IMG/VR virus record: IMGVR_UViG_3300012983_000030 | Direction: 5' to 3' (one strand) | From: a virus | Taxonomy: Duplodnaviria; Heunggongvirae; Uroviricota; Caudoviricetes | Length of the DNA stretch: 64,000 nt | Shown here: one piece after another, positions 1-64,000 of the stretch | Position numbering within the stretch: the stretch's first letter is position 1 | Layout of the letters: the number at the start of each line of letters is the position of its first letter | Position numbers and translations under genes: made by a program | The notes under the pieces: model-generated | Told to the model about the DNA's origin: nothing | The model's database searches: none | Seen by the model: the letters and a program-made list of their open reading frames with translations, nothing else

Positions 1-1468
1 TGGTTGGCTTGTATTGTATACAACTTGTCATAAATGTATCTTCTAATTGTATATTTTCTTTTTTTGCAATCTTATTTATAATATCTTTATAAATCTCATT
101 TGGTATATTATCGATATTTAATACATAAGTAAAACGTCTAATAAAAGAAGATTCCATTGTACGTAACGAATTAGTAGTCCAAATTACAGGAGTAGGATTC
201 TCTTCTAAAATAGTATTTACAAAACCTTTAGCTTGAGCAGCTAAATGTTCACGCCTAAAAAAATCTTCAGCTTCATCATATAATATCACTGCATTGTTAT
301 TTTTATTTAGTATTCTTTTAGCGACTATAAAGTTTTTAATCCTAATATCGTTACTCAAAACACTTTCATTATGTAATCTATCAACTGGTCTTAGCTCATT
401 TTCTACAGATGTACTTACTTCATATCCTTCTGCACCTATATCATTGATTAATACGCGTGATAAGGCTGTTTTTCCGCTTCCTGGATTGCCATATAGTAAA
501 ATGTTAATACCTTTTACTTTTTTAGTTAAACTATTGCTCAAAAGCGATTTTATGTATTCATATTGCTCTATAAAAGAAAAATCTTTTTGTGTTAATGTTG
601 TTTCTTTTAAACGAGGTAAATAAAATTCTATAAATTCTTTTTCTGAGCTATATTCTCTTAAACAACCGCTTAATACATTAGTTTGTAAGTTAATATCTAA
701 TCTACCTTTATCTTCAAAAAGAGAATTGCCATTATACTCAAATAATATTACTTTATAGTTTTCTAAAGTAGCTTTATTTAAATTTTTAATATTTATAAAT
801 TCAAGTATCTTAGAAAAAGTACTTTTGTTATATGGTAAATTGTCCTTAAAATAAGATACATTTGAATATAATAAAAATTCTGAAAATTTCATTATTTTTT
901 CATCTGATATTTTTAATAAGTCAAAATATCTATATAGGTTCTCTGTATAAAAAGCTTTCTTTAATTTATTTGGATTTTGGGAATTTAACCAATTATAAAT
1001 AATTGATAAAATTTCTTCAACTGCACCTTTTATTATATTATTAACATTTTTATTAAAACTCAATACCCGTTTATCAATTAATGGATATCCTTTATTTTCC
1101 ATACTTTTTTTAAGTAAGTCTTGAACTGATTTATCTTCTGTAATTTTATTTTCTATTGAAGATAATGAGTATTTTCTTATTTCTGGAATAATTCTCAAAT
1201 AATCTTTTTGTAAAGACCAAAATAAATCAAAAGCATTTTCATTATAAGCTAAAAAATTTTTAGAAAATGATTTAAACAATTTTGAATATTGATTATATAA
1301 ATACTCTATAAATTTATATTTCTCATATTCGTTTACTTTATAATTTCCATAGAAATATGTAGCTGCAGTTACACAATCCTCTTTTTGACAATTTTCATCT
1401 TCTAGTAGCTCACCGAGTGCTATCATTTCAAATTTAAATTGAATTTTCTTTTCTTTTTTCACGCTCAT
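1..1468 (-). CDS. AAA+ ATPase (partial, runs off window start; absent from ORF track)
   Basis: Manual translation from ATG at 1468 (MSVKKEKKIQF...). In-frame Walker A GNPGSGKT (~467-490), Walker B ILYDEAED and sensor/Arg-finger region WTTN...FIRRF. Confidence 0.85.
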   Translation of the reverse strand, partial: MSVKKEKKIQFKFEMIALGELLEDENCQKEDCVTAATYFYGNYKVNEYEKYKFIEYLYNQYSKLFKSFSKNFLAYNENAFDLFWSLQKDYLRIIPEIRKYSLSSIENKITEDKSVQDLLKKSMENKGYPLIDKRVLSFNKNVNNIIKGAVEEILSIIYNWLNSQNPNKLKKAFYTENLYRYFDLLKISDEKIMKFSEFLLYSNVSYFKDNLPYNKSTFSKILEFINIKNLNKATLENYKVILFEYNGNSLFEDKGRLDINLQTNVLSGCLREYSSEKEFIEFYLPRLKETTLTQKDFSFIEQYEYIKSLLSNSLTKKVKGINILLYGNPGSGKTALSRVLINDIGAEGYEVSTSVENELRPVDRLHNESVLSNDIRIKNFIVAKRILNKNNNAVILYDEAEDFFRREHLAAQAKGFVNTILEENPTPVIWTTNSLRTMESSFIRRFTYVLNIDNIPNEIYKDIINKIAKKENIQLEDTFMTSCIQYKPT

Positions 1469-1559
1469 TCTTTTAACTCTCACTTGTATGAATTGATTTA
1501 TTAAAAGAATTTAAATAAATAATTTTTCTACTAAATAAATTATAAGTGCAATTTTTTGT

Positions 1560-1587
1560 TTTACAATTAAATAAATATTTTTATAAT
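1560..1587 (+). promoter_or_regulatory. sigma70-like promoter TTTACA-N16-TATAAT
   Basis: Both hexamers visible upstream of ORF 1617; AT-rich background lowers specificity. Confidence 0.45.
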
Positions 1588-1616
1588 AAAAATATGTTTA
1601 AACATGGGAGTATGAA

Positions 1617-1847
1617 ATGCGTATTATAAATTTAGATGAAACAGGAATAAAAATAATTACTTCTACTAAAAAGCAAATGTACTTATCTTTAGCTGAAATT
1701 AAAGAATTTATTGCCAAAAAATATATTATTACTGATAATATATTGACATTTGACAAGAAAAAGTTAATTCTATCAGATAAAGACTTATTAGAATTTCCTA
1801 ATATTGTTGATTATATTAAAGATAATTTTGAAAGTAAAGTGAGTTAA
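1617..1847 (+). CDS. hypothetical protein
   Basis: ORF with GGGAG RBS. Confidence 0.7.
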   Translation: MRIINLDETGIKIITSTKKQMYLSLAEIKEFIAKKYIITDNILTFDKKKLILSDKDLLEFPNIVDYIKDNFESKVS

Positions 1848-2071
1848 TGATGTTAAAAAGAAAAAAAGTAAAGATTTATCAAGAAATTGATGAGTCTAAG
1901 TTAAAAATGCTCAAATTATTTGAGTCAACAGATGGAAATTATAATGAATTGGGATTTGCAATTAATTATACACGTATACCTGGTGGATTAGTGCGTTTAG
2001 TGATTACACCAGAAGCAATAGATCAACTTTTTATTCCATTACCTGCTAGCTATTTTAATCTATCCGTGTAA
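1847..2071 (+). CDS. hypothetical protein
   Basis: Translationally coupled to previous ORF (TAATG). Confidence 0.65.
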   Translation: MMLKRKKVKIYQEIDESKLKMLKLFESTDGNYNELGFAINYTRIPGGLVRLVITPEAIDQLFIPLPASYFNLSV

Positions 2072-2519
2072 TTTCTAAAGTATATTGATTTTTTGTTTTA
2101 AGCGGAGTCGCTACTAAATTTAATTTTGGATAATGTGTATTTACTAACTCTTTCCAAAGTAAAAATTCATTTGTCATTAAACCGGATTGTCCTGTTATAA
2201 TTTTTGCTTTATACTTTTTAAAATTTGGACATATATCACAGCTATCTACAATATCTTTAAATTCATTAAAAGCATCTATTAAATCTTTATTTTCCCAATT
2301 TATTATTTTTGGTAAAGTGCTTACTAGATTTTCTAAAACTTTTTCGTGTAATCTTTTGTTAATATTATAATCAATTATATATAATGCTAATGCTTCATCA
2401 CTCATATTTTTATTTTTTGTATTACGCATAGCGAAATTAGCTGCTTTTACAACATTGTCATACCAATCCTGTGTAAAAATTTCATCTAAATTATCGAATA
2501 TATTGTCTCTATTCATCAT
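2055..2519 (-). CDS. hypothetical protein
   Basis: 154-aa ORF with AAGGA RBS. Confidence 0.7.
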   Translation of the reverse strand: MMNRDNIFDNLDEIFTQDWYDNVVKAANFAMRNTKNKNMSDEALALYIIDYNINKRLHEKVLENLVSTLPKIINWENKDLIDAFNEFKDIVDSCDICPNFKKYKAKIITGQSGLMTNEFLLWKELVNTHYPKLNLVATPLKTKNQYTLEITRID

Positions 2520-2580
2520 ATTCCTTGTGAATAATTTATTTATATAATATTAGAATATAAATAAATATAAATCATATAAA

Positions 2581-3432
2581 TTATTTTTCTAACAGTAAAG
2601 TTTCATCACTATATTTATTAGTTGTTAATATTTTAATGTTATTTGCTAATAATTGTTCACGTTTAGACATAAACTCCAAACCTTTACTTTTAGACATTTG
2701 CTCATTCGGTAAATATATATTCCAATATTTACTTAATTCTCCAGCTCCAGTCACTCCATCAAATTCAAAAAAATCAGATGGAGCAAAAAATGATTCTCCA
2801 ATTGGACTTATTATGTCTATAACTGTACTTTTATAATTTAACCATTTACCTTCTTCATCTACTAATGCTAAAAACCAATCAGCATCATCTAATAAGATTA
2901 TATTTCCTTTATTATCTAATGCATAATCGATATGCTTATTCATACAATCACGTACTAATTTCAAAGCGCGTGCTTTAGGAAAATAATCCTTAATCTGAAG
3001 AAATATTTGATTTAACAATAACTTTTCTTCTAATAATTCTAAAGTCTTATTCCAACCTAATAAAATTTTATCAAAAGGTAATTTTTCATCACATACTTGT
3101 AATGGTTCACGCTGCTCAATCTGAAATACTTGGTTATCATAATAAAATGTTCTAATATACCAATGAATACCATATAATTCATTATAAATTTTCGCTAGCT
3201 CTTCTCTGGCTTTGGCAAAAAATTCACCTGCTTTTATATCTGCCATATATAGTTTATAAAAATAATTTTCGGTACCCACTACCAATTGACTAGAGCTATC
3301 TTTCCATTTTACCCATAAATCAGGGGAAGTAGTTGTATCTAATTCTTTTATCGCATCTATAAATACTTCAAAATTTTTTGAATTTGAAGTTTTGGTGTTA
3401 AATGGAATCCAATTAGTTAATTCATTTGACAT
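2581..3432 (-). CDS. hypothetical protein, weak protein-kinase-like motifs
   Basis: 283-aa ORF; YFYKLY and HIDYALDNKGNIILLDD loosely resemble kinase beta3 and catalytic/Mg loops. Confidence refers to the CDS. Confidence 0.6.
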   Translation of the reverse strand: MSNELTNWIPFNTKTSNSKNFEVFIDAIKELDTTTSPDLWVKWKDSSSQLVVGTENYFYKLYMADIKAGEFFAKAREELAKIYNELYGIHWYIRTFYYDNQVFQIEQREPLQVCDEKLPFDKILLGWNKTLELLEEKLLLNQIFLQIKDYFPKARALKLVRDCMNKHIDYALDNKGNIILLDDADWFLALVDEEGKWLNYKSTVIDIISPIGESFFAPSDFFEFDGVTGAGELSKYWNIYLPNEQMSKSKGLEFMSKREQLLANNIKILTTNKYSDETLLLEK

Positions 3433-3435
3433 TGT

Positions 3436-4131
3436 TTATTTCAATATACCTTTTGCTGTATTTAAAATGGCTTTTCTTTCTTCTAAGCCATTTGTTCCAC
3501 CATTAATTCTCTTTGTAATTGTTAGAACATCATCTTTATCAGCATACTCATTTAATTTTTTAGAATTCCAAAACCAACACGCTGCTAAAACACTAGCATC
3601 TGCGCATTCAATTAATAAATCTGGATTATTTATTAAATCTAAGCCTATTGCTTTTCCACAAGCTTCATAATTACATTTACCAGTTAATTGAATTAAACCT
3701 CTACCTCTATATTTCCATCCATCTCCAGAAGCTTCATCTCCATTGCCCATTCTATTTGCATACACTCTATTTGCTATTTTTTCTGGTTTTCTAGCATATT
3801 CATTAGCAATAGCATCTGTTTTAAAATATTTACAGAAAACACTCTTTAATGCATTAGCAGAATAATTTAAATTTTCAGATTTAAACTTAAAATGTCCACT
3901 TTCATGAATAATCTGAGCTAAAAAATGACATACTCTTAATTTTGTATTCAATTCTTGTTTTTCTAAAAGTGTAATTAATGCATTATAATAATATTCACAA
4001 TCTTGCTTATTTAAATTATTATTTATTTTGATTAATTCTTCTAAAGTAAATAACATAACTTTATCCTCCATTTTTTGGCTTTCTGGCTTAGATAATACTT
4101 TTTTTAAGAATTGTATTATTTTATTAAACAT
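3436..4131 (-). CDS. glycoside hydrolase family 19 endolysin
   Basis: FLAQIIHESG, YRGRGLIQLTG..NY and RINGGTNGLEER motifs; GGAGG RBS. Confidence 0.93.
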   Translation of the reverse strand: MFNKIIQFLKKVLSKPESQKMEDKVMLFTLEELIKINNNLNKQDCEYYYNALITLLEKQELNTKLRVCHFLAQIIHESGHFKFKSENLNYSANALKSVFCKYFKTDAIANEYARKPEKIANRVYANRMGNGDEASGDGWKYRGRGLIQLTGKCNYEACGKAIGLDLINNPDLLIECADASVLAACWFWNSKKLNEYADKDDVLTITKRINGGTNGLEERKAILNTAKGILK

Positions 4132-4145
4132 CTTTCCTCCTTAAT

Positions 4146-4175
4146 AAAAAAAGGACCTCTAAATAAGGTCCTTTT
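4146..4175 (-). terminator. intrinsic terminator after scaffold gene
   Basis: Stem aaaaggacct/aggtcctttt with A-run (U-tail on the minus strand). Confidence 0.75.
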
Positions 4176-4202
4176 CTTTTTTAATGCCTTTACCTAAAGA
4201 AA

Positions 4203-4925
4203 TTATTTATTCAAGCTAGCAATAGCACGTGCAGCTGGAGTCATATAACGAGTCATTTCTTTCTTTGGTTGAGCTTTTTTAACAGCTTCTAAAAGAATCT
4301 TATTTAATTTATTTGAATTCTCATATAATTTTTGAGCTGTCTTATACATTCTTTCATTTCTTGCTGCAGATTCTGTCAATTCTCTTTCCATTTTTTCACC
4401 TTCAGCAATAACAGCTTCAAAAACGCTATTCATTTCTTTAGCATGTTCTTTAGTTAACTCTTCAGCTTGTTTAGTTAAAGCATGTTCACATAAAGCATTG
4501 ATTTTTTCAATCTTTTCTTTATAGCTTTCTTCACGAGCTTGAGCTTCTTTTAATTGAGCTAATAATTCGTTATTTACTTCACTAGCTTCTTCAACTTTAC
4601 GACTAGAAACATTAATAACGTCTTTCATACCATTGTCTTCTTTTTTACGTTCAGCTTCAACTTTACCTGCTTCTAAACGATCATCTTCACCACCATTCTT
4701 AGATACACCTTCTGCATCAACTGGAACGATTGGACCTTCGTCTTTAGCAACTTCTTTTTCAATTTCTTTTTGTGTAGGTAATTCAGAATCTAAACCTTGA
4801 ATACCTTCGGCTTTAGGAGCTTCTTTTACTTCTTTTGTTTCAATATTTTGCAAAGTATCTTCTGCATTTTTTACGTTCAAAGCATTGCTTTCTTTTAATG
4901 CTTTAATCATTTCTTCTTTAGTCAT
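4203..4925 (-). CDS. prohead scaffold/core protein (T4 gp22-like)
   Basis: Acidic coiled-coil directly downstream of the prohead protease; several L-x-E sites. Confidence 0.55.
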   Translation of the reverse strand: MTKEEMIKALKESNALNVKNAEDTLQNIETKEVKEAPKAEGIQGLDSELPTQKEIEKEVAKDEGPIVPVDAEGVSKNGGEDDRLEAGKVEAERKKEDNGMKDVINVSSRKVEEASEVNNELLAQLKEAQAREESYKEKIEKINALCEHALTKQAEELTKEHAKEMNSVFEAVIAEGEKMERELTESAARNERMYKTAQKLYENSNKLNKILLEAVKKAQPKKEMTRYMTPAARAIASLNK

Positions 4926-5022
4926 GTTTCTAATCCTTATAATCTAGAAAAAAATTAAATTAGTAAAATTGTTTACTATACTCTATATATAGAACATATA
5001 ATTAATAAAATTAAGCTATTAA

Positions 5023-7947
5023 TTAAGATACTATACCTTTCGCATTGTTTATTTTTAAACCAACTTTATCACTCATAAAATCAATTACTGCTCTTTTGAA
5101 TTCTTCTGGTGAATTTAAGTGTTTAAAATCAGCATAATTTAATGTAGCTTTAACCTCTGTAGGTAAATTATTAATCAATGATAATAAATCACCTTCTGTT
5201 GCTACATCATCAGGTAAAGCATTTTCTCTAAATTTATTTTTAATATCTTCTACGTCCCAATCTATATCATATAATGTAATTTCCATTTCATCACTTGATG
5301 AAGCTTCTTCAAAATCTAAAGGTCCTTCACGTGATTCTAAACCATGTGCACAATGATAGCAAATCTTACCTAAGTCTTTTTCGTTTCTTAATTCAGACAC
5401 AGGAAACTCTTCTTTGCACCAAACACATTTTTCGGTTCTTTCAAATTCATCATCTTCTTCTGTAGCGTCATTTAAAGGTAATTCTACGTCAGGATCAGAT
5501 GCGTCAGAAGGATTTTTAAATAATACTTCATTCATATCAGATGATTCTACTTTTTTTAAATCTTCAGGACTAATATATTCAACATTTACAAATTCAGCAA
5601 TATCACCTAAATCAGACAAAGCTTCTTCTTTAGAAGCAAATGGTCCAACTACTCCGATATCTTGAGCACCAATATACCAACCTGGTTGAATATCTTCATA
5701 TTCTGGAGCAGCTTCATTTACAAAACTGATACTATGTCCGCGCTGACGTAATTTTTGACGACATCCAAAGCATAGTCTACCTAAATTTTCAACTTTCTTT
5801 ATTTGTTCAGATGGATAATTATTTCCACACCAATCACAACGTGTTGAACCAGTAGAAGTTTCATCTTCTGATAACATAATGCTTCCATCTAACTTACCTT
5901 GTTCCATTCCAGCTTTTACAACAGAAGCTTGTGCTGTTGAATCAAAATCTTTTTCAACAGTAGTATTATCATCTAATTCTAAACTCAATGAATTATCTTT
6001 TTGCTCAATTTCACCAGAAGCTTCTGCTAAATCTAATTGATTGCTATCTGGATTATAAATATACTGGTCATTTGTTGTAGTATCAATAACCTTAACTTCT
6101 ACTTGACCTTCTTCATTATCAGCTTTTTGTTTCCATAAATTAGAAACCTCATTAATAACTGAACTCAATTCAACTCCAGATACTGGAACAGTAGATGTTT
6201 CTGGAATACCATCTTCTTTTATAATGCTAACTTGAGCCACAAATTTTGTAGCACTTCCATTATCTTCTTTGATACTTTCCTCTTTATCAGATAAATCATC
6301 ACCGATATTACTACCCAAACTATAACCAGAAGCTGCACCACCAAGAGCACCTAATGGTCCAGCCACAGCATTTCCAACTAATGCACCCGCAGTACCTCCA
6401 ATTAAACCACCAACTAAACCTTCTTCTATATTTTCTTCAGCTGGCTCACTAATATCAGTTACTTCTTTACGATAATACTTTTCTACATCATATACACCCA
6501 TTGTATCAAGAATTTTTTCAACTCCAGATAAATGTACTAAACCAGATTCTTCTTTGCCAACAATGAAATGTAATGCTTCTTCAGGATTTTCTTTAAATAC
6601 TAAAGCATTACCGTCCATAGAAACAAAACCAGCGGGACATTTTAATACAAATTTCTTACCAGCCTTTGGATCTTCTTCTTTTTTTGCTTCAGTCATTAAA
6701 GATTCTGTAATACGTACATGCATATTATTTTGAAGAGTACTTAATAGATTATTTAATTCAGCTTCATCAAAAGGATATGCAAATTCTAAAACTTTAACAT
6801 CATGGTTTTCAGTATTATATGGACCAAATGTTGTATATGCACCTGACATAGGTTGAGGTAAATTCTTTTTAATATAACGTAAATTTTCAGGTGAACCTTT
6901 TAAAGATACTTCATAACCATATCCGGTTAGTTTATAGTCTAAAGATACGCGTAAAGCTTCTTCAGTTAAATCTTCTTCTGCTACATACTCTCCTGCTTCT
7001 TCAACAGATTCTTTAGGCTCTTCTTCTTCATTTTTTGTAATTGTAATACTATCGATATTTACAGTACCGTTTAACATAGCATTTTTAGCCATAGCTAATG
7101 CTTGGTCTATGTCACTTACTTCATCTTCTGTTTCTGCTTCTAATGTAGTAATTGTTGTTTCAGCACCAGTTTTAGGATCTACTTCACTATCAAGCTTTGT
7201 AGAAGTTTTTGTAACTGTACCATATCCAATATCATCTAATCTTGCTTGTAAAACAGCAGCTTTTTCTAAATCTCTTACCACATTAGTAGAAGAAGTTGCA
7301 ACAGTAAAAGTTTCTTTTAATTCTCTTGGATCTACCAATTCGACTTTTACGGATTCAGATACGGGCATTCTAGTAAAGGTAGAAGACGAAGGATTACCAA
7401 CGCAGTCACAACCAAGTAAAGAATAATTTTCGACATATTTTCCATTCATATCTCCGACACCACGAATTGAAGTACCAATAGAACATTCTGCTTCAAATAG
7501 TGCTCTTAAATTTTTACCTTCTTCGGTATTAAGCACTTCCCAGTCTTGAAACAATACATCAAAACGACCTTTTTTGCCTTCTACAACAATCTCAATGTCT
7601 TTTTTAATATAACTTGCTATTACAACGTGAGATGCTGTTGTAGGTGATACAAATGAACCTTCTGGGTGTTCACATGCTTGACTTAATAATTGTTTAGATT
7701 CAAAACAATTTAATTGTACAGCTTCATCAATAGCAGCTTGTACAACACGAGTTGTATAAATACGTCCATTTTGATTAATACGATTAAGAATTGTACATGG
7801 AATATTTTTAACAATCAAAGTACCAGCTTTTCCAGCTGACATTTGAACGGCTTCTTTTAAACTTTTTGATAATTTAACTTTTGATAAAAATTCAGAAGAC
7901 TCAATAAGGATCTGACGAGTATCCTTTTCGTTTTGATTCTTTGTCAT
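5023..7947 (-). CDS. prohead core protease (T4 gp21-like) with ~770-aa C-terminal extension
   Basis: N-terminal NQNGRIY, EHP...ASHVV, IGTSIRGVG and DCVGNPS motifs; extension has a glycine zipper and two CxxC...CxxC repeats. Confidence 0.85.
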   Translation of the reverse strand: MTKNQNEKDTRQILIESSEFLSKVKLSKSLKEAVQMSAGKAGTLIVKNIPCTILNRINQNGRIYTTRVVQAAIDEAVQLNCFESKQLLSQACEHPEGSFVSPTTASHVVIASYIKKDIEIVVEGKKGRFDVLFQDWEVLNTEEGKNLRALFEAECSIGTSIRGVGDMNGKYVENYSLLGCDCVGNPSSSTFTRMPVSESVKVELVDPRELKETFTVATSSTNVVRDLEKAAVLQARLDDIGYGTVTKTSTKLDSEVDPKTGAETTITTLEAETEDEVSDIDQALAMAKNAMLNGTVNIDSITITKNEEEEPKESVEEAGEYVAEEDLTEEALRVSLDYKLTGYGYEVSLKGSPENLRYIKKNLPQPMSGAYTTFGPYNTENHDVKVLEFAYPFDEAELNNLLSTLQNNMHVRITESLMTEAKKEEDPKAGKKFVLKCPAGFVSMDGNALVFKENPEEALHFIVGKEESGLVHLSGVEKILDTMGVYDVEKYYRKEVTDISEPAEENIEEGLVGGLIGGTAGALVGNAVAGPLGALGGAASGYSLGSNIGDDLSDKEESIKEDNGSATKFVAQVSIIKEDGIPETSTVPVSGVELSSVINEVSNLWKQKADNEEGQVEVKVIDTTTNDQYIYNPDSNQLDLAEASGEIEQKDNSLSLELDDNTTVEKDFDSTAQASVVKAGMEQGKLDGSIMLSEDETSTGSTRCDWCGNNYPSEQIKKVENLGRLCFGCRQKLRQRGHSISFVNEAAPEYEDIQPGWYIGAQDIGVVGPFASKEEALSDLGDIAEFVNVEYISPEDLKKVESSDMNEVLFKNPSDASDPDVELPLNDATEEDDEFERTEKCVWCKEEFPVSELRNEKDLGKICYHCAHGLESREGPLDFEEASSSDEMEITLYDIDWDVEDIKNKFRENALPDDVATEGDLLSLINNLPTEVKATLNYADFKHLNSPEEFKRAVIDFMSDKVGLKINNAKGIVS

Positions 7948-8052
7948 GGATTAATCCTATAAATATAAAAAACAATTGTTCAATTTATATATTAGAACTT
8001 TTTATTTTGTATTTATTAATACTTTTGAGCTTCTTATTACCTTCTACATAAT

Positions 8053-8081
8053 AAAAAAAAAGCCCCTATAAAGAGGCTTTT
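8053..8081 (-). terminator. intrinsic terminator
   Basis: aaaagcc...ggctttt hairpin with long A-run. Confidence 0.65.
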
Positions 8082-8097
8082 ATAAATACTAAAATCA

Positions 8098-8892
8098 TTA
8101 TGCCCATTGTGCCATATGTAAAACACTATGATTTTTAATACTATCTACTTCTTCTTTTAGTTTTTCTAATCTAGTTTTTAAGGCTTCTGTAGAAATATCA
8201 AAATCAGCATCTAATTTAACACCATCACGTGCTTGAATAATACTCTCTATAAAACGTAATGAAATAAATTTACATAACCAATCTACTTTAGACATTTCAA
8301 CATATTCTGGAGAATCAAAACCGATTGCTGCATAAATTGCCATTTGACCGAAACCCCAAGGTGCAATTACTTCAACTCTTTCTTCCATTCTATTTATAAA
8401 ATATTGAGGTTGACCAGTTGATAATTCATCATATGAATTGCCTAATAAAGTAGAAGTTATATCAAATGTAGGTGCACTTACTTGAAAGCCAAACATTTGT
8501 TTTTCCCACATAGATGGATTTGAATAATTTGACCAATAAGGTCTCTCTATTCTAGTTACTCCTAAAAAATGAGCATGTGACATTTGTTCAGCTGGAACTT
8601 TTGGACTACCTCCGGTTAAAATATCTGTAAATGGAATATACATACCACCATTATCTAACTTAGGAGCAGCCAATCCTGCCCAATTAAATGTAGTTTGTCC
8701 ACCACCAGATGAATTATATGTAGTACAATAAATAATTCGCATAGGAAAAGATCTATAGTAATCCATACAGCCTAATGTAATAGCATCTTCTTTTAATAAT
8801 GCTTCTTTTGTAGAAATTGCCATATTTGGATTAGCTAAATCTAAATTAATTGCTCTATCTATTATTGGTCTAATTGGACTAAAAGTACCCAT
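8098..8892 (-). CDS. putative neck/head-completion protein (gp13-like)
   Basis: Size, head-module position and helical C-terminus; no catalytic motif. Confidence 0.4.
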   Translation of the reverse strand: MGTFSPIRPIIDRAINLDLANPNMAISTKEALLKEDAITLGCMDYYRSFPMRIIYCTTYNSSGGGQTTFNWAGLAAPKLDNGGMYIPFTDILTGGSPKVPAEQMSHAHFLGVTRIERPYWSNYSNPSMWEKQMFGFQVSAPTFDITSTLLGNSYDELSTGQPQYFINRMEERVEVIAPWGFGQMAIYAAIGFDSPEYVEMSKVDWLCKFISLRFIESIIQARDGVKLDADFDISTEALKTRLEKLKEEVDSIKNHSVLHMAQWA

Positions 8893-8988
8893 ATTTTTCT
8901 CTTTATCTTTTATAAAACAATATGTAATTAATAAACTTTCTTTATTAATTGGAACTTAAATTTTTTAAGATTAGTTTAACAAGCTAGA

Positions 8989-9666
8989 TTATACAGCTGT
9001 ATTTAAAGTATTTAGATTTTCTAAATCTTTTGAAGCATTCATTAGTTTTTCAGAAGGTGTATTGCCAGGTATATCATTACCATTTACCAAGAAAATTTTA
9101 TTTGTATTAAAATCTTTTACTAATACTGTCTCTTGTTTAAATGTTTTTGAAATTTCAATAGCAAATAACAGCAATAATTCACTAGGAACACCGCCTAATT
9201 CAATTGAAGTTGATTTATCATTATAGATTTTATCACCAGATTGATATTTACCTTTAAAGTTATTACCAACAGTTAAAGCACCTAAGTACATATCTGGAGT
9301 ATCTCCAAATTCTTCATTCCATTTTTTAACTAATTTATTTAAAGTTTTATCCTTAAATACATGATTCATTGTAGAATAATATACTTTTTTCAAAAAGGCT
9401 TTCAATCTATTTTTTTCTGAAACATCAATAAGAGCATTTACTGATAAAGCAAATACAATCATACCGCCTTTATATTTAGAAAATCCGTATTGATCTTCAA
9501 CGCTAGCAATATCTTCTGATAAAAAAGATTCAGTCATAGGCATTCTAATAAAAGATTTTTCATTATCTTCTATTGCTTTATACATTCCAGCATTATAATA
9601 ACAAACGCCATTAGGACGTTTATCCTTTCCATCTGGTCTAAAATATTTAATTTCTTCTACTATCAT
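8989..9666 (-). CDS. SAM lyase (SAMase)-like protein
   Basis: C-terminal GKY.SG...DKSTSIE...FA.EI...FKQETVLV resembles the T3 SAMase pattern GxYxE...EKxxxV...EQDCVLV. Confidence 0.45.
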   Translation of the reverse strand: MIVEEIKYFRPDGKDKRPNGVCYYNAGMYKAIEDNEKSFIRMPMTESFLSEDIASVEDQYGFSKYKGGMIVFALSVNALIDVSEKNRLKAFLKKVYYSTMNHVFKDKTLNKLVKKWNEEFGDTPDMYLGALTVGNNFKGKYQSGDKIYNDKSTSIELGGVPSELLLLFAIEISKTFKQETVLVKDFNTNKIFLVNGNDIPGNTPSEKLMNASKDLENLNTLNTAV

Positions 9667-10235
9667 TTCTTTTCATCCCAACGATATTTACCAGCACTCA
9701 TTAATTTTCTCAAAAAATATCCATACATATGTCTAGAAAAATTAGGTTTACGAGTGCCTGATAATTCATATTCAGTGTTTTCAGAAATTAATGAAAATTT
9801 TGTTCCATGAATTTTACTAAAACCATTTTCGATATCATGTATTGAAAATTTAGATAAAACTGAACTATTTGGTTCACCATTTTTATCATACCAACGAGGT
9901 GCATATTCTTCTGTTTTCAACAATATACTTTCTTGTTTATATTTACCACATAACCAAAACATATCTTCTGCAAAAGTTTCTTTATTGCCATTATTTATAA
10001 CAAAAAAGGATGCTTCTATTATATCAATCTCGTCTTCTTTTCCACGATTTTCTGTAAATCCACCTAAAACTGTAATATAGCTATAACCCAATGATCTAAT
10101 ATCAGCAGCTAGCTCTTCAGTATACTTTTTATTTTCTTTATTAGAATTTTCACTTCGACATGCAGAAATAAAGCATATTTCATTATCATTAATATGCTTT
10201 AATATTCTACTTAATCTAGCTTCTGTTAGTTTCAT
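9663..10235 (-). CDS. SAM lyase (T3 0.3 SAMase)/DUF3293-like protein
   Basis: FISACRS...EN...L...IR..G...GGFTE...EASFFV...YKQESILL is collinear with recalled T3 SAMase motifs, including the active-site Glu and Gln. Confidence 0.6.
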   Translation of the reverse strand: MKLTEARLSRILKHINDNEICFISACRSENSNKENKKYTEELAADIRSLGYSYITVLGGFTENRGKEDEIDIIEASFFVINNGNKETFAEDMFWLCGKYKQESILLKTEEYAPRWYDKNGEPNSSVLSKFSIHDIENGFSKIHGTKFSLISENTEYELSGTRKPNFSRHMYGYFLRKLMSAGKYRWDEKK

Positions 10236-10266
10236 TCTTTTAAATCCTTTATTTATAATTTACTAT

Positions 10267-10295
10267 ATTATATACTATAAATTATAAAAAGTAAA
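10267..10295 (-). promoter_or_regulatory. host sigma70-type promoter TTTACT-N17-TATAAT for the SAM-lyase-like genes
   Basis: Minus strand -35 at 10295-10290, -10 at 10272-10267, 17-nt spacer, ~30 nt above the ATG at 10235. Confidence 0.6.
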
Positions 10296-10302
10296 ACAAT
10301 TT

Positions 10303-11076
10303 TTATTTATTCCAAAAATCAGTGCTTAAATAATTATAAAGCCTTGACATAAAACGTTTTTTAGATTTATCATTTAGTTCATTGTAATATGATACAAAAT
10401 CTTCGTCGTTTTTCCATTCATTTTTTAAAAAATCTAATCTTTGTTCTGGAGTAAGGTCTTTTAAACCTTTTTTATATTTATTAAAAGATTTACTAACTAT
10501 TTTAGCTAACCATGCTAAATAATGAGCATTTTTTTCATGAGGTGAATTCCAATACCACTCTTCTTTTGGTTTTCCTATAAAAGAAGCAGCTGATTTTTGT
10601 AAAAATTGTTTATTTTTATCATCAAGAAAGTGTTGAAATTCATGAATAAATGTATTTTGACAATTACCTGTTCTTGCTAATTTCAAAAGAGATTCGCCTG
10701 TCAAATATATGGTATTTTCGTCACCAGTATAAGGATTTACTCCTCTTTTTGAAATGTATTTTTCTAAATCTAAAAGATTATATAAATTTATAACTATTGT
10801 AGGACCACTTCTCCAATAAATTCCATTGGAATCTGTATCTTCTTCGTCTTGATCTAAACTAAAATAAACTCGTAAATAACCAAATTTTGTAGTTAAGTCA
10901 ACAGCTACTTCATCATCTGAATCACAGTAATCTTTTTGAGGATCTAGTTGCTCAGACAACTTTTGTAAAACCTCTTCATATGTATCCAAAGCTAATAATA
11001 AATTTGCTCTGTCTGCATGAGCATCTTCTTTTATCTTTTTTAATTGATTTTCTACAATAATTCTAAACTTAGACAT
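10303..11076 (-). CDS. HExxH zinc metallopeptidase-like protein, candidate internal head protein
   Basis: FIHEFQH plus downstream SPHEKNA; N-terminal MSKFRIIVENQL..IKE leader. Confidence 0.6.
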   Translation of the reverse strand: MSKFRIIVENQLKKIKEDAHADRANLLLALDTYEEVLQKLSEQLDPQKDYCDSDDEVAVDLTTKFGYLRVYFSLDQDEEDTDSNGIYWRSGPTIVINLYNLLDLEKYISKRGVNPYTGDENTIYLTGESLLKLARTGNCQNTFIHEFQHFLDDKNKQFLQKSAASFIGKPKEEWYWNSPHEKNAHYLAWLAKIVSKSFNKYKKGLKDLTPEQRLDFLKNEWKNDEDFVSYYNELNDKSKKRFMSRLYNYLSTDFWNK

Positions 11077-11078
11077 AA

Positions 11079-11675
11079 CTACGCTCCATATGGATCACTA
11101 TCATTACCATAAATATCTTTACCAGCTGCTTTTTGCTTAAAATACTCTTCTCTATCATATTGCATAGATTCTGGAGCAGTTTTATATTCTTCATAAGATA
11201 AATTTGGATTAGCATACCATTTATTAAATTCATCTAAATTAAAAATTTCTATATACTTAAATCCGGCTTGCTTAGCTAATTCTCTTTTTAAAGGATCTAA
11301 TTCTGTCCAAGTATGAAGAATTTTTTTATAAAAATCACCAGGTTTACTTTTTAACCATTCTACATCTTTTTGATGTATAGGATTATTAGGTTCGAAAACA
11401 GATCTTCCATGTTTAATATGTTTGTTTATTTGTATAATCATATTTTCAGAAGGAACAAAAAAATCAATTTGAAAATGACGATGTGTTTCAGGATTTACAA
11501 ATCTGTCATCTGTAATTGACTTTTCTATATCTGGATATTTCTTTTTTAACAAATCATAGTAATATTCCTCGTCTTTTGAAATATTATATCCAGATTCTTT
11601 ATCAAATATTTTTTTATCTCCCTCTGATAAAGAATTATTTAATATATTTTCAACTAATTTACGAAACTTAGACAT
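11079..11675 (-). CDS. PD-(D/E)xK (DUF559/Vsr-like) nuclease-fold protein
   Basis: FQIDFFVP...IIQIN..HG and D..K...A...GFKYIEI; preferred start ATG 11675 gives MSKFRKLVENIL, matching the neighbour's leader. Confidence 0.55.
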   Translation of the reverse strand: MSKFRKLVENILNNSLSEGDKKIFDKESGYNISKDEEYYYDLLKKKYPDIEKSITDDRFVNPETHRHFQIDFFVPSENMIIQINKHIKHGRSVFEPNNPIHQKDVEWLKSKPGDFYKKILHTWTELDPLKRELAKQAGFKYIEIFNLDEFNKWYANPNLSYEEYKTAPESMQYDREEYFKQKAAGKDIYGNDSDPYGA

Positions 11676-11679
11676 ATTT

Positions 11680-13209
11680 TTATCCAAAATTCTTTAATTT
11701 TTGATATGGATTTGCACCATGATGTCTTGGTGCATCCGCTTGAGTATTACCTTCATATGGAACAAAAATTGAATAAGAAGTTGTAGAACGTCTAACATTA
11801 ACTTCTGGATCAAATTCTTTCAACAAAGTCAAAACAGCTCTATTAGTTTTAGAAGGATTATGTAATGCTAATAAATCTAAACCTTTATAGCGAGGATTTG
11901 TTTCTTGAATTTCTTTTAATATACTTTCAATTTGTGGATTAGTTAATTTTTTATATACTCCTGTATTCTTCGTTGCAGTACGTCTTGCCCATGTTTTAGG
12001 ATCTTTAGCCATATACCAAATATCTGGAGCATCTGTTTCTGTATTATATTCTTTACTTAACATAGACACTAATTCATTTGGAGTAATCTCTTCAGCTCTT
12101 GAACCTTTTTCAGTATTTTTTACCCAAGCTTTACCATCATTTATATCTATGATTTCGTATTCTTTTGGCTTTAAACCAATTTCTTTACCCCCTGGTACTT
12201 CATAAATATAACCTTGTCTAGAAAATTTTCTAGCCATTGCAGGACTAATGCCCCACATTTCTAAATAATGTTCAACTCTTTCTGTATTTCTAGGAGGAGT
12301 AGCTTCAGCGATAACTGATTCTTTATTGTCAGATTTTAATTTATATTCACCAGTATTCTTTAAAATTTGTATCCCATAATTAAATGGAAAACCTTTGATT
12401 TCTACTTCATCATATAATTTACGAATAGTAGCTAAAGATAAATTTTCTAACTCATCTTTATACGAATCTAAAAATTTTCTAGTTTTATTGCCTAATTCAA
12501 TATCACCTTTTATAGCTCTATCTTGCCATAATTCTGGAAAACCCATTTCTTCAGAATCTTTATAAATAACTTCATTTAAAAATGCATCATTATAACCATT
12601 ATGCATTATTTCATAAAACTGTTTAACTGGCATTGCGCGTTTTTCGCTTCTTTTTAAATAAGGAATTCCTTTATCAGTTCTGTCATAAAATACTTCTTTA
12701 TAATAAAGTTGTGTTTTATTTGCATCAAAACCTTCTTTATTGGCATTATCTATTCCCATTAATTGAATAACGTGTTTATTACCAGCATTATCAATAAATC
12801 TAAAAGGAGCTTTTGAATATTTACAATTTGGATGAACAGCTGCAGCTATAAAAGAATAAACTTCATCTGTTTTTGAATTACCTCTAGCCAAATCAACCCA
12901 AGCATCTTCAGCTTCTGTTTCACATAATATTTTATATTTAGATAATGCTTCATTTACTACTAATGACATAGATTTTCCAACATTAGTTGAAAATTCTTTT
13001 AGTTTAAAAATATGCTTAGATTCTACCATTTTTTCTAATTTATCCTTTGCTGTCATGACTTCAGGATTACGTTCAGCATATCCATCTTTCATTGATTCAA
13101 TATGTTTATTTAATTCTTTTAAAGCTAACTCTTCATCACCATCAAACTTACTAACTAAACCATCAATAATCTCTTTAGAAGACTTGTTTTCAAAATCTGA
13201 TTCTTTCAT
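11680..13209 (-). CDS. hypothetical protein (candidate internal head protein)
   Basis: 509-aa ORF in the head operon with multiple hydrophobic-x-E sites. Confidence 0.7.
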   Translation of the reverse strand: MKESDFENKSSKEIIDGLVSKFDGDEELALKELNKHIESMKDGYAERNPEVMTAKDKLEKMVESKHIFKLKEFSTNVGKSMSLVVNEALSKYKILCETEAEDAWVDLARGNSKTDEVYSFIAAAVHPNCKYSKAPFRFIDNAGNKHVIQLMGIDNANKEGFDANKTQLYYKEVFYDRTDKGIPYLKRSEKRAMPVKQFYEIMHNGYNDAFLNEVIYKDSEEMGFPELWQDRAIKGDIELGNKTRKFLDSYKDELENLSLATIRKLYDEVEIKGFPFNYGIQILKNTGEYKLKSDNKESVIAEATPPRNTERVEHYLEMWGISPAMARKFSRQGYIYEVPGGKEIGLKPKEYEIIDINDGKAWVKNTEKGSRAEEITPNELVSMLSKEYNTETDAPDIWYMAKDPKTWARRTATKNTGVYKKLTNPQIESILKEIQETNPRYKGLDLLALHNPSKTNRAVLTLLKEFDPEVNVRRSTTSYSIFVPYEGNTQADAPRHHGANPYQKLKNFG

Positions 13210-15473
13210 TATATAATATCCTCCAAAGATTCTACTGATAATTCTTCACTAATGCTTTCATAGTAAGCATCTTTTAATCTATTTAAAAACTCATTATTAC
13301 GTAATTCTTTAAAAAGAGAATTGCCTTTACCAAATTCGCCTTCGGTTGCCAAACTCTCTTTACGCATTTTTCCTAATTTTTTCCAAAGATTACCGATTAT
13401 GTTGGAATCTTTTGATTGTATAGCTTTTTCAATTTCATTTACAATATGATTATAACAAGTCATATCAGGATCAGCTATTTCACCTTCTAACTTTTCTGGT
13501 TTTTTAATCCATTCATCTTTTAATAGTGAATATATACCACCAGCAACTAAAGGAGTATTAATGTTTTCGCAACCAACTTCTACTTTTAAACCTTTAATTG
13601 TAATATCATATTTTGAATTAAATACTTTTTTTGCAATTTTTAAATATTGTTCTAAAATTTCACTATTAATTCCAACATTTTCAAAATCAAAAACTAAATG
13701 TAAATCAATATCACTATGCTCATTGTAATTATAATTTGCATTACTTCCAGTAAAATAAATATCTACTGGTGCAAATAGCACTTCTAAAGACTCTTCAAAA
13801 GTTTTTGCTATTTTCAACATAGCTTCTTTTATATCTGATTTTAATTTGTCATTTTCAAATAATTCAGGATTTAATTCTTTCTTAAATTCTGTTTCTGATA
13901 AAGTACCACCTGAAGATGTTTTATGTGGTGAAATACCAAATGAATCTATTTTGGCTTGTGTAATTCCTGAATTTACCGCAGATTCTTTTTTATTTAAAGT
14001 TAAAGTTTTACCAGTTCTTTGTAAATCACGTACTTTATCTAACTTCTTTTGAGCATTTAATCTTCTTTGCACTCTATTTAAGAAGTTTCCTTCCATATCT
14101 CCCTGATTTCTAGTATTTGCAGGTTGAACTGGATTATTTGCTAAAAATTCATCTTCAGCTTTATTTATTATATTTTGTCTATCTACTTCATCATCTAAGC
14201 TTTTTTCTAAGAAATAACGTACTTTATACAATCTTTGTAATTCAGCATCATCGTTATTTCCATATAATCTATCACGATGTTGAATTTCTCTAATTTTATT
14301 ATCTAAAGATAACAGTGCTTGATTGATAGACTGAATATAATTTCTATCACTAGTATAAGATATTATTTCATCACGTTGTTGTACTAATCTTCCTACTAAA
14401 TCGGCATTTGCTTGATTTTTAGTAATTTCTTTATTTAAATAATCAACAGCAGCTTTTTGATTTGGAGAAAGATATTTATTAAAATTACCAGAATTATATA
14501 CCGCTGACCAATATTTTAATTCTTCTTTTTCTTCTGGTGATAAATTATCTTTACTCTGTAAAGCTTTCATATTATTTTGAGCATTGGTTACCATTGTACG
14601 TCTAGCAGATTGAGGTCTAGAATTACCTTTTGTACCTTTTGTCGCCCATTCTGCTTTAATGTTTCCTTTTGCGATATAACGAATTGAATTTGGATCGTCT
14701 TCTTTTTGAATAATTATACCGTTATAACCTGTTTCAGCAGGAGCTGTATTATTACCAGCACCAAAGAAAAACATTTGATATAAAGTATCCCAAAATAATG
14801 GATTTTGATATTTTAAACCATCTTCTACATTAAAACGTAATGGCTTATTATAGATGATATCTTTTTCCATATTTATAGGTTTTTTATCAGAAATATATGT
14901 TTTTAATATATTCTGGTCTTTCAAATCCTTTGGATTATCTACAATATCATGAAAATCTTTAACTAAATATAACTTTACCTTAGATTCTGGAGGTATGTAT
15001 TCATCACCTTTTACATTACCTGTAAAATAAGGATGTAAATCTGATAAATCTTCAGTGATAACTGATTCATCCCAGCCTTTCTTTGCTGGACCTCTTGTAT
15101 TTGGGTTACCTTTTTGACGCTCTCTGTTTAAAGATGGAATATCATTTAATAATTTTACATAATAGTCAGATAACATATTATTTCCTCTCCATTTAGAAAA
15201 CGCAGTACTAAACATCATATACGCATCCAAATTACTCTTTGCGTTTTTTTCAATCCAATCAAATACAGAAGCTTCGAAAACTTTTCTACTAACTAAACCA
15301 CGTTTAGCCATCTTATCATAAAAATCTTTTTTATCGGTAAATAAACCAGAAACCACTTTAAACTGATTGGTTTCTGTATCTAATACAATACCTTTATATT
15401 TTTCGTAATTACCATCTTTAGCGTATTCTTTTAATGAATCGTCTTCAATTTCTTTAAACAATTTTATAGGCAT
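13209..15473 (-). CDS. large protein with C-terminal Pol-beta-type nucleotidyltransferase domain
   Basis: TGSNANYNY...SDIDLH and GEF..GN..FKELR motifs in the last ~230 aa. Confidence 0.75.
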   Translation of the reverse strand: MPIKLFKEIEDDSLKEYAKDGNYEKYKGIVLDTETNQFKVVSGLFTDKKDFYDKMAKRGLVSRKVFEASVFDWIEKNAKSNLDAYMMFSTAFSKWRGNNMLSDYYVKLLNDIPSLNRERQKGNPNTRGPAKKGWDESVITEDLSDLHPYFTGNVKGDEYIPPESKVKLYLVKDFHDIVDNPKDLKDQNILKTYISDKKPINMEKDIIYNKPLRFNVEDGLKYQNPLFWDTLYQMFFFGAGNNTAPAETGYNGIIIQKEDDPNSIRYIAKGNIKAEWATKGTKGNSRPQSARRTMVTNAQNNMKALQSKDNLSPEEKEELKYWSAVYNSGNFNKYLSPNQKAAVDYLNKEITKNQANADLVGRLVQQRDEIISYTSDRNYIQSINQALLSLDNKIREIQHRDRLYGNNDDAELQRLYKVRYFLEKSLDDEVDRQNIINKAEDEFLANNPVQPANTRNQGDMEGNFLNRVQRRLNAQKKLDKVRDLQRTGKTLTLNKKESAVNSGITQAKIDSFGISPHKTSSGGTLSETEFKKELNPELFENDKLKSDIKEAMLKIAKTFEESLEVLFAPVDIYFTGSNANYNYNEHSDIDLHLVFDFENVGINSEILEQYLKIAKKVFNSKYDITIKGLKVEVGCENINTPLVAGGIYSLLKDEWIKKPEKLEGEIADPDMTCYNHIVNEIEKAIQSKDSNIIGNLWKKLGKMRKESLATEGEFGKGNSLFKELRNNEFLNRLKDAYYESISEELSVESLEDII

Positions 15474-15561
15474 GAGTATATAATTCCAAATAAATTTTCA
15501 ATTTATTATTTAGAACTTTACAAAATATAGCTAAATCAATTTTAAGGACTGATAATATTAA

Positions 15562-15918
15562 CTAATTATTTAAGGCTTTTATTGTATCTGGTGAAACTTT
15601 TAAGATTGCTAGAATAAATGCTTTTATATCTGCAGTTAATCTATCTGTAAATAAGTTTTCTATTTTTGATAATTGGTCATAATCTTCTTCATTTAAATAA
15701 GGTTTTAGTTGTTGAACACTTATTGTATTTAATGATAATTCTCTTATTTTATTAACTGCTAAAAACTCTAATTTTGTTCTAGGTTTTTTCATAATATAAC
15801 CAAATACTTTATCCCAAGCTTTTGCTTCATCTTGAGATACTGTATTTGCTTTTATTTTTACATTAATTGATAAACTTGGAATTTTTCTATTATCACCAAA
15901 AATATCTATATTTGTCAT
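15562..15918 (-). CDS. hypothetical protein
   Basis: ORF in portal operon, with RBS. Confidence 0.7.
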   Translation of the reverse strand: MTNIDIFGDNRKIPSLSINVKIKANTVSQDEAKAWDKVFGYIMKKPRTKLEFLAVNKIRELSLNTISVQQLKPYLNEEDYDQLSKIENLFTDRLTADIKAFILAILKVSPDTIKALNN

Positions 15919-15923
15919 ATAAA

Positions 15924-16262
15924 TTAGACTCCTTTATATAAATTGTTTTCGTAATCTTCTACATTATCTAGCCAATCTTGTGCAGCAGCTGCAGTAAAAT
16001 ATTGACCAAAACTGTCTATAAAACGAATTTCTTTTTCTTTTATTATTTTTACTAAACTTTTATCAAAATCTATTAATAGTTTCTTTTCACTATTGATTTC
16101 ATCTAAAATCTTTTTGACTTTATCACCATCAAATTTTTGTATTAAAAGTTTTTCAAAAACGTAATAATTCATATATTCTTCAATTTGAGATTTCTTATTA
16201 TTTAAGTATATTAAATCCCATTTGCGCTGAACAATATATATACCTTGTAAATTATTCATCAT
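15924..16262 (-). CDS. hypothetical protein
   Basis: Overlaps the portal stop codon. Confidence 0.65.
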   Translation of the reverse strand: MMNNLQGIYIVQRKWDLIYLNNKKSQIEEYMNYYVFEKLLIQKFDGDKVKKILDEINSEKKLLIDFDKSLVKIIKEKEIRFIDSFGQYFTAAAAQDWLDNVEDYENNLYKGV

Positions 16263-18048
16263 CTACTTCTGTTTTTGTTAAACTGCTTTTAAGCAATGAT
16301 TCTTTTAAACTTCTATCTAATGTTGTTCTTTTTGTATTAACAAATTCCACTAATAATCTTTTTAAATCTGCTCTTTGATTTAAAAATTCTCTAGAAGTTA
16401 CTGAATATGTCACATGTTCTTCTAATTCTGGATTATCTTGTATCATACCAGGTTGTCTTATTTTTTGACCTATTAAGAATTTACCCAAATCTTCACCATT
16501 TGATAAAGTATTAATAGACACTTTTGAACAAATCAATGAAGCTAAATCAGTAGGCATACCAAGTTTGATTAAGAATTGAAATTTATTTACATCTGGCATT
16601 TCAGCATTTAATTCAAGAAAACTCTTCAATAAATCTGCAATATCTGAATATTTTTGAAGAATATCTGCTGGAATTTGAATAGGCTCATTTAATCCTACCT
16701 CTACTTCTAATTTACTTACATCATAACCAGCATGAGTTAATACATTTTCAACTAAGTTTAAAATACCGGTTAATAAAGCTTGCTTTAATGGAATTAATGT
16801 ACGACGTAATTTTAAGTCTTGTGCTTCTAAGGTTTGAGCTGTTGTGATTGTATCTTCACCAACTAAATAACCTTTAGGTAAACTAGAATTTCTTAAAATT
16901 TTATCTAAGAAATATTCAACGTCTTCAACTGAACTTAAATCAATATTAGATTCAATATGATCTACTTCAACTTTTTTACCATCATGCGACATCGGTAAAG
17001 TTAATATTGACATTGCACCAGGAATTTTACGTCCTGCTTTTGCACTACCTTGATCTGTAAAAATTGAATTTAAGTATTGACCTCTAAATTCATTCATATA
17101 GCCATATGCATCAACTAAATTTATGCCATTTGGTAATGGTACATAAAATACTAATCTTTGAATCTTAGATGCACGTGATAATGCTAGTAAACCTTCTAAT
17201 GAAGTTAACTGGTCGAATGCGGATCTCATTGACCAAAGCATTGATTTACCATAAGGTTCTGTAATTTCATCTGGAATAGAAAAATGTACAAATTGCCATG
17301 GTTGCCATGTTTTCTTTACATTCTTTGTAGATTGTATTTGATTAACATATGTAATATCTAAATCTGTTTCATAATTAATTGGATTATAAAACTCATCTGT
17401 ATTGACTTTAAAATATTTAGGATTTACAAAACTTATAATTAAATCTTCTAATACATCTATTTTATCAAAATCTATTTCAGTATCTTGCATCCAATTTTCT
17501 AAATAAGGATATTGCAAAATCATACCATAATTACCATATTTTGCAATTGAACGTGTTATATTAGCAAGACGTTGATAAATTTTATTTTTATAAAATATTT
17601 TTTCAATTAATTGTTGTGCTTTTTGATTGCTTATTCTTATTTTTAATGGATTATTTACAAATCCTTGTGCTAATACTTCTGCTACATATGTATCTAGCAT
17701 CAATCCAACTTCTGCTAAATTTTCATCCATCAAATCAAATGTTTTATAAGCAGATAACAAAGTATTATAATTGCCATTATAATATGTATAAGTGCTCATA
17801 AAATCATCATATAAGGAAAAATTACCATTTTTAATACCAGAATATTTCTGAGAAACAGGAATTGATATAAATTCACCGTTTTCTGTTTGACCAACAGTAA
17901 AATTATGCTTTTTTGCCAATCCTTTCAAGACATCGAAACTTATACCAGGATTAGATACAAATAACGTATCTGTTTCTTTATCGTGATATGAAGTTTCAAC
18001 AAAAGTTTTTGCAAATTTATGAAATACGCCGCTTGTCTTTTTCATCAT
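16252..18048 (-). CDS. portal protein (T4 gp20-like)
   Basis: QFVHF, PYGKSML..R..F.QL..LE...L.R...QRLVFYV and DVEYF..K....L.LPK.YL motifs. Confidence 0.88.
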   Translation of the reverse strand: MMKKTSGVFHKFAKTFVETSYHDKETDTLFVSNPGISFDVLKGLAKKHNFTVGQTENGEFISIPVSQKYSGIKNGNFSLYDDFMSTYTYYNGNYNTLLSAYKTFDLMDENLAEVGLMLDTYVAEVLAQGFVNNPLKIRISNQKAQQLIEKIFYKNKIYQRLANITRSIAKYGNYGMILQYPYLENWMQDTEIDFDKIDVLEDLIISFVNPKYFKVNTDEFYNPINYETDLDITYVNQIQSTKNVKKTWQPWQFVHFSIPDEITEPYGKSMLWSMRSAFDQLTSLEGLLALSRASKIQRLVFYVPLPNGINLVDAYGYMNEFRGQYLNSIFTDQGSAKAGRKIPGAMSILTLPMSHDGKKVEVDHIESNIDLSSVEDVEYFLDKILRNSSLPKGYLVGEDTITTAQTLEAQDLKLRRTLIPLKQALLTGILNLVENVLTHAGYDVSKLEVEVGLNEPIQIPADILQKYSDIADLLKSFLELNAEMPDVNKFQFLIKLGMPTDLASLICSKVSINTLSNGEDLGKFLIGQKIRQPGMIQDNPELEEHVTYSVTSREFLNQRADLKRLLVEFVNTKRTTLDRSLKESLLKSSLTKTEVDDE

Positions 18049-18054
18049 TTATTC

Positions 18055-18522
18055 CTATTTCCAAGAAAGATTTATGTAGATGTCAAATCTATTATTTGTT
18101 AACTTATCTACACATTCAATTTTACCTGATTTATACGCCAATACAACAAAACCTATTGAATAGTTTTCAGATAAAACTTGCTCTATTGGTTTTAAAATTT
18201 GTATTCCCTCAGAAGGAATACATTCAAAATCTGCCCATTTATTATAAATAAGACGTCCACTAATAAAATTTAATACTGGATACTCTTCTTGCCATTCATC
18301 TATCAAAGTTGTTTCAATTAAAATGCCAGTAGAAGTATCAGAAATCTTTTGTACTTCTAATACATCACCTCTACTAAAAGGTTTGTTACAAACAATTCTA
18401 GTTAATTTACTACGCATCCAAAATTCATAACTATGCTTATTATCTAAAACTGATTTATCACTAGCATAATATGAAATACAACGAAATGGTAAATTTAATT
18501 CAGCAAGATTAGTATTCTTCAT
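18055..18522 (-). CDS. hypothetical protein
   Basis: ORF with AAGGA RBS. Confidence 0.7.
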   Translation of the reverse strand: MKNTNLAELNLPFRCISYYASDKSVLDNKHSYEFWMRSKLTRIVCNKPFSRGDVLEVQKISDTSTGILIETTLIDEWQEEYPVLNFISGRLIYNKWADFECIPSEGIQILKPIEQVLSENYSIGFVVLAYKSGKIECVDKLTNNRFDIYINLSWK

Positions 18523-18535
18523 TATTTATCCTTTT

Positions 18536-18718
18536 TTATCCATTTAAAGATTGTCTTATTTTTACTTCACCTGATTCAGTTACTGATGTTACAACTTTTT
18601 TTGAAGCTTTAGCTTTTTCTAATAATTCATCTTCTGATAATTCATCAATTTTTGAATCCAATTCTTCTTCTAATACTTTTTTTGTAGATTCAGTAATCAT
18701 TACTTTAGAATTAGTCAT
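18536..18718 (-). CDS. small acidic hypothetical protein
   Basis: 60 aa, AAGGAG RBS. Confidence 0.7.
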   Translation of the reverse strand: MTNSKVMITESTKKVLEEELDSKIDELSEDELLEKAKASKKVVTSVTESGEVKIRQSLNG

Positions 18719-18731
18719 ATTAAACTCCTTT

Positions 18732-19187
18732 TTATCTATTAGCTAATCTAATTTGTATTGCGTTTGGATTTAATACTAAACGCTCATTTATTTTGACTTC
18801 TTCTGCAGGTACTAATGGTAATACTGCTATTAATTCATATTGAATTTCTTTATTTAAATCATCGGTTTGGTATGCATAATATAAACCAACCCATTTAATA
18901 GTTTCACCGTTTTCTGTCCAATTTACTTTAGCTTTATCCCATTCAATAGCTTTTATATTTCTTATAATGCCATCAGTAGGAGTAGAAAATTCAATTGGAT
19001 CTTTATTAATAGTAAATCCTTTAGATACTGGCTCTTTTGTAAAAGAAAATGTATTTTCATCAAATTCTATACCTAATCCTACATAAATAGTAGTATTTGT
19101 ATAATTTTCTGTAGGTAATCCAAAAGAATTATCTAATACATTTTCAATGAATTTTGGAGAAAGCATAAATCTTAATTCTGAACTCAT
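18732..19187 (-). CDS. virion structural protein, paralog of 19197-19649
   Basis: Shares IY(V/I)GLG, N...I.(W/F)..A..NWT, I...G and C-terminal P.AI...L motifs with its neighbour. Confidence 0.6.
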   Translation of the reverse strand: MSSELRFMLSPKFIENVLDNSFGLPTENYTNTTIYVGLGIEFDENTFSFTKEPVSKGFTINKDPIEFSTPTDGIIRNIKAIEWDKAKVNWTENGETIKWVGLYYAYQTDDLNKEIQYELIAVLPLVPAEEVKINERLVLNPNAIQIRLANR

Positions 19188-19196
19188 GATACTATC

Positions 19197-19649
19197 CTAT
19201 ATATCTGTTAAACTTAAGTTAATTGCACCAGGAGCTAAAACAATAGTTTCTCCTTTAAGAATTGTTTCAAAAGTAGGTAAACGCAAAACAACTAAAGGTT
19301 TTACTAATTCTTTATTTTTTTCAAAAGCAAGTGTATCAAAAACACCTATCATTTCAATTTTAGTAGTAGCATCTGTCCAATTTTCAGAAGCTGTATTAAA
19401 TACAATTTCATTTATATTAGAAATTACATTATTATCTGCTTTTCCAAAAATTACACGAGCTCTTTTATAATTACCAAGTGGTCTACCACCAAAAACTTCA
19501 CTAAAATCACTAGTATTTACCTGAGCACCTGTTTGAGTTAAACCTAAACCAATATAAATTTCTTTTTCTGTCAAATCCGGAGAAACCAATCCGAAATATT
19601 CAGACAAAAGCTTATTCATAAATTCGGTTTGTAAACCATAAATTGCCAT
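19197..19649 (-). CDS. virion structural (tail-associated) protein
   Basis: YxRxxV, ISN..EIVF..A..NW and GETIVL.PG.I pattern typical of small beta-sandwich tail proteins. Confidence 0.6.
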   Translation of the reverse strand: MAIYGLQTEFMNKLLSEYFGLVSPDLTEKEIYIGLGLTQTGAQVNTSDFSEVFGGRPLGNYKRARVIFGKADNNVISNINEIVFNTASENWTDATTKIEMIGVFDTLAFEKNKELVKPLVVLRLPTFETILKGETIVLAPGAINLSLTDI

Positions 19650-19682
19650 AAATCTATTTCCTTATTTTATATAATTCTCTTA

Positions 19683-20825
19683 TTAATTTAGAACTGAAAT
19701 CGCTAAACTCTTTACAGAAACAACAGTATTATTTTGTAATGGATAAAGATATTTAACACCTTGTATTTCTTGAACTTCTAAAGTTTCTTGAATTAAATCA
19801 CCATCCCATGAAGTTGTACTTAATGAAATAATAGCTTCATCATCGCCTTTATTTATATGAAACAGCAATGGTGTTTCACCTGCAAAATCTGTATATCCTG
19901 TATTTGTATTTAATTTAAACCCTAATATTTCACCAGATTCTGATACTTTTGTAATAGTCAATTCAAATGGAATACTTTCGGTACCCTCTTCATTTAATAT
20001 TATTTCAATAGGATATCCTTCTTCTGTTAAAATAGGATATGTTTCATTTACTTTGAAATTCTTACCTGGTTTAATAATATTTTGTGCTCTATCATCATAA
20101 TAAAGCATTACTTCCACTTCTTCTTCAAAAATTGGAAAATCTGGAATTTGTTCCCAAATAGCATCTCTATAAATTTTTTGAACTTTTGTGTTATCTATAG
20201 CATTTCGTATAAACCAAATCGTACCTTGTGCTCTTGTTTGATTTGTTTTACTTAAATTATTTGTATTCCAATCAAACCAAATTATACCCTGAGCTGTTTC
20301 TGAATTTTCGTAAGTCTCTTCTCTTGCAGGAACACAATTAGCAATTCTAGTATAAGTTTTACTATTGCTAAGTTGTTTCATTTGAGTACCTAAAACTACC
20401 CATTCTCTAGCTATCTTTTCTTCACGAGAATTGTATTCATTAAATATAATTCGAGAATTTCTAGGTAAATGCAATTTAGATGGAATTAATACCTCTAGAG
20501 GATATAATGCATCCATACCATCTGCAGACATACCTTCTTCTGATACATTTTGACGATATTCTGTAAATTTTGGTACCACTGTTTCAGTAGTATCAATCCA
20601 ACAAATATCTACAAAATTACTATATTCATCTACATTATTTTCTAAAATATTACCATCTTTGTCAGCTGGTATTCTCACCAATACTGAAATACCCCAGTTA
20701 CTAAATAAAGCTTCATCTCTAAGTGCAGCTAAATAAGACGCATGTTCATCTATAAATGCATCTCTTAAATTATATACTGAAAAGTTAGTTTCTTTTAGTC
20801 TTGATATATTTTGTTTTCTAGCCAT
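19683..20825 (-). CDS. hypothetical structural protein (possibly neck/head closure)
   Basis: First gene of the portal operon; beta-rich. Confidence 0.55.
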   Translation of the reverse strand: MARKQNISRLKETNFSVYNLRDAFIDEHASYLAALRDEALFSNWGISVLVRIPADKDGNILENNVDEYSNFVDICWIDTTETVVPKFTEYRQNVSEEGMSADGMDALYPLEVLIPSKLHLPRNSRIIFNEYNSREEKIAREWVVLGTQMKQLSNSKTYTRIANCVPAREETYENSETAQGIIWFDWNTNNLSKTNQTRAQGTIWFIRNAIDNTKVQKIYRDAIWEQIPDFPIFEEEVEVMLYYDDRAQNIIKPGKNFKVNETYPILTEEGYPIEIILNEEGTESIPFELTITKVSESGEILGFKLNTNTGYTDFAGETPLLFHINKGDDEAIISLSTTSWDGDLIQETLEVQEIQGVKYLYPLQNNTVVSVKSLAISVLN

Positions 20826-20904
20826 TTTAAATGATTTAAATAAAAAGTTTCAATATATTCTTAGAACTTAAATTAATACTATTCTAGTTTTTTAACAAAC
20901 TCAT

Positions 20905-20934
20905 AAAAAAGGGTCTCTATAACAAAGACCCTTT
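20905..20934 (-). terminator. intrinsic terminator after groEL
   Basis: aaagggtct...agacccttt hairpin with A-run. Confidence 0.75.
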
Positions 20935-20967
20935 CCTCTAATATTGCAATTTAACTTATTTATAATA

Positions 20968-22617
20968 TTACATCATTCCAGTTGGCATCATATTAAGATT
21001 AACACCTTTGTTTTCAATAGGATCAACTGCAATCATAACATTCGAAGTAAGAGCTACAGCAGCAATAGAAGAAGCTGCATATACAGTTCCTTTTACTACC
21101 TTACAAGGATCATAAATACCTTCTTCAAGCAAATTAACAACTTCCAAACTCTTTGCATTGTATCCAATATTTATATCCTTTTTAGCCAATACTTCACGCA
21201 TTACTAATTCAACTGGAACTCCTGCATTTTCAAGAATTGTCTTGAAAGGAGCTTTCATTGCATTAGCAAATACTTTTATACCAAGTGCTTCATCTGTATT
21301 ATTTGAAAGTACTTCACTTTCAATTTTTTCAGATAAATGCAACAATGTATTACCCGCACCTGGCAAATAACCTTCCTCTAAAGCAGCTTTAACTGCATAT
21401 TGAGCATCATCTAATCTATCACGTAATTCTTTAATTTCTTCTTCTGAAGAACCACCTACTTGAATTACCGCTACACCTGTAGTAAGAGAAGCTAAACGTT
21501 TACCTAATTGTTCTCTTTCAAAAGTATCATTTTCTTTTAAAGCACCAATTAAGCCTTCGATTGCTTCAACTCTTGCTGCAATCTTGGTTACATCACCTCT
21601 ACCACCGCGAATAATTGTTTCATCTTTTTTAATAACAATTTTTTCACAACTACCAAAATCAGCAGTAGTCATTGTATCATACTTGATGCCCATTGGATCA
21701 TCACCAACATTAGCACCGGTATAAATACCTAAATCACGAAGGATATCTAAACGACGATCTCCATATCCAGGTGCTTCAACACAAGCAACTTTTAATTGTC
21801 CACCTGTTCTGAAAATATTCATAGCTAAACCTTGTGTAACGCTAGTATCAAAAGATTCTGCTATTACTACAACTGGAGTACCATTCTGTACAGTACCTTG
21901 AATTAACTGAATTAATGCTCCAAAATTTGAAATTTTTGAATTACAAAGTAAAATTTTTGGATTATCAAATTCAACTGTTTGTTCTTCATGATTTGTTACA
22001 AAAAATTGTGAAGTCCAACCTTTATTAAAAGTCATACCTTCTTTAAATTCTAAACGAATATCACGATCTTTTGTTTCTTCAACTAATACTACACCTGCTT
22101 TTCCAACTTTTTGATAGGCTTCTGCAACAATTTTACCTAATTTTTCATCACCATTGGCTGAAACAGTAGCAACATTTATCAAATCTTGATCCGTTTTAAC
22201 TTCTATTGCTAAATTATCAAGTTGTGAAATAACATAATCTCTAGCTTTTTCAATACCTCTTCTAAAAGAAGTACGATTTACAGCATGTTCACTTAATTCA
22301 ATTTGACGAATACCACCATTTACAATAGCTTGGCCAATTACTGTAGCACTAGTTGTACCATCACCAACAGAATCCATTTGTTTTTGAGCGATTGAAATAG
22401 CTAAATCAGCTCCTAATTTAACTTTTTCATCTTTTGGTGAAATTTCTTTAGCAACACTAACACCGTCTTTAGTAATAATTGGCATTTTATCTTCGCGTTG
22501 AATAACTACTGTATTTCCAGCTGGACCTAAAGTAGATCTAACAGCATTTGCTACTAAATTCAAACCTTCCACTAAATAATTTTGAGTATCTTTTCCAAAA
22601 TATGCAGATTTACTCAT
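20968..22617 (-). CDS. groEL: chaperonin GroEL
   Basis: TLGP.G, ITKDGVSVAKEI, GDGTTS, APGYGDRR, EEG..PG.G and DP.KV motifs. Confidence 0.97.
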   Translation of the reverse strand: MSKSAYFGKDTQNYLVEGLNLVANAVRSTLGPAGNTVVIQREDKMPIITKDGVSVAKEISPKDEKVKLGADLAISIAQKQMDSVGDGTTSATVIGQAIVNGGIRQIELSEHAVNRTSFRRGIEKARDYVISQLDNLAIEVKTDQDLINVATVSANGDEKLGKIVAEAYQKVGKAGVVLVEETKDRDIRLEFKEGMTFNKGWTSQFFVTNHEEQTVEFDNPKILLCNSKISNFGALIQLIQGTVQNGTPVVVIAESFDTSVTQGLAMNIFRTGGQLKVACVEAPGYGDRRLDILRDLGIYTGANVGDDPMGIKYDTMTTADFGSCEKIVIKKDETIIRGGRGDVTKIAARVEAIEGLIGALKENDTFEREQLGKRLASLTTGVAVIQVGGSSEEEIKELRDRLDDAQYAVKAALEEGYLPGAGNTLLHLSEKIESEVLSNNTDEALGIKVFANAMKAPFKTILENAGVPVELVMREVLAKKDINIGYNAKSLEVVNLLEEGIYDPCKVVKGTVYAASSIAAVALTSNVMIAVDPIENKGVNLNMMPTGMM

Positions 22618-22639
22618 ATGATTTCTCCTTTTTTTAATT

Positions 22640-22948
22640 TTACTCTACGATTTCTGCTTCAATTTCTTTTGCAACAATATCCGCAGCATATACTCTAATA
22701 AGTTTCTCTCCATTAAAGTTTACTTTTGTTCCAGAAACTTTAGCAAATGCAATCTTATCACCAATTTGTACTTCAGTTGGAACAAAAGTGCCTTTTTGCC
22801 AATAACCGTTTGAGCATGAAACTACTTCACCAAAAGTAAAATCAACATCTAATGAATCTGGAATAATCCAATCACCGACTTTGTTTTCTCTAACAATTTC
22901 TTTTACAAAAACATTAGGACCAACGGCTGCATACATTTTATTACTCAT
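22640..22948 (-). CDS. groES: co-chaperonin GroES
   Basis: IIPDS, GEVV...G, V..GD.I.F, DIVA; immediately upstream of groEL. Confidence 0.88.
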   Translation of the reverse strand: MSNKMYAAVGPNVFVKEIVRENKVGDWIIPDSLDVDFTFGEVVSCSNGYWQKGTFVPTEVQIGDKIAFAKVSGTKVNFNGEKLIRVYAADIVAKEIEAEIVE

Positions 22949-23166
22949 TAGTCATTCTCCTTTTCAAAATATTCTAAAATATCTTCACTACCTTTAATTA
23001 AAGTACCATCATCTAATTGTAAAGTAGGTAAAGATTTTACCCCTGCTGCTTGCGCTTTTTCCATATTTTCATCAGCAATACACATATCAACATTTATATT
23101 ACTTGCTTTCAGTGCTTCCTTTAAATTTTTACAAGGAATACAATTTTTTCCAACAAATAGTAGCAT
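22948..23166 (-). CDS. thioredoxin/glutaredoxin-like protein
   Basis: CIPC and GVKSLPTL; start re-called at ATG 23166 behind AAGGAG RBS. Confidence 0.85.
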   Translation of the reverse strand: MLLFVGKNCIPCKNLKEALKASNINVDMCIADENMEKAQAAGVKSLPTLQLDDGTLIKGSEDILEYFEKEND

Positions 23167-23176
23167 AGCTTCTCCT

Positions 23177-23356
23177 TTAGAATTTAAAAAAATCGATTGC
23201 TTTTGCAAAAAAGTTGTTATTTTTCTTTTCTTCTTTAGCAACAGGTTCCCATTTATGTTTTAGCTCTGTTTCTTTTTTAATATCTTCTTGAGCTTCATCT
23301 TTTTGTTTTTTAACAGTTTTTACTCTTTTAATTACTTTTTTTGCTTCCTTAGCCAT
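23177..23356 (-). CDS. small Lys/Glu-rich protein (59 aa, not in ORF track)
   Basis: MAKEAKKVIKRVK...AIDFFKF*, GAGGA RBS. Confidence 0.65.
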   Translation of the reverse strand: MAKEAKKVIKRVKTVKKQKDEAQEDIKKETELKHKWEPVAKEEKKNNNFFAKAIDFFKF

Positions 23357-23406
23357 ATTATTTTCCTCAAAATTAAAACATATTGTATATTATAGAATAC
23401 CAACTC

Positions 23407-24906
23407 TTATATAAAAATTAACTGAGAAGTTCCATTTTCATAAACTACTGCGTTACAATGTGCCCATTTTGTCATACCTTTTTGATTATAACTGAGCTTT
23501 AATTTAGATAAAGTTCCAACATAAACTGTTTTTTCAAAAATTTCTGGACTATGTGTATGACCACAAATGCAATCTTCATAGGTTTTATTAAAGGAATTAA
23601 CACTACCTCTTGCTCCTGATATACCAGCATCACCGTGTTCACTTAATTCAATACCAGCAATAGAAAAACTAGTATTTAATTTCAAGTATTGAACATTATT
23701 AGGTAAATACTCACTCAGTATATTTTTGTCATCTAAATACATTTCAAATAATTTTGCTCCTATACGAGCATTTGCCTTATCTTTTGTAAATTCGCCTGTC
23801 TCTAACCATTTTCTAATAAAATCATCATGATTTGAATTTACAATTTTAAATTCTGTATTTTTGAATGAATTTGCTAAATACTTTAAATTAATCACAACTG
23901 CATTTAACTCATCTTCTAATGTCTTAGTTTCCGCAGTAGTATTTTTTACCTTAGATAAATATTGATACATTTCATGATGAGAAATACTATTCCAAGATGC
24001 TACATCATGTAATAATACAGTTTTAGGATTATAAGTAGACATAAATTTCATTGTCTTTTTTAAAGCTTCTTCATCATCTTCTGGTAAATGTAAATCACCT
24101 AATACTAAAGCTGGAATATTTTTAACTTTTTTAACACCATCTGAAGAATATCTTTTATCCAAATCATAAATAAATCCATTTTTATAGACCAAATTACGAA
24201 CAAAATATCTATTATGTTCTTCATTCCATTCTAAAAGGATTGCTCCTAACTTATGATATTTATTGTCAATTTGACCAGCTACGGTTTCTTTATACTCAAC
24301 ATTTGAAATAGTACCGGTTGAACAACCTACTCTAAACGCATTAAATTGTTTGTAAGGTAACATTCTTAAATATTGTTTAGTTGATCCAACAATTATGGTT
24401 GTTAAATCTGTTGATAATTTATCAAGATTCATAAGTGGATTTTTTTGAGTTTGAGGTATTAAAAAATCCTTAGCTAAACAATTACTATCTTTTTCAAATT
24501 CAAAACTCGTTGCTAGATATTTATTTATTAAAGCATAATCGAATTTAGAAAATAATGAATTTTTCTTATATGATTTACCCCATAATATACCTAATTCTGC
24601 TTTATTTTCTTTACAGTAATTCAATAAAGTCGTAAAACAATCAACATTTATCTCTGAACCATCCATAGCATATGTTATTACAACTTTATTTGCTTTTTTG
24701 TTAAATACTTTAGTTGATGCTACGCGTGTAAGTTGTAAAGTAAAATCAGCTTCTTCCATAAAATTTTTCCAAGTACCCCAGATTTTTTCAATGAGACTTG
24801 TTGAATTAGTAGGATTCATTGTACGATATTCACCTCTGGACAATTTCTTACCAGCTAATTTACATAATTCATTAAATTCATTTAAAATTTCTGTCTTACT
24901 TATCAT
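23407..24906 (-). CDS. calcineurin-like metallophosphoesterase/nuclease (T5 A1-like) with N-terminal helical domain
   Basis: GDLH, HD, SNHD, HGD and GHTH motifs, plus C-terminal L.YN.KG...W. Confidence 0.75.
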   Translation of the reverse strand: MISKTEILNEFNELCKLAGKKLSRGEYRTMNPTNSTSLIEKIWGTWKNFMEEADFTLQLTRVASTKVFNKKANKVVITYAMDGSEINVDCFTTLLNYCKENKAELGILWGKSYKKNSLFSKFDYALINKYLATSFEFEKDSNCLAKDFLIPQTQKNPLMNLDKLSTDLTTIIVGSTKQYLRMLPYKQFNAFRVGCSTGTISNVEYKETVAGQIDNKYHKLGAILLEWNEEHNRYFVRNLVYKNGFIYDLDKRYSSDGVKKVKNIPALVLGDLHLPEDDEEALKKTMKFMSTYNPKTVLLHDVASWNSISHHEMYQYLSKVKNTTAETKTLEDELNAVVINLKYLANSFKNTEFKIVNSNHDDFIRKWLETGEFTKDKANARIGAKLFEMYLDDKNILSEYLPNNVQYLKLNTSFSIAGIELSEHGDAGISGARGSVNSFNKTYEDCICGHTHSPEIFEKTVYVGTLSKLKLSYNQKGMTKWAHCNAVVYENGTSQLIFI

Positions 24907-25597
24907 TGTTTACTCTCTTTTTATTAGTAACTTTAGATTTTGCTGATTTCTTTTCTGATTTCAATATTTCTTCATCAAATTTAGCTCTTTTTAATTCATA
25001 TTGTCTTTTTTGAAATAACTCATTTTCAATTATTTGATCACATAAACCATAATGTAAGCATTGTTCAGCACTTAAATAACCACGCTCATCACTTTGTAAT
25101 TTTAATAATTCAGTTTTTGATAATTTATTTTCACAAGCATCTAAATATAAATTTACAATATTATCAGCATATTCTTTATTTTGATGATACATCTTTTCAA
25201 TTTCACTATGTTTAGTAGTAACATCCCAAATACAACCAAAATGAATAAAATGTCTTGACATAGCACTCATATATCTTTGATCACCTTGTACTGCAATCAT
25301 AGAAGCTGCACTTCCAGCTAAACCTAATACAAACGTATATATTTCAATATTATATAATCTTGCCATATTAATTAATCCAATAATGGTTAACATTGTATCA
25401 ACTTCACCACCTGGACTATTTATAAAAAACATTAAACGTTTATTTTGATTTTGTTCGTTTAATATAAATGAAGTCATATCTCCAATTAAATGCGCACAAT
25501 TATCTGCGGTTATAGTATCTAAGATGAATATTTTTTCATTCATCATATAATTCTTAGGTGTTTGATTTGTAATATTATCTGTCGTTCCTGACCACAC
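24896..25597 (-). CDS. clpP: ClpP-like protease
   Basis: INSPGG, GLAGSAAS (catalytic Ser), FIH, YLSAEQCL.YGL.D.I; GTG start with AGGAG RBS. Confidence 0.85.
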   Translation of the reverse strand: MWSGTTDNITNQTPKNYMMNEKIFILDTITADNCAHLIGDMTSFILNEQNQNKRLMFFINSPGGEVDTMLTIIGLINMARLYNIEIYTFVLGLAGSAASMIAVQGDQRYMSAMSRHFIHFGCIWDVTTKHSEIEKMYHQNKEYADNIVNLYLDACENKLSKTELLKLQSDERGYLSAEQCLHYGLCDQIIENELFQKRQYELKRAKFDEEILKSEKKSAKSKVTNKKRVNNDK

Positions 25598-25733
25598 TTA
25601 AAATGCTCCTTTTTTAAAGTTATATGTTATTGAACTATAAGTAAAAGCCTTAATTTTTATAAATATTTCCATTCTTAAACAAAATTGTTCTAATTTAAAG
25701 ATTATTAAAATATTTTAATCAAAGGACAATTTA

Positions 25734-26348
25734 ATGACTATTAACATAGAAGAAACTCTTCAGTTATTTTCAGAAAAAGCTGGAGAATCATGGTTTTTGC
25801 GTAGACAATCAGATGGTCAATATGCTATCGTAAAAGGTAATGAAATATATGCTGTTTTTGATGCAGATGAATTAGATGAAGCAGAAAATAAATTAGAAGA
25901 ATTAAATTCTTCAATGCAAGAAGATTTAGAACATCAACCTGATTTATTTGATAAAACTTTAGGTAGTTTTTACTTAGAAGGTGATGAAGTAAAGGTTGAA
26001 AAAGCTAAAGACGGAAGTAAAAACTTTATCTTTAGTCCAAAAGTAGGAAATTATTTAGATTCACAAATCATGAATCCTGAAGATACAATGCATATTGTTG
26101 CTTTGTTAGCAGATAGATATATAAATTCTGATGATTTCAGTAAAGTATTACAATATGCAAATAGAGAAGATAGTCTTATTTTTAATACTACTGAAAACGG
26201 TCCTATTAAAATATCAATGAATGATTTATTTGATTATGCTACATATTTAACAAGAGAAGAAAGATTTAAAAGAGTTGCTAATGAATCTTTATCTACTTAC
26301 TTAAAAAGAGCACAAAAAGTATTCAATGAATCTTTTAAAAAAGATTAA
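25734..26348 (+). CDS. hypothetical protein
   Basis: ORF with AAGGA RBS and upstream GTTCTA motif. Confidence 0.75.
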   Translation: MTINIEETLQLFSEKAGESWFLRRQSDGQYAIVKGNEIYAVFDADELDEAENKLEELNSSMQEDLEHQPDLFDKTLGSFYLEGDEVKVEKAKDGSKNFIFSPKVGNYLDSQIMNPEDTMHIVALLADRYINSDDFSKVLQYANREDSLIFNTTENGPIKISMNDLFDYATYLTREERFKRVANESLSTYLKRAQKVFNESFKKD

Positions 26349-26366
26349 TAATAAAAAGAGGTTGTT

Positions 26367-28007
26367 ATGGTTAAAGCATTTAACATCAAAACAAAATTAA
26401 AAAATATTTTAAATGAAGCAGATGGTGATTTTACTTCTGTCTTAAAAAATACAGAAACATTTGATCCTACAAAAAATATAAATTTTGAAACAAATGATAT
26501 AGCTTCTGAAGAAAATGATGAAACAAAAGCAAAATTAACAGCAAAAGCTGTTGATAAAATCAAACAATCTTTAACTGTAACTGATGAATTACAATCAATT
26601 TTAAATCAAATTAATAAAATAAACAATGAAGATGGTTATGCAGAATGGAAAATAAATGAAGAAGGTAATACTGCTTCATTACGTAAAAAAAATGCATATA
26701 TCTTTAAACAAAATGATAATTTGTGTTTATCTTATAATGGAAAAATTCAAATCTTTAAATCAGTTGATGAATTACATAATTGGTTAAAAGAAAATAATTT
26801 TCCTTTACCAAAAGATATTAAATTACACGAAGGTACAGAATATAAATCTCAAATTCATCCTTGGCATCAACTTCAATTTATTAATGGAAATGTTGGTTCA
26901 GGAAGTTGGGTATTTAAAAAAGCTCACGAAATTTATAATTCATTTGAACATAATGAAATTTCTGAAGAACGTGCTAAAGAACTATTAGGTAAATTAGTTT
27001 ATGATGTACAAATTGCTTTATGGGGTGATGAAAACGGTAAAATTACACCTTTAACAGAAGATGAAAAACCAAAAAATATTGGAAGATTTTCTAAATTCTT
27101 TGAAGATCCGGTTTATATGACTAAAGATGGAAAAGAAATTAAAAAAGGTGATACTGTACCTTGGACAGATAAAGATAAAGAAGAATTAGAAAGATATAAT
27201 AACAGATTTAAATCTACTATTCATAAAATGGGTAAAGATAGAGAAAAACAAGCTCGTCAATATATGACTAAAGATGATTTAAAATTACATGCATTTACAA
27301 GTAAAACTAATACTCAAAATAAAAAATGGTATTTAAAACTAAAAAGTAAAGTTAACAATTCTGAAAATCAATATTTAAATAATGATTGGAAAAATGGTGA
27401 TTTATTAGTTAATAATTTAAATGATGCTAAATCATTTGAATCTAAATCTGACGCTTTAAAAGCATATCATCAAGTATTATTAAAAACAGAAAATCCAAGT
27501 ATATACTTCTCTCCTATTTCAGAATGTTTTGGAGGAGTAACTACTGGTACTTTAGGTACTGCTGTACAATATGTAGGAAATAAAAAAGAATCTTCTTTTA
27601 AAGATGAATTTTTAAAATTATTAGATAAAAAAACAGATGATATTACATTAAAAGAAGATGATACTCCAGAAGATTTTGCTACAAATATAGACAATACTCC
27701 AGATATGCCTTTAGATGATGTAGAATCTCCAATGGATACAGAAACATCAGATTTAGATATGAATACTGATATACCATTAGATGATACTCCAGACTTAAAT
27801 TTTGGAGATATAAATATATCTGGTGGAAATGGAAACTATAGTCCAGAAGATACTGAAGAAAATCCAATACCTAGTATTCCTCAAGATGAATATAAAATTA
27901 TAGATGTTTTAATAAATGATACAGATGAAACAGATATAAAAGTAAAATTACAGAATATAGAAACAGGTGAAATAGAAATAAAAGAATTAAGTGAAATAGA
28001 TATTTAA
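26367..28007 (+). CDS. hypothetical acidic protein (candidate internal head protein)
   Basis: 546 aa with LNE, LHE, LTE, ISE and LKE sites; D/P-rich C-terminal region. Confidence 0.75.
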   Translation: MVKAFNIKTKLKNILNEADGDFTSVLKNTETFDPTKNINFETNDIASEENDETKAKLTAKAVDKIKQSLTVTDELQSILNQINKINNEDGYAEWKINEEGNTASLRKKNAYIFKQNDNLCLSYNGKIQIFKSVDELHNWLKENNFPLPKDIKLHEGTEYKSQIHPWHQLQFINGNVGSGSWVFKKAHEIYNSFEHNEISEERAKELLGKLVYDVQIALWGDENGKITPLTEDEKPKNIGRFSKFFEDPVYMTKDGKEIKKGDTVPWTDKDKEELERYNNRFKSTIHKMGKDREKQARQYMTKDDLKLHAFTSKTNTQNKKWYLKLKSKVNNSENQYLNNDWKNGDLLVNNLNDAKSFESKSDALKAYHQVLLKTENPSIYFSPISECFGGVTTGTLGTAVQYVGNKKESSFKDEFLKLLDKKTDDITLKEDDTPEDFATNIDNTPDMPLDDVESPMDTETSDLDMNTDIPLDDTPDLNFGDINISGGNGNYSPEDTEENPIPSIPQDEYKIIDVLINDTDETDIKVKLQNIETGEIEIKELSEIDI

Positions 28008-28043
28008 AAAAAAGAAAAGGAAGTATTTAAACTTCCTTTTTTA
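28007..28043. terminator. bidirectional terminator
   Basis: aaaaggaagt...acttcctttt between convergent genes, A/T runs on both sides. Confidence 0.75.
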
Positions 28044-28349
28044 TTACTTGTTATTTATTACTTCTGTATGTAACAATAAACACAATTTATCAACATCTTC
28101 TTTTAATATACCTAATGATCTTCCTGATACTTTATATGTAATATAAAAAAATTTAGGATTATAGTTTAATTTAAAAAAGTTATTACTTTTATTATTTATT
28201 TTTCCTGATTGATAATCTAATATTAAATGAAAAAGTAATTTTAAGTTATCTTTATTACCAATTTCAAGATAATAATTTCCATTATAAATGTAATAAGTAT
28301 CACAATATAAAAACTTATTATACTTTTTTTCAATTTTTAAATTAGACAT
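28044..28349 (-). CDS. hypothetical protein
   Basis: AAGGAG RBS. Confidence 0.65.
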   Translation of the reverse strand: MSNLKIEKKYNKFLYCDTYYIYNGNYYLEIGNKDNLKLLFHLILDYQSGKINNKSNNFFKLNYNPKFFYITYKVSGRSLGILKEDVDKLCLLLHTEVINNK

Positions 28350-28716
28350 ATTTTCTCCTTTAATATATTTAAATTTTAAATATAATTTTTTTAAACATAC
28401 TTATTATATTACTTTATTATAAGATGTATTATTTATTTTCTTATTAAGTAGTAATATATTTTGTTTTTATTCTTATTTATTATTCTTTATTTTTTTATGT
28501 TATTATTTAATTTTATTATTAAGTTAATATTTATTTTTTATGATTTTTTAAAGAAGTAAATAAGATGTGTTTTAGTACGTGTAAAACTTGTATATTTAAT
28601 AAATATATATTTAGAAGTAAAAACTTTTTAAAAAAATAAAATATAATTTTCCAAATAGTATATATTTTTGATATAAACTATTGTTTTATAAAGATAATTA
28701 TTTTTGAATTTTTTAT

Positions 28717-29703
28717 TTACTTTAAGTATTCATAAATAGATTTCATTCCAGGACATCCTGTTTCATCAAATTTTAACTGACAACAGTCAGCATTACAGTA
28801 AGTAAAATATTTACAAATCAGACAAGAAGCAGGAATTTGTTTTTCAAAGTTTATCAATTTATTTTTTAAATCCATATTTATTTGATTTAAATTACCATAT
28901 ATGTTATTAGCCATATTTGGACAAGAAGCAATAGTTCCATTTGGATTAATAGTTATTACTCTTTTCATACATTCTCTTGCTCTACAACCAAGAAATATAC
29001 CTTTAATTGAATTTTCTACACCTTCAAATAATGGTATTATTATATCTGTATTTTTTTCGTATAATTTGTATAATTCAAATAAGTATAAATCTTGATCTTT
29101 ATTTGAAGGTTTGACTTTATTAATAGTAGCTCTACCTGTTTCAGTTATTCTTTCAATATTAAAACGTTTAATGTTTAAATTATTAAAAAAATCAAATATT
29201 TCTTGAGGAATTACGTTTTTAATAACATAATCTGTTAAACAAATTATAGGTTGAACTTCTATATTTTCTTTATGTAATAATTTTACATTGTTAATCCATA
29301 AATTTCTTTCATTATCATTAGAAAATCTTAAATCACCAAAATCATATGATGTCATAATCATACTATTATCATCAAAAGGTTTCATTTTATGAAATAACTT
29401 TAAATGAGTATCAGTTATATTATATATAAGATTAGTAGTTATACACCATCTTAGATTTAAATCTTTAGTTTTATCCAAAAAAGATAATGTTTTATTTATA
29501 TCATACAATAGTGGTTCACCACCATGTAATGAAATATCTATTCTATCGTTTGGATTAGTTTTTTTAAATTCTTTTAACCAAACAATAACTTTTTCTAAAG
29601 TCTCATCAGACATTGAATTATGATTATTCATAATTTCATTATAACAATGTTTGCATTTTAAATTACATCCATTTGTTAATTTTATATAAATATTATAATC
29701 CAT
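28717..29703 (-). CDS. radical SAM protein with SPASM-like domain
   Basis: CNLKCKHC, HGGEP, C-terminal CxxC..CNADCC. Confidence 0.93.
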   Translation of the reverse strand: MDYNIYIKLTNGCNLKCKHCYNEIMNNHNSMSDETLEKVIVWLKEFKKTNPNDRIDISLHGGEPLLYDINKTLSFLDKTKDLNLRWCITTNLIYNITDTHLKLFHKMKPFDDNSMIMTSYDFGDLRFSNDNERNLWINNVKLLHKENIEVQPIICLTDYVIKNVIPQEIFDFFNNLNIKRFNIERITETGRATINKVKPSNKDQDLYLFELYKLYEKNTDIIIPLFEGVENSIKGIFLGCRARECMKRVITINPNGTIASCPNMANNIYGNLNQINMDLKNKLINFEKQIPASCLICKYFTYCNADCCQLKFDETGCPGMKSIYEYLK

Positions 29704-30598
29704 TGTTTATTCCTACACATTTATTACATGTATTTAATTTACCTGATGTTGAATTATTTCTTAATTTATTTGCTTTTTCAGAAAACCATATATCTTCTAA
29801 ATTAGAATTCATAATATTACCTATTGTAAATTCTTCATCTATACCAAATCTACAAAGATTTATATCACCAGTAGTTTTTATATGACATAAATTATATAAA
29901 CCAAAACAAGGTAATTCACATAAATGTTTAAGTATTTTTGAATTATTAGATAAATCTATAAATTTGTTATTTATTTTAGCGGCATGATTATAGATTTGAG
30001 TATAATAGTGTTTATCAACTAAAGTATCTAGGTATTTTGAAAAAGAATCTTGCTCAGAATTATTGTAATAAATAGAAGAAGCAGATATTTGTGTTTTAGA
30101 GTTTATATTATTTCTATATTCAATTAATTCCTGCATATTTTGCATTATCAAATCAAAAGTATCACAACCGGTTACATCTAAATGTGATAATTTATTATAT
30201 CCGTTTAATGAAAATTTAATAGATTTTATGTTATTTTCTACAGCATATTTTAAAGGATCTAATAAAATACCGTTTGTAGTAATAAATATAACGCATTCTG
30301 GGTATGTTTTTTTGACGTATAAGATATAGTTTTTGAATTTTGGATGTAATGTACCTTCACCCATATGAAACAAGCCTATTTCTGGAATTTTTAAGCGTTT
30401 TGCTTCATTTATAACTTTATAAAATATTTCATCAGATATAAAGGATTTAGTATTTTTTAATTTTGGTACAATACAGTATGTACATTTATGATTACAAATG
30501 CTTGCTAATTCAATTTTAATTGATTTTGGTAATGTAATTTTATCAGTATCAATGTTATATGCAATATTTGATACCCTATTTATTATAGAGTCTGTCAT
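29693..30598 (-). CDS. radical SAM protein with Twitch/SPASM-like domain
   Basis: CNHKCTYC, TTNG, G.INLC...IGNI...L.DIW...CNKC. Confidence 0.92.
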   Translation of the reverse strand: MTDSIINRVSNIAYNIDTDKITLPKSIKIELASICNHKCTYCIVPKLKNTKSFISDEIFYKVINEAKRLKIPEIGLFHMGEGTLHPKFKNYILYVKKTYPECVIFITTNGILLDPLKYAVENNIKSIKFSLNGYNKLSHLDVTGCDTFDLIMQNMQELIEYRNNINSKTQISASSIYYNNSEQDSFSKYLDTLVDKHYYTQIYNHAAKINNKFIDLSNNSKILKHLCELPCFGLYNLCHIKTTGDINLCRFGIDEEFTIGNIMNSNLEDIWFSEKANKLRNNSTSGKLNTCNKCVGINNGL

Positions 30599-31493
30599 GT
30601 ATAAAATCAGTTATAATTAGTTTTAAAGCTTCAAATTCGGTTTGATTATTTGGCATACCAAATCTAGTAAAAGTATGATTATCAACAACGAATTTATGAC
30701 AAGGTATATTACTAATAACATCTCCATAAAGAGTTATAAAGTTATTAGTTACATAATCTATAGAAGAAGTCAGTTGTATTAATTCTTCTTTATATCTAGG
30801 TTTATCTATATCAAAATCAGTGTTCATTAACCAAGAAAACGCTAAACTATTTATATATTGTTCTCTTTGTAAAGACATTTTATGATGTAAAGATTTTGGA
30901 TAAATAGCAAAACCCAAACGTAAACCACATCCAATTAATTTATCGAAAGAACCAACTATGATATTTTTTGGATTTTTTAATAAAATCTCAATGCTTTGTT
31001 TCATACAATCTATATTTTGGTAAGTTATATCACATATATTATATTTAGCGGTACTTTCATCTAAATCTTTAATTAAACAGTCATATTCAAAACAAGTTGT
31101 TATACCGCAATTTGAATATAAGACATCTGTTTTTGTATTATAAAAGTCTATTGGAGTTTTGAAACTATTATCTGTTTTATCATAGGTAAATTGTTTATAG
31201 ATAGGCTTGATATCCAAAGCTTCACAATATACTTCTAACATCCTCCATGTTGGACCAGCCCAGCATAATGTTTTTGGTTTTAATGCTAATAACACATTCT
31301 TCATTGTATTTTCACAACCATTGCCTAAAAAGAAAGTATCAGGTTGCAAATTAAAGAGTTCACCAAATTTTTTATAAGCATAATACATATCTGGATATAA
31401 TCGAACATTAGTTGTAAGATATGTATCTTCTCCTGGTTCATTTTGTGTAGATAAACCATAGTTTCTTTGTTTATAAGCTTCTCTTTTTATCAT
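30576..31493 (-). CDS. PLP-dependent enzyme, class I/II aminotransferase (HisC/CobD-like)
   Basis: GNGCE, D..Y, SFDK..G.GLRLGF with the PLP lysine. Confidence 0.75.
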   Translation of the reverse strand: MIKREAYKQRNYGLSTQNEPGEDTYLTTNVRLYPDMYYAYKKFGELFNLQPDTFFLGNGCENTMKNVLLALKPKTLCWAGPTWRMLEVYCEALDIKPIYKQFTYDKTDNSFKTPIDFYNTKTDVLYSNCGITTCFEYDCLIKDLDESTAKYNICDITYQNIDCMKQSIEILLKNPKNIIVGSFDKLIGCGLRLGFAIYPKSLHHKMSLQREQYINSLAFSWLMNTDFDIDKPRYKEELIQLTSSIDYVTNNFITLYGDVISNIPCHKFVVDNHTFTRFGMPNNQTEFEALKLIITDFIHDRLYNK

Positions 31494-32298
31494 TTTCCCA
31501 CCATTTTACAAAATTATCACCAATCATCATACCGTTTATATCACATATTTCACAACATTTAAAGCATTGTCTACCTTTAGCAGAAAGCATACCTTTTCTT
31601 TTCTCTTCTAATATATTTACAAAATAATCGTAGATTGAAGTATTGAAAATATTATATTCAGAAACGCTATGATTATTCCAGTCTGCTTCACATTGTAGAT
31701 AATTACCTGTTGTATCTATAAATATTTTATAAAAAGGATAATTACATCTAGTATTTAATTTTACTTTTTTTGTATTTAAATATCCCGCTCTATTGTAAAT
31801 ATTCATTTGTGGATTTTGCATATCATGATTTCTAAACCAAGCTTTGGTATTTTTGAATTTTTCTTTATATTCATTAATTTTATTCCATTCGTGTACAGAA
31901 ATTTTAATTTGAATGGATGGTCCATAATTTTCTATTTCTTCCCAATCTTCTTTTTTTAATAAAGTACCATTAGATACAATAACTATTTTAAAATTACTCA
32001 ATTCTTTTATAATTTGTTTAAAGTTAGGATTTAATGAAGGTTCACCGAATCCAGCTGTACAAATATATCCTTTATAATTAATATTCATTAAGTATTCTTT
32101 TATTTTTAAAATATTATCTAAAGGCATAAATGTTGGATTATTTGTTTTCCAACCTAAAGATTGAGGACAAAATGGACATCTGAAATTACAAATATTTGAT
32201 AAATTTAATTCAATACTACGTAAACAATCAATAGTAGTTTTGACTTCTACATTCTCTACATCATTTTTCCAAGTATTCATTAAAATAGGATTTTCCAT
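31471..32298 (-). CDS. radical SAM protein with Twitch-like domain
   Basis: CNFRCPFC, GFGEP, NRAG, C.YPF..I.ID..G.Y..C..DW...CEIC. Confidence 0.92.
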   Translation of the reverse strand: MENPILMNTWKNDVENVEVKTTIDCLRSIELNLSNICNFRCPFCPQSLGWKTNNPTFMPLDNILKIKEYLMNINYKGYICTAGFGEPSLNPNFKQIIKELSNFKIVIVSNGTLLKKEDWEEIENYGPSIQIKISVHEWNKINEYKEKFKNTKAWFRNHDMQNPQMNIYNRAGYLNTKKVKLNTRCNYPFYKIFIDTTGNYLQCEADWNNHSVSEYNIFNTSIYDYFVNILEEKRKGMLSAKGRQCFKCCEICDINGMMIGDNFVKWWENDKKRSL

Positions 32299-33054
32299 CT
32301 ATATAACCTTATTTTTATAGTCTATCTTATCATTTGATATAACAATACAAGCTGGAATAGAAGGAAGATTTAAGTATAATGCTGCAAAAACTCGACAATT
32401 ACATGCTATAGGATATAACATATTATTATCGGTGAGTAAAAAACAAAGAGGATACTTAAAACCTTCTTCAGAAAATTTTTGTATCCAATATTCAACCTCT
32501 CCTATTTCTTTCCTTGTAGATATCCATTTATTTTTATTTGTTATATAATTTATTTGATCGAAGCTACTAATGATTCTATCAAAGTTTTTTAAATTTATAA
32601 ATTGTATAAAATTGTCTTTGATTTGAACAAATTTTTCTTCTTTAAATAAACTATAATTATTTTTTAGATTCTCAATATTAAGAACTAAATCGGTAGGAGT
32701 TGGTAAAACAGCATCTTTAAACTTATTTATACTTTTATAATATATACCAAAATTAATATTTATGTCAGTATTAATACTACTATATAAAGTTTTATCTAAA
32801 TGAATAGTATTGTTATCTATAACATAATAATTAAAACCTGGATTTAATGAGCATATATCAGTTACTTCATCATTTTCTGAATGCCACTCGATTTTATTTT
32901 TAAATAAATTGTCAGTTAAATTAATACATGTATCGTATCTATACACTAGTCGTGTTAAAAAATTCCCAAAATCTTTTCTATCATATTTTTTGATATCTAA
33001 TTTTGGGAATAATTCGTTTTTTTCTATGTAATTAGCTATTTCTGTATAATGCAT
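32299..33054 (-). CDS. protein with C-terminal ParB/Srx-like motif
   Basis: GFKYPL...NCRVFAALYLNLPSIPACI. Confidence 0.5.
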   Translation of the reverse strand: MHYTEIANYIEKNELFPKLDIKKYDRKDFGNFLTRLVYRYDTCINLTDNLFKNKIEWHSENDEVTDICSLNPGFNYYVIDNNTIHLDKTLYSSINTDININFGIYYKSINKFKDAVLPTPTDLVLNIENLKNNYSLFKEEKFVQIKDNFIQFINLKNFDRIISSFDQINYITNKNKWISTRKEIGEVEYWIQKFSEEGFKYPLCFLLTDNNMLYPIACNCRVFAALYLNLPSIPACIVISNDKIDYKNKVI

Positions 33055-34070
33055 TATGGAATCATAAAATATGGTTTTAAAAATTCATTTAATTTTTCTT
33101 TATTTACTTCTGGTTTAATGTAATATGAAAAATCATAACTTGCAAAAGGTTCACTAATTATACATGCTGGAATAGATGGTAATCCTAAATATTTGGCAAT
33201 AAGTAGTCTCTTATTTGAAAATAAAGGTAATAATGAACCATCTTTTAATAATTTGAATTGTATTACTTTCTTTAGACCATTTTTTGCAACATCTTTTGCT
33301 AAAACATTTAATTTTGTTTGATTTGCACAGCTGTGACCATAATAAATACTTTCTTCAGTATTATAAATTAAAAATTTATTGTCAACAATATGATTTGTAT
33401 AAAATTCTTTAGGTAAGTTTATATACAAATAATTATAATCAAAATATTTATCTTCTAATGCTTTAAATATACCAAATTTAGTTTCTTTTAATTTAGAAAA
33501 TGTACAAACTTCTGGAATATATTCAAAATGTAATGTATTCTGTACTGTTTTTCCAAAATTTTTAAAGATTTCATAATCTTTTATTCGTTTTGCATAATTA
33601 TAAACAGTAATTTTTACATTAATTGTAGTTTCATCATTTAAATAGTGATAAATAGTCTGTGGAATAACCAATGTATCAGTAATCGCATAGTATATCATTC
33701 CATCATAAAAATAGTCTTTTAGCTTATTGAAATTCTGTTCTGTTATTTCATCATTTTCATTAATGATTACATTTTCAAATTGATTTAAAAAATCTTTTTT
33801 TATTTCAAAATATGCACTTTCAGAAACTGATTGACAATCCTGTTGATTGTTAATGCTCAATGGACATGTATCTAATTCCAATTCTGGACTATATTCAGAA
33901 GTACCTAATTTGCTAACAACAAAATTACGATAATCTTGTTCACTTGAATATGTTATTGGAGAGATATCTTTAGTTTCTGCATATATATCATCACCTTCTA
34001 CATATGCAATATCGTCATTATATTTAAGATCTTCATCTTTTAATATAGATACATCTAACATTTTACTCAT
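33054..34070 (-). CDS. protein with C-terminal ParB/Srx-like motif (paralog of 32299-33054)
   Basis: NGLKKVI...NKRLLIAKYLGLPSIPACI; LPSIPACI is identical in both. Confidence 0.5.
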   Translation of the reverse strand: MSKMLDVSILKDEDLKYNDDIAYVEGDDIYAETKDISPITYSSEQDYRNFVVSKLGTSEYSPELELDTCPLSINNQQDCQSVSESAYFEIKKDFLNQFENVIINENDEITEQNFNKLKDYFYDGMIYYAITDTLVIPQTIYHYLNDETTINVKITVYNYAKRIKDYEIFKNFGKTVQNTLHFEYIPEVCTFSKLKETKFGIFKALEDKYFDYNYLYINLPKEFYTNHIVDNKFLIYNTEESIYYGHSCANQTKLNVLAKDVAKNGLKKVIQFKLLKDGSLLPLFSNKRLLIAKYLGLPSIPACIISEPFASYDFSYYIKPEVNKEKLNEFLKPYFMIP

Positions 34071-34788
34071 AACTTAAATTATCCTTAATAAATTGTTCTA
34101 AACCATCCACAAATTGAGTCCATTCTTCTGGTTGATTCATACCATATAATAAAGTATTAAAAGGTGTATAAATACCTATTGTCTCAAATAATTCATTATT
34201 AGTTTCTGTAAAAACATCATCATAGAAAATAGCTTCTGTTTGTACTTCATCATTAAATAATTCAATAAAAAGAGCTTCTTTAATTAAACCACAAATGTTG
34301 TTATTTATAACTATGCCTTTTTCATGTTTTACATCTTTTAAATCTAATGTAGTATCTTCAAAATCTAATCTAGAAATAGGATATAGAGGCAAAGAATATA
34401 TAAATGTAAGTAATTTCATTAAAAACGATTGATTATTTTTAATGAAGATTTCAATTTCGTTATCATTTAAAATAGATTTCGTTTCAAAATATTGATGAGT
34501 GTATATACTCAAAACTTTTATTAAAGTATTGTTGATTTCTTTAATATTATAAATAATATCACCTTCTAAATAAAACTTAATAAAAGCTTCTTTAAAAGAA
34601 TATTCACATTTTGAAAAATCTAAATCTACATCAAAGTTTGTATTTCTTAAGTAGATATATGAAATTCTAACATTATCTTCTGAATTTATTCCAGGGTAGT
34701 TAATATTACTCATATCAACTATTGCCCCTTTTTCTTTTATTTCATTCATAATGTTAAAATCATAAGGTAAATTAGTAAGTATTTTCAA
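34063..34788 (-). CDS. hypothetical accessory protein of the radical SAM cluster
   Basis: TTG start with AAGGAG RBS; directly follows the candidate substrate gene. Confidence 0.7.
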   Translation of the reverse strand: MKILTNLPYDFNIMNEIKEKGAIVDMSNINYPGINSEDNVRISYIYLRNTNFDVDLDFSKCEYSFKEAFIKFYLEGDIIYNIKEINNTLIKVLSIYTHQYFETKSILNDNEIEIFIKNNQSFLMKLLTFIYSLPLYPISRLDFEDTTLDLKDVKHEKGIVINNNICGLIKEALFIELFNDEVQTEAIFYDDVFTETNNELFETIGIYTPFNTLLYGMNQPEEWTQFVDGLEQFIKDNLSYE

Positions 34789-34800
34789 AATTTTCTCCTT

Positions 34801-35490
34801 TTATCGTCTAGATCTCTGATCATGACAATTACTATGACAATTCAAATGACAAGTATACATATTATATGTTAATTGATTTCCAGTATAACAAGTATTATAC
34901 CAAGAATTATAACAGTTAGTTACAGTATTATTAAAAGAAGCAGCAGTTATTTTAGCACCTGCTGTAATTCCACTGTTTGCAGGATTAAGTGTTATAGATG
35001 TTGTACCTTCTCTAGTCCAAAATTTACTTGGATTACCATTTGCACTATCTGCACCACCGGTTACTGCTGGAAATGTATTATTAAATACTGCTCTTCCAGA
35101 TATTTGACTTTTTAAAACACGTGTACCATATTCATTATGATACCAATTTGCATTAAAATATCTTATCTTATTTAAAGCTTGTGTTACAGAAAGCATGCTT
35201 GACCAAAGAGTACTCGCTTTTATAATTGTATCTGAAATAGTTAAACTAGGAGCAGTTTTAGCATTAAACTGAGCTGTTTCAATAGCTTGTTGTGGATTAG
35301 TAAAATAAGTAGTTTGTGTTGTAGTAGTATAATCTACATTAGCAGTTGCTGCAAATTGAGGTAAATTTCCAGTATGGTATGTAGCAAAATTATAAATAGG
35401 TGTAGATACTCTAGCATTAAAATCGTTTATGCAGCCAATTACGCTTCCAGATGTAGCTTTTCTAATTACTTGTCCTGCTGTTACAGTCAT
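34801..35490 (-). CDS. candidate radical-SAM substrate protein with C-terminal (CHxN)-repeat tail
   Basis: T/N/A/S-rich body ending in TCHLNCHSNCHDQRSRR. Confidence 0.65.
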   Translation of the reverse strand: MTVTAGQVIRKATSGSVIGCINDFNARVSTPIYNFATYHTGNLPQFAATANVDYTTTTQTTYFTNPQQAIETAQFNAKTAPSLTISDTIIKASTLWSSMLSVTQALNKIRYFNANWYHNEYGTRVLKSQISGRAVFNNTFPAVTGGADSANGNPSKFWTREGTTSITLNPANSGITAGAKITAASFNNTVTNCYNSWYNTCYTGNQLTYNMYTCHLNCHSNCHDQRSRR

Positions 35491-36390
35491 TTATTTCTCC
35501 ATACTTTCTATTATTTTATATAAACCTGAACAGTATGGTTTTTTAAAATCTACTAAATGCTCAGCTTTACATTTTTTATAATACTTACATAAATTACATT
35601 GTTCAAAATATAATTTTTCTTCTATTTTACAGTGTTTTTCCCATTCGGTTAAAGAGTTAAATTCTATATTTTGTTCAATATCACCATTATATATAATGGA
35701 ACTATAATTACCGCTTGGATTTATAAATAGAAAACTATTCATTGTTGGAACATATTTGTCATCATTTAATATAATTTTATTAGTTATTTCAAAGCTATAA
35801 TTACCTTCACTATGATATTTTAATATATCATATAAAAATTTTACATATTCTTTTGTTGTAATATTATATTTGAATGAATTGTTGATTGAAGGATGATATT
35901 GAATGAAAAAAACGTCATGACCTAATTTTTCATAAAAATCTAATAAATCTTTTGTGTTTTTATTTAATATAGATGGTAAAACAACTATTGCTAATTCATG
36001 TTTAGTTTTTAGTTGTCGTAAATTATATAAAGTATTTTTATAATTATCTCTTTCTTCATTTAAAGAAATAGATACAGGTATATTATATTGATTACAAAAA
36101 TCAATGAATTTTATATTTGAAAGATTTGTAACAAAAGAAATATTATACTTTTCTAATAGTTTTATTAATCGTAAAAGATATTCATTTGGCAATAAAGATA
36201 TTTCTCCACCATATATTGAAATATGATGAATATTATATTGGTCTTCTAATTCAATCAAGCGCTCTTTTAGTATATTTAAATCTAAGACAGTTTTATCTTT
36301 TTTTAAATCACCAAGATAACAATATCTACAGTTAAAATTACAATAAAAAGATGGAATTATTGAGAGTTGTAAGGGTTTTTTTGTATCCAT
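35491..36390 (-). CDS. radical SAM protein
   Basis: CNFNCRYC, YGGEISLL, C-terminal CxxC...C..EH...CSG. Confidence 0.93.
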   Translation of the reverse strand: MDTKKPLQLSIIPSFYCNFNCRYCYLGDLKKDKTVLDLNILKERLIELEDQYNIHHISIYGGEISLLPNEYLLRLIKLLEKYNISFVTNLSNIKFIDFCNQYNIPVSISLNEERDNYKNTLYNLRQLKTKHELAIVVLPSILNKNTKDLLDFYEKLGHDVFFIQYHPSINNSFKYNITTKEYVKFLYDILKYHSEGNYSFEITNKIILNDDKYVPTMNSFLFINPSGNYSSIIYNGDIEQNIEFNSLTEWEKHCKIEEKLYFEQCNLCKYYKKCKAEHLVDFKKPYCSGLYKIIESMEK

Positions 36391-37520
36391 TTTTTATATC
36401 TTTCTTTTATTTCAGGATTTTCTTCAATATATTTATGAGCACGTTTATATGGACAATCAGTTGGAGTAAAACCTTCAAATACAACAGAAACCCAACATGG
36501 CATTTGACAAGTTTTATAATATTCACAATTTAAACAACCTCTTTTCATCATACCAAGAGATAATTTTATATCGCTCACATTTTCTTCAGTAATTATATCT
36601 GCGTATTTACCATAAAACATTTCTGCCGGTAAAATAGATGCTCTTTTTACACAATCTACTGTCGCTTGACCATTTGAATATTGTACACAAGTTTTACAAT
36701 CACAATAGTGTTGAGGTATATAGATTCCTTCATTTATAGTTGTGTTTACTAAATTACTAATAACATTTATATAATATAAATCATTATCTAAACCCCATTT
36801 AAAAAATGTAAATAAATCATCATCATTTGGTAATAATTCTTTCCAATTTGGATTAGCGGTATAAAAATTTATATCATATCTTTCATTAAAATCTAGTCTA
36901 TCTAAATCAGATTTTCCAGATACATATTCTTCTATTGTCTTTTTAGTTAAAGTAATTGATAAACAATTAAAGCATTTCATTTCGTGAAAATATTTTACGT
37001 TAGATATCATTAATTCTTTTTGCTTTTCAGAAGAAAATCTACCACTAGGATCATAGCTGAAACCTATTGTACCATTTGAATATTTTAATATATCTAGTAC
37101 TCTATCACGTTTTGTAAATACTCCGTTTGTTAACCAAGAGTATTTCAGTGTTATTTTTGGAAATTCTGTTTTAAACAAGTTATTAAAAGTATCTACAAAA
37201 TTTTTATATTCTTGAAACAATGAATCTGGCAAACCATCAAAAAATAGCTCACCTCCCCATAACCGAACATTAACTTCTTGTATATTAGGATATTGTTTAA
37301 AATCTTTTCGTACAGCTTTCATTACTTCAAAAGGAATATTTCTAATATAATTTAAATCAATTTTATTATTTCTATGTCCTTCGAAACAAAATTTACATTT
37401 TAAGTTACAAGCTTCAAATAAAGAGCAAGCTATTTCATAAGATTTTGGATCTTTATAAAAAGGTATTTTAGGTAATTCAGATGGCATATCAATATTACTT
37501 ATATCTAATAACTTACTCAT
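36357..37520 (-). CDS. radical SAM/SPASM protein
   Basis: CNLKCKFC, WGGE, C-terminal CLNCEYYKTCQMPC. Confidence 0.93.
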   Translation of the reverse strand: MSKLLDISNIDMPSELPKIPFYKDPKSYEIACSLFEACNLKCKFCFEGHRNNKIDLNYIRNIPFEVMKAVRKDFKQYPNIQEVNVRLWGGELFFDGLPDSLFQEYKNFVDTFNNLFKTEFPKITLKYSWLTNGVFTKRDRVLDILKYSNGTIGFSYDPSGRFSSEKQKELMISNVKYFHEMKCFNCLSITLTKKTIEEYVSGKSDLDRLDFNERYDINFYTANPNWKELLPNDDDLFTFFKWGLDNDLYYINVISNLVNTTINEGIYIPQHYCDCKTCVQYSNGQATVDCVKRASILPAEMFYGKYADIITEENVSDIKLSLGMMKRGCLNCEYYKTCQMPCWVSVVFEGFTPTDCPYKRAHKYIEENPEIKERYKKWIQKNPYNSQ

Positions 37521-38310
37521 TTATTACTCTTTCATATAATTTTTTAGGAAAGCTACACACATGTTGTAATTTACAAGGTTTACATTTTCCAGCTAATTTA
37601 CAAGTTAAACATTCTTTTAATACGAACTCTTTTTCGTTTTGAGGACAACCTCTTTTTAGTTCTCCATTTGGATATAAAGTAAAAATATTATCGCAATCAC
37701 AATTCCAATTTAGTACTCTATCCTTGATTATATTTTTAAATTTAAATTTCCATTCTTTGTCTATTTTACATAACCATTCATCGGCTTGTATGTGTAAATC
37801 ATTTTTTATATTATAATCAATCAGATGTTCGAATAAAATTCCTTCTATTGCATTATAATTATTCCATTCATATAAATATTTTAGAAAACTTGATATTTCT
37901 AAATCAATTAAATCTTTTGTCATAGTTATTAAAACAATACATTTCATATCATATTTTTCTAATAACTTTAAATTATTTAGCCAAAGTGTATATTGTTTAT
38001 CAGTGAATCGTTGCAAATTCCAAGAAGTTGCTATGGAAATCTCTTTTTGTTTTAATATTTTAATAATATTTTCGTCTAGCAATAACAAATTGGTTGAAAT
38101 AGATGTAATTTTATTACTATTAATCAATTTTAAATATCTGTCTTTGTGTAAAAGAGGTTCACCTCCGAATAATACATTTTCTGAAAAATTAGTTTCAGAA
38201 AAAGCTTTGTAAAAAGAATTTTCATTGAAATCATCTTTTCGTAAATGTAATTCACAATGCGGGCAGTTTAGATTACATGTAAAATTAGGAATGATGTATA
38301 ATTTGCTCAT
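37513..38310 (-). CDS. radical SAM/SPASM protein
   Basis: CNLNCPHC, FGGEP, TSWN..RFT, Cys-rich C-terminus. Confidence 0.93.
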   Translation of the reverse strand: MSKLYIIPNFTCNLNCPHCELHLRKDDFNENSFYKAFSETNFSENVLFGGEPLLHKDRYLKLINSNKITSISTNLLLLDENIIKILKQKEISIATSWNLQRFTDKQYTLWLNNLKLLEKYDMKCIVLITMTKDLIDLEISSFLKYLYEWNNYNAIEGILFEHLIDYNIKNDLHIQADEWLCKIDKEWKFKFKNIIKDRVLNWNCDCDNIFTLYPNGELKRGCPQNEKEFVLKECLTCKLAGKCKPCKLQHVCSFPKKLYERVINE

Positions 38311-39217
38311 TTTTTATCTTTTCATATAATTTTTTAGGAAAAGTACATTTTTCTTGAATATTACATCCACCCTTACAAATAGGATAATATTCACATTGGT
38401 AACAAAAAGGTTTTTGAGGCTCATATTCATAATAAGGACAACCATCTTTTAAATAACCGTTTGGCATAATAGTAGTTGTAGTTTTACAGTAATTTTTCCA
38501 AATACGTTTACCTTCAATAATTTGTTTAATTTCATTAAAAATTAAATTTAATGGCTTTTTAAATTTCCAAATATCATATAATTCACATAACCATTTGTCA
38601 ACAGCTTCAAAATCATTAGTTAAATCACCAATCATTTGTTTTAAATCAATATTTCTACATTTTTCCCAAGAACAAACCAAGTTATAAAAATCTAATGGAT
38701 TCATCTGAATTAAATCTTTAGTTAATGTAATCATAACAGAATATGAAATATTGTTATCATTTAAAATTTTTAATTGTTTTAACCAATGCTGATATTGTTC
38801 ATTAGTAAAACGTTTTGGATTCCAAGATGTATTTACATCTTCTACTTTTTTCATTAACTTTATTTTATAGGGAGTTAATTTAGAAAGTAAATTTGTAGAT
38901 AAAATAATTCTAGTATTATCAAAAAATTCTTCAAATATTTTTAACTCTTCATCTTTTAATAGTAGTGGTTCACCACCAAATAAATTAAAAGTTAATGTTT
39001 CATCATTTACCATACGAATAAAACGCATAGTATTATATACTTTATCTAAATAACGTTGAGGAGTAATATCTTTTAATGTACAATGAGGACAATTAAGATT
39101 ACAAGTAAAATCAAAACAAACAAATATTTCTTTCATTTGTTGTAATCTATTAATTTCAAATGTATCTAGAGGTTTACCCATATTATAATGAGTTATACCA
39201 TTTATCATATTTTCCAT
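38285..39217 (-). CDS. radical SAM/SPASM protein (paralog of 37513-38310)
   Basis: CNLNCPHC, FGGEP, TSWNPKRFT, CYQCEYYPICKGGC, CTFPKKLYE. Confidence 0.93.
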   Translation of the reverse strand: MENMINGITHYNMGKPLDTFEINRLQQMKEIFVCFDFTCNLNCPHCTLKDITPQRYLDKVYNTMRFIRMVNDETLTFNLFGGEPLLLKDEELKIFEEFFDNTRIILSTNLLSKLTPYKIKLMKKVEDVNTSWNPKRFTNEQYQHWLKQLKILNDNNISYSVMITLTKDLIQMNPLDFYNLVCSWEKCRNIDLKQMIGDLTNDFEAVDKWLCELYDIWKFKKPLNLIFNEIKQIIEGKRIWKNYCKTTTTIMPNGYLKDGCPYYEYEPQKPFCYQCEYYPICKGGCNIQEKCTFPKKLYEKIKNEQIIHHS

Positions 39218-40161
39218 TGTGCCTCCAGAATCTTATTTTTTCTTTTTAACATTTCTTCACAATGGTTTAAAGTGAGTTTATTTGTATTTCTATTCATTTT
39301 ACAAGCGTTACAAAACTTAAATAATTCACAATATAAACATTTATCATTTATAACTTCATCAATTGGAATATTATTTTCTATAGGAGGTACTCTATCTGTA
39401 TCCAGTGGGATACGAAAACCTTCATTTGCACAATCTTCACAGTTACTATATTGAATAGCGTTATTATTATCTAACCAAAAAACTCTAATAGTAGATTCAC
39501 ATAAAAGATTAGTATTAAATCCACATCCACCTTCATAAAATTGTATTTGAGAATCTAAATATTCTTCTAATCCCAATTCTTTTATTTTTAACCAAATATC
39601 AACCATTTTATAACGAGGGTAGAAATCTTTTGATTTTCCCATAGCAGATAATGGATTTAATTTACATTTAGTATTTAATTTTTTAGCCAAATATACATGA
39701 TCTAAAGCTTTTTCTTCATTTTCATTTGTTATTACTGAAATAAATGAGGGTACGTAACCTACTTTTTCTTTAAATAATGTCATTACTTCTATAAATTTAG
39801 CTTCTGTATAAGGAGTATTTTTATCCCATAATCTACCAGTACCATATTGAAAAGATGTACAAATTCCAATACGGTTATTTTTAAATAGATTTGTCCATTT
39901 AGAAGGATTTAGATAAAAGTCTTTTAAATTGGTAGTAAATGAAATATTCCAATCACCTAAAGTAAGTAATTCTTCATAATAAGAAGGAGACATCATTAAA
40001 GGATCTCCTCCAGTAATGATTAAATTATCAGGTTTTATAGTAAAAAGGACTTGTTTTAATTCAGAAGGAACTTTAGTTATAGTCTTTATTTTTAATAAAC
40101 CAGCACTGCAAAAATTGCAGTTAAAATTACATCTAGATGTCGGTTTAATTATCAATTCCAT
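39205..40161 (-). CDS. radical SAM/SPASM protein
   Basis: LIIKPTSRCNFNCNFC, GGDP, CLYCELFKFCNAC. Confidence 0.93.
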   Translation of the reverse strand: MELIIKPTSRCNFNCNFCSAGLLKIKTITKVPSELKQVLFTIKPDNLIITGGDPLMMSPSYYEELLTLGDWNISFTTNLKDFYLNPSKWTNLFKNNRIGICTSFQYGTGRLWDKNTPYTEAKFIEVMTLFKEKVGYVPSFISVITNENEEKALDHVYLAKKLNTKCKLNPLSAMGKSKDFYPRYKMVDIWLKIKELGLEEYLDSQIQFYEGGCGFNTNLLCESTIRVFWLDNNNAIQYSNCEDCANEGFRIPLDTDRVPPIENNIPIDEVINDKCLYCELFKFCNACKMNRNTNKLTLNHCEEMLKRKNKILEAQWKI

Positions 40162-40554
40162 TTATAAATCCACTAAAAATTCTTTTTTACAGTAAGCTAT
40201 TGTTTTTTCTATAGAAGGATATTTCCAAACATTACCTATTTTCAATAATATATAGTCATATCCTTTTTTATATCTAGAATACGTATATTCTTTGAAGTAT
40301 TTATCATCAGGTAACAATTCTTCATCATCTAATAATTCATAAAAAGGTATATTAAATAATTCTTCTAACACTTTAGCATAAACAATTGCCACAAAAATAC
40401 TTTTTGCTGGATATATTAATTTTGATTCAGTTTTAAAAAATTTAATTACTTGTTGATTTATTCGTTTAAAATCAACAGTATATTCTAAATTAACATCATC
40501 CCATTCATTTATTGAATAAGATAATAACCTTCTTTGTTTTAAATCATTTCGCAT
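40162..40554 (-). CDS. hypothetical protein heading the left radical-SAM operon
   Basis: 130-aa ORF abutting the first rSAM gene. Confidence 0.7.
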   Translation of the reverse strand: MRNDLKQRRLLSYSINEWDDVNLEYTVDFKRINQQVIKFFKTESKLIYPAKSIFVAIVYAKVLEELFNIPFYELLDDEELLPDDKYFKEYTYSRYKKGYDYILLKIGNVWKYPSIEKTIAYCKKEFLVDL

Positions 40555-40630
40555 GAGGTTTAGAACTTTAACAAAGATAGAGTTCTTTAAATAAAAGTTC
40601 TAGTAAATATATTAAAAAAGAAGGAAATTC
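40555..40630. promoter_or_regulatory. divergent promoter region with back-to-back GTTCTA motifs
   Basis: TAGAAC at 40561-40566 (minus-strand GTTCTA) and GTTCTA at 40597-40602. Confidence 0.55.
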
Positions 40631-41155
40631 ATGAAAATAGAGGGAAATATACAAACTGCTACGAAGTTTTATGTTCGTACTTCAACTGGCGATATAAAAT
40701 GGGTACCAAGTTTAGAAACAGCAAAGCGTTATATTAATAATCCTGCTAATACTAATTGGTATTTACAAACTATATATGCCACAAATGAAGATATCGTAAA
40801 AGGCTATGATGGTAAAAATTATTTAAGATCTGAATTACCAGATACTCCAGTAGAGTATAAAAAGATAAATGATTTTGAAATTTTTAAAAGTCAAGCTTTT
40901 TCTTTTTTACGAGCACGCTTAAAAGACTTTGCAGAAAAGTATAGTTATGAATCAATTGAAGAGATTATATCTTGGAAAGATTCTTCTATTTTAGATTTAA
41001 ATTTACTTGCAGTTAAAGCATTTAAATATAGAGATTTGTGTTATTGTTATTATTTAGAAGCATTAGAAAAATATGAAATAGAATTTGATAATAGTTTACT
41101 TGATAACAATACTAAATTTTATGAAAAATATATAAATAATTTTCCAAAATTTTAA
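40631..41155 (+). CDS. hypothetical protein, resembles tail-fibre-assembly-associated proteins
   Basis: GYDGKNYL and YESI....SW.DS...A..A..YRD..Y pattern. Confidence 0.45.
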   Translation: MKIEGNIQTATKFYVRTSTGDIKWVPSLETAKRYINNPANTNWYLQTIYATNEDIVKGYDGKNYLRSELPDTPVEYKKINDFEIFKSQAFSFLRARLKDFAEKYSYESIEEIISWKDSSILDLNLLAVKAFKYRDLCYCYYLEALEKYEIEFDNSLLDNNTKFYEKYINNFPKF

Positions 41156-41169
41156 AAGGTGGTAATTTA

Positions 41170-41871
41170 ATGAAAAATGAATTGATAAAATACTTGAATG
41201 ACAATGCTAATGTAAAATATATTCAAAATGAAAATGATATAGAGATTTCTGTATTATCTACAATTTCAGAAGAATGCTTAATTTCAACATTAGGTAATAT
41301 ATTTGCAATAGAAAACAAAGCAGTTGAAAATAAAGAAGAATTATATATTAAATTATCACTTAGGGAGTTAAATACTAAACAATTAATAGCTGCATTTAAA
41401 TTTGTATTAAATCAAGATACAATAAATGATAGTTTAACAATATTAAATATTCTCAATTTAATTAAGAGCAATACTTTAGAAGAATCATTTTTTGAAGATA
41501 AAAATGTATACTCTAAGTCTTTGGTTGAATATTTAGACGTTAAATTAGAAATAAAAGATGAATTAAAAGAATTTGTTAAAAAGTTTAGCTTTTATTTCTA
41601 TTCAATGATTAAATCATGTGGAAAACCAATTGCCAATGGTAAAGATACTGTTGTAAAATTGCCAGATGTATACTATAATATTTTTGTTTCTTTAGATTTC
41701 ATGACACTTTCTAGAATTGCAGCGACTTGTGATGATGTAAATTTAGCAGATTGTGGATATATAAGTTGTGCAAGAGAATTAATTTATAATTCATTGAAAG
41801 ATTATTTTATAGGTAATACAATGTTAAATATGTTTTTAGAGGGTTTAGATAATGCCGATGATTGCGAATAA
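41170..41871 (+). CDS. hypothetical accessory protein
   Basis: 233 aa; overlaps the start of the poly-Ser protein. Confidence 0.7.
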   Translation: MKNELIKYLNDNANVKYIQNENDIEISVLSTISEECLISTLGNIFAIENKAVENKEELYIKLSLRELNTKQLIAAFKFVLNQDTINDSLTILNILNLIKSNTLEESFFEDKNVYSKSLVEYLDVKLEIKDELKEFVKKFSFYFYSMIKSCGKPIANGKDTVVKLPDVYYNIFVSLDFMTLSRIAATCDDVNLADCGYISCARELIYNSLKDYFIGNTMLNMFLEGLDNADDCE

Positions 41872-42505
41872 TGTAATAACATATTCTGATGTTATTAACC
41901 ATGTTACAAATAAAATAGTAAAGGCTTGTGCTAATGCTGATAAATTTACATCAGATGTGCATTATTCTTTAAAGAATCAAACATCATTTACTTTGATTAA
42001 AGATACTGTTTCACCAAAAGGACAAAATGCTTATGTTAATGTAAAAGTAAATGATGCTCTTGGTGTTACTGTAAGTTCATCTACTATTAAAAATCAATTA
42101 AATGACTTTTTAACATCTCGTGGTGTAAAAACTCAATCTAATAAACCAATTTCAATGAAAGGTATGATGAATTTATATAATAATATAGCAACTTTTATTA
42201 CTCGAAGATTAGTTGTTGTAAATTCATCTTTTAATATTGGTAAACAATTAATTTTTTATAATGCGACTAGTAATTTATCATACAATACAGTAAATTTTGG
42301 TAATTTTAATGAATTAAATTTTAATGGTACTGAAATGCAAGCTTGTATTAATAATTTGATGAATTCATTAAATCAAAAAGTAAAAGTAAAATATATAAAC
42401 ACAGTAATTACAAACACTTGTTCATCAAGTTCAAGCTCTTCTTCAAGTTCTTGTTCTTCAAGTTCGTCATCGAGTTCAATGTTTATTGCATATATGGATA
42501 TCTAA
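41852..42505 (+). CDS. candidate radical-SAM substrate protein with C-S10-C-S8 tail
   Basis: C-terminus TCSSSSSSSSSSCSSSSSSSSMFIAYMDI, encoded by mixed TCN/AGY codons. Confidence 0.65.
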   Translation: MPMIANNVITYSDVINHVTNKIVKACANADKFTSDVHYSLKNQTSFTLIKDTVSPKGQNAYVNVKVNDALGVTVSSSTIKNQLNDFLTSRGVKTQSNKPISMKGMMNLYNNIATFITRRLVVVNSSFNIGKQLIFYNATSNLSYNTVNFGNFNELNFNGTEMQACINNLMNSLNQKVKVKYINTVITNTCSSSSSSSSSSCSSSSSSSSMFIAYMDI

Positions 42506-42506
42506 A

Positions 42507-43079
42507 ATGCCTTTGTATAATGTAAAATATTCTGATATAACAACACCAGTTTTGAATTATATGTTAAACAATTGTCAAAATCTAGATAGTAGATTTGATT
42601 CAATTCCATTATGTTTTAAAGCAGGATATTCAATTACAGTAAATCAAAGTCATACTTGGAGTAAAAAGAGTAAAGCCTTTAAAGGTTGTCAATATATTCC
42701 TATATATAGATATACTATTCAAGGAAAAGTTATCAATAAATATACAGCAGCTCAAGTTCGTCAAGATTTTACTAGCAAATTTAATACAAGTGATGCAATA
42801 GTACCGAATCATCAATTTTATGAGCTTTTAATAAATTTAATTAATTATGCTTCTAGTAGAATGGCAATATTTTCTAGTCAATTTAGTCCAAACGTTAACT
42901 ATTTAGCATATGTAATGGAAAATACAGTTACCCATCCAATGGATGATCCACATCCTCCTTTAGTGACAGCAACTACAACGGAAGATTTATTAACATATCT
43001 TACTCAAATGTTAAATTCTAATGTATATAATGTTGTATGTCAATATAAATATGAATATATATCAAGCAGAGAGTTTTGA
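42507..43079 (+). CDS. paralog of 41852-42505 lacking the Ser tail
   Basis: Start re-called to ATG 42507; shares YSD, C.N.D and (S)SxF motifs and spacing. Confidence 0.6.
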   Translation: MPLYNVKYSDITTPVLNYMLNNCQNLDSRFDSIPLCFKAGYSITVNQSHTWSKKSKAFKGCQYIPIYRYTIQGKVINKYTAAQVRQDFTSKFNTSDAIVPNHQFYELLINLINYASSRMAIFSSQFSPNVNYLAYVMENTVTHPMDDPHPPLVTATTTEDLLTYLTQMLNSNVYNVVCQYKYEYISSREF

Positions 43080-43102
43080 TATTTTTCTAAAAGGAGTAAT
43101 TA

Positions 43103-43966
43103 ATGTCATGCAAACCCATTTATGAATTTTTATTATGGGATAACTGTAATAATAATTGTAAATTTTGTTTTCAAAGAGAATTACCTCGTTTGTTTGGTCT
43201 TAAACAACGAGAACAAATTTTAAATAAAACTATTGATTTTATAAATTCTGATGATTTCATTAAAGGAAGTCATGTTTTAGTAGTAGGTGGTGAAATTTTT
43301 GACAAACCTACTGATTTTAATATACTCTATACATTTTTTGAAGATATAATAAATAAGATGTTAAACGATGATATCGAGTATTTATATTTAAATACTAATT
43401 TATTATACAAAGATTTATCCGGTTTATATCGAGTTTTAACATTATTAAATGAAAACTCATTATTACATAGGTTAAAATTTACAACATCATATGATTTTGA
43501 AGGTAGATTTAAAACAAAAGATGATGAAGCACTTATGTTAAGTAATCTTGAAAAGTTAAAATGGTTATTTCCAAATATTAATATTGTAGTAAATATGATT
43601 TTAACAAATAAAGCCTGTGAGTATATATTAAACGATAAATTTGATTTTATGAATTTTAGACAAAAATATGATGTAGAAATTAATTTATTACCATATATCA
43701 TTTACGATTATAATTTATCAGCTCCCAAAGAAAAAGTATTTAAAACTTTACAAAAAATACAAGATTTAGATAAAAATTATATTGAAAACTATATTAAAAA
43801 TTTTGATTTGAATCAAGATAAATTATTATTTGTTTATAAAAATGATAATTATGAATTTTGTAGTTGTGAACATGGAAGTTGTGGACATTCTATTAACTTT
43901 AAAAGATATTCTACTGAAAATACATGTTTTGTATGTGATTTAAAGGAGTTTTTTAATGGAAAATGA
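43103..43966 (+). CDS. radical SAM protein
   Basis: WDNCNNNCKFC, GGEIF, TSYD..GRF, CGH...CFVCD. Confidence 0.92.
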   Translation: MSCKPIYEFLLWDNCNNNCKFCFQRELPRLFGLKQREQILNKTIDFINSDDFIKGSHVLVVGGEIFDKPTDFNILYTFFEDIINKMLNDDIEYLYLNTNLLYKDLSGLYRVLTLLNENSLLHRLKFTTSYDFEGRFKTKDDEALMLSNLEKLKWLFPNINIVVNMILTNKACEYILNDKFDFMNFRQKYDVEINLLPYIIYDYNLSAPKEKVFKTLQKIQDLDKNYIENYIKNFDLNQDKLLFVYKNDNYEFCSCEHGSCGHSINFKRYSTENTCFVCDLKEFFNGK

Positions 43967-44882
43967 TGATTTTTTACAATATGAAATCTGGAAAGACTGT
44001 AAAAACGGATGTAAATTTTGTACAAACTTTAAACAAAAAGATATTGATAAAATTTCATCATTAAAATATATTTTAACAGACTTAGATTTAAGAAAAAATG
44101 ATAAAATAGCAGACATTGGCTTTATCGGTGGTGAATTTTTTGATGATCAGCTTGATAATCAAGAAGTTAGAATGTTATTTTATCAACTTTTTGATTGGTG
44201 TGAACAAAAACTTAAAAATAATACTTTAAAAAGAGTTTTTATAACAAGTTGTTTAATTTTTGATATACAAAACAGCTTAATTCCTTTTTTAGATTACTTA
44301 CGTGATAAAAATATATTAGATAAAGTGATGCTTTGTACATCATATGACATAAAATATAGATTTTATACCGAAAAACGTAAAAAATTATGGGAAGATAACA
44401 TGCTATTTTTACATGAAGCTTATCCAGAATTAAAAATACATACTCAAACAATTATGACTCAATTTTTTATTGATGCTGTACTAAATAATGAGTTTGATAT
44501 TAAAGCTTTTTGTGAAAAATATCATACTTTTATAGATTATAACGAACCTCAATCTGGATTTTTCTATGATAAACAAGGAATGTATAAAGCAATTCCTGAC
44601 TTTTTTCCAACTAAAGAGAGCTTTAGTAAATTTTTATTAAAAACTGTTATACAAGATAGAGTAATTAATCCTTCTACATTTTTAATACGAGATTTACATT
44701 GTAGTGAATTAGATTATATTTATGATGGGGAACGTAAAAAACTATTTAATAGAAGAAATAAAGAAAATTATTACTTAACCCCAGGACAAAAAAATTCTAA
44801 TGAATTAGGATTTATAGATTCTGATATTAAAATGGCAGACTTAGCACAAGAAATTCTTGAAAGTTTTGGAGAATTTGAATGA
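43956..44882 (+). CDS. radical SAM protein
   Basis: QYEIWKDCKNGCKFC, GGEFF, TSYD..YRF; lacks the C-terminal Cys motif. Confidence 0.92.
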   Translation: MENDDFLQYEIWKDCKNGCKFCTNFKQKDIDKISSLKYILTDLDLRKNDKIADIGFIGGEFFDDQLDNQEVRMLFYQLFDWCEQKLKNNTLKRVFITSCLIFDIQNSLIPFLDYLRDKNILDKVMLCTSYDIKYRFYTEKRKKLWEDNMLFLHEAYPELKIHTQTIMTQFFIDAVLNNEFDIKAFCEKYHTFIDYNEPQSGFFYDKQGMYKAIPDFFPTKESFSKFLLKTVIQDRVINPSTFLIRDLHCSELDYIYDGERKKLFNRRNKENYYLTPGQKNSNELGFIDSDIKMADLAQEILESFGEFE

Positions 44883-45829
44883 TTTTAGGAAACAAATTTA
44901 AAAATCATAGCATGGTACAGTATGGAGTATGGCCAAATTGCTGTAATAATTGTGCTTTTTGTTTAAGAGAAGAAAGAAGACCTTATTCAAAAGAAGAGCA
45001 ATTACTCTGGTTAGATAGAATTAAGAAAAATATCACACTAATAGATTGGGAAAATCAATTTTCTTTTGGTATTTCTTTACTTGGAGGCGAATTATACTTT
45101 ATTACAGATAAAGATTTACAAGAGTCTTTTCTTGAATTGATAGATGTAATAATTGAAAAGGTTTTAAAAGTATCTAAAAATCCAAGTTGCAAGTATTCTA
45201 CTGTTACAAATGGTCTTTATAATCCAGAATTTTTATATAAAGTTATTGATAAAATAGTAAATAGTGTTGGTATACAATATGTAGATGTTAATTTTTCTTT
45301 TGATTTAAAATATCGTTTTAAAAATGAAGAAGATAAACAGTTAGTGCTTAAAAATATTAATGACTTTCATAATAGATATGACTATTGTGTTGGTGTACAA
45401 ATGATTCTTACTCAATACTTAATAGATTTATGGAAAGATAATAAATTTACAGTATCTGAGTTTGAAAACAAATATATTCCAGGAAATGTATTAACTTTTT
45501 TATATCCACACCCTATTCATACCGGCTTGAATTTAACTGATTTTAATTTTAATAGACCAGATTTTTTAAGATTTTTGAATTATTTAAAAGAAAGTAATTA
45601 TAGTACGTATTTATCCTTTTTACATTCTACAAAAAATTCATGTAAGTTTAAATATACAGGTCTAAGAGATAGAAAAGATGATAGCTATTTATATCAACCC
45701 GCTCTATCTGATGGTAAAGAAATAATTAATCCTAATTGTGGACACAGTACTTTATATAAATGTTATACAGATTGTGATAAATGTTTATTATGTGATTTAG
45801 AAAATCTAGATGAAGATGCTTATGTATAA
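44879..45829 (+). CDS. radical SAM protein
   Basis: WPNCCNNCAFC, GGEL, SFD..YRF, CGH...CLLCD. Confidence 0.92.
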   Translation: MILGNKFKNHSMVQYGVWPNCCNNCAFCLREERRPYSKEEQLLWLDRIKKNITLIDWENQFSFGISLLGGELYFITDKDLQESFLELIDVIIEKVLKVSKNPSCKYSTVTNGLYNPEFLYKVIDKIVNSVGIQYVDVNFSFDLKYRFKNEEDKQLVLKNINDFHNRYDYCVGVQMILTQYLIDLWKDNKFTVSEFENKYIPGNVLTFLYPHPIHTGLNLTDFNFNRPDFLRFLNYLKESNYSTYLSFLHSTKNSCKFKYTGLRDRKDDSYLYQPALSDGKEIINPNCGHSTLYKCYTDCDKCLLCDLENLDEDAYV

Positions 45830-45838
45830 GGAGTTATT

Positions 45839-46786
45839 ATGAAGAAACAATTACAATTTGAAATATGGGAAGAATGTAACTCTAAGTGTAAGTTTTGTTA
45901 TCTAGGAAAAAACAATCTTCTTACTCCAAATCATGTAAAATTAAAGTCATTACAATTAATTTTAGATAAAATATCTGATTTATCTATATATGACGAATAT
46001 GATGTTATTTCATATTTAGGTGGAGAATTTTTTCAAGGCCAATTAAATACTCCTGAAATAAAAGAATTATTTTTTAAATTAATGGAAGAAACTGCATGGT
46101 TATTGGAAAATAAATATATACGTGAAGTTTGGATATATGCAACATTAACAATAGGTAATCAAGAAGATTTATATAAAAGTTTAGAATATTTTAAACAAAA
46201 AGAGGGTTTATGGATATTAACTTCTTATGATACATTAGGAAGATTTCATACTAAAAAAATGGAAGATAATTGGAAGTATCATATGAAAAATTTACATAAA
46301 TTGTATCCAGAAATCAAATTTAATACGACTACGATTTTATCAGATGATTGTATAGACAAATATTTATCTGGTGAATTGTCATTTAAACAAATGATGGAAG
46401 AATTTCATACTGCTTTCTTTTTTAAACAGTGTGGACTAGGAGACTGTACAAAAGAAGAAATGAATGAAAGATTACCTGGTTTTTTAACTACTCGTGATAA
46501 ATTTCTAAAGTTTTTGACAAAATTTAAACAAGATGAATCAGAACATATGTGGACTAAGTTGTTTAATATTCAATATAGAGCAGATACTTTATATAGAAAT
46601 TTTAATGATGATAGACATATGCAAATAACTATTAGAAATAAAGATAAAAAAGCAGAATTAACCACAGACAATGAGATTGAAATGCAATTAAATGAATGTG
46701 GACATCCCTTATCTTATGCAACTTATTTAGATTCTAATAAATGTGCATTATGTGATAAGCAACTTATTGAAGAAACTGTAATTTAA
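45839..46786 (+). CDS. radical SAM protein
   Basis: QFEIWEECNSKCKFC, GGEFF, TSYD..GRF, CGH...CALCD. Confidence 0.92.
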   Translation: MKKQLQFEIWEECNSKCKFCYLGKNNLLTPNHVKLKSLQLILDKISDLSIYDEYDVISYLGGEFFQGQLNTPEIKELFFKLMEETAWLLENKYIREVWIYATLTIGNQEDLYKSLEYFKQKEGLWILTSYDTLGRFHTKKMEDNWKYHMKNLHKLYPEIKFNTTTILSDDCIDKYLSGELSFKQMMEEFHTAFFFKQCGLGDCTKEEMNERLPGFLTTRDKFLKFLTKFKQDESEHMWTKLFNIQYRADTLYRNFNDDRHMQITIRNKDKKAELTTDNEIEMQLNECGHPLSYATYLDSNKCALCDKQLIEETVI

Positions 46787-46796
46787 GGAAAATATT

Positions 46797-47249
46797 ATGT
46801 TTAAAGTAGTAATTGAAGATAATGTTAAATATTTAGCTTGTACAGAAGATTTGGTATTAAATGCTTTTTCAAAAAATATGTTTAATACACAAATAAAGTT
46901 CTCTACTAGAAAAGAAGAAATATTGTTTTTTAAAGATAAAGTATTTTCAGATGACATTTTTGTATCATCTGGTGTTTTTAGTAATGAAAAAGACAAAGAG
47001 TTAAAAATAACGATTATAAATATATCTGATACTCAAGTAGTTATTCCAGCTGATACTAAGTTAGTAAAAGTTGAATCTTTGACAGCTTATGATGAATCTA
47101 AAAATTATATATCTGGAAATAAAATATATGATCAAAATGGCATAGAAGTATATAATGAAAATGAAGAATTAGCAGTAGCTTCTGTAGAAATGCTTGAAAC
47201 AGAAGATCATAAACCAACTGTAATACAAATTAATTTTAAAGACAAATAA
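46797..47249 (+). CDS. hypothetical protein, possible degenerate dUTPase fold
   Basis: SGVF......ELKITIINIS....VIP..T.L resembles dUTPase motif III-IV without the catalytic Asp. Confidence 0.4.
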   Translation: MFKVVIEDNVKYLACTEDLVLNAFSKNMFNTQIKFSTRKEEILFFKDKVFSDDIFVSSGVFSNEKDKELKITIINISDTQVVIPADTKLVKVESLTAYDESKNYISGNKIYDQNGIEVYNENEELAVASVEMLETEDHKPTVIQINFKDK

Positions 47250-48140
47250 ATGAAAAAAGCAATACGAGTACATATATTACCTTTATATAGATGCGATATA
47301 AATTATTCGTATTGCTTATATCATTCTATTAAAAATGATAAAAATACTTTGGATTTAGTGACACTAGATAATAAACTTTCTGAGATAAGCACAAAATATG
47401 ATATTGTGCAAATTAACATTGCAGGAGGTGAAATATCATTACTATCTGATTTTTATTTTGAAATGCTTTATAACCTTTGTAAAATTTACTGTAAAAAAAT
47501 ACAGGTTTTTACTTCTTTCTTTAAAGTGAATAAATCTCTGATAAATAGCTGTGAAGTTATAAATGTACTTTATAATTTTTTAAATCCTAATAAAATGGTG
47601 GTTAGTAATATTCAAGCTGCTGTAGCAAGTGATAAAATTATAAACTTAAAAGCATTTGATATTTATTGCAACGATGACACTATACAAATGATTAATCATA
47701 TAAATACAATGAAAGTAAAATCATTTGAAATATTGCCATATATAAAATCAACAGAAGATTATACTTTTTGTGAAAATAAAATTAAAGACTTTTTAAAAAA
47801 TTCAAATAAAATGAAATTTGCATTTCAAAATAAATTACAATTAGACAAAATATTACAAATAGATAACTATAATGTTAAAAATATATTTATTTTACCAAAT
47901 GGTAAATATGGACTACAAACTTTTGAAAACAATAACTTTTTCTTTAAAGAATATGACGAAATAGAAGAATTTTCAAAAAATATTGAAGAATTAGAAATTT
48001 TTCGCGATAAAATTTGCAAAAATTGTACTTCTAAATTACAGTGTATGGCTAATTACTTTTTAAACCTCAGTTACGTTGGAAAATCATGTTGTGGATTTAA
48101 AGACTTAGTAGAAGATTATAAAAAAGGTAGGCAGCAATGA
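47250..48140 (+). CDS. radical SAM-like protein with degenerate cluster motif
   Basis: CDINYSYC instead of CxxxCxxC; GGEISLL; paralog of 35491-36390. Confidence 0.8.
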   Translation: MKKAIRVHILPLYRCDINYSYCLYHSIKNDKNTLDLVTLDNKLSEISTKYDIVQINIAGGEISLLSDFYFEMLYNLCKIYCKKIQVFTSFFKVNKSLINSCEVINVLYNFLNPNKMVVSNIQAAVASDKIINLKAFDIYCNDDTIQMINHINTMKVKSFEILPYIKSTEDYTFCENKIKDFLKNSNKMKFAFQNKLQLDKILQIDNYNVKNIFILPNGKYGLQTFENNNFFFKEYDEIEEFSKNIEELEIFRDKICKNCTSKLQCMANYFLNLSYVGKSCCGFKDLVEDYKKGRQQ

Positions 48141-48700
48141 ATTTTATGTATGCAATAAGTTCAAATTCAGAATTTTTGAGTAAAGATAAAAAAATTTTAG
48201 CACGGGTAGAAAAAGCAAGAGAAAAATTTTTAAAATCTAAAATAAAAATAGAAAGTAATTTTATAAAATTAGGTGAAACTAACTATTATTATAATGGTTT
48301 ACCAAATGTACCAAAAGAAAGAGATGTATTAAAAAAACCAGACGGTGTATGTTGTATACGTGTAAACTGGAAAAAGAAATCTTTTGAAGGTAAATCAACA
48401 GATGAAATATATAAAGAATTAAAACCTCAATATGGATGGAATATAGTAACTGTTGATGCAGAACATTCTCGTAATAAATTCAAAAACAAATCTGTTTCTT
48501 GGGCTGTTTTTGATACTGAAGAAAAAGCACAACAAGCATTAACATTATTTAATTCTTTATTTATGACTGCTATGGAATTGGATTGCATTGAAGAGTATAA
48601 GCGTTTTAAAGAAAATCCAGAAAAACGTCCTTTGACTTTTGACATGCTTTGCAGTAATGCGTATGAGTTATACGAACAAGTTGATAATGATGAATTATAA
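48137..48700 (+). CDS. hypothetical protein
   Basis: ATGA overlap with the previous gene. Confidence 0.7.
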   Translation: MNFMYAISSNSEFLSKDKKILARVEKAREKFLKSKIKIESNFIKLGETNYYYNGLPNVPKERDVLKKPDGVCCIRVNWKKKSFEGKSTDEIYKELKPQYGWNIVTVDAEHSRNKFKNKSVSWAVFDTEEKAQQALTLFNSLFMTAMELDCIEEYKRFKENPEKRPLTFDMLCSNAYELYEQVDNDEL

Positions 48701-48720
48701 ATCAAAAAGGAGAACTAAAA

Positions 48721-48975
48721 ATGAGTGAAAATGAGTTAAACACACAAAATGAAATGATTACTCGTAATTTAACTATTACTGTAGAAGGAGAAGCCAAATC
48801 TGGTAAAACGACTCTTCTTAATATTATTAAAAATTGTTTAGAAAGAGATTATACTTTCAGAACTTTATTTGCAGGTGCTAATATTAAATTGGAAGAAAAA
48901 TTAGTAGAAAATTCAGATGCCCCTACTTCTAGTAATAAAGACACTGAAGTAGAGGATACTAATGAGCAAATTTAA
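48721..48975 (+). CDS. small protein with Walker A-like motif
   Basis: ITVEGEAKSGKTTLL; AAGGAG RBS. Confidence 0.6.
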   Translation: MSENELNTQNEMITRNLTITVEGEAKSGKTTLLNIIKNCLERDYTFRTLFAGANIKLEEKLVENSDAPTSSNKDTEVEDTNEQI

Positions 48976-50824
48976 TATTTCTAAAATTGAAATCGAAAAT
49001 TTCAGAAGTATTCAAACTAAAGTAGTCCTGGAAATTAAACCAGGGCTTTTTAGTATTGAAGGCATAAATATGGACGAACCTTCTTCAACAAATGGAGCAG
49101 GAAAAAGTACATTAATTTCAGCACTTTATTGGTGTTTAACTGGAAATACTTTAACTAATGAAGTATTAGCCGATGAAGTTATAAACGCCAAAGTTGGAAA
49201 AAATTGTAAAGTAGTAGTACATATTGATTCAGATCAAGGTATAATAAAAGTAACTCGTACGAGAAAAGATTCAGAGTTAGGAAATAATCTTTTATTAGAG
49301 ATAGATGGTCAAGACTTATCTTGTCATAAAATAGCAGATACTCAATCTAGAATAAATCAATTATTAAAAATTCCATTTGAGCTATTACATAGCACAATTA
49401 TGATGACATATGATATTCGTTCTGCTTTTTCAGAATTGAGTCCTCAACAACGTGTGCAAGTTTTAGAAAGTATACGTGATTATTCTATATGGGATAAAGT
49501 AAGAGAAGAAGCAAATAAAGATATTAAATTATATAATAAAGAAATACAAGAGAATAAATTAAAAGTAAGTAATTTAACTGGAAGCTTATCTACATATAAA
49601 AATATGCTTGAAAAAGAAAAATCTATTTCTGTTTCTTTAGTTAGTAACTTTGATTTGAATAAGTTAAATACAACTAATAATCAGCTTTTAACAGATAAAA
49701 ATACTTTAAATAAAGAAATAGAAAAATTACAAGAAGAGATTAAAATTTTAGAAAACAAACAATTTCCTGATACTTCTTCTTTACAAAAAGAATTAGCTGA
49801 AATTATTGATTCTGCTAACTCGTTAAAATTAGCTAATCAAAAGATTAATTTTGAAATAGATAATGCGAATAAAGAAATTCTGGTGATTGAAAAATGGTTT
49901 AGAGATGATAAATGTCCAACTTGTGGTAAGCCATTAGATAGAGACTCTACATCTATTCAATCAAAAAATACAGAAAAAGAAAAATTAAATTCTTTGATAA
50001 TCACTAAACAAAAAGAAATAGAGACCAATGAAATAATAATCAAAAATAAACGTCAAGAATGGTCTAATAAAAATTCAACTTTTCAAAATTTAGATAAAGA
50101 TAAAGTTGAAAATTTAAATGCTATAAAAGCAGTAAATCAAAGCATTGTTAATAAAAAAGCAGAGCTATCTAAAATTGAAAAAAATATTTTTGAAATAGAA
50201 ACTTCTTTAAAAAATCATGAAAATGAATTGATTAAAAATAATAAAACTATTACAGAATATCTTGATAAAATATCAACTTTAGAAAAAGAAATAGAAGAAG
50301 CTGATAAAATCATAAAAGATTTTGAATTCAAAAGACAATTATCTGATTATTTTTATAAGTTATTAGGTAGTAAAGGAGAATTACGTCCTTATCTATTAAA
50401 TAAAGACATTGAATGTTTAAATTTATTTATGCAGCGTTATATAAGTAAGTTTTTTGATAATACAGAAGTTACATTAAAATTAAATGGTGCATCTATAGAA
50501 ATTTTAATAGATAGTAAAGGTATTAAAAAATCAGTATCTAGCTTATCGGGTGGTGAAAAGAAACGTTTGAATTTAGCTATTCAATTTGCATTATATGACT
50601 TATTAAAAATGACTGCTCAAATATCATTTAATATTTTATGGTTAGATGAAATAGAAGCACAGCTTGATACATTAGGAATTCAACAATTAATCAATATTAT
50701 TGATGATAAATCAGAAGAAATTGAATCAGTAATGTGGATTACTAATAGTAATGATGTAAAAGAGCATATTCCTAATAAAATTATTTGTAAAAAAATAATG
50801 GGTAAAACAGAGGTAGAACAATAA
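48962..50824 (+). CDS. Rad50/SbcC-like recombination ATPase (T4 gp46-like)
   Basis: Walker A NGAGKST, Zn hook CPTC, signature LSGGEKKR, Walker B LWLDE. Confidence 0.95.
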   Translation: MSKFNISKIEIENFRSIQTKVVLEIKPGLFSIEGINMDEPSSTNGAGKSTLISALYWCLTGNTLTNEVLADEVINAKVGKNCKVVVHIDSDQGIIKVTRTRKDSELGNNLLLEIDGQDLSCHKIADTQSRINQLLKIPFELLHSTIMMTYDIRSAFSELSPQQRVQVLESIRDYSIWDKVREEANKDIKLYNKEIQENKLKVSNLTGSLSTYKNMLEKEKSISVSLVSNFDLNKLNTTNNQLLTDKNTLNKEIEKLQEEIKILENKQFPDTSSLQKELAEIIDSANSLKLANQKINFEIDNANKEILVIEKWFRDDKCPTCGKPLDRDSTSIQSKNTEKEKLNSLIITKQKEIETNEIIIKNKRQEWSNKNSTFQNLDKDKVENLNAIKAVNQSIVNKKAELSKIEKNIFEIETSLKNHENELIKNNKTITEYLDKISTLEKEIEEADKIIKDFEFKRQLSDYFYKLLGSKGELRPYLLNKDIECLNLFMQRYISKFFDNTEVTLKLNGASIEILIDSKGIKKSVSSLSGGEKKRLNLAIQFALYDLLKMTAQISFNILWLDEIEAQLDTLGIQQLINIIDDKSEEIESVMWITNSNDVKEHIPNKIICKKIMGKTEVEQ

Positions 50825-51858
50825 TGAAAATTTTAGCTTTTGGTGATATACATTTTCATCATACACATCGTTTTTCATATATTACACCACAAGGTTTTAC
50901 TGTTCGTGAATTAGAGCATTTACAATGTGCTGATGTAATCATAGATTTATATAAAAAAGAAAATATTGATAAAGTGGTATTTTTAGGGGATTGTTGGGGT
51001 CCAGTTGGTGATATGATGTCATGTCAAACCTTAATGGCTGTAACAGAATTTATTAAAAAAATATCAGAAGTATGTGAATTTGATATTATAGTTGGCAATC
51101 ATGACTTATCAAGTCATTTAAATAATCATTATTCACATAAACTAATGCCTTTTAAGTATTGGAGTAATGTAAATGTTTATGATCAGCCTACTCTTATTGA
51201 TAATTTTGTATATATGCCTTATTGTATACACGATGAATATGCTGAATCATTTTTGAACAGTATTGAAGATAAGAGTAATAAAATTATTTTTTCACATCTT
51301 GAACTTTCTGGTATAAATTTAGGTAATGGCATTTTTACACAAAAAGGTGTAGATTTAGAAGTATTACGTAACTTCAAAATGACATTACAAGGACATTATC
51401 ATAGTGGTGGAAATTATGGTAAAAATATTCAAATAGCTGGTTCAACACAGCGATTGTCATATAAAGATCAAGGTATTTCTAGACGTAATATTCTCATTTA
51501 TGATACAGATACAAATAAAGTAGAAAGAAGGTCTTTTAATTGTCCAGATTGGTTAATTTTTAACGATGATAATATTGAAGATATCTTAAATCTTTCTTCT
51601 GATAATTATGTAAAAGTAGAAGTAAGCACAGATATTTTATTAACAGAAGAAATCAAAAATAAATTAAATACTTTTAAAGGAAAAGATGTTTCTATTGATG
51701 TTACACGTATTTCAGTAAATCGTCAAGCACAAGAAGAAATTGTTGTTGAGGATGAAGCAGGTATATTGGCTCAATTTATTGACAAATCAGATAATAGTGA
51801 AGATCAAAAAGAAGCATTACGTCAAGAAGGAATTAAATTAGTAGAAAGAGTTAAGTAG
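50824..51858 (+). CDS. Mre11/SbcD-like nuclease (T4 gp47-like)
   Basis: GDIH, LGD, GNHD, SH and GHYH motifs; coupled to the gp46-like gene. Confidence 0.93.
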   Translation: MKILAFGDIHFHHTHRFSYITPQGFTVRELEHLQCADVIIDLYKKENIDKVVFLGDCWGPVGDMMSCQTLMAVTEFIKKISEVCEFDIIVGNHDLSSHLNNHYSHKLMPFKYWSNVNVYDQPTLIDNFVYMPYCIHDEYAESFLNSIEDKSNKIIFSHLELSGINLGNGIFTQKGVDLEVLRNFKMTLQGHYHSGGNYGKNIQIAGSTQRLSYKDQGISRRNILIYDTDTNKVERRSFNCPDWLIFNDDNIEDILNLSSDNYVKVEVSTDILLTEEIKNKLNTFKGKDVSIDVTRISVNRQAQEEIVVEDEAGILAQFIDKSDNSEDQKEALRQEGIKLVERVK

Positions 51859-51984
51859 TATGTTCTATTTAGTGTTTGGAAAATTAATTTTTTAGAAAAT
51901 TATACTTTCAGACTTCTATTTTATATGAGAGATATGAAACTCTTTAAAACATATTGTAATTTTTTTTAGAATAGGAATAATATT

Positions 51985-52803
51985 ATGCCAAAACAAATTA
52001 ACGTAGAATGGATGAATGAAGTGTTAAACGATAGAAGTGAAAAAAATGAGTTTTCAGGAGATTTGCCAAGAATTGATTGGGTTCAAAATGGCAAAGGCTT
52101 CAAAAAAGAATTAAAATTTAAGTTGTTACAACCAAATAGTAAAGAAAATAATATCTTTAGTTATTTAGTTGGTACACACTGGTTAAATGATGTTAACGGT
52201 ACAGGTCAAAATAAACGTTTTGTATGTACTGAACAAACTCAGCACTTGAAGAAATTAGGAATGGAATGCCCAATTTGTGCAGCAAAACGTGCATTGTTGG
52301 CAAAAGGATTTACTGAAGAACAATTATCTGTTCAAGGTAAATATGGTTTAATTCCATTATTTGATCCTAAACTTACTTCAAATACAAAAATTGTTGTATT
52401 AGATTCTGATGTTAAACATGATTGGGACAAAGCTCACGTGTCTATTTTACAACAAAATGGTTCATTTTTAACAAAATGGTTAGTTGAGCGTTACGTTGAT
52501 GCTGATACTCCTGATTTGTTACAAATGGAAAAAAGTAATATTATTAAATTTAGCCGTCCTACTGAAAATGGTAGATGGGATAGAGAGATTGGTTTTGCTA
52601 CATTTGAACCTACTCCAGAAGTTTTAGCTAAACTCAGAGAAGAAAATGAAGCAATCACAATGCCAGATTTGTGGAAAATGCCGTCTGATACTGAAATTCT
52701 TGAAATGAAACAGATTATGGCTGATACTATTAAGTCATACACAGAAGCCAGAGAAACAGTCAATGCAACTTCAATAGCAGACGATGATGATATTCCATTT
52801 TAA
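51985..52803 (+). CDS. single-stranded DNA-binding protein (gp32-like)
   Basis: HW...C...CPIC Zn motif; acidic tail DDDDIPF. Confidence 0.8.
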   Translation: MPKQINVEWMNEVLNDRSEKNEFSGDLPRIDWVQNGKGFKKELKFKLLQPNSKENNIFSYLVGTHWLNDVNGTGQNKRFVCTEQTQHLKKLGMECPICAAKRALLAKGFTEEQLSVQGKYGLIPLFDPKLTSNTKIVVLDSDVKHDWDKAHVSILQQNGSFLTKWLVERYVDADTPDLLQMEKSNIIKFSRPTENGRWDREIGFATFEPTPEVLAKLREENEAITMPDLWKMPSDTEILEMKQIMADTIKSYTEARETVNATSIADDDDIPF

Positions 52804-52821
52804 GTTGAATATCATCTAAAT

Positions 52822-52852
52822 AAAAGGGGGAGGGGATAGTACTTCCCCCTTA
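52822..52852 (+). terminator. GC-rich hairpin after ssb
   Basis: aagggggag...cttcccccttt-like imperfect stem; weak U-tail. Confidence 0.45.
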
Positions 52853-52862
52853 GGCATATAAA

Positions 52863-53300
52863 ATGAAGAAAACACCACTGAAACCAAAGAAAATATATAC
52901 TTTAAAGAAAACTCCTTTGAAAAGTAATAGCAAAGGACTAGCTAAAACCACAGCTTTAAAGAAAACATGTTCTCTAAAGAAAACAAATTGTGAATTAAAA
53001 CAAACTGAATTAAAAAAACAAAATGAAAAAGCAAAAGAAAGATGGGAAGAAGTTAGAGAGCTTGTATTAAAAAGAGATAATCATAAATGTGTAATTTGTG
53101 GTAAAAAAGCAACTCAAGTACATCATATACAATTAAGAAGTAAAAGAAAAGATTTAATATATAATGTAAATAACTTAGTTTCTTTGTGTGATGCTCATCA
53201 TTTTCATCAAGGTTCGGAAAAATATTTGGAACAAACACAACTGATTGCAAATTCTAAAGGTATGAGCCTTGAAGAGTTATTGGAGTTTAGCGAATCATGA
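52863..53300 (+). CDS. HNH endonuclease with basic N-terminal repeats
   Basis: RD...CVICG....VHHI...NLVSLC..HH; KKTPLK repeats. Confidence 0.88.
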   Translation: MKKTPLKPKKIYTLKKTPLKSNSKGLAKTTALKKTCSLKKTNCELKQTELKKQNEKAKERWEEVRELVLKRDNHKCVICGKKATQVHHIQLRSKRKDLIYNVNNLVSLCDAHHFHQGSEKYLEQTQLIANSKGMSLEELLEFSES

Positions 53301-53749
53301 TAGAAGAATTTGAAATAGAAAAAGTAGAAAGTTTAAATTATGATGAATTAGCAAATCAATTACAATATATATTTAAAACAGAACAAGATATTGTAAATTT
53401 TGTTAATTTCTTAAAAGATGTTAAAAATTTTGTAAATCTTTCAAACAATAAAAGGCATTCTTGTTTAATTGATTTAGCCTATTTTAGGTCACAGATTCAA
53501 TTATTTGAAAAAAAGATTCAGACTTTAATTAATAAGAAAAAATTAGAGCAAACTCGTATGGCTATTAAAAAAGCAAAAGGAATTGGAGAGAAAATAACTG
53601 AAAATATCATTGACTATTACACAGAAGATAATAATGTTTTAGATAATTTAATAAATATTCATTCTTTAGTTTCAGCATGGAGTGCATATATGAATGATTT
53701 ATATTTCATGTGTGGACAAACTAGTAAAAATTTAGGAGGTCTCTCATAA
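53297..53749 (+). CDS. hypothetical helical protein (possible UvsY-like mediator)
   Basis: Size, helical character and recombination-module context only. Confidence 0.4.
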   Translation: MIEEFEIEKVESLNYDELANQLQYIFKTEQDIVNFVNFLKDVKNFVNLSNNKRHSCLIDLAYFRSQIQLFEKKIQTLINKKKLEQTRMAIKKAKGIGEKITENIIDYYTEDNNVLDNLINIHSLVSAWSAYMNDLYFMCGQTSKNLGGLS

Positions 53750-53857
53750 TATACTATTTGGAACAATAACCATAAAAAATGAAGTTTATTGCTTTTGTAT
53801 TTTTAAAAGTATAATTAAAATATGAGACATAACAGATTTTAAACAAAGGAGTGAGTA

Positions 53858-54889
53858 ATGGCTAAAATAAAAAAAGCTAAAATATCAAAAAGAACTAATC
53901 GTAAACAAAATTTAAAGAAGTTTTTTGATTCTGGTTGTACAGATATTCAAGCTTTTTTTAATGCTTGTAAAAATGATGAAAATCTTTTAATTTATACTTG
54001 TTTAACCAATGAAGAATTACAAGAACATATTGATAAATTAAAAGAAATTGAAGATAACAATGCAAAAATTGAGTATCTTACTAATAATCAACCAATAATG
54101 AATGAAACTCCAGAAAGATTTAATAGAGTTACTGAGTCAATCGCTAAGTATTTAAAAGGTTATATTGAGTACAATGGTTTTAGAATGTCCAATAGTGATG
54201 GAGACAATGAGGATTGGACTTCTGAGTTTTGGGCAAAATATTGTAAAATATGTGATTTTTATCGTACTCGTTGGTTTTATCCTGATAGATTAAAGAAAGA
54301 ATCAACTGTTACTTTTAATCCAATGCTCTATAAAGAATTTATTTATATTTGTCGTATGAGCATTACTGGTGAACGTAAACACCAAGCTTTTTTAGCAACA
54401 CAAAATGAAAATTCTTCTATCTTTAAATTCTCTTTAGATAATAAAATAGAAGGTGGTACAGATAATGATAAAACTTTAGCTGATGTTATACCAGATGAAG
54501 ATAGAGGTTCAGATGCTTTATTGGAATCTGCTAATATGAATAGGATTTTTGAAAAAGCATTAGCTTTATGCAAACAATATCCAGATGCTAAAGAAAATTA
54601 TAATCAAATTCGTAGTTTTTATGAAAAACAAGATACTGCTGATTTTGATAAAAAGACTGTTATTTTAGGCAAAATCTTTTTATATAAAGCGGGTTTAGTA
54701 TCACCAAAAATTTTAGCTTTTATAAAATCACTTTCATCTACTTATAAAGCACGTTATAATATAAGTGCGGCTAGAATTACTGCTCAAATGAAAGAAATGA
54801 AAAATCACAAAGTATACAAGTATGTTAAAAAGAAATCAAATAATGTTGGTTGGCGTGAATTAATTTTGCGTAAAAGAGGTGAATTATAA
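53858..54889 (+). CDS. putative phage sigma-factor-like protein
   Basis: SLDNKIEGGTDNDKTLADVIPD matches the sigma region-3.2 pattern SLD...TL.D.I.D; upstream helical segment is compatible with region 2. Confidence 0.5.
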   Translation: MAKIKKAKISKRTNRKQNLKKFFDSGCTDIQAFFNACKNDENLLIYTCLTNEELQEHIDKLKEIEDNNAKIEYLTNNQPIMNETPERFNRVTESIAKYLKGYIEYNGFRMSNSDGDNEDWTSEFWAKYCKICDFYRTRWFYPDRLKKESTVTFNPMLYKEFIYICRMSITGERKHQAFLATQNENSSIFKFSLDNKIEGGTDNDKTLADVIPDEDRGSDALLESANMNRIFEKALALCKQYPDAKENYNQIRSFYEKQDTADFDKKTVILGKIFLYKAGLVSPKILAFIKSLSSTYKARYNISAARITAQMKEMKNHKVYKYVKKKSNNVGWRELILRKRGEL

Positions 54890-55479
54890 TGACTAAAGAA
54901 GTGGCTGCTATTTTTGCTATTGGTCCTAATGATATAATAGGGATAAAAGATAAAATGCCTTGGCATTCTAAACAAGATTTTTATCATTTTAAAAAAATTA
55001 CTAAAGGATATCCTTGTTTGTTTGGTGCAACTACTTTTCATGGTTTACCTAAATATCCATTAGCAGATAGATTAAATGTTGTATTAGATAATACAAAACC
55101 TGATACTATTTCTGCTAATTTTGGATATAGTGATATAAATACTTCTTGTAGAGGTGGTTATGTTACTATAAATGATTTTGATTGTGCATTAGATTTTTGT
55201 GCAAATTTTGAAAAAATATTTATATGTGGAGGAGCCTCTATTTATAAATATGTTTTAGAAAATAACAAAGTTAATACTTTATATATTACTCGTATTATTT
55301 CACCTGAATTACAAAGAGAATTTAATAATAATGAAAAAGAGTATGTAAAGTTTCCAGTAGATTTACATGCTTATTTATCAAAAGATTGGGTAAGAGTTCC
55401 ATTTGAATATAAAACAAATGAATTACCAGAAGAAAATGATAATATTACGGTACAATTTCAAAAATGGATTAAAATATAA
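54889..55479 (+). CDS. folA: dihydrofolate reductase
   Basis: IG....MPWH...D..HFK..T, G.TTF, PL..R.NVVL, ICGG.SIY, LYIT.I. Confidence 0.95.
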   Translation: MTKEVAAIFAIGPNDIIGIKDKMPWHSKQDFYHFKKITKGYPCLFGATTFHGLPKYPLADRLNVVLDNTKPDTISANFGYSDINTSCRGGYVTINDFDCALDFCANFEKIFICGGASIYKYVLENNKVNTLYITRIISPELQREFNNNEKEYVKFPVDLHAYLSKDWVRVPFEYKTNELPEENDNITVQFQKWIKI

Positions 55480-55499
55480 TTGTATTTGTTCTAAATATT

Positions 55500-55567
55500 G
55501 TCGAAGTATTCGTACTACGATAAGACGACTAAGGTTTTTCCCTCCTTTTACCTAGTCGTCTTTTTTA
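55500..55567 (+). ncRNA. candidate two-hairpin small RNA with anti-SD loop (may double as terminator)
   Basis: GTTCTA motif at 55488; UUCG hairpin 55501-55520; 13-bp bulged stem with loop TTTTCCCTCCTTTT; T-run. Confidence 0.5.
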
Positions 55568-55654
55568 TTATCCAAATACAATTAAAAATCATCAATTTGT
55601 GTAGTTCAGTTCTAATATAATAGTTAATAAATCTTAGAAACGAATGGGTATACA

Positions 55655-56092
55655 ATGGCAAATAAATTAAAACCTAATCAGGTATATAAGTGTATTGCAG
55701 GTTCAATCGCATCTGCTTCTTTTCATGTAATTGGTGGTACAGTAACTGTTAAAGGTTCAAACGTAACTATTGCAAAATTATATAAAGCTAGTGTTATGAC
55801 AGAAGAAAATCTACCAAAAGATGCTGCTGAAGGTGATACTTATACAATCATAAAAGATAAAAAACATGTTACTTGGTATAAAGGCCAATGGACTGAAATT
55901 GATGTAAACAAACTAAATGGATTAATTGTTCCAGAGTTATCAGAATTAGTTGAAACAGGAGATACTTTAGGAGAAGGTATTCATTTAATTGCTGGTTTAC
56001 CAGAATGGATTGCCTTTGAAGGTGATGCAACAGAAATTTGGGCTAAAGCTGGAGTAGATGTACGCTTTGTAAATAGCTTAGATGGAGAATAA
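55655..56092 (+). CDS. hypothetical virion protein
   Basis: First gene after the GTTCTA motif at 55609. Confidence 0.65.
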   Translation: MANKLKPNQVYKCIAGSIASASFHVIGGTVTVKGSNVTIAKLYKASVMTEENLPKDAAEGDTYTIIKDKKHVTWYKGQWTEIDVNKLNGLIVPELSELVETGDTLGEGIHLIAGLPEWIAFEGDATEIWAKAGVDVRFVNSLDGE

Positions 56093-56094
56093 TT

Positions 56095-58596
56095 ATGTCA
56101 TTAGTACTGCAAGACCAATTATTTATTTCACCAAAAACAAAAGAGCAAGTTTTTGAAAATGCTTCTAACATCGATCAGTTGGAAGTTGCTCTTGAAAACG
56201 AAAAACAAGAAAGAATTAAAGCAGATGATGATATAAAAGCTAATATTGAAACAATAGAAGCTTCATCTGATGTTGCAGATTTAGTTGGAACTTATTCTGA
56301 TTTACAATCATATGATACATCTGGTTTAACAGATCAAGCAATTATTTGTGTATTAGCCGATGAAACTAAAGAAGATGCGACAACATATTATCGTTGGAAT
56401 GCTAATACTAAATCTTTTAAATTTATTGGTGAAAAAGGTCCATATTATACCATTCGTCAAATGGACAATAAATTACAACAAATAAATAGTAATATTGCAG
56501 ATTTAGATTCAGATTTAATTACTAAAACAAATGAATTAAATGAATATATTTCTACAGAAAGTACTACTATTAATACGCGTATTGATAATGAAGTAGCAAA
56601 TCTTACAAACATTATTGATACAAATGTACAAGAATTAGATGCTAAAAAAGCAGATTTATCATATGTAGATGAACAATTAAATACTAAGCAGTCTACTGGT
56701 GACTATGCAGAATTTAGTCAATGGGGTACACCTGGTAGAAAAGCATTAGCTATAAATAATAATGATGTTTTTGCAGGCAAAACTACTAAAGGTAATGCTG
56801 TTAGATTGGCAGGAATGTCTAAATATGATGTTGCTGAATTTGGTTCAACAACAAATCATACTAACCTTAGTACAAGTACAATAGTTTATGATAAAGCTAT
56901 TGTTACAATTAATGACACCGCAGCAATAGTTACAGATAAAGTTTTAGATACTGTACTTACTGATAACGGTAATGTTAAAAAAACTATTACGACTGTAGAT
57001 ATAGATGGTAAACCATTTAATCTTTATGATTTAAATGTAGATTTATCAGCATTAGCTACAAAAACTGAATTAAAAAATAAAACGGATTATGTTATAAATT
57101 CTACAGATGGTAAATCATTAATCTTTAATGAAAAGTCTGGTGGTGGTGCGCAATTTGTTAACACTATTAAAAATACAATTTCATTTGTTGGTGTTAATAA
57201 TGGTAATGATGGAGTATTTGTTCAAATTTATTCTAAAGACCAAGCTTCTAATACCGGTGCAAGATTAAATGTTTCACCTTCTGGTATTTATTATACTAAT
57301 GGTAAAACAGATGCTAAATATGTAGCTACTGATGAAATTGTTAATAAATCTATGTTAGCAGAAGCTATCGCTAATATTGATTATTCAGAGTTTGCTACAA
57401 AAGAAGAATTAACTGCAGGATTAGCTACAAAGGTAGATGAAATAGATGTTTCTACTTTTATAACTGAAGATGAATTAAATGCAGGTTTAGATACCAAACA
57501 AGATAAATTAACTTTTGATACAGTACCTACCGCAGGTTCAACAAATCCAGTTACATCTCAGGGTATCAAAACATTGACAGATGCTAAACAAGATATTATT
57601 TCTGGTAACCCTGGCGAAATTTTATATCATAATGGTACAAGTGTATTTTCACAAACATTATTAAATGAAGGAATGGTAGTTACAACGGCTGAAGATTTAG
57701 CTATTTGTAAAAATACAATGCCTTCATTTGCAGAAGTATTTAATAACTGGACAAAGTTTTCTCATTTAAATGGTGTAGATAATGCTGTATCTGCTGATTT
57801 AACAGCTTGGCAGTATGACTCTGTTAAAGATACTATTACACAACCTAGAAATAGTGACTCTTATTGTGGATTTGTAAGTCCAAAATCTTATACAACATAT
57901 GATGTTAGTGTTCGTTTATACTCAAAAGATAGCGATGATGATCAAATTGGTATGGTTGCTGCTTTTGCCACAGATGCTACTGGTAAACAACATACTTTAT
58001 CATTTATACGTTCACCATGGAATAATTCTGGTAAATATAAATGGATTTGTAAAGTAGATCATTGTACATATGAGATGGGAGCAACTACTTACAATCAGAT
58101 TTTATTAGCAGATAAAACATCAACCGTGACAATTCCTACCAGTAGTGCTGCATGGGGATCAAGTACAATAGGTATAGGTACAGTTATTCACATGACAAGA
58201 AACGGTAATATTATTACTGCAGCTTGTTCACAATTTAATAGCACTACAATAGATGAAAATACAAGAATTACTATTGATTTAGATCAATTGAGTGATACAT
58301 ATCCTGTATTAAATAATTTTAAAGGTGCTGCTTCTTGGGGATATAGTACTTTTTCTCAACCTTATTCAACTTATGAAAATTTAGGTGTAACAAACCCAGA
58401 CGCTTATATCTTTGATATTACTTCTAATACTGTTTTACAATATGATGGTAAGACAAGTAGTTGGCAAATAATACCAGATATAACACCACTTGAAGCATTA
58501 GGTGCAGGTAGATTGTCTTATAATAAAATAACAGGTAAATTATTTTATTGTTCAGGAAAGAATGTATTTCAGATTGCAACTAATACAAATATATAG
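56095..58596 (+). CDS. tail fibre/receptor-binding-like protein
   Basis: Coiled-coil and KQDKLT shaft motifs; beta-rich lectin-like C-terminal domain (DDDQIG). Confidence 0.65.
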   Translation: MSLVLQDQLFISPKTKEQVFENASNIDQLEVALENEKQERIKADDDIKANIETIEASSDVADLVGTYSDLQSYDTSGLTDQAIICVLADETKEDATTYYRWNANTKSFKFIGEKGPYYTIRQMDNKLQQINSNIADLDSDLITKTNELNEYISTESTTINTRIDNEVANLTNIIDTNVQELDAKKADLSYVDEQLNTKQSTGDYAEFSQWGTPGRKALAINNNDVFAGKTTKGNAVRLAGMSKYDVAEFGSTTNHTNLSTSTIVYDKAIVTINDTAAIVTDKVLDTVLTDNGNVKKTITTVDIDGKPFNLYDLNVDLSALATKTELKNKTDYVINSTDGKSLIFNEKSGGGAQFVNTIKNTISFVGVNNGNDGVFVQIYSKDQASNTGARLNVSPSGIYYTNGKTDAKYVATDEIVNKSMLAEAIANIDYSEFATKEELTAGLATKVDEIDVSTFITEDELNAGLDTKQDKLTFDTVPTAGSTNPVTSQGIKTLTDAKQDIISGNPGEILYHNGTSVFSQTLLNEGMVVTTAEDLAICKNTMPSFAEVFNNWTKFSHLNGVDNAVSADLTAWQYDSVKDTITQPRNSDSYCGFVSPKSYTTYDVSVRLYSKDSDDDQIGMVAAFATDATGKQHTLSFIRSPWNNSGKYKWICKVDHCTYEMGATTYNQILLADKTSTVTIPTSSAAWGSSTIGIGTVIHMTRNGNIITAACSQFNSTTIDENTRITIDLDQLSDTYPVLNNFKGAASWGYSTFSQPYSTYENLGVTNPDAYIFDITSNTVLQYDGKTSSWQIIPDITPLEALGAGRLSYNKITGKLFYCSGKNVFQIATNTNI

Positions 58597-58706
58597 TAGT
58601 TTAGTTAATTTGTGGATAAATAACTCCATAAGTTCTAAATAAATAAGAAAGATAAGTAAATAATATATTGGTTACACAAACCTGTTTTTATATGAGTTTA
58701 TAATAA

Positions 58707-59837
58707 ATGGCTTCTATTCAAAGTAAAGTAATTCATCGTTTTATAAGACCTATTTCTGAGTATGAAAGAGGTGGGTCTTATTATACTCAAGTTATACCTT
58801 TAGATACTCAAGCTTATGCAATATATCCCGCAGAAGCAGAAAAAGTAGGTTTATGGTATGTACTTGGTGATGGTGATCATACCTATACTGAAATTCGTGA
58901 TGGTAAAGGTAGTAAGGAATCTGCAAAAGAATATCCAGTATTTTCTGAAGAAAATTCTTATACTAAAGCTGAAATTGATAGTATTCTCAAAGAACTTCAT
59001 CAATTTAATGTAGTAATATTAGATGAATTACCTGAAGAAGGTGATTTAAGTACTTTTTATTTAATAAATAAAAAAGCAGAAGAAGATGTTACAAAAACTG
59101 AAGAAAATCAATATGATGAATATCTTTGGATTGGTGATAGATTTGAATTAATTGGTACTACCGGTAATTTTCTTACTAAAAAAGATTTAGTTGCATCAAA
59201 TGTTCAATATACTAATATTAATTTTGCAGCAATTACTAATGTACAAGAAGCTTTAGATTACTTGTTATACGCCAAACCAGAAGTAAGATTATACGGTGGT
59301 GAAATTTATGAAAAAGGTTACTGCTGTGAATGTGTAGATTTATGGTGGGAAGTAAATAAAGAAGTTACAACACAATATATAAATAATGGTGTTGGTACAA
59401 TAGATTGTACTTTACGTAATTTATCTATTGAAGATGCAAATATAGAAGATGATACTACCTTTACTATTACGGTAAGTGATGGTAAAAATAAAGCAAGTGC
59501 GTCAACAAAAATTTCTTTTGCACAAAAAATTTATTGGGGTGTTTCTCCAAATACTGAATTATCACAAGAAGAAATCTTAAACTTTGATAATGAATTTGAA
59601 AACGTTACTGAAAATACTTGTGTATTTAATTGCTCAGGAGGTAAATATTTTTATATAGTTGCCCCCGCTAAATACCATAATGATTTTATGTTTAAAATTA
59701 ATGGTTTTATATTTAGTGACATGGAAGAAACTAGTTTGATGTTAAGAAATGCAAGTGGATACGAAGACGAGTATATAGTATATAGATCTAATAATATTCA
59801 AACTGGTTCTACGATAGAAGTGGAGTATATTATATGA
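58707..59837 (+). CDS. virion structural protein with Ig-like C-terminal domains
   Basis: YDEYLW...FELIG, NVQEALD and KIYWGV motifs common to phage fibre/decoration proteins. Confidence 0.6.
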   Translation: MASIQSKVIHRFIRPISEYERGGSYYTQVIPLDTQAYAIYPAEAEKVGLWYVLGDGDHTYTEIRDGKGSKESAKEYPVFSEENSYTKAEIDSILKELHQFNVVILDELPEEGDLSTFYLINKKAEEDVTKTEENQYDEYLWIGDRFELIGTTGNFLTKKDLVASNVQYTNINFAAITNVQEALDYLLYAKPEVRLYGGEIYEKGYCCECVDLWWEVNKEVTTQYINNGVGTIDCTLRNLSIEDANIEDDTTFTITVSDGKNKASASTKISFAQKIYWGVSPNTELSQEEILNFDNEFENVTENTCVFNCSGGKYFYIVAPAKYHNDFMFKINGFIFSDMEETSLMLRNASGYEDEYIVYRSNNIQTGSTIEVEYII

Positions 59838-60343
59838 CAAATATTAGAGGAACTAATGTTGCATCTGGTATAGTACCTTTTACAACAGAAGATAATTTTC
59901 CTACACATTATTCTAAATATGGCAAAGGTGGCTGGCGTGAAGTAAATACAATAGCTGAGCGTGATGATATACCAGAAGCTCGTCGTTCTGTGGGTATGAT
60001 CGTATACGTTGTTGATAATAACATTGCCTATATTTTGAAAGGTGGCATAACTAATGATAATTGGTTTGCCGCAGATATTGGTAGTTCGTCTGCTAATGAT
60101 AAAACTTATCAGTACGATCATACCGAAGAAGCAAGTGAAACTTGGGAAATTACTCATAATTTAGGTAAATATCCTAGTGTCACTGTAGTGGATACAGCTG
60201 GTACAATAATAGAATGTGAAGTTAAATATTTAAGTTTAGATACTGTATTATTAAACTTCTTTTCTGGTACTATAGTAGATCCAAATACCGGCGAGATAAA
60301 AGACAGAAAAATTCCTCAAAGAGGAAAAGCCTATTTGAATTAA
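59834..60343 (+). CDS. virion structural protein
   Basis: GKGGWR.V..ERD.IP..RR..GM and W.ITHNLGKYPSVTVVD motifs. Confidence 0.65.
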   Translation: MTNIRGTNVASGIVPFTTEDNFPTHYSKYGKGGWREVNTIAERDDIPEARRSVGMIVYVVDNNIAYILKGGITNDNWFAADIGSSSANDKTYQYDHTEEASETWEITHNLGKYPSVTVVDTAGTIIECEVKYLSLDTVLLNFFSGTIVDPNTGEIKDRKIPQRGKAYLN

Positions 60344-60383
60344 AACGTTTTAATTAAAATAAGATATAATGGAGATTTAACAT

Positions 60384-62207
60384 ATGTCTAAAAAGTTTTT
60401 AGTCGCTCTTGATCTTAATAAAAACGAATTAAGAAATGCAGTATTACAAAATCTTACAGTTGCTCCTGAAAACGCTGTAAACGGTTTAGCTTATTATGAT
60501 GCTGCAGAAAATAAATTCTGTTTTTATGAGAACGGACAATGGACAAAATATGCTACATTAAGCGATTTACAAACAGGATTAGCTGGTAAAATAGATACAG
60601 CTACTTATGAAGCTAAAATTGCTGAATTAGAACAAGCTATTGCCGCTAAAGTTGAACAATCTGCTTATGATGCTAAGATGGGTGAACTTGACCAAGCTAT
60701 CGCTGGTAAAGTTGAAACTTCTGATTATGAAACACACCTCCAAGAATTTGGTACAGTAAAATCAGATGTAGAAACACTTAAAACTACTAAAGTTGATGCT
60801 GATCAATATAATACAGATTTACAAACTTTAAATGCTAAAGACGAAGAACTCAGTCAAGCTGTTGCTAATACATATACTAAAGAAGAAGTTGACACTAAGA
60901 TTGCTGAAAAAGATTCTTTACCTGATCAAACTGGACACGCTGGTGAATTTTTGACAACTAATGGTACTGAAGATGCTTGGTCTGCACTTCCTGTTGCTTC
61001 TGCTGAAACAGCCGGTATTGTTAAAGTTGGTCAAAATTTAACAATTGAAGATGGTGTATTAAATGCTGTTGTTCCTGAAGATTTAGTAAAATCTGTAAAT
61101 GGTGAAACAGGTGAAGTTGTAGTTAAAGCTATTCAGAATGCTAATACTGACGCTACTATGATTAAAGTATGGGTTGGTTCAAAAGAAGAATATGATGCTT
61201 TAACAGAAAAAGCTGAAGATACATTATACTATGTACAAAAAGATGGCGAAGCTGTTGACATTTATGAATTATTAGATGGTAAACAAGATAAATTAACAGC
61301 TGGTACAAACATCGAATTAGTTGCTCAAGAAGATGGTACAGTATTAATTAATAATACTTATGCTTTAAAAGCAGCTACTGCTGAAACATTAGGTGCAGTT
61401 AAAGTTGGTGCTAACTTAACAATCGATGAATCAGGTGTATTAAATGCAGCTGGTGCAGTTGTATCTGTTAATGGTCAAACAGGTGTTGTTGTTTTAGATA
61501 AAGCTTCTGTTGGTTTAGATAAAGTAGATAACACAGCTGACTTAGATAAACCTATTTCTACAGCTACTCAAGCTGCTTTAGATGGTAAAGCTGATAAAGC
61601 TACAACATTAGCTGGTTATGGTATCGCAGACGCTTATACAAAAGAAGAAGTTGATGCTAAAGTTGCTTCTGTTTACAAATTTAAAGGTTCTGTTGAAACT
61701 GTTGCTGAATTACCAACAGAAGGTAATGTAGAAGGTGACGTTTATAATGTAAAAGCAACTGGTGAAAATTATGCATGGGTTGCTGCTACTGATGATGAAG
61801 CTGGTCACTGGGATGATTTAGGTGGTGACATTGATTTAACACCTTATATCACAGCTGAACAAATTGCTGAAACATACTTAAACAAAACAGACGCTGCTAA
61901 TACATACTTAGCTAAGACAGATGCTGAAACAATTTATGCTACTAAAGAAGAAGTTGGTATCGTAAGTGGTAATGCAGTTGCTAAAGCAAGCTTTACAAAT
62001 GAAGCTTTGACTCCAGCAAATGGCGTTGCTACATGGACAATTACTCATGAGTATGGTGAAGACGTTGTTGTAGCTCTTAAAGAAGTTGCTACTGGTGACG
62101 AAGTTGTAGCTGATATTACTCAAGGTGCTGGTACTGTAACTATTAAAATGAATGCTTCTGCAGAAATTTTAGCTGGTACATATAAAGCAGTAATTATGGG
62201 TATATAA
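60384..62207 (+). CDS. tail fibre-like protein with internal repeats
   Basis: Two copies of A.AET.G.VKVG.NLTI...GVLNA...V.SVNG.TG.VV; YTKEEVD repeats; YKFKGSV. Confidence 0.7.
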   Translation: MSKKFLVALDLNKNELRNAVLQNLTVAPENAVNGLAYYDAAENKFCFYENGQWTKYATLSDLQTGLAGKIDTATYEAKIAELEQAIAAKVEQSAYDAKMGELDQAIAGKVETSDYETHLQEFGTVKSDVETLKTTKVDADQYNTDLQTLNAKDEELSQAVANTYTKEEVDTKIAEKDSLPDQTGHAGEFLTTNGTEDAWSALPVASAETAGIVKVGQNLTIEDGVLNAVVPEDLVKSVNGETGEVVVKAIQNANTDATMIKVWVGSKEEYDALTEKAEDTLYYVQKDGEAVDIYELLDGKQDKLTAGTNIELVAQEDGTVLINNTYALKAATAETLGAVKVGANLTIDESGVLNAAGAVVSVNGQTGVVVLDKASVGLDKVDNTADLDKPISTATQAALDGKADKATTLAGYGIADAYTKEEVDAKVASVYKFKGSVETVAELPTEGNVEGDVYNVKATGENYAWVAATDDEAGHWDDLGGDIDLTPYITAEQIAETYLNKTDAANTYLAKTDAETIYATKEEVGIVSGNAVAKASFTNEALTPANGVATWTITHEYGEDVVVALKEVATGDEVVADITQGAGTVTIKMNASAEILAGTYKAVIMGI

Positions 62208-62228
62208 TTCATAATTTGATATAAAGAG

Positions 62229-62261
62229 AAAGAGCCTTATTTAATTTAAGGCTCTTTTTTT
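62229..62261. terminator. bidirectional terminator
   Basis: aaagagcctta...taaggctcttt between convergent operons. Confidence 0.8.
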
Positions 62262-62338
62262 GGCTTTAGAAGCAGCATTTTATTTTTTCTTAATAAAGTA
62301 TATTTTTAACTAAAATTATATTCTGTGGTCAAATTTTG

Positions 62339-62587
62339 CTACTTTATGCTTTCGATTAAATCGTTTGTAATTTTGTTTTGTGTTTTTTCAGCATTATCTT
62401 GAGTTTGATAGCAAAGAATTATCTCAGTAAACGTTTTATCATTCTCTAAACAATTATAATCATAATTTGTTTGTGTAAACTGATTTGTAGATATAAGTAT
62501 AGTTTGTTCAGTAGTACAACCTGTTAATATACCAAACAAAAACATAAAAAAGATTAATAATGCAATAAATCTACAGAATTTTCTCAT
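62339..62587 (-). CDS. o-spanin-like lipoprotein
   Basis: Signal peptide with lipobox LTGC; downstream of the i-spanin-like gene. Confidence 0.6.
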   Translation of the reverse strand: MRKFCRFIALLIFFMFLFGILTGCTTEQTILISTNQFTQTNYDYNCLENDKTFTEIILCYQTQDNAEKTQNKITNDLIESIK

Positions 62588-62898
62588 TACTTATTTTTCC
62601 TTAAATAATCTAATAACTCTTTAGAAGGTTTCACGTCACCACAATTATCTTTTGGTATGTTATTTAGTCTATCTTTATATTTATCTTTAATAGCTGCTAT
62701 TTCTTTATCTTTAGTGATGTTATATTCAACTAATCTATCTTTATCTTGTTTTAAAGTAATAATATTTTTTTCTGCTACTGATAATTTTTGTATAGTTGAT
62801 TCTAATTCTTTTTTAGTATTTTTTAATAAGCAACCTAATATAATAACAGTGATGATTAAAATGCACAATGAAATATAAATGATTTTATTTAAAGTCAT
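62587..62898 (-). CDS. i-spanin-like protein
   Basis: N-terminal TM, coiled coil and a C-terminal Cys. Confidence 0.6.
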   Translation of the reverse strand: MTLNKIIYISLCILIITVIILGCLLKNTKKELESTIQKLSVAEKNIITLKQDKDRLVEYNITKDKEIAAIKDKYKDRLNNIPKDNCGDVKPSKELLDYLRKNK

Positions 62899-62935
62899 GA
62901 TTTAACTCCTTTTATTTAAAATAGAACTATATAAA

Positions 62936-62961
62936 ATAAAAGACTGTCAAAAAGGCAGTCT
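62936..62961 (-). terminator. intrinsic terminator after holin
   Basis: agactgtc...ggcagtct hairpin with A-run. Confidence 0.5.
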
Positions 62962-62985
62962 CGTATATTTTATTACAGATGTTAA

Positions 62986-63318
62986 TTATTTTGTTTTATC
63001 AGAATTCACTTTAGCGATATGATTAACTACCGTTTTCAAAATATCAAAACAATAATCTAAGAAAGCTATTCCTGCTACACCTGATATACCAGCTGCTGCC
63101 ATAATCCAATTTTTATGTTCAAAATCAGGTGCAAATAAACCAATAATTATACCACAAAAGCCGGATATAAATACATTGGAAAGAAATCTGCGCCATTGAA
63201 ACTCTGTATCTAATTTAGATAACTCTTTTGCAGTACCACCCAAAAGAGCTAAAATAAAACAAAGAAACAGAGTTAAATATTCTGGTTCTCTACTGCCATT
63301 TTCCATTTTGCTTCTCAT
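62986..63318 (-). CDS. holin (LydA-like, ~3 TM)
   Basis: LGG, ISGF.G...G and A.AGISG..G motifs; adjacent to spanins. Confidence 0.75.
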   Translation of the reverse strand: MRSKMENGSREPEYLTLFLCFILALLGGTAKELSKLDTEFQWRRFLSNVFISGFCGIIIGLFAPDFEHKNWIMAAAGISGVAGIAFLDYCFDILKTVVNHIAKVNSDKTK

Positions 63319-63920
63319 TCTTTCAAATCGATTCTTTTACGATTTTGTCTTAAATATTTTGCGTATCCGACTAAAATCCAATTCAACAATGAAGTAAATA
63401 ATAATAGTAATCCAACTGAAATTTGTAATTCTTTATCTATTGCATCTAAAGGATAATTTGTAACACCAACAAGAACTAAATATTCATTATTTTCTATAGT
63501 AATCCAACGATAATCCCAATACATTGGACGGGCTGCACATAATCCATATCTAAAAGAACCTCTTTCGTTCTTCATCATTTCATTTTTTAATTCTTCTACT
63601 TCATATGGATGCTTTTTAAATCTAAATGGACAATTGCTAGTATGATAACGCTCATGAATGCGTTTTAGATCTTTTGTTAAAATATATGTATGTGTATCAA
63701 GAAATGCATCTATTGTATTTAATGCTAATAAAGTATTATCTTTTGTTTGTAAATGTTCAACAAAATTTACTAATTGATATTTTTCATTTGATTGTCTAAT
63801 TAAATCTCTAGTATACAATCTATTAAATAAATTAATAAAATATATACTACCAATGGTCATAATGAAAACAGGTATGCACCATAAAAATTTCTTAAACAGT
63901 GATCTAATTTTGTATCTCAT
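63315..63920 (-). CDS. two-TM membrane protein with extracytoplasmic domain
   Basis: Hydrophobic segments near both termini; ATGA-coupled to the holin. Confidence 0.65.
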   Translation of the reverse strand: MRYKIRSLFKKFLWCIPVFIMTIGSIYFINLFNRLYTRDLIRQSNEKYQLVNFVEHLQTKDNTLLALNTIDAFLDTHTYILTKDLKRIHERYHTSNCPFRFKKHPYEVEELKNEMMKNERGSFRYGLCAARPMYWDYRWITIENNEYLVLVGVTNYPLDAIDKELQISVGLLLLFTSLLNWILVGYAKYLRQNRKRIDLKE

Positions 63921-64000
63921 AATAGTTTTCCTAGAAGTAGTCCTTGAAATTATTATATATAGTAGAACTTTATAAACTATATGTGATATTCAGTATATAA

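Follow-up and report, generated by a model that had tools for sequence, protein, structure and literature searches.

Two side-by-side radical-SAM gene cassettes with tailed candidate substrates in a ruminant-gut jumbo phage

What does a large phage modify with a dozen radical-SAM (rSAM) enzymes? Phage rSAM clusters have been reported without a substrate in Campylobacter phages CP220/CPt10 (PMC2853527) and in Aeromonas phage 332-Vera (PMC12390700); like the phage described here, these are large phages with 8 to 12 rSAM genes each. The rSAM genes of 332-Vera lie inside its structural gene cluster (PMC12390700). Three of our enzymes gave no tblastn match to the Campylobacter phages, so the rSAM proteins of those phages are not close homologs of ours. 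We analyzed a 64,000-nucleotide stretch of an IMG/VR virus record (the window means this whole stretch). Its source, a ruminant-gut jumbo phage, has two side-by-side rSAM gene sets, each organized around a small protein whose end is strictly conserved.

Six-frame translation of the window gave 12 ORFs with an intact CxxxCxxC near the N terminus, 8 on the minus strand (starting at 28717, 29693, 31471, 35491, 36357, 37513, 38285, and 39205) and 4 on the plus strand (43103, 43956, 44879, and 45839), together with one degenerate copy at 47250. This is the count given in a first-pass annotation of the sequence, and the window held no further ORF of at least 100 aa with CxxxCxxC in its first 60 residues. 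All 12 intact ORFs matched Pfam Radical_SAM or PHROG 1802, many of them below the curated cutoff. All 12 have a GGE motif downstream of CxxxCxxC in the radical SAM domain, the combination that marks the superfamily and that 47250 lacks. The same annotation had described two arms diverging from 40555 to 40630, each with a tailed protein and an acidic neighbor, and no recognizable transporter or leader peptidase. We found the same: a 76-nt gap lies at this position, genes within an arm overlap or lie at most 23 nt apart, the tailed proteins (34801 to 35490 and 41852 to 42505) have neighbors of pI 4.4 and 4.6, and family searches matched no transporter or peptidase among the cluster genes. At this gap, coding strand and GC skew also switch for the window as a whole. 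Promoter-like sites were no commoner than in shuffled sequences. To the first gene list we added a PLP aminotransferase-like gene (30576), two ParB-like genes (32299 and 33054), a tail-less paralog (42507), and a conserved small gene (40162). The dN/dS ratio was at most 0.33 in every gene tested. An assembly artifact was ruled out because independent contigs bridge the junction and the gene order is identical on the 241-kb contig behind locus L044. The MAG labels on loci L030 to L033 were mutually discordant and supported no host assignment.

The first-pass annotation treated the region as a single mega-cluster. It is instead two independently mobile cassettes back to back and not one system; in other phages, we also found the two gene sets apart or in tandem. 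Homology as the basis of the symmetry of the arms was unsupported both for the tailed proteins (probabilities of 0.8% and 13%) and for the acidic proteins (0.1%). The helix/strand order is similar between the models of the two tailed proteins. The enzymes do group by arm as proposed, with the exception of the plus-arm gene at 47250 to 48140, which encodes an rSAM-fold paralog of cassette 1 subfamily B. This protein is predicted to be noncatalytic: Tyr replaces the second motif Cys, which is lost in 14 of 14 full-length strain variants, 6 of which have also lost the first. It is not a pseudogene, as its frame is intact and under purifying selection (dN/dS, 0.08).

Cassette 1, on the minus strand, consists of four core rSAM subfamilies (A, B, C, and E) around a 229-aa tailed protein. 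Subfamily A is an rSAM/SPASM enzyme (28717 to 29703), assigned by Pfam/NCBIfam matches and eight conserved SPASM Cys residues in the alignment. Pfam and ortholog comparison identified subfamilies B (35491 to 36390) and C (36357 to 37520), the latter present in 3 to 8 copies in some phages; family match and ortholog comparison identified subfamily E (39205 to 40161) and subfamily D (37513 to 38310), which is related to A and belongs to gut-phage versions of the cassette. A second subfamily D gene (38285 to 39217) is a lineage-specific duplicate of the first (phmmer, 136 bits). The small gene at 40162 to 40554 (phrog_20737) has homologs in most cassette 1 loci. Three genes are optional accessories: an rSAM with a SPASM/Twitch domain (29693 to 30598; PF04055 and PF13186), with clear orthologs in L009 and L017 only among the compared loci, and, in L009 only, a PLP-dependent aminotransferase/decarboxylase-like gene (HisC/CobD-like; 30576 to 31493; TIGR01141, E = 3e-6) and another rSAM (31471 to 32298; PF04055, E = 1.6e-16). 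The gene at 33054 to 34070 is retained in gut-phage versions of cassette 1; its assignment as ParB/Srx-like is a lead from this synteny and an Atlas structure match (TM of 0.74 by target over 110 aa, with a low-confidence model). Its neighbor (32299 to 33054) is a paralog by alignment, and Pfam and PDB sequence searches with the ParB-like genes gave no match. Acidic partner 1 (34063 to 34788; pI 4.36), of no known family, aligns with proteins including Atu_ph07 gp169 and DT01 gp64, and its gene adjoins the tail gene almost always.

Cassette 1 recurs in the cultured jumbo phages Atu_ph07, RSL2, S13, DT01, and Phosso, in all of which the subfamily A gene lies directly upstream of the tail gene. 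Among loci found via the enzyme alone, the tail gene was beside it in 16 of 19 (12 of 15 distinct loci) and was absent within the available stretch at L018, L024, and L027. The first-pass annotation had proposed a synteny search, and in many phages we indeed found that tailed proteins remain beside homologous rSAM genes.

Candidate substrate 1 (34801 to 35490, minus strand) has, by alignments, its model, and homology to Atu_ph07 gp170, a folded domain of ~213 aa and a C-terminal (C-H-x-N/S)3-RxRR tail. In its family, a set of kin recruited in part with a tail-containing profile, the tail motif is present in 113 of 136 members and RxRR in 120 of 136; this conservation contrasts with a mean column identity of only 24% across the family alignment. 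The His can be replaced by Tyr or Trp, and the Cys is sometimes absent, in which case the period of the tail shortens from 4 to 3. In internal tail units, Gly occurs 17 times at position +1 from the aromatic residue and 0 times at +2 (shuffles, 8.6 ± 2.0; minimum, 2), an avoidance that in Cys-containing tails equally fits a Cβ thioether because the aromatic +2 residue is also Cys +3. Position +2 is S/N/D in 212 of 242 internal units (shuffles, 180 ± 4). The Gly and S/N/D patterns matched in 45 tail units ascertained via the enzyme, and variation among 14 strains falls on the +1 positions and spares the +2 positions. Triceptides are defined by an aromatic-X2-X3 motif with a Cβ-bearing X3 in the substrate core (PMC11499958), and tail 1 contains this motif. 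Judged from sequence statistics (aromatic-x-S/N/D, no Gly at +2, and optional Cys), the tails point to triceptide-like cyclophane cross-links. Each tail offers ~3 sites for 5 to 8 enzymes, and the expansion of subfamily C to as many as 8 copies comes with no lengthening of the tail; many enzymes may therefore have other targets. Fold searches of both tailed-protein models against PDB gave a best Z score of only 4.2 to 4.5, which is no demonstration of a known fold, or of a new one, for either protein.

Family searches with the 28717 enzyme gave maturases of peptides and proteins as the best matches. DynA cross-links aromatic residues, His included. Over its full length, the 28717 enzyme matched DynA best among NCBIfam models (NF041298; E = 1.8e-21), at 77 bits far below the cutoff of 450, and our locus differs in having no short precursor or export system. 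YhhB and AmcB were among the better NCBIfam matches of the cassette enzymes; the best scores against cyclophane-synthase models were 30 to 77 bits, with cutoffs of 310 to 650, and for the named families XyeB, GrrM, FxsB, YhhB, and AmcB all scores were far below cutoff. The triceptide synthases HaaB, YhhB, HtkB, XncB, and ChlB (PMC11499958) share with cassette 1 the aromatic-X-X3 motifs (His/Tyr/Trp) in a C-terminal core and an rSAM/SPASM enzyme without an N-terminal extension. In contrast to those systems, the target here is a folded ~200-aa virion-type protein ending in RxRR, there is no protease or transporter, there are 5 to 8 enzymes in place of one, all far below family cutoffs, and the cross-link is a predicted one. 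The classical RiPP arrangement of short precursor, cleaved leader, protease, and transporter is likewise not what we found, as the models show folded proteins of 217 to 229 aa. We regard the 28717 enzyme as the best candidate for aromatic-to-Cβ cross-linking. In subfamily A, the only one examined in this respect, an invariant Pro (Pro262) stands where anSME has, immediately behind its third SPASM Cys, the Asp that we take to be its catalytic base, and no sulfatase lies nearby. The formylglycine chemistry named in the first-pass annotation is thus unlikely for the 28717 enzyme. Like the predicted system, anSME (PDB 4K36 to 4K39) modifies a whole protein, and its SPASM Cys pattern aligns with the eight Cys residues of subfamily A over residues 11 to 307, as expected of SPASM/Twitch auxiliary-cluster ligands.

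Is the tailed protein part of the particle? The substrate 1 model matches the 296-aa gp170 of Atu_ph07 (Foldseek, E = 4e-5). This link to cultured phages came via the enzymes and Foldseek; neither tailed protein gave a tblastn match to cultured phages at an E value of 0.01. In the published Atu_ph07 virion proteome, gp170 is present with 8 peptides and 35% coverage (PMC6102473, Table S5), and none of the rSAM enzymes encoded next to it is listed. In the same data, gp170 (32 kDa) peaks in the top gel band (band 1), the sole protein to do so among 34 of 25 to 40 kDa with at least 3 peptides. The Atu_ph07 tail fibers gp288, gp327, and gp472 likewise run high, and the high migration of gp170 may reflect an SDS-resistant fiber oligomer or disulfides. 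Of the earlier proposal that the phage modifies its own, probably virion-associated proteins, the virion location has evidence for cassette 1 only, through this homolog. We consider it probable that substrate 1 of this phage is located in the virion, and we place substrate 2 there only tentatively.

The enzymes of cassette 2, on the plus strand, are four members of a separate clan, grouped around a protein with a poly-Ser/Cys tail. The first plus-strand gene past the gap is a 174-aa ORF of no known family (40631 to 41155) that is absent from the other cassette 2 loci compared. Next comes acidic partner 2 (41170 to 41871; pI 4.6), supported by an alignment; in most relatives, its gene immediately precedes the poly-Ser gene. 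Candidate substrate 2 (41852 to 42505) has, by alignment and model, a folded domain of ~190 aa, a disordered Ser/Cys run, and an invariant FIAYM end; its model had no match in BFVD or Atlas. Behind it lie its tail-less paralog (42507 to 43079; hhalign probability of 86%, E = 5.5e-6, and synteny), the four rSAM genes (43103, 43956, 44879, and 45839; together 43103 to 46786; dN/dS, 0.01 to 0.10), and a 150-aa ORF (46797 to 47249) with distant homologs inside cassette 2 of L001 to L005. Three of the four enzymes have a short Cys-containing auxiliary region, and 43956 lacks those Cys residues. Gene order is conserved, and the tail is selected at the protein level. The poly-Ser run is written in mixed TCN/AGY codons, which rules out an origin by slippage. 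We found no cultured representative of substrate 2, and cassette 2 was seen in uncultured phages only.

We propose that these are two back-to-back phage protein-maturation cassettes acting on tailed proteins, which we consider likely; that the tails are modified is the part we hold with the most confidence. In cassette 1, the 229-aa protein would have its C-terminal tail modified posttranslationally by the rSAM/SPASM enzymes, which would recognize the folded domain and the RxRR terminus in lieu of a cleaved leader. In the core step, most likely triceptide-like, hydrogen would be abstracted from the Cβ of the S/N/D two residues past His/Tyr/Trp, and the ring would then close onto the aromatic side chain; we give a cyclophane-type link an even chance. 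The remaining enzymes would probably add further changes, for example, at the optional Cys. The finished protein would be incorporated into the virion as a rigid tip for attachment or stability, a biological role to which we attach low confidence. Cassette 2 would work likewise on a poly-Ser/Cys tail, with enzymes of an unrelated clan, by thioether formation, epimerization, or Ser oxidation. If the modification is instead Cys centered, the CxxxC repeat would carry ranthipeptide- or sactipeptide-type thioethers and not aromatic cyclophanes. Cys precedes an aromatic residue in 367 of ~440 tail cases, the structures nearest the subfamily A profile include anSME and 5WGG, presumably a CteB-type enzyme, and one distant relative weakly matches the Cys-Xaa-Xaa-Xaa target model TIGR04117. 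Against such thioethers, the residue after the Cys is almost exclusively His or Tyr, and the Cys-free or Cys-poor tails of L019 and L020 (in L020, the Cys-free W-Y-D/W-S-N/H-S-Q) retain the aromatic-x-S/N/D triplet and RxRR next to the same enzymes. Comparison of Cys-free with Cys-containing tails singled out no Cys-acting enzyme. We judge this reading rather unlikely as a whole; for cassette 2, where each tail has 1 to 4 Cys at varying positions among the Ser residues, thioethers are the leading option.

The tails might also be unmodified. Cys-His repeats can bind metals, and the tails could serve as scaffolds or in Fe-S or Zn delivery, with the tailed protein as an accessory subunit of a complex that has another product. 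An excess of enzymes over tail sites and PLP sulfur-metabolism-like genes in cassette 2 relatives would suit this, but Tyr or Trp substitutes for the His, the Cys is dispensable, a poly-Ser run is a poor ligand, and gp170 is in virions without the adjacent rSAM enzymes; we find this improbable. Still a little less probable is a small molecule, cofactor, or hypermodified DNA base as the product, with the tailed genes as passengers. rSAM and PLP enzymes make thymidine hypermodifications in other phages (PMC8989533), the Campylobacter phage clusters were interpreted as metabolic (PMC2853527), the RSL2, S13, and DT01 cassettes contain 2OG oxygenases and DHFR, and the optional trio 29693/30576/31471 with the ParB-like genes could form such a side pathway. 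However, the constant companion of the enzymes is the tail gene and not the PLP or ParB-like genes, and the cassettes of cultured phages come after structural genes. Nor did a mapping of the enzymes to known cofactor or nucleotide pathways, which would have spoken against the first-pass annotation, emerge from family searches: none attained the cutoff of any named cofactor or nucleotide family, QueE, MoaA, NrdG, viperin, and other small-molecule families gave no match near cutoff, and no nucleotide-modifying family (nucleobase kinase or amino-acid:DNA transferase) was matched among the cluster genes. Matured proteins could also act in the infected cell or envelope, in superinfection exclusion or counterdefense, and not as particle parts. 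The precedent is HxsA, a His-x-Ser repeat protein that has basic repeats, is matured by rSAM enzymes, and blocks phage DNA entry (PMC13128918). Our tails are basic too, the HXS system (HxsA to HxsD) likewise uses several rSAM enzymes and a small partner to mature a full repeat protein, and at L034 a similar tail sits on a protein with a hydrophobic N terminus in a bacterial-looking context. Our genes are phage borne, whereas HXS is bacterial, periplasmic, and defensive, with a signal peptide, a peptidoglycan-binding domain, and N-terminal cleavage (PMC13128918). The HxsB/HxsC models (TIGR03977/03978) scored 19 to 30 bits against cutoffs of 268/370, and the HxsA and HxsD families gave no match; the tailed proteins matched no family at all. 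No evident signal peptide is present at the start of either tailed protein of the window, and the virion data cover gp170 well. A role in the cell or envelope is accordingly improbable as well. 

Known examples of rSAM cross-linking come from peptide natural products of bacteria and from a few complete proteins, and in the literature searched we found no report of it for a virus particle. This phage probably cross-links its own particle proteins by peptide-antibiotic-type chemistry. The proposal is directly testable, since cultured phages carry cassette 1 and a candidate substrate is already in one virion proteome. If true, it would give a reason for the 8 to 15 rSAM genes in some jumbo phages, which have been remarked on as an oddity since 2010 with no substrate named, and at least six uncharacterized enzyme subfamilies would gain a predicted target motif. 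More broadly, and with somewhat less than even confidence, we suggest that diverse jumbo phages (Rak2-related, Chiangmaivirus-type, and gut lineages) may use portable multienzyme cassettes to install RiPP-type macrocycles, possibly also intersubunit cross-links, on virion proteins, that this phage stacks two chemically different ones, and that several uncharacterized rSAM subfamilies may catalyze new reactions, notably on poly-serine.

We found that the cluster comprises two cassettes, and not the single mega-cluster described in the first-pass annotation: a similarity network separates the arms, and the cassettes occur apart or in tandem in relatives. The count of 12 ORFs with an intact CxxxCxxC motif plus one degenerate copy (47250), which lacks the second Cys, was borne out; none of the other window ORFs of at least 100 aa carries the motif within its first 60 residues. 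In the network (136 rSAMs, 20 loci), the minus-arm enzymes fell into four core subfamilies (28717, 35491, 36357, and 39205), a gut-phage subfamily (37513 and 38285), and an optional pair (29693 and 31471), and the plus-arm rSAMs 43103, 43956, 44879, and 45839 formed a distinct clan. The proposal that each arm has its own paralog set thus holds for the plus-arm clan but not for 47250, which grouped with the minus-arm 35491 family.

Cassette 1 (minus-arm enzymes with the CH-tailed 229-aa substrate 1, 34801-35490) occurs without a nearby cassette 2 in locus L009 and in the cultured jumbo phages Atu_ph07, RSL2, DT01, S13, and Phosso; the tailed protein is gp170 in Atu_ph07, gp68 in RSL2, gp72 in S13, and gp65 in DT01. 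Cassette 2 (plus-arm clan with the poly-Ser/Cys-tailed substrate 2, 41852-42505) occurs without cassette 1, adjoining tail-fibre-like genes, in loci L001 to L005, L012, and L014. A cassette-2 enzyme and substrate 2 as queries gave zero matches among cultured phages, and no substrate-1 match was present in the 282-kb record behind L001, which is 74% complete. Both cassettes are present in L016 and L031 (divergent) and in L017 (in tandem).

Several observations concern cassette surroundings. A 283-aa orphan gene of the window (2581-3432, minus strand) has a homologue inside the L012 poly-Ser cassette (13001-13888). In L012 and L014, homologues of window gene 2055 and of 3436/4203 directly flank the cassette, and the orphan may therefore be left over from a former cassette location. 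The gene preceding either cassette often ends in a conserved ALE-motif domain (L006:11605-13428, L001:8450-9175, L010:8301-9692, L029:2461-4002, and L021:1061-1756); in Atu_ph07 the corresponding protein, gp176, is a component of the virion. Where the phage host is aerobic (L007, L008, and L042), cupin, 2OG-Fe(II) oxygenase, and DHFR-like genes are interspersed with those of cassette 1; gut-phage versions showed none of these.

Genes are tightly coupled within both arms, contigs of other studies bridge the 76-nt junction (40555-40630), gene order is identical on a 241-kb contig, and dN/dS was 0.01 to 0.33 across every gene tested. Minus-strand ORFs make up 34.2 of 36.5 kb left of the divergence point and plus-strand ORFs 20.7 of 21.9 kb right of it, and GC skew changes sign there. 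Because coding strand and GC skew switch window-wide at this point, it is not peculiar to the cluster. SbcC/SbcD-like genes continue the plus arm. A terminator-like bidirectional hairpin (28013-28042), between converging genes 26367-28007 and 28044-28349, closes the minus arm. The C-terminal half of 40631-41155 (plus strand) is, we presume, tail-fibre assembly protein-like; family searches gave no match backing this likeness.

The window has a GC content of 26.6%, and its gene products include a head maturation protease, a portal protein, a GH19 endolysin, and tail-fibre-like proteins. Its proteins were also found on 218- to 241-kb contigs, and near-identical DNA was found in gut metagenomes of sheep, cattle, and other animals from several studies. 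We concluded that the source is a ruminant-gut jumbo phage. By sequence inspection, GroEL- and GroES-like genes lie at 20968-22948 (minus strand) and are kept in L016 and L031.

No cluster enzyme reached curated family cut-offs. Subfamily A (the 28717 enzyme) has a complete eight-Cys SPASM domain, an invariant Pro at the anSME Asp position, and DynA as its best match, and its gene immediately precedes the tail gene in the cultured phages. We infer that it is most likely the ring-forming enzyme. Of 19 loci retrieved with the 28717 enzyme as the sole query, 16 contained a tail gene (12 of 15 with near-duplicates merged); two of the three that did not are truncated within the cassette. Subfamily C (36357) has 5 to 8 divergent tandem copies in L018 (1528-9418) and L019 (4149-10020), and its expansion suggests additional targets, because the L019 tail is not longer. 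Cassette 1 also has optional members, namely the PLP enzyme (30576), the second of its ParB-like genes, and the 29693/31471 pair, which could represent a small-molecule side pathway or a further tailoring step.

Clustered at 50% identity, the substrate-1 family yields 136 representatives; 113 keep CHxxCH and 120 the RxRR terminus. In the structural model, a folded domain is followed by a tail of low confidence from residue 217 on. Each tail repeat consists of a dispensable Cys followed by an aromatic residue, a free position, and S/N/D; the period is 4 with Cys and 3 without. Among these sequences, which are kin to one another, the residue following Cys is His in 331 cases and Tyr in 35, and Trp is found in Cys-free units. 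Gly, which has no C-beta, is frequent at the first position after the aromatic residue (+1) and never present at the second (+2), a pattern that holds in 45 units ascertained through the enzyme. Across 14 strains of this phage, four different residues occur at +1 position 220 and five at +1 position 224, and the +2 positions are invariant. This aromatic/free/C-beta-bearing unit is the defining motif of triceptides, three-residue aromatic-to-C-beta cyclophanes (PMC11499958). A thioether from Cys to the residue three positions after it equally predicts Gly avoidance at +2 in Cys-containing tails. It is the Cys-free tails of L019 and L020 that favour a cyclophane over a thioether as the candidate cassette-1 chemistry. 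A 128-aa protein in a Pseudomonadales MAG (L034:7132-7518), with a hydrophobic N-terminus, a (C-H-x-A)-repeat tail, and an RGWR end, lies among at least seven rSAM genes and a ComGB-like gene; it may follow the same tail grammar in an exported, bacterial form.

In 24 substrate-2 relatives, the tail is a Ser run with 1 to 4 Cys and an invariant FIAYM end. Its serine codons are mixed, and therefore the tail is selected as protein. A tail-less paralogue lies directly 3' of substrate 2. The cassette-2 clan is strongly conserved (dN/dS, 0.01 to 0.02 in three members) and has only a short auxiliary region, and some relatives add PLP sulfur-metabolism-like genes. Thioether formation, epimerisation, or Ser oxidation are possible chemistries. 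Such PLP-fold genes lie inside cassette 2 at L001:13026-14015, L014:11799-12803, and L012:14834-15856 and are absent from the window's cluster; one has a Cys/Met metabolism match, and the others look cysteine desulfurase-like by eye, apparently without the usual Lys. A single strain has an extra 248-aa gene within cassette 2 (L005:14007-14753), possibly a homing endonuclease.

The modified proteins had been proposed to be virion or fibre associated. Foldseek matched the substrate-1 model to a 296-aa Atu_ph07 protein and to a 178-aa protein sized as DT01 gp65. The computed mass of the Atu_ph07 relative, gp170 (31.89 kDa), agrees with the published table. Atu_ph07 particles contain gp170 (8 peptides, 35% coverage), with peak abundance in band 1 (PMC6102473). 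Among the 34 proteins of 25 to 40 kDa with at least 3 peptides in that table, gp170 alone peaks in band 1; most peak in bands 7 and 8. Such migration is consistent with an oligomer that is covalent or very stable but does not prove enzyme-made links. The proposal thus has support for cassette 1 through the homologue gp170, but for substrate 2, fibre genes adjoining it in relatives make the virion only a candidate location.

In HXS, a His-x-Ser repeat protein is matured by two rSAMs (PMC13128918). HXS and triceptide maturation resemble the window's system in its proposed mode of action, but the system belongs to neither class by membership test. The papers found on rSAM-rich phages name no substrate for the enzymes. 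We concluded that the window encodes a pair of real, conserved, uncharacterised phage cassettes, which most likely serve to modify proteins of the phage itself after translation. For cassette 1, the proposed chemistry is specific and testable.

Follow-up and report, generated by a model that had tools for sequence, protein, structure and literature searches.

Gene content of the locus

The window, which is the whole 64,000-nt stretch of DNA analysed here, belongs to a large AT-rich T4-like phage with genes for a portal protein, a prohead protease, GroEL, an endolysin, SbcC and fibres. On its minus strand, positions 34801–35490 encode, from an ATG start, a protein of 229 aa with the C-terminus CHLNCHSNCHDQRSRR (ORF translation), referred to below as the tailed protein. 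A first-pass annotation had pointed to this gene for its T/N/A/S-rich product, a C-terminal Cys-His core closed by RSRR, 12-nt periodic DNA at 34822–34851 and five rSAM genes directly upstream. All of these features are present: T, N, A and S together make up 45% of the residues, the ending is exactly as claimed, the periodicity reflects the coding of a four-residue repeat and nothing more, and five abutting genes with PF04055 matches occupy 35491–40161. Within the 64-kb window the codon pattern for Cys-His-x-x-Cys-His occurs solely at 34822–34851, as two overlapping matches where 0.05 are expected, a count reached in 0 of 100 shuffles. The tailed gene and the cassette around it consist of the following features:

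40162–40554, minus strand: conserved accessory protein, 130 aa, phrog_20737; first gene of the operon
39205–40161, minus strand: rSAM/SPASM protein, 318 aa, third core enzyme; in 13 of 15 wide loci
38285–39217, minus strand: rSAM/SPASM protein, 310 aa, clade-specific; in 0 of 15 wide loci
37513–38310, minus strand: rSAM/SPASM protein, 265 aa, clade-specific, paralog pair with 38285–39217; in 0 of 15 wide loci
36357–37520, minus strand: rSAM/SPASM protein, 387 aa, second of the core enzymes, with duplicates in close relatives; in 15 of 15 wide loci
35491–36390, minus strand: rSAM with C-terminal Cys cluster, 299 aa, a less universal cassette member; in 9 of 15 wide loci, counting matches to its paralog at 47250
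34801–35490, minus strand: tailed protein, 229 aa, with a body of about residues 1–212 and a C-terminal core
34804–34851, minus strand: the core, residues 214–229, three Cys-His-x-x units plus RSRR
34063–34788, minus strand: partner, 241 aa, non-enzymatic; among loci with sufficient flank, in 42 of 42 of the long class and 28 of 28 of the short class
29693–34070, minus strand: clade-specific insert that separates the partner from the core rSAM
33054–34070 and 32299–33054, minus strand: two paralogs of no known kind (insert)
31471–32298 and 29693–30598, minus strand: two short rSAMs (insert)
30576–31493, minus strand: HisC-like PLP enzyme (insert)
28717–29703, minus strand: core rSAM/SPASM protein, 328 aa; best NCBIfam model DynA, below cut-off

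The rSAM array of the window phage comprises 13 genes. All five upstream rSAMs contain a CxxxCxxC motif and C-terminal Cys clusters; four have the arrangement Cx2Cx5Cx2-3C, and the 35491–36390 product has a shorter version. The 36357-type enzyme is present in up to four copies in locus L001, and the insert at 29693–34070 is also found in L002 and, in part, in L178 and L001. Scans for promoters and terminators gave results at chance level.

Several genes lie near the cassette or resemble its members. The rSAM encoded at 47250–48140 (plus strand) is a paralog of the 35491–36390 enzyme (E 1e-9) in which the middle Cys of the cluster is replaced by Tyr, and it is possibly inactive. A second tailed protein, encoded at 41852–42505 (plus strand), ends in Cys-punctuated poly-Ser with a conserved hydrophobic cap and, together with a separate set of rSAMs, is conserved in L001 and L174; its neighbour at 42486–43079 (plus strand), also found in L001, lacks a tail and aligns weakly to it (18% identity). 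Homology of this pair to the body of the Cys-His protein was considered and is unsupported (hhalign 6%), as is paralogy of the two acidic partners (1.4% on a shallow alignment). In L002, a ClpP-like protease gene (937–1743, Pfam match) lies a few kb from the cassette, and the window gene at 24896–25597 (minus strand) is similar to it by eye.

Body fold and distribution of the tailed protein family

The AlphaFold model of the tailed-protein monomer is a compact alpha/beta domain of helices and strands (pLDDT 71, pTM 0.68) with a poorly ordered tail. Searches of Pfam, NCBIfam, PHROG, PDB sequences, Foldseek-PDB and VIA gave no family or fold, and the top VIA rows (IglD/TssK, Z 4.5–4.7) are within noise. 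The body had been described initially as fibre-like, which the compact monomer model does not support, with no PHROG or PDB match and a best VIA Z of 4.7; as modelled, it is a folded carrier. Cys193 and Cys201, in the last predicted helix, are invariant in the close clade and not in the wider family, and could form inter-subunit disulfides.

Ten close relatives share 40–97% identity with the tailed protein over its full length, and on the 241-kb contig L174 the cassette recurs around a tailed protein that is 95% identical. Profile searches recovered 135 clusters at 50% identity, nearly all of which finish with R-x-R-R after two to five units of Cys-(His/Tyr)-x-x, and a DNA pattern for the tail by itself was found in at least 120 IMG/VR stretches and in 47 stretches from genomes, these being for the most part MAGs of Bdellovibrionota. 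In a Bdellovibrionota sample the family is patchy, being found in 5 of 151 genomes. When the tails were removed, 124 of 136 long motif proteins encoded at these loci still matched the body profile at E≤1e-3, compared with 2 of 3886 decoys. Because the tail-less bodies are homologous, these proteins form one family with a conserved body rather than a set with convergent tails. Foldseek detected three significant viral matches to the model, all uncharacterised proteins of 173–296 aa, the top one being Atu_ph07 gp170; the tail-less body HMM recovers this protein (E 9e-12) as well as the bacterial copies. Two Bacteriovoracaceae chromosomes (L186:5240–12473 and L187:5410–15756) carry the same cassette as a compact island, with no recognised phage structural genes within 10 kb. 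Tandem pairs of short proteins of 125–140 aa with the same tail, in L007, L032, L040, L060, L083 and others, make up a short twin class that matches the body profile weakly.

The 241-aa partner, although modelled with high confidence (pLDDT 91), belongs to no known family or fold and has no clear PDB match; its best structural match is the rSAM ChlB (Z 3.8) and its Atlas leads are low-scoring. Complex prediction of the partner with the tailed protein scored 0.14, which counts neither for nor against an interaction. The partner may act as a chaperone or recognition factor.

Linkage of the tailed family to rSAM genes

A search for the C-terminal motif and a tally of neighbouring genes had been suggested as a check on the proposal that the tailed protein is an rSAM substrate. 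Homologs were found mostly with rSAM neighbours: among the 42 long-class loci with adequate flanks, the partner is present in all 42 and a 28717-type core rSAM in 39. The 28717-type ortholog is the gene immediately upstream of the tailed gene in 81 of 116 loci, and of the cultured phages, five distinct ones possess the core rSAM, each with the tailed gene directly behind it. The closest link to the family is therefore that of the enzyme at 28717–29703 and not of any of the five upstream rSAMs to which the first-pass annotation had implied a link. In the clade of the window phage this core gene has shifted 5 kb downstream, behind the inserted PLP module. By best hit, the 28717 and 36357 types are found in all 15 wide loci, followed by the 39205 type (13) and the 35491/47250 type (9); the 37513 and 38285 types, both of them clade-specific, are found in none.

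In the short class the partner is located 1–3 kb downstream and the rSAM genes lie farther off on the contig, and all five twin short contigs without an adjacent rSAM carry four to five rSAM genes elsewhere. L003 and L004 were considered as an rSAM-free exception and set aside, as their contigs stop ~0.1–0.5 kb downstream, short of the position of the core rSAM in their clade. At L003:8304–10958, the gene that immediately precedes a close homolog (56%) is fibre-like, with a faint BppL_N match, and stands in the place of rSAMs; the partner is kept. A long T/S/G/N-rich ORF was found within 5 kb upstream of 29 of 56 viral motif genes, a count with no background control; the window gene has no such ORF and is not beside the fibre genes of its phage. 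The tail, the partner gene and the core rSAM set are thus shown to travel together, and from this pattern in the genomes the C-terminal tail is very probably an rSAM substrate, as had been proposed.

A homolog in Atu_ph07 particles

Evidence from particles comes from Atu_ph07 gp170, a distant homolog with 12% identity to the tailed protein in the structural alignment, and was obtained with a PEG preparation (PMC6102473). In this preparation, which was made without gradient purification and in which the particles bear hair-like whiskers, gp170 was identified by 8 peptides covering 35% of its sequence, and the neighbouring rSAMs and partner (gp165–169 and gp171) are absent from the same table (PMC6102473, Table S5). 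Gel-slice values transcribed from that table show that among the 37 proteins of 25–45 kDa with at least four peptides, gp170 alone peaks in slice 1, the rest peaking in slices 4–13; the weaker identifications gp321 and gp616 peak in slice 1 as well. The position of a 32-kDa protein in the top slice after boiling in SDS points to an assembly that is resistant to SDS and heat. Since the loading buffer lists no reductant, disulfides suffice to account for this position, and radical cross-links are one option.

Two roles had been offered for the ~200-aa body, namely an unusually long leader and a structural carrier. The carrier fits better, given that the body is a conserved fold and that gp170 is found in particle preparations, and on the strength of this one homolog the tailed protein probably stays a full-length component of the particle. 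It is also conceivable, albeit rather unlikely, that the cassette would cross-link the tails of different subunits to one another, or the tails to some large protein of the particle. The covalently stitched appendage formed in this way, for which the hair-like whiskers of Atu_ph07 could be an example, would account for the slice 1 peak of 32-kDa gp170 despite boiling in SDS.

Variation of the tail and candidate chemistries

The tails of the window clade are informative because they include natural Tyr/Trp, His-free and Cys-free variants that discriminate between the candidate chemistries; in other clades the tails are nearly invariant and offer no such discrimination. In counts that are phylogenetically non-independent, the residue following the core Cys is His in 355 units, Tyr in 27, Trp in 1 and another residue in 7. 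The non-His residues are thus 80% aromatic, compared with 21% of His substitutions in the orthologous cassette proteins, and at least 17 changes from His to Tyr or Trp can be placed on a tree built without the tails. In a set chosen by a pattern for Cys-His with positions +1 and +2 left free, and likewise phylogenetically non-independent, Gly is found at +2 after the aromatic residue in 0 of 873 units, the position being taken by Ser, Asn, Ala (34 times), Asp and similar residues, and at +1 Gly is found in 145 of the 873; in background proteins, Gly replaces Ser or Asn about as frequently as Ala does (113 vs 95). Third units often drop the Cys and read Trp/Tyr-x-(Asp/Asn/Ser). The tails of P0079 (CYFNCYSDYSSRTRR) and P0073 are free of His and that of P0119 is free of Cys; all three retain the partner and rSAM neighbours, with the core rSAM present alongside P0079 and P0119, the contig of P0073 being too short to tell.

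A Gly-free +2 position combined with an aromatic +0 position is the signature expected if the C-beta hydrogen at +2 is abstracted and the carbon joined to the ring. The variation observed in these tails favours aromatic-X-X cross-linking, and an aromatic-to-C-beta link would, with modest confidence, be the main chemistry. The ease with which a single C-to-T change turns His into Tyr weakens this reading, and the exclusion of Gly at +2 could be structural instead. In 110 aligned rows the first Cys of the core is invariant. Aromatic chemistry alone does not account for this, so that a further enzyme may in addition modify the tail at Cys.

The first-pass annotation had named both aromatic-X-(N/S/D) cross-links and Cys thioethers of the ranthipeptide/NxxcB type. 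The former fits the variation of the family better, and the spacing of the latter is not found, the residue three before the Cys being His. A tail modified mainly on Cys, by thioethers to the C-beta or C-alpha of the Ser or Asn three residues on or by Cys oxidation, would make the His a spacer or secondary site and is considered unlikely. It would suit the Cys at every fourth residue (three per core in 93 of 131 cores) and the invariant first Cys, its acceptor too would need a non-Gly residue, which agrees with the Gly exclusion, and SPASM enzymes are known to form such links (PMC11002830). However, Cys-free units are not predicted by a Cys-only chemistry, and third units often lack Cys and yet keep Trp/Tyr-x-(Asp/Asn/Ser), a Cys-free tail keeps its cassette, the spacings Asn-x-x-Cys and Cys-x3-Asp are absent, and the PapB model scores 43 against a cut-off of 340 bits.

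The plain metal-binding tail that had been put forward as the alternative is weakened by the same variants. Clusters of Cys and His are typical ligands of Zn or Cu, and an unmodified tail that binds metal or forms disulfides, with the rSAMs making a small molecule or cofactor or acting elsewhere, would be compatible with the gel position of gp170, since disulfide oligomers alone could hold it at the top in a buffer with no listed reductant; the PLP enzyme and short rSAMs of the clade cassette would also suit small-molecule chemistry. Against this, aromatic replacement is not predicted for a metal site, and His is replaced by Tyr and Trp, which are poor ligands, rather than by Asp or Glu; tails devoid of His or of Cys are found in cassettes that remain intact; and the PLP module is clade-specific, whereas tail, partner and core rSAM occur together almost universally. 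An unmodified tail is therefore improbable. Least probable of all is a classical RiPP, in which the 212-aa body would be a long leader and the modified 16-mer would be released as a dynobactin-like inhibitor or for superinfection exclusion: the core resembles that of a RiPP in size and appearance, the enzyme comes nearest to the model of the dynobactin maturase, a ClpP-like gene lies near the L002 cassette, and HXS provides a case of rSAM-dependent processing of a His-x-Ser protein (PMC13128918), but the body is a domain conserved in its fold across phages and bacteria, the homolog gp170 is found in particles with 35% coverage, and none of the cassette genes inspected was recognisable as coding for a protease or exporter.

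Proposed maturation of the tail

As a whole, the evidence is best explained, with somewhat more belief than doubt, by a conserved phage rSAM cassette that would mature the tail of a retained particle protein. The 241-aa partner would help to present the tailed protein, and the core rSAM/SPASM enzyme at 28717–29703, together with the 36357- and 39205-type enzymes, would abstract a hydrogen from the C-beta of the residue at +2 relative to each His. This carbon, belonging to Ser, Asn, Ala or Asp and never to Gly, would join the aromatic ring of the His, or of Tyr or Trp in the variants, as in the triceptide and dynobactin maturases, in up to three triplets; at 34804–34851 the proposed cross-link sites are the three His-x-(N/N/Q) triplets of the core. 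More speculatively, the Cys residues and the terminal Arg may carry further changes introduced by the remaining enzymes. The matured tail, rigid and basic, would stay on the folded body and assemble with it into an SDS-resistant, particle-associated structure.

If this account is true, cyclophane chemistry of the RiPP type is not confined to short peptides but extends to a folded virion protein that keeps its modified tail, large phages that are unrelated and predatory bacteria have a maturation step in common, and the cassettes are a supply of divergent cross-linking enzymes. For phage rSAM arrays, which have no assigned substrate in the papers searched, it names a substrate, points to the likeliest enzyme and makes predictions at the level of single residues, which can be tested in the cultured phages Atu_ph07, RSL2, SURPRISE13, Phosso and pPa_SNUABM_DT01, all of which have laboratory hosts.

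Comparison with known rSAM systems

No published description of the tailed family was found in the literature searched, which covered few subscription papers. The scores of the five upstream rSAMs lie far under the cut-off of each NCBIfam maturase model. The systems most similar in chemistry are the triceptides, for which the enzymes HaaB, YhhB, HtkB, ScaB, XncB and MscB form three-residue cyclophanes, linking the ring of His, Tyr, Trp or Phe to the C-beta of Ala, Ser, Asn, Asp, Lys or Arg within a triplet (PMC11499958, PMC11002830). The tail is alike in having His, Tyr or Trp at position 1, C-beta-bearing Ser, Asn, Asp or Ala at position 3 (no Gly in 873 units) and rSAM/SPASM genes alongside. 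It differs in that the substrate is a folded protein of 229 aa rather than a short leader-core precursor, in the Cys before each triplet, the four-residue periodicity and the R-x-R-R end, and in the several rSAMs, new partner and phage-encoded cassette. The AmcB, YhhB, GrrM/OscB, XyeB and FxsB models score at most 39 bits against the phage rSAMs, with cut-offs of 310–450.

Among the enzyme models, the core rSAM is best matched over its full length by DynA (NF041298; E 1.8e-21, 76.6 bits, cut-off 450); its score with the DarE model of darobactin is 35.7 against a cut-off of 650 bits. DynA links a His nitrogen to a C-beta and Trp to the C-beta of Asn, the acceptor carbons lying two or three residues off, and comparable links are proposed for the phage tail; the DynA substrate is a released decapeptide, unlike the protein with three repeats described here.

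Ranthipeptides made by enzymes of the PapB, CteB and NxxcB type similarly have a Cys at every fourth residue beside SPASM enzymes, and the core has three Cys. Their acceptor spacing is Asn-x-x-Cys or Cys-x3-Asp/Glu, which the phage tail does not share, as His stands at position -3 from the Cys, and Cys or Arg at +4. Unlike in the ranthipeptides and CXXX targets, Cys is dispensable in some members of the phage family. The CXXX-repeat target models TIGR04114 and PF27846 gave no match at E 0.1 with the tailed protein and its ten relatives, and the nearest named Atlas cluster to the tailed protein is a Cys-rich repeat target with a low score of 0.75.

In its design, the phage cassette resembles HXS, which also combines a folded protein bearing basic His-x-Ser repeats with several rSAMs and a small partner (HxsA/B/C/D), and which is a bacterial defence system with an exported, peptidoglycan-binding effector and Cys-free repeats (PMC13128918). 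The phage protein has Cys-His-x-x repeats instead and a body without a Pfam or NCBIfam domain, and the phage rSAMs score at most 30 of 370 bits with HxsB (TIGR03978) and at most 23 of 268 bits with HxsC (TIGR03977). The phage system accordingly falls outside the triceptide maturase, DynA/DarE and HXS families, and also outside ranthipeptide spacing and TIGR04114; by analogy, it appears to act most like triceptide and dynobactin maturation, in a design that resembles HXS.

Follow-up and report, generated by a model that had tools for sequence, protein, structure and literature searches.

The question raised by this locus is why a phage-like genome should encode a protein ending in a run of serines and cysteines next to a set of paralogous radical SAM (rSAM) enzymes, and whether that tail is what the enzymes act on. 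The window analysed here is the whole stretch of 64,000 nucleotides of viral DNA (IMGVR_UViG_3300012983_000030), which has 26.6% GC, in which no tRNA genes were found and which encodes phage-like products (portal, prohead protease, GroEL, SbcCD, tail-fibre-like proteins and DHFR). At least 12 rSAM genes are present within the window, and the rSAM genes are arranged in two divergent arms from about 40.6 kb, a minus-strand arm at 28717-40161 and a plus-strand arm at 40631-48700. The genes at 40631-48700 overlap or abut and no terminator-like site lies between them, so the plus arm fits a single operon; promoter and terminator scans were uninformative at the 27% GC of the window DNA.

The tailed protein (41852..42505, plus strand, 217 aa) has an ATG start with an AGAGGG box 5' of it and is made up of three parts: a folded body domain of residues 1-189 (41852..42418), a Ser/Cys run C-S10-C-S8 as the candidate modified core (42419..42478), and a hydrophobic C-terminal octapeptide MFIAYMDI with the stop codon (42479..42505; octapeptide codons 42479-42502, stop 42503-42505). 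Translation confirmed this C-S10-C-S8-MFIAYMDI end, which the preliminary description had read from the sequence, and the interleaving of Ser codons that it had reported was borne out as well: the 18 serines are encoded by TCA (7), TCT (4), AGT (4), TCG (2) and AGC (1), and both cysteines of the run by TGT. Ser codon choice in the run roughly matches that of 14 other window genes (TCT 37%, TCA 32%, AGT 23%), in which Ser and Cys account for 6.8% and 1.4% of residues, and against this background a 20-residue run of Ser and Cys only is far beyond chance. Tandem Repeats Finder detected only weak imperfect periodicity (scores 34-40, 72-86% matches), in agreement with the earlier statement that the run is not microsatellite slippage, and given the mixed codons and weak periodicity we rejected slippage as its sole source. 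Close relatives do differ by whole Cys-plus-Ser units (P0002 vs P0007), which indicates some repeat-mediated length change.

A first search returned 24 relatives of the tailed protein, 29-97% identical overall, and in the resulting 25-sequence alignment (mean column identity 36%) the Ser run and residues F211, I212, A213, Y214 and M215 were invariant. We then scored a body-only profile, with the tails removed, against 1.84 billion representatives (E<=1e-3) and obtained 387 clusters at the 50% identity level. The tail was present in 120 of the 169 family members inspected, the remainder being mostly fragments or tail-less paralogs. The runs of these 120 tails are 6-32 residues long (median 20) and consist of 2031 Ser, 391 Cys and 9 other residues (99.6% of 2431 are Ser or Cys), with at least one Cys in 117 of the 120, and they are followed by an end motif that reads x-F-I-A-Y-M-x-[I/L] throughout the family and has exactly eight residues in 80 of the 120. 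Composition and end motif are thus near-invariant while the bodies are 22-45% identical, and the same Ser positions are coded differently between loci, including switches between TCN and AGY, so selection acts on the protein, as the preliminary description had proposed. Mean column identity of the body is about 32% across the family, and the invariant tail set against it is the conserved core in a variable precursor that RiPP-like logic predicts. Judged by these alignments, no other part of this large and unnamed protein family is conserved as strongly as its Ser/Cys tail.

The cysteines are placed variably within the runs: all spacings from 0 to 12 were seen, a run usually begins with its first Cys, and its last Cys is most often separated from the end by 5-6 Ser. 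A defined cross-link pattern is therefore unlikely, and the constraint on the run looks compositional rather than positional. The same figures bear on the idea that the tail is not a substrate and serves the phage rSAMs themselves, for instance by carrying or donating sulfur or iron-sulfur clusters. We regard this idea as very improbable: the wealth of rSAM genes in the window, the almost constant presence of Cys in the run and a Cys/Met-metabolism PLP enzyme in one related module speak in its favour, but Ser outnumbers Cys by about 5 to 1, the Cys spacing is irregular, no cluster-binding motif or homology to an Fe-S assembly protein was found, and modules that have only the plus-arm rSAM subfamily still carry the tail.

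The run contains no Pro, Ala or Arg, the tail contains no His, and the anSME motif C/S-x-P/A-x-R does not occur in it. A sortase, exosortase or membrane-anchor signal was considered and rejected, as the run is followed by eight residues with neither a basic cluster nor a segment of transmembrane length. One family member (L015, 7539-8243) matches its database protein only when TAG is read as Gln, which points to a recoded stop codon in some phages carrying the system.

The plus arm opens with an accessory protein of 174 aa (40631..41155), which has homologs at 36-45% identity within the same module of three related loci (L018, L021 and L023) and no match in Pfam, PHROG or NCBIfam. It is followed by a protein of 233 aa (41170..41871), here called the partner, whose gene shares its last 20 nt with the start of the tailed gene. 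Downstream of the tailed gene, the preliminary description had placed four paralogous rSAMs; these are indeed present at 43103-46786, but one intervening gene, at 42513-43079, had been missed. This gene (42513..43079, plus strand, with an alternative TTG start at 42486) encodes a true tail-less paralog of the body, 188 aa long, which is matched by the body profile over positions 8-178 (hmmsearch E 1.9e-8). Then come rSAM A (43103..43966, 287 aa), with CxxxCxxC, GGE, TSYD..RF and a C-terminal CGH...CxxCD, rSAM B (43956..44882, 308 aa), which is without the C-terminal Cys motif, rSAM C (44879..45829, 316 aa), the most conserved member, and rSAM D (45839..46786, 315 aa), which is frequently duplicated in other loci, all on the plus strand.

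Further along the same strand lie an accessory protein of 150 aa (46797..47249), without family match and with one weak homolog in L007 (30% identity, 5.5e-7), a degenerate rSAM paralog of 296 aa (47250..48140), and a conserved protein of 187 aa (48137..48700), without family match and with orthologs 52-63% identical at the same position in L017 and L021; a small ORF (48721-48975) and SbcCD come next. In the degenerate rSAM the cluster motif reads C-DIN-Y-SY-C, the middle Cys of CxxxCxxC being replaced by Tyr. CxxxCxxC is intact in the L021 ortholog (14623-15531, 52% identical) and nothing is left of it in that of L017 (10767-11666), which suggests decay of this paralog in some lineages. The minus arm encodes a second tailed protein (34801-35490, minus strand), with a Cys/His/aromatic-rich C-terminus and a basic RSRR-type motif at its end, which is conserved at 47-49% identity in L012 (3997-4716) and L018 (524-1204). 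It adjoins its own partner of about 240 aa and SPASM-type rSAMs, and for this reason we take it as a separate substrate-like system.

The preliminary description had suggested a search for homologs with a Ser/Cys run and a FIAY-like end beside the rSAMs. Loci were collected from the tailed-protein side (L003, L005, L007-L013, L016-L019) and from homologs of rSAM C (L020-L023), of which L021 and L022 are near-identical to L018 from the tail side; this gave 11 distinct long loci (the window, L003, L005, L007, L012, L013, L017, L018/L021, L019, L020 and L023). Such homologs were found in all 11. The partner, the tailed gene and rSAMs B, C and D, with or without A, lie within a few kb of each other in each of the 11, and the placing of a substrate gene beside its maturases, as in rSAM-matured RiPP-like logic, therefore holds throughout and from both search directions. 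Loss or variability of the run in homologs that keep the rSAM set had been named as evidence against the proposal, and every locus with the rSAM set keeps its Ser/Cys run. In every long locus the gene directly upstream of the tailed one is an ortholog of the partner; the tail-less paralog comes after the tailed gene in 10 of the 11 and is absent in L003. The smallest version, L020, consists of six genes only (partner, tailed gene, tail-less paralog, rSAMs B, C and D), and in L023 the order is permuted (A, B, C, partner, tailed gene, paralog, D).

The neighbourhood of the module changes from locus to locus. In L003, L005, L007 and L013 it follows large genes, some with weak tail or tail-fibre matches in PHROG or Pfam, while it neighbours SbcCD in the window, L017 and L021, a DNA polymerase in L020, and GroEL and ClpP are encoded near it in L023. 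Since the gene set stays intact despite reordering and relocation, we consider its members functionally linked. No protease or exporter was found in the conserved set of the loci examined.

Several additions to the module were also observed. L018 is nearly collinear with both arms of the window, and in L018 (7483-11263) and L021 (478-4258) the pair of tailed and tail-less genes is tandemly duplicated, with a 175-aa protein and a partner gene between the two pairs. A conserved family of about 330 aa, without Pfam or PDB sequence match, occurs in most related modules (L007 13026-14015, L005 15822-16826, L012 17148-18161, L013 16536-17666, L003 11799-12803, and two copies in L021 at 7928-9998) and is absent from the window. 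A carbamoyltransferase (Carbam_trans_N/C) is added in L017 (6698-8245, minus strand) and L021 (12451-14064), and a Cys/Met-metabolism PLP enzyme in L005 (14834-15856; PF01053, 4.5e-20); tblastn detected no counterpart of either enzyme in the window.

We modelled the tailed protein with AF2 from the 25-sequence alignment and obtained a confident alpha/beta domain of about residues 6-190 (pTM 0.74; pLDDT 68-96 over residue blocks 11-190), followed by a tail that is predicted to be disordered (pLDDT <50, residues 192-212) and to end in a short strand (214-216). The body model has no convincing fold match (Foldseek against PDB and BFVD, E>0.5; VIA, Z<=5.2; ESM Atlas, TM<=0.30). The partner was modelled at pLDDT 90.6 and pTM 0.84, likewise with no convincing fold match (Foldseek against PDB, E>=0.1; VIA, best Z 6.0 over 65 residues; ESM Atlas, TM<=0.34 for the query), and a word-index search with the partner returned one near-identical protein only. 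None of the tailed protein, the tail-less paralog and the partner has a match in Pfam, PHROGs or NCBIfam. Some body paralogs are fused to a long glycine-rich C-terminal part (L017 9001-10725, P0235; also P0260 and P0265); PF21722 Gly_rich_2 matches P0235 and P0260 but not P0265, and tail PHROGs match only P0235 (phrog_863 'tail fiber assembly', phrog_454 'tail fiber protein'). As far as these matches go, the glycine-rich fusions hint at a link between the body family and virion fibres. Having tail-less and glycine-rich paralogs of its own, the body is an independent domain and not a disposable leader.

These models raise the alternative that the tail is structural and stands apart from rSAM chemistry, the serine run being a tether and the F-I-A-Y-M strand docking into a partner such as the tail-less paralog, the 233-aa protein or a virion component, with the rSAMs as neighbours for another reason. 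The predicted disorder and terminal strand, the body paralog fused to a glycine-rich domain that matches tail PHROGs, and the modules that follow large genes with weak tail or tail-fibre matches all agree with such a role. Linkers, however, normally drift, which is hard to reconcile with the 99.6% of run residues that are Ser or Cys and the Cys present in nearly every tail, and the linkage to the rSAMs survives both the permutation of gene order and the move to non-structural neighbourhoods; we therefore hold a purely structural tail to be rather improbable.

The enzymes themselves carry the radical SAM superfamily signature (CxxxCxxC and GGE). Across 25 sequences of A-D, C15, C19 and C22 of CxxxCxxC and G62-G63-E64 are invariant, as are S129, D131 and R135, and the C-terminal CGH...CxxCD (three Cys and one His) is common to A, C and D and absent from B. 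All four start directly at the cluster motif. Their matches to Pfam PF04055 (E 5e-6 to 3e-3) are below the gathering score, and rSAM A also matches phrog_1802 (2.4e-13). Orthologs of A are 38-56% identical in other loci, those of B occur in every long locus including the minimal L020, and those of C are 60-73% identical in other loci; rSAM C has 807 homologs at E<=1e-5, many on contigs of 200-290 kb, with identities of 65-100% among the 120 matches listed. Paralogs within a genome are only about 22% identical, while most orthologs are 45-75% identical between loci, so the split of A-D is old.

When A-D were compared with curated family models, none reached any cutoff. The preliminary description had pointed to anSME-type chemistry among others, but A-D proved unlike anSME and SPASM-type enzymes: they have no SPASM, anSME (TIGR03942) or epimerase model match. 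PF13186 and TIGR04085, searched as models of the SPASM/twitch domain, and TIGR03978 and TIGR03977, searched for HXS-type rSAMs, gave no match to A-D. A PqqD-like RRE was not detected either (no Pfam PqqD match at E<0.1, and the fold matches of the partner are weak, with Z 6.0 over 65 residues), and no YcaO was found in the ten ORFs scanned at 40631-48140. The nearest solved relatives of the A-D profile are viperins and viperin-like enzymes (6b4c, 7n7i, 9dgw; E about 1e-7). The similarity is not limited to the cluster-binding motif and covers two collinear segments, at profile positions 8-114 and 185-267. On the curated viperin model NF038283, A-D score 16.5-19.2 bits against a cutoff of 180 bits and so fall outside the family, and the same weak match is given by unrelated rSAMs of the minus arm.

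A viperin-like function would place the radical chemistry elsewhere than on the peptide. A-D would then act on nucleotides or another small molecule, with neither backbone nor side chains of the tail as the radical target, and an accessory role would fall to the tailed protein, its paralog and the partner, which might provide a scaffold, regulate the enzymes, or carry on Ser hydroxyls an O-linked group for A-D to tailor. The ranking of viperins as the best PDB relatives, the absence of a SPASM domain from A-D and the small-molecule-type enzymes in some modules (the PLP enzyme of L005, the carbamoyltransferase of L017 and L021) are what would be expected of it. Against it stand the distance from the viperin cutoff and the equally weak match of the minus-arm rSAMs, the minimal L020 module, which has no transferase or small-molecule enzyme, and the invariant Ser/Cys composition of the tail, which it leaves unexplained. 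We think it unlikely that A-D are nucleotide or small-molecule enzymes of this kind.

The reading that we prefer, and whose chances appear to us about evenly balanced, is that the co-encoded rSAMs post-translationally modify the Ser/Cys tail of a folded protein, which is itself probably left uncleaved. We infer, from gene content and conservation, that A-D would be the modifying enzymes and that the product would stay on the protein. The substrate would be a cytoplasmic protein with a folded body of about 190 residues and a disordered C-terminal Ser/Cys run; B, C and D would be the core enzymes and A optional. The invariant end x-F-I-A-Y-M-x-[I/L], the body, or both, together with the partner and the tail-less paralog, may present the tail to the enzymes, which would then modify the run iteratively. 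Recognition would depend on composition and not on position, given that the runs differ in length and in the placing of their cysteines. The possible follower or recognition role that the preliminary description gave to the FIAYM end would be in keeping with the invariance of that end. Since the conserved set has no protease or exporter and body paralogs have other C-termini, among them a tail-fibre-like glycine-rich domain, the product is probably a modified protein, attached to its body, and not a released peptide. Candidate chemistries are Calpha epimerisation, Cys-to-Ser thioether links, oxidation to formylglycine and radical dehydration.

Several observations count against modification of the tail: A-D have neither a SPASM/twitch match nor a recognisable RiPP-recognition domain, their nearest solved relatives, the viperins, act on nucleotides, the tail could be a flexible tether with a docking strand, the Cys positions are variable, and there is no conserved protease or exporter. 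When rSAM C was paired with the tailed protein in a complex prediction that included a 4Fe-4S cluster and SAM, the score was 0.02 and the mark 0.32, which weighs neither for nor against the reading. A bolder version of the same reading, which we find conceivable but doubtful, is that three to six viperin-related rSAMs turn the polySer/Cys tail, residue by residue, into a non-proteinogenic polymer on a carrier; the polymer might be poly-D/L-Ser, polyformylglycine, or a chain of dehydroalanine/lanthionine type that arises through viperin-like radical dehydration, and the carrier would be the folded protein, possibly virion-associated.

Known systems share parts of this arrangement. In the HXS antiphage system multiple rSAMs (HxsB/HxsC) and a small protein, HxsD, mature the folded HxsA, which has His-x-Ser repeats, and as an analogue it is the published precedent for several rSAMs and a small protein maturing a folded Ser-repeat effector (PMC13128918). 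As in the phage module, several rSAMs and a small accessory are encoded with a folded protein bearing a low-complexity Ser-containing repeat, and what HXS makes is a modified protein rather than a small natural product, as is proposed here. HXS is, however, bacterial and defensive and its HxsA is processed and exported, whereas the tailed protein belongs to a giant phage, has a homopolymer-like Ser/Cys run without His at its very C-terminus, and is encoded with three to six rSAM paralogs; A-D match neither the HxsB nor the HxsC model.

SPASM/twitch peptide maturases, namely the sactipeptide and ranthipeptide synthases AlbA, CteB/SCIFF and PapB, and anSME resemble the phage system in that rSAMs lie beside a Cys- or Ser-containing target, and thioether formation and formylglycine are their known Cys/Ser chemistries, but A-D have no model match near the cutoff, and the tail has no anSME motif and no fixed Cys. 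With the rSAM epimerases (YydG/EpeE of epipeptides, PoyD of proteusins) the phage system would share iterative action on a C-terminal core after a large N-terminal region, and epimerisation is a change 'silent' in sequence that would suit a homopolymer; A-D nevertheless have no detected sequence relationship to these enzymes, epimerase precursors are not homopolymeric, and the N-terminal part of the phage protein, unlike theirs, is a folded domain with its own paralogs. Viperins and prokaryotic viperin-like enzymes are the nearest solved sequence relatives and, like A-D, are about 300 aa long and without SPASM, although A-D remain far under the family cutoff (17-19 vs 180 bits), and viperins act alone on NTPs without a co-encoded conserved tailed protein, whereas A-D are encoded with one. 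Polyazole RiPPs (streptolysin S, telomestatin-type) have contiguous Cys/Ser/Thr cores and need a YcaO cyclodehydratase. The phage run likewise consists almost solely of heterocyclisable residues, with a recognition region before the core, but no YcaO or dehydrogenase was detected in the module, whose enzymes are rSAMs.

The system has so far appeared only on phage-like contigs. The tailed protein and rSAM D gave no tblastn match in 50,697 deposited phage genomes, and in 185,579 species genomes only two matching contigs of about 245-249 kb were found, both labelled 'Bacilli bacterium' MAGs. The phage-type rSAM module is the same in these two GTDB contigs, L018 (249 kb) and L019 (245 kb), which probably represent giant-phage genomes that were assigned to bacterial bins; their label may hint at a Bacilli-type host. 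In the literature searched, we found no description of polyserine together with radical SAM enzymes, or of rSAM modification of phage proteins or virions. rSAM maturation itself is known; the substrate family and the enzyme subfamily are new.

If the tail is modified, viruses would invest three to six radical enzymes in a single protein tail. The family concerned is widespread, with 387 clusters and, for one of the enzymes, 807 homologs; it occurs only on phage-like contigs, and the system is compact enough to fit in the six genes of L020. Peptide and protein maturation chemistry would then gain an rSAM subfamily and a kind of substrate new to it, in which a folded carrier bears a homopolymer-like Ser/Cys run, and conversion of the run into a non-proteinogenic polymer would be a protein hypermodification of a new class, the first on a viral protein to be made by rSAMs. 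A modified tail would further raise the matter of its role for the giant phage, which may lie in virion stability, adhesion or counter-defence.

Follow-up and report, generated by a model that had tools for sequence, protein, structure and literature searches.

The window, the whole stretch of 64,000 nucleotides that was analysed, belongs to a T4-related jumbo phage of ruminant guts that has not been cultured. It is AT-rich (26.6% GC), and a T4-type portal, a prohead protease and a gp46/47-like SbcCD nuclease mark its relatedness to T4; its further products include a dihydrofolate reductase (DHFR) and tail-fibre-like proteins. Nine studies have recovered near-identical DNA, from the gut metagenomes of sheep, cattle and others. 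A megablast search of the window against 50,697 phage records returned no matches, and a tblastn search of the DHFR against phages gave nothing above 33% identity. The phage also encodes a GroEL-type chaperonin (20968–22617, minus strand; phrog_5725, E = 3e-125). Within the head-gene region, a 753-aa protein (13209–15473, minus strand) is encoded behind a GTTCTA box and may be an RNA-tailing enzyme, as its palm domain resembles those of nucleotidyltransferases or poly(A) polymerases (PF01909, PF22600).

The DHFR gene is separated from the next gene, which encodes a 145-aa protein, by a gap of 175 nt that houses the RNA unit described here. The features of the locus are as follows.

54889–55479, plus strand: DHFR gene, 196 aa (PF00186, 2.2e-22; phrog_316, 8.8e-31)
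55477–55479, plus strand: DHFR stop codon TAA, read directly
55477–55488, no strand assigned: left arm of an inverted repeat, TAATTGTATTTG, lineage-specific and probably incidental
55488–55569, plus strand: candidate small RNA (sRNA) gene from box to T-run, the extent under the preferred reading
55488–55493, plus strand: GTTCTA, promoter-like box of the candidate sRNA, invariant in nine of nine units
About 55500–55567, plus strand: predicted RNA of ~68 nt under the promoter-to-terminator reading
55500–55521, plus strand: 5' hairpin (hairpin 1), TCGAAGTA-TTCG-TACTACGA at 55501–55520 with one A/A mismatch, extended by G55500/U55521
55522–55562, plus strand: terminator hairpin (hairpin 2), a 13-bp stem around a 14-nt loop, with a single bulged A
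55522–55535, plus strand: 5' arm of hairpin 2, AAGACGACTAAGGT, containing the bulged A
55536–55549, plus strand: open loop of hairpin 2, TTTTCCCTCCTTTT, with the anti-Shine–Dalgarno (anti-SD) core CCUCCUUU, an exact read
55550–55562, plus strand: 3' arm of hairpin 2, ACCTAGTCGTCTT, read directly
55563–55569, plus strand: T-run TTTTATT, where both the RNA and the DHFR operon transcript are predicted to end
55573–55584, no strand assigned: right arm of the inverted repeat, CAAATACAATTA, a perfect 12/12 match to the left arm
55609–55614, plus strand: second GTTCTA box, belonging to the next gene and 46 nt before its start at 55655
55655–56092: downstream 145-aa gene, head of the tail-fibre operon

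The original prediction had described a candidate sRNA with an anti-SD loop between the arms of the repeat, and direct reading of the DNA located every one of the features that it listed in its place.

Folding of the unit and the GTTCTA box

The 108-nt unit folds with a predicted energy of −30.4 kcal/mol (z = −6.7; none of 200 shuffles was as good), and a 72-nt RNA that excludes the inverted repeat still folds with a z-score of −4.9. The two-hairpin shape is common to all six of the units that were tested (z from −4.5 to −6.2). A hairpin with a CCTCC loop and a T-run, intergenic and in the sense orientation, occurs only once in the window. The stem and T-run of hairpin 2 are those of an intrinsic terminator (13 bp and TTTTATT), as they are in the orthologues, on the plus strand only. 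The loop of an intrinsic terminator is usually short (3–8 nt), but that of hairpin 2 has 14 nt and those of the orthologues have 12–17 nt; the other intergenic terminators in the window have loops of 4–7 nt at full pairing. A standard terminator scan, which allowed loops of up to 8 nt, overlooked hairpin 2 because its loop is longer than this. The core unit goes well beyond an ordinary terminator.

GTTCTA occurs 26 times in the window, and 14 of these sites lie in intergenic DNA, which makes up 6% of the sequence. Each of the 14 is in the sense orientation, 12–167 nt (mostly 29–75 nt) before a start codon, and the genes that they precede include the prohead protease gene and the tail-fibre operon. 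Intergenic DNA in front of genes is thus strongly enriched in the motif, which we treat as a promoter-like box, its promoter role being suggested by position and conservation. The next gene does have a GTTCTA motif of its own, as had been noted. If the box of the candidate sRNA occupies positions −12 to −7, as a −10 element would, the first transcribed base would be the invariant G at 55500. Elsewhere in the window, a GTTCTA box at 51862 (GTTCTATTTAGTG...) lies 123 nt before the start at 51985, compared with the usual 29–75 nt, and the long leader between them (51862–51984) could hold another structured or noncoding element.

Orthologous units in related phages

Relatives were sought by protein-guided searches of IMG/VR, JGI metagenomes and GTDB MAG bins, which yielded loci with DHFRs 44–91% identical to that of the window. 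The comparison set comprises nine sequences from seven lineages: the window, L007 (91% DHFR identity), L041 (81%), L003 and L042 (57–59%), L008 (52%), L005 (47%; identical to L006 and L009), L043 (46%) and L010 (44%). L041 (JAZNQD010000009.1, 249 kb) and L043 (JAFZWP010000001.1, 245 kb) are both related phage genomes. The DHFR relatives P0002–P0030 (45–80% identical) were left out of the unit comparison. In every examined locus with a DHFR identity of at least 44% the unit sits 3–15 nt past the DHFR stop codon; it is absent at the more distant DHFR loci L011, L012, L045 and L046, where the contexts differ. Exact-pattern scans of IMG/VR with the hairpin and two 17-mers found no new relatives, and matches to GTTCTAAATATTGTC elsewhere in IMG/VR were rejected as chance occurrences located inside genes.

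The order of elements is the same in all nine units: GTTCTA is followed by exactly six variable AT-rich bases and then by GTC. The 5' hairpin starts at this GTC in every orthologue and differs in sequence and in length (22 to 58 nt). Natural variation inside the unit of the window is limited to 55511 C>T and 55512 G>A, two changes in the hairpin 1 loop (UUCG to UUUA) that are carried by L007 and by one sheep-gut run; the DNA contigs compared with the locus represented near-identical strains only. Every orthologue has a T-run after the terminator hairpin on the plus strand and none on the minus strand. Essentially all stem nucleotides vary between orthologues, as do the hairpin 1 loop and the flanks. 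The original prediction had made the sRNA depend on conservation of the loop. This conservation is borne out: CCTCCTTT, inside the open terminator loop of 12–17 nt, is invariant across the nine sequences and seven lineages, while the stems have been replaced by compensatory changes. The terminator stem is 9–13 bp long, with a different sequence in each lineage, as the following arms illustrate.

Window: AAGACGAC..GTCGTCTT
L003: AGAGTAGC..GCTACTCT
L005: CCCGGTGG..CCACCGGG
L008: CCCAGCGG..CCGCTGGG
L010: GCAGGTAG..CTACCTGC

A covariance search in related phages had been proposed along with the sRNA. A model built from the window hairpin alone (R1) finds all of the orthologues, with E values from 9e-7 to 0.04, and nothing else significant in 125 kb. 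In alignment A8, which contains eight distinct rows from seven lineages and was fitted to the model, so that pairing counts are favoured, 98.8% of the cells are standard pairs and both sides have changed at 10 of the 13 pairs. The covariation score of A8 is 0.84, compared with 0.31 ± 0.05 in shuffles, and was reached by none of the 500 shuffles; when the partner is slid by 1–3 columns, pairing falls to 26–56%.

The RNA was assigned to the plus strand because the G·U pairs of L003, L008 and L010 and the one-sided T-run fit this strand alone. A minus-strand reading, in which an SD-like loop would act as a ribosome-binding site (RBS), was rejected: no start codon follows the loop, the T-run is missing and the G·U pairs would turn into A·C. 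The refined model gives exactly one strong match per phage genome, the weaker matches being ordinary short-loop terminators, and the pattern TYCCTCCTTTT has a single occurrence on both strands of a 231-kb relative (G002, IMGVR_UViG_3300028797_000096). Further copies are ruled out by these model and pattern scans and the unit is single-copy. In G002, the perfect complement of the loop, the 11-mer AAAAGGAGGRA, is found on either strand nowhere except as the RNA's own loop. An Rfam cmscan with all 4227 families gave no relevant match at E values up to 10 for the window region and up to 1 for four orthologous loci, and the covariance models of LhrC, RsaE, RNAIII and alpha-r14/cuckoo were unmatched. 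The RNA family itself is uncatalogued, and its design is that of the known anti-SD or C-rich loop sRNAs.

The gene downstream of the unit is not constant. It is the 145-aa gene in the window and L007 and a large gene (>767 aa) in L005, and in L003, L041 and L042 a reverse ORF of 111–118 aa, absent from the window, lies directly behind the terminator. Two of these inserted ORFs are located as follows.

L003, 5972–6328, minus strand: inserted reverse ORF
L041, 3184–3519, minus strand: inserted reverse ORF

The terminator hairpin of these three relatives therefore stands between convergent genes, and the changing neighbour indicates that the unit belongs with the 3' end of the DHFR gene and not with a downstream leader. 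A GTTCTA box precedes the downstream gene in L003, L005, L008, L010 and L043 as well, although the gene and the surrounding sequence differ. A role as 5' leader or as attenuator for the next gene was rejected, as that gene has its own box and either differs between relatives or is preceded by the reverse ORF.

The anti-SD loop and the role of the unit

The core of the loop is predicted to be unpaired with a probability of 0.91–1.00 in all of the orthologues. As in the class of sRNAs with C-rich or anti-SD loops, the motif is unpaired in a loop and is conserved while the stems vary. The predicted duplexes between the loop and AAAGGAGG-type sites have energies of −11 to −15 kcal/mol, and a 16S-type tail performs similarly. 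The loop had been described as complementary to the RBS type used by many genes of this phage. This holds in so far as ~60% of the genes have a 4-mer SD core; the GGAGG form itself precedes 3 of 67 genes, compared with 8 of 50 on contigs from the 'Bacilli' MAG bins in which related phages were also binned. A common SD of the phage is AAAGGAG, with which the loop would pair about as well as with any host site. Since the phage genes mostly use AAAGGAG, the RNA should bind these sites too, and SD pairing does not account for selectivity. The SDs of GTTCTA-proximal genes are weaker, but only as a nonsignificant trend (one-sided p = 0.055). Neither this trend nor the GGAGG comparison is relied on, given the small samples and the uncertain host.

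The host label 'Bacilli' derives from MAG binning alone and is a weak hint. L041 and L043 were binned in MAGs of 1.7–2.0 Mb labelled 'Bacilli bacterium', whose other contigs have 30–33% GC and use SDs; L048–L051 are listed with them, and under table 11 just 53% of contig L048 is coding. A third relative lies in a Succinivibrionaceae bin, which makes binning unreliable for assigning the host. None of the three MAG bins with contigs of related phages yielded a 16S rRNA.

With moderate confidence, we read the unit, with its conserved box, spacing and loop, its covarying stem, its defined strand and its single copy per genome, as a promoter-to-terminator sRNA that occludes SD sequences and also terminates the DHFR operon. 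The open loop always shows CCUCCUUU, the sequence with which the ribosome docks mRNA, so the RNA probably covers ribosome-binding sites; known RNAs of such design cover SD sequences, and SD occlusion was adopted as the reading for this reason. If the box is active at this locus, transcription would start at G55500, seven bases past GTTCTA, and the 5'-terminal hairpin would probably protect the 5' end of the RNA. The intrinsic terminator, with its unusually large and permanently open loop, would display UUUUCCCUCCUUUU, and the RNA would end in the U-tail to give about 68 nt. The same hairpin would double as the terminator of the DHFR operon, in which case the loop would also be present at the 3' end of the mRNA. 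The loop copies the mRNA-docking core of 16S rRNA (CCUCCUUU) and would most likely pair with AAAGGAGG-type SDs, blocking 30S subunits from binding, and the RNA–SD duplex may then undergo degradation.

The original prediction had spoken of a late sRNA of ~65 nt. The fixed box spacing, the invariant loop and the covariation of the stem support its core, a discrete RNA of about 68 nt with an anti-SD loop. The late timing is suggested by one feature, the GTTCTA box that the candidate shares with structural genes. A stronger version of SD occlusion, in which a late-made anti-SD mimic competes with 30S subunits for strong SDs throughout the cell and thereby shuts down host and early-phage mRNAs to the benefit of late messages, is doubtful. 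Late phage messages would be favoured here since their first genes tend toward weak or no SDs. If true, the late mimic would be an RNA counterpart of T4 RegB and RegA and a new form of viral takeover of translation.

That the unit is only the terminator of the DHFR operon is unlikely. Its pyrimidine loop would then be conserved as a protein site, for example for a termination or antitermination factor from the phage or the host, and the unit would form a regulated boundary between the replication and tail-fibre genes, with any free small RNA irrelevant. The hairpin and T-run are indeed those of a textbook terminator, the first strong one after a long series of plus-strand genes, and it is located at the module boundary in all of the relatives. 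However, every lineage also has GTTCTA, the fixed 6-nt spacing and the 5' hairpin between the stop codon and the terminator, all of which would be superfluous for a bare terminator. The downstream genes, moreover, possess their own GTTCTA box, and the reverse ORF that follows in L003, L041 and L042 argues against control of downstream read-through as a conserved purpose.

The constant position of the unit after the DHFR gene would also be expected of a cis-acting element in the 3'-UTR of the DHFR mRNA, the loop of which would fold onto an SD of its own operon or block 3' exonucleases and so tune expression or stability. The DHFR gene and the genes upstream of it have good SDs (AAGAGGTGA, AAAGGAGTGA), but the DHFR SD is not conserved, L003 having AAAGGAA and, ahead of the gene, an additional 83-aa ORF. 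A function in stability alone would not hold the loop sequence invariant, and such an element explains neither the conserved GTTCTA box nor the 5' hairpin, all of which makes a cis-acting element improbable.

The identity of the invariant core with the 16S docking core would also suit a decoy, in which the loop imitates the 3' tail of 16S rRNA and sequesters a protein with no mRNA pairing. The protein could be a ribosome-maturation factor, an S1 or S21-type protein, an rRNA-targeting toxin or a defence nuclease, and the missing target selectivity would pose no problem. In 16S rRNA, however, the sequence is a free 3' tail beside helix 45 and not a hairpin loop, and known RNAs with such loops work by pairing; we consider a decoy to be quite improbable.

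The 12-bp inverted repeat, which had been proposed to frame the unit, is perfect and lies where it had been reported, but it is neither part of the conserved unit nor beyond chance. Only the window and L007, ~97% identical over the whole gap, have the repeat, and no counterpart was found in L005, L008 or L010. The window contains 12 pairs of 12-bp inverted repeats spaced 20–130 nt apart, compared with 5.2 ± 3.6 (maximum 12) in Markov shuffles. As the repeat is missing in the distant orthologues and such repeats are common by chance, it is treated as incidental. Although the unit is bracketed by this repeat and spanned by a 40-codon frame starting with TTG, a reading as a tiny protein-coding gene, or as a DNA-level or mobile element with the repeat as its boundary, can be dismissed as highly improbable, given the distribution of the repeat, the absence of SDs from the frames in the unit, the variation of frame and length between lineages (in which no conserved ORF was found within the unit), the nonconservative effect of the compensatory stem changes on the frames, and the G·U pairs, which indicate an RNA on one strand.

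Comparison with known systems

The phage-encoded sRNAs that are understood functionally belong mostly to temperate enterobacterial phages and act on specific targets. A phage RNA that displays a generic anti-SD sequence was not found in a 2025 review of phage sRNAs (PMC12197685) or in text searches of the literature. If the SD-occluding RNA is produced and does pair with ribosome-binding sites, this clade of rumen jumbo phages would carry an RNA tool directed against translation initiation itself, with a bearing on the early-to-late switch and host shut-off of large phages. The combination of a 5' hairpin with a loop-presenting terminator would also offer a compact natural scaffold for synthetic translational repressors.

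The closest parallels in design are the sRNAs with C-rich (UCCC) loops found in Gram-positive bacteria of low GC content, namely LhrC of Listeria, RNAIII, RsaE and SprD of S. aureus and FsrA of B. subtilis, which are short and carry a C-rich motif in an open loop that pairs with the SD and blocks initiation. The terminator loop of LhrC (CUCCC...UUUU) binds the SD region of lapB, and the UCCC motif is used likewise by RNAIII, RsaE, SprD and FsrA (PMC4132741). The phage RNA shares with LhrC a 5' hairpin, a terminator with the functional loop and an AT-rich setting, with the pairing of the phage RNA being a prediction. Unlike these sRNAs, the phage unit is encoded by a virulent-type jumbo phage and not by a chromosome, has a phage promoter-like box in front and presents a single motif with the fuller 16S-like core CCUCCUUU.

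The loops of the 'cuckoo' sRNAs (alpha-r14/RSs0680) of alphaproteobacteria carry CCUCCUCCC on variable stems that drift by compensatory changes (PMC4615179). The likeness lies in an anti-SD-like loop motif as the sole conserved sequence on covarying stems. The cuckoo RNAs differ in having two to four adjacent hairpins, each with CCUCCUCCC, whereas the motif of the phage RNA is confined to the terminator loop and reads CCUCCUUU; the hosts and the genomic setting are not alike either.

In its position the unit resembles sRNAs of the DapZ and MicL type, which are enterobacterial, Hfq-dependent 3'-end sRNAs that have their own promoter and share the terminator of an mRNA. In both cases a promoter, putative in the phage unit, lies at or just behind the end of an ORF and the mRNA terminator of the gene is reused by the sRNA. 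The seed of DapZ and MicL is, however, single-stranded rather than a terminator loop, and they have no homology to the phage unit. The GTTCTA box may be a late promoter comparable to those of the T4 TATAAATA type, which are short conserved boxes located at a fixed short distance before the transcript start and ahead of virion genes; GTTCTA is conserved at orthologous sites and precedes the prohead protease and tail-fibre genes. The possible role of the RNA also has a parallel in T4, in which two phage proteins, the nuclease RegB and the repressor RegA, inactivate early mRNAs at the SD or RBS. This is an analogy of role only, to an RBS-directed reprogramming of translation during infection, which here would be the work of a base-pairing RNA.
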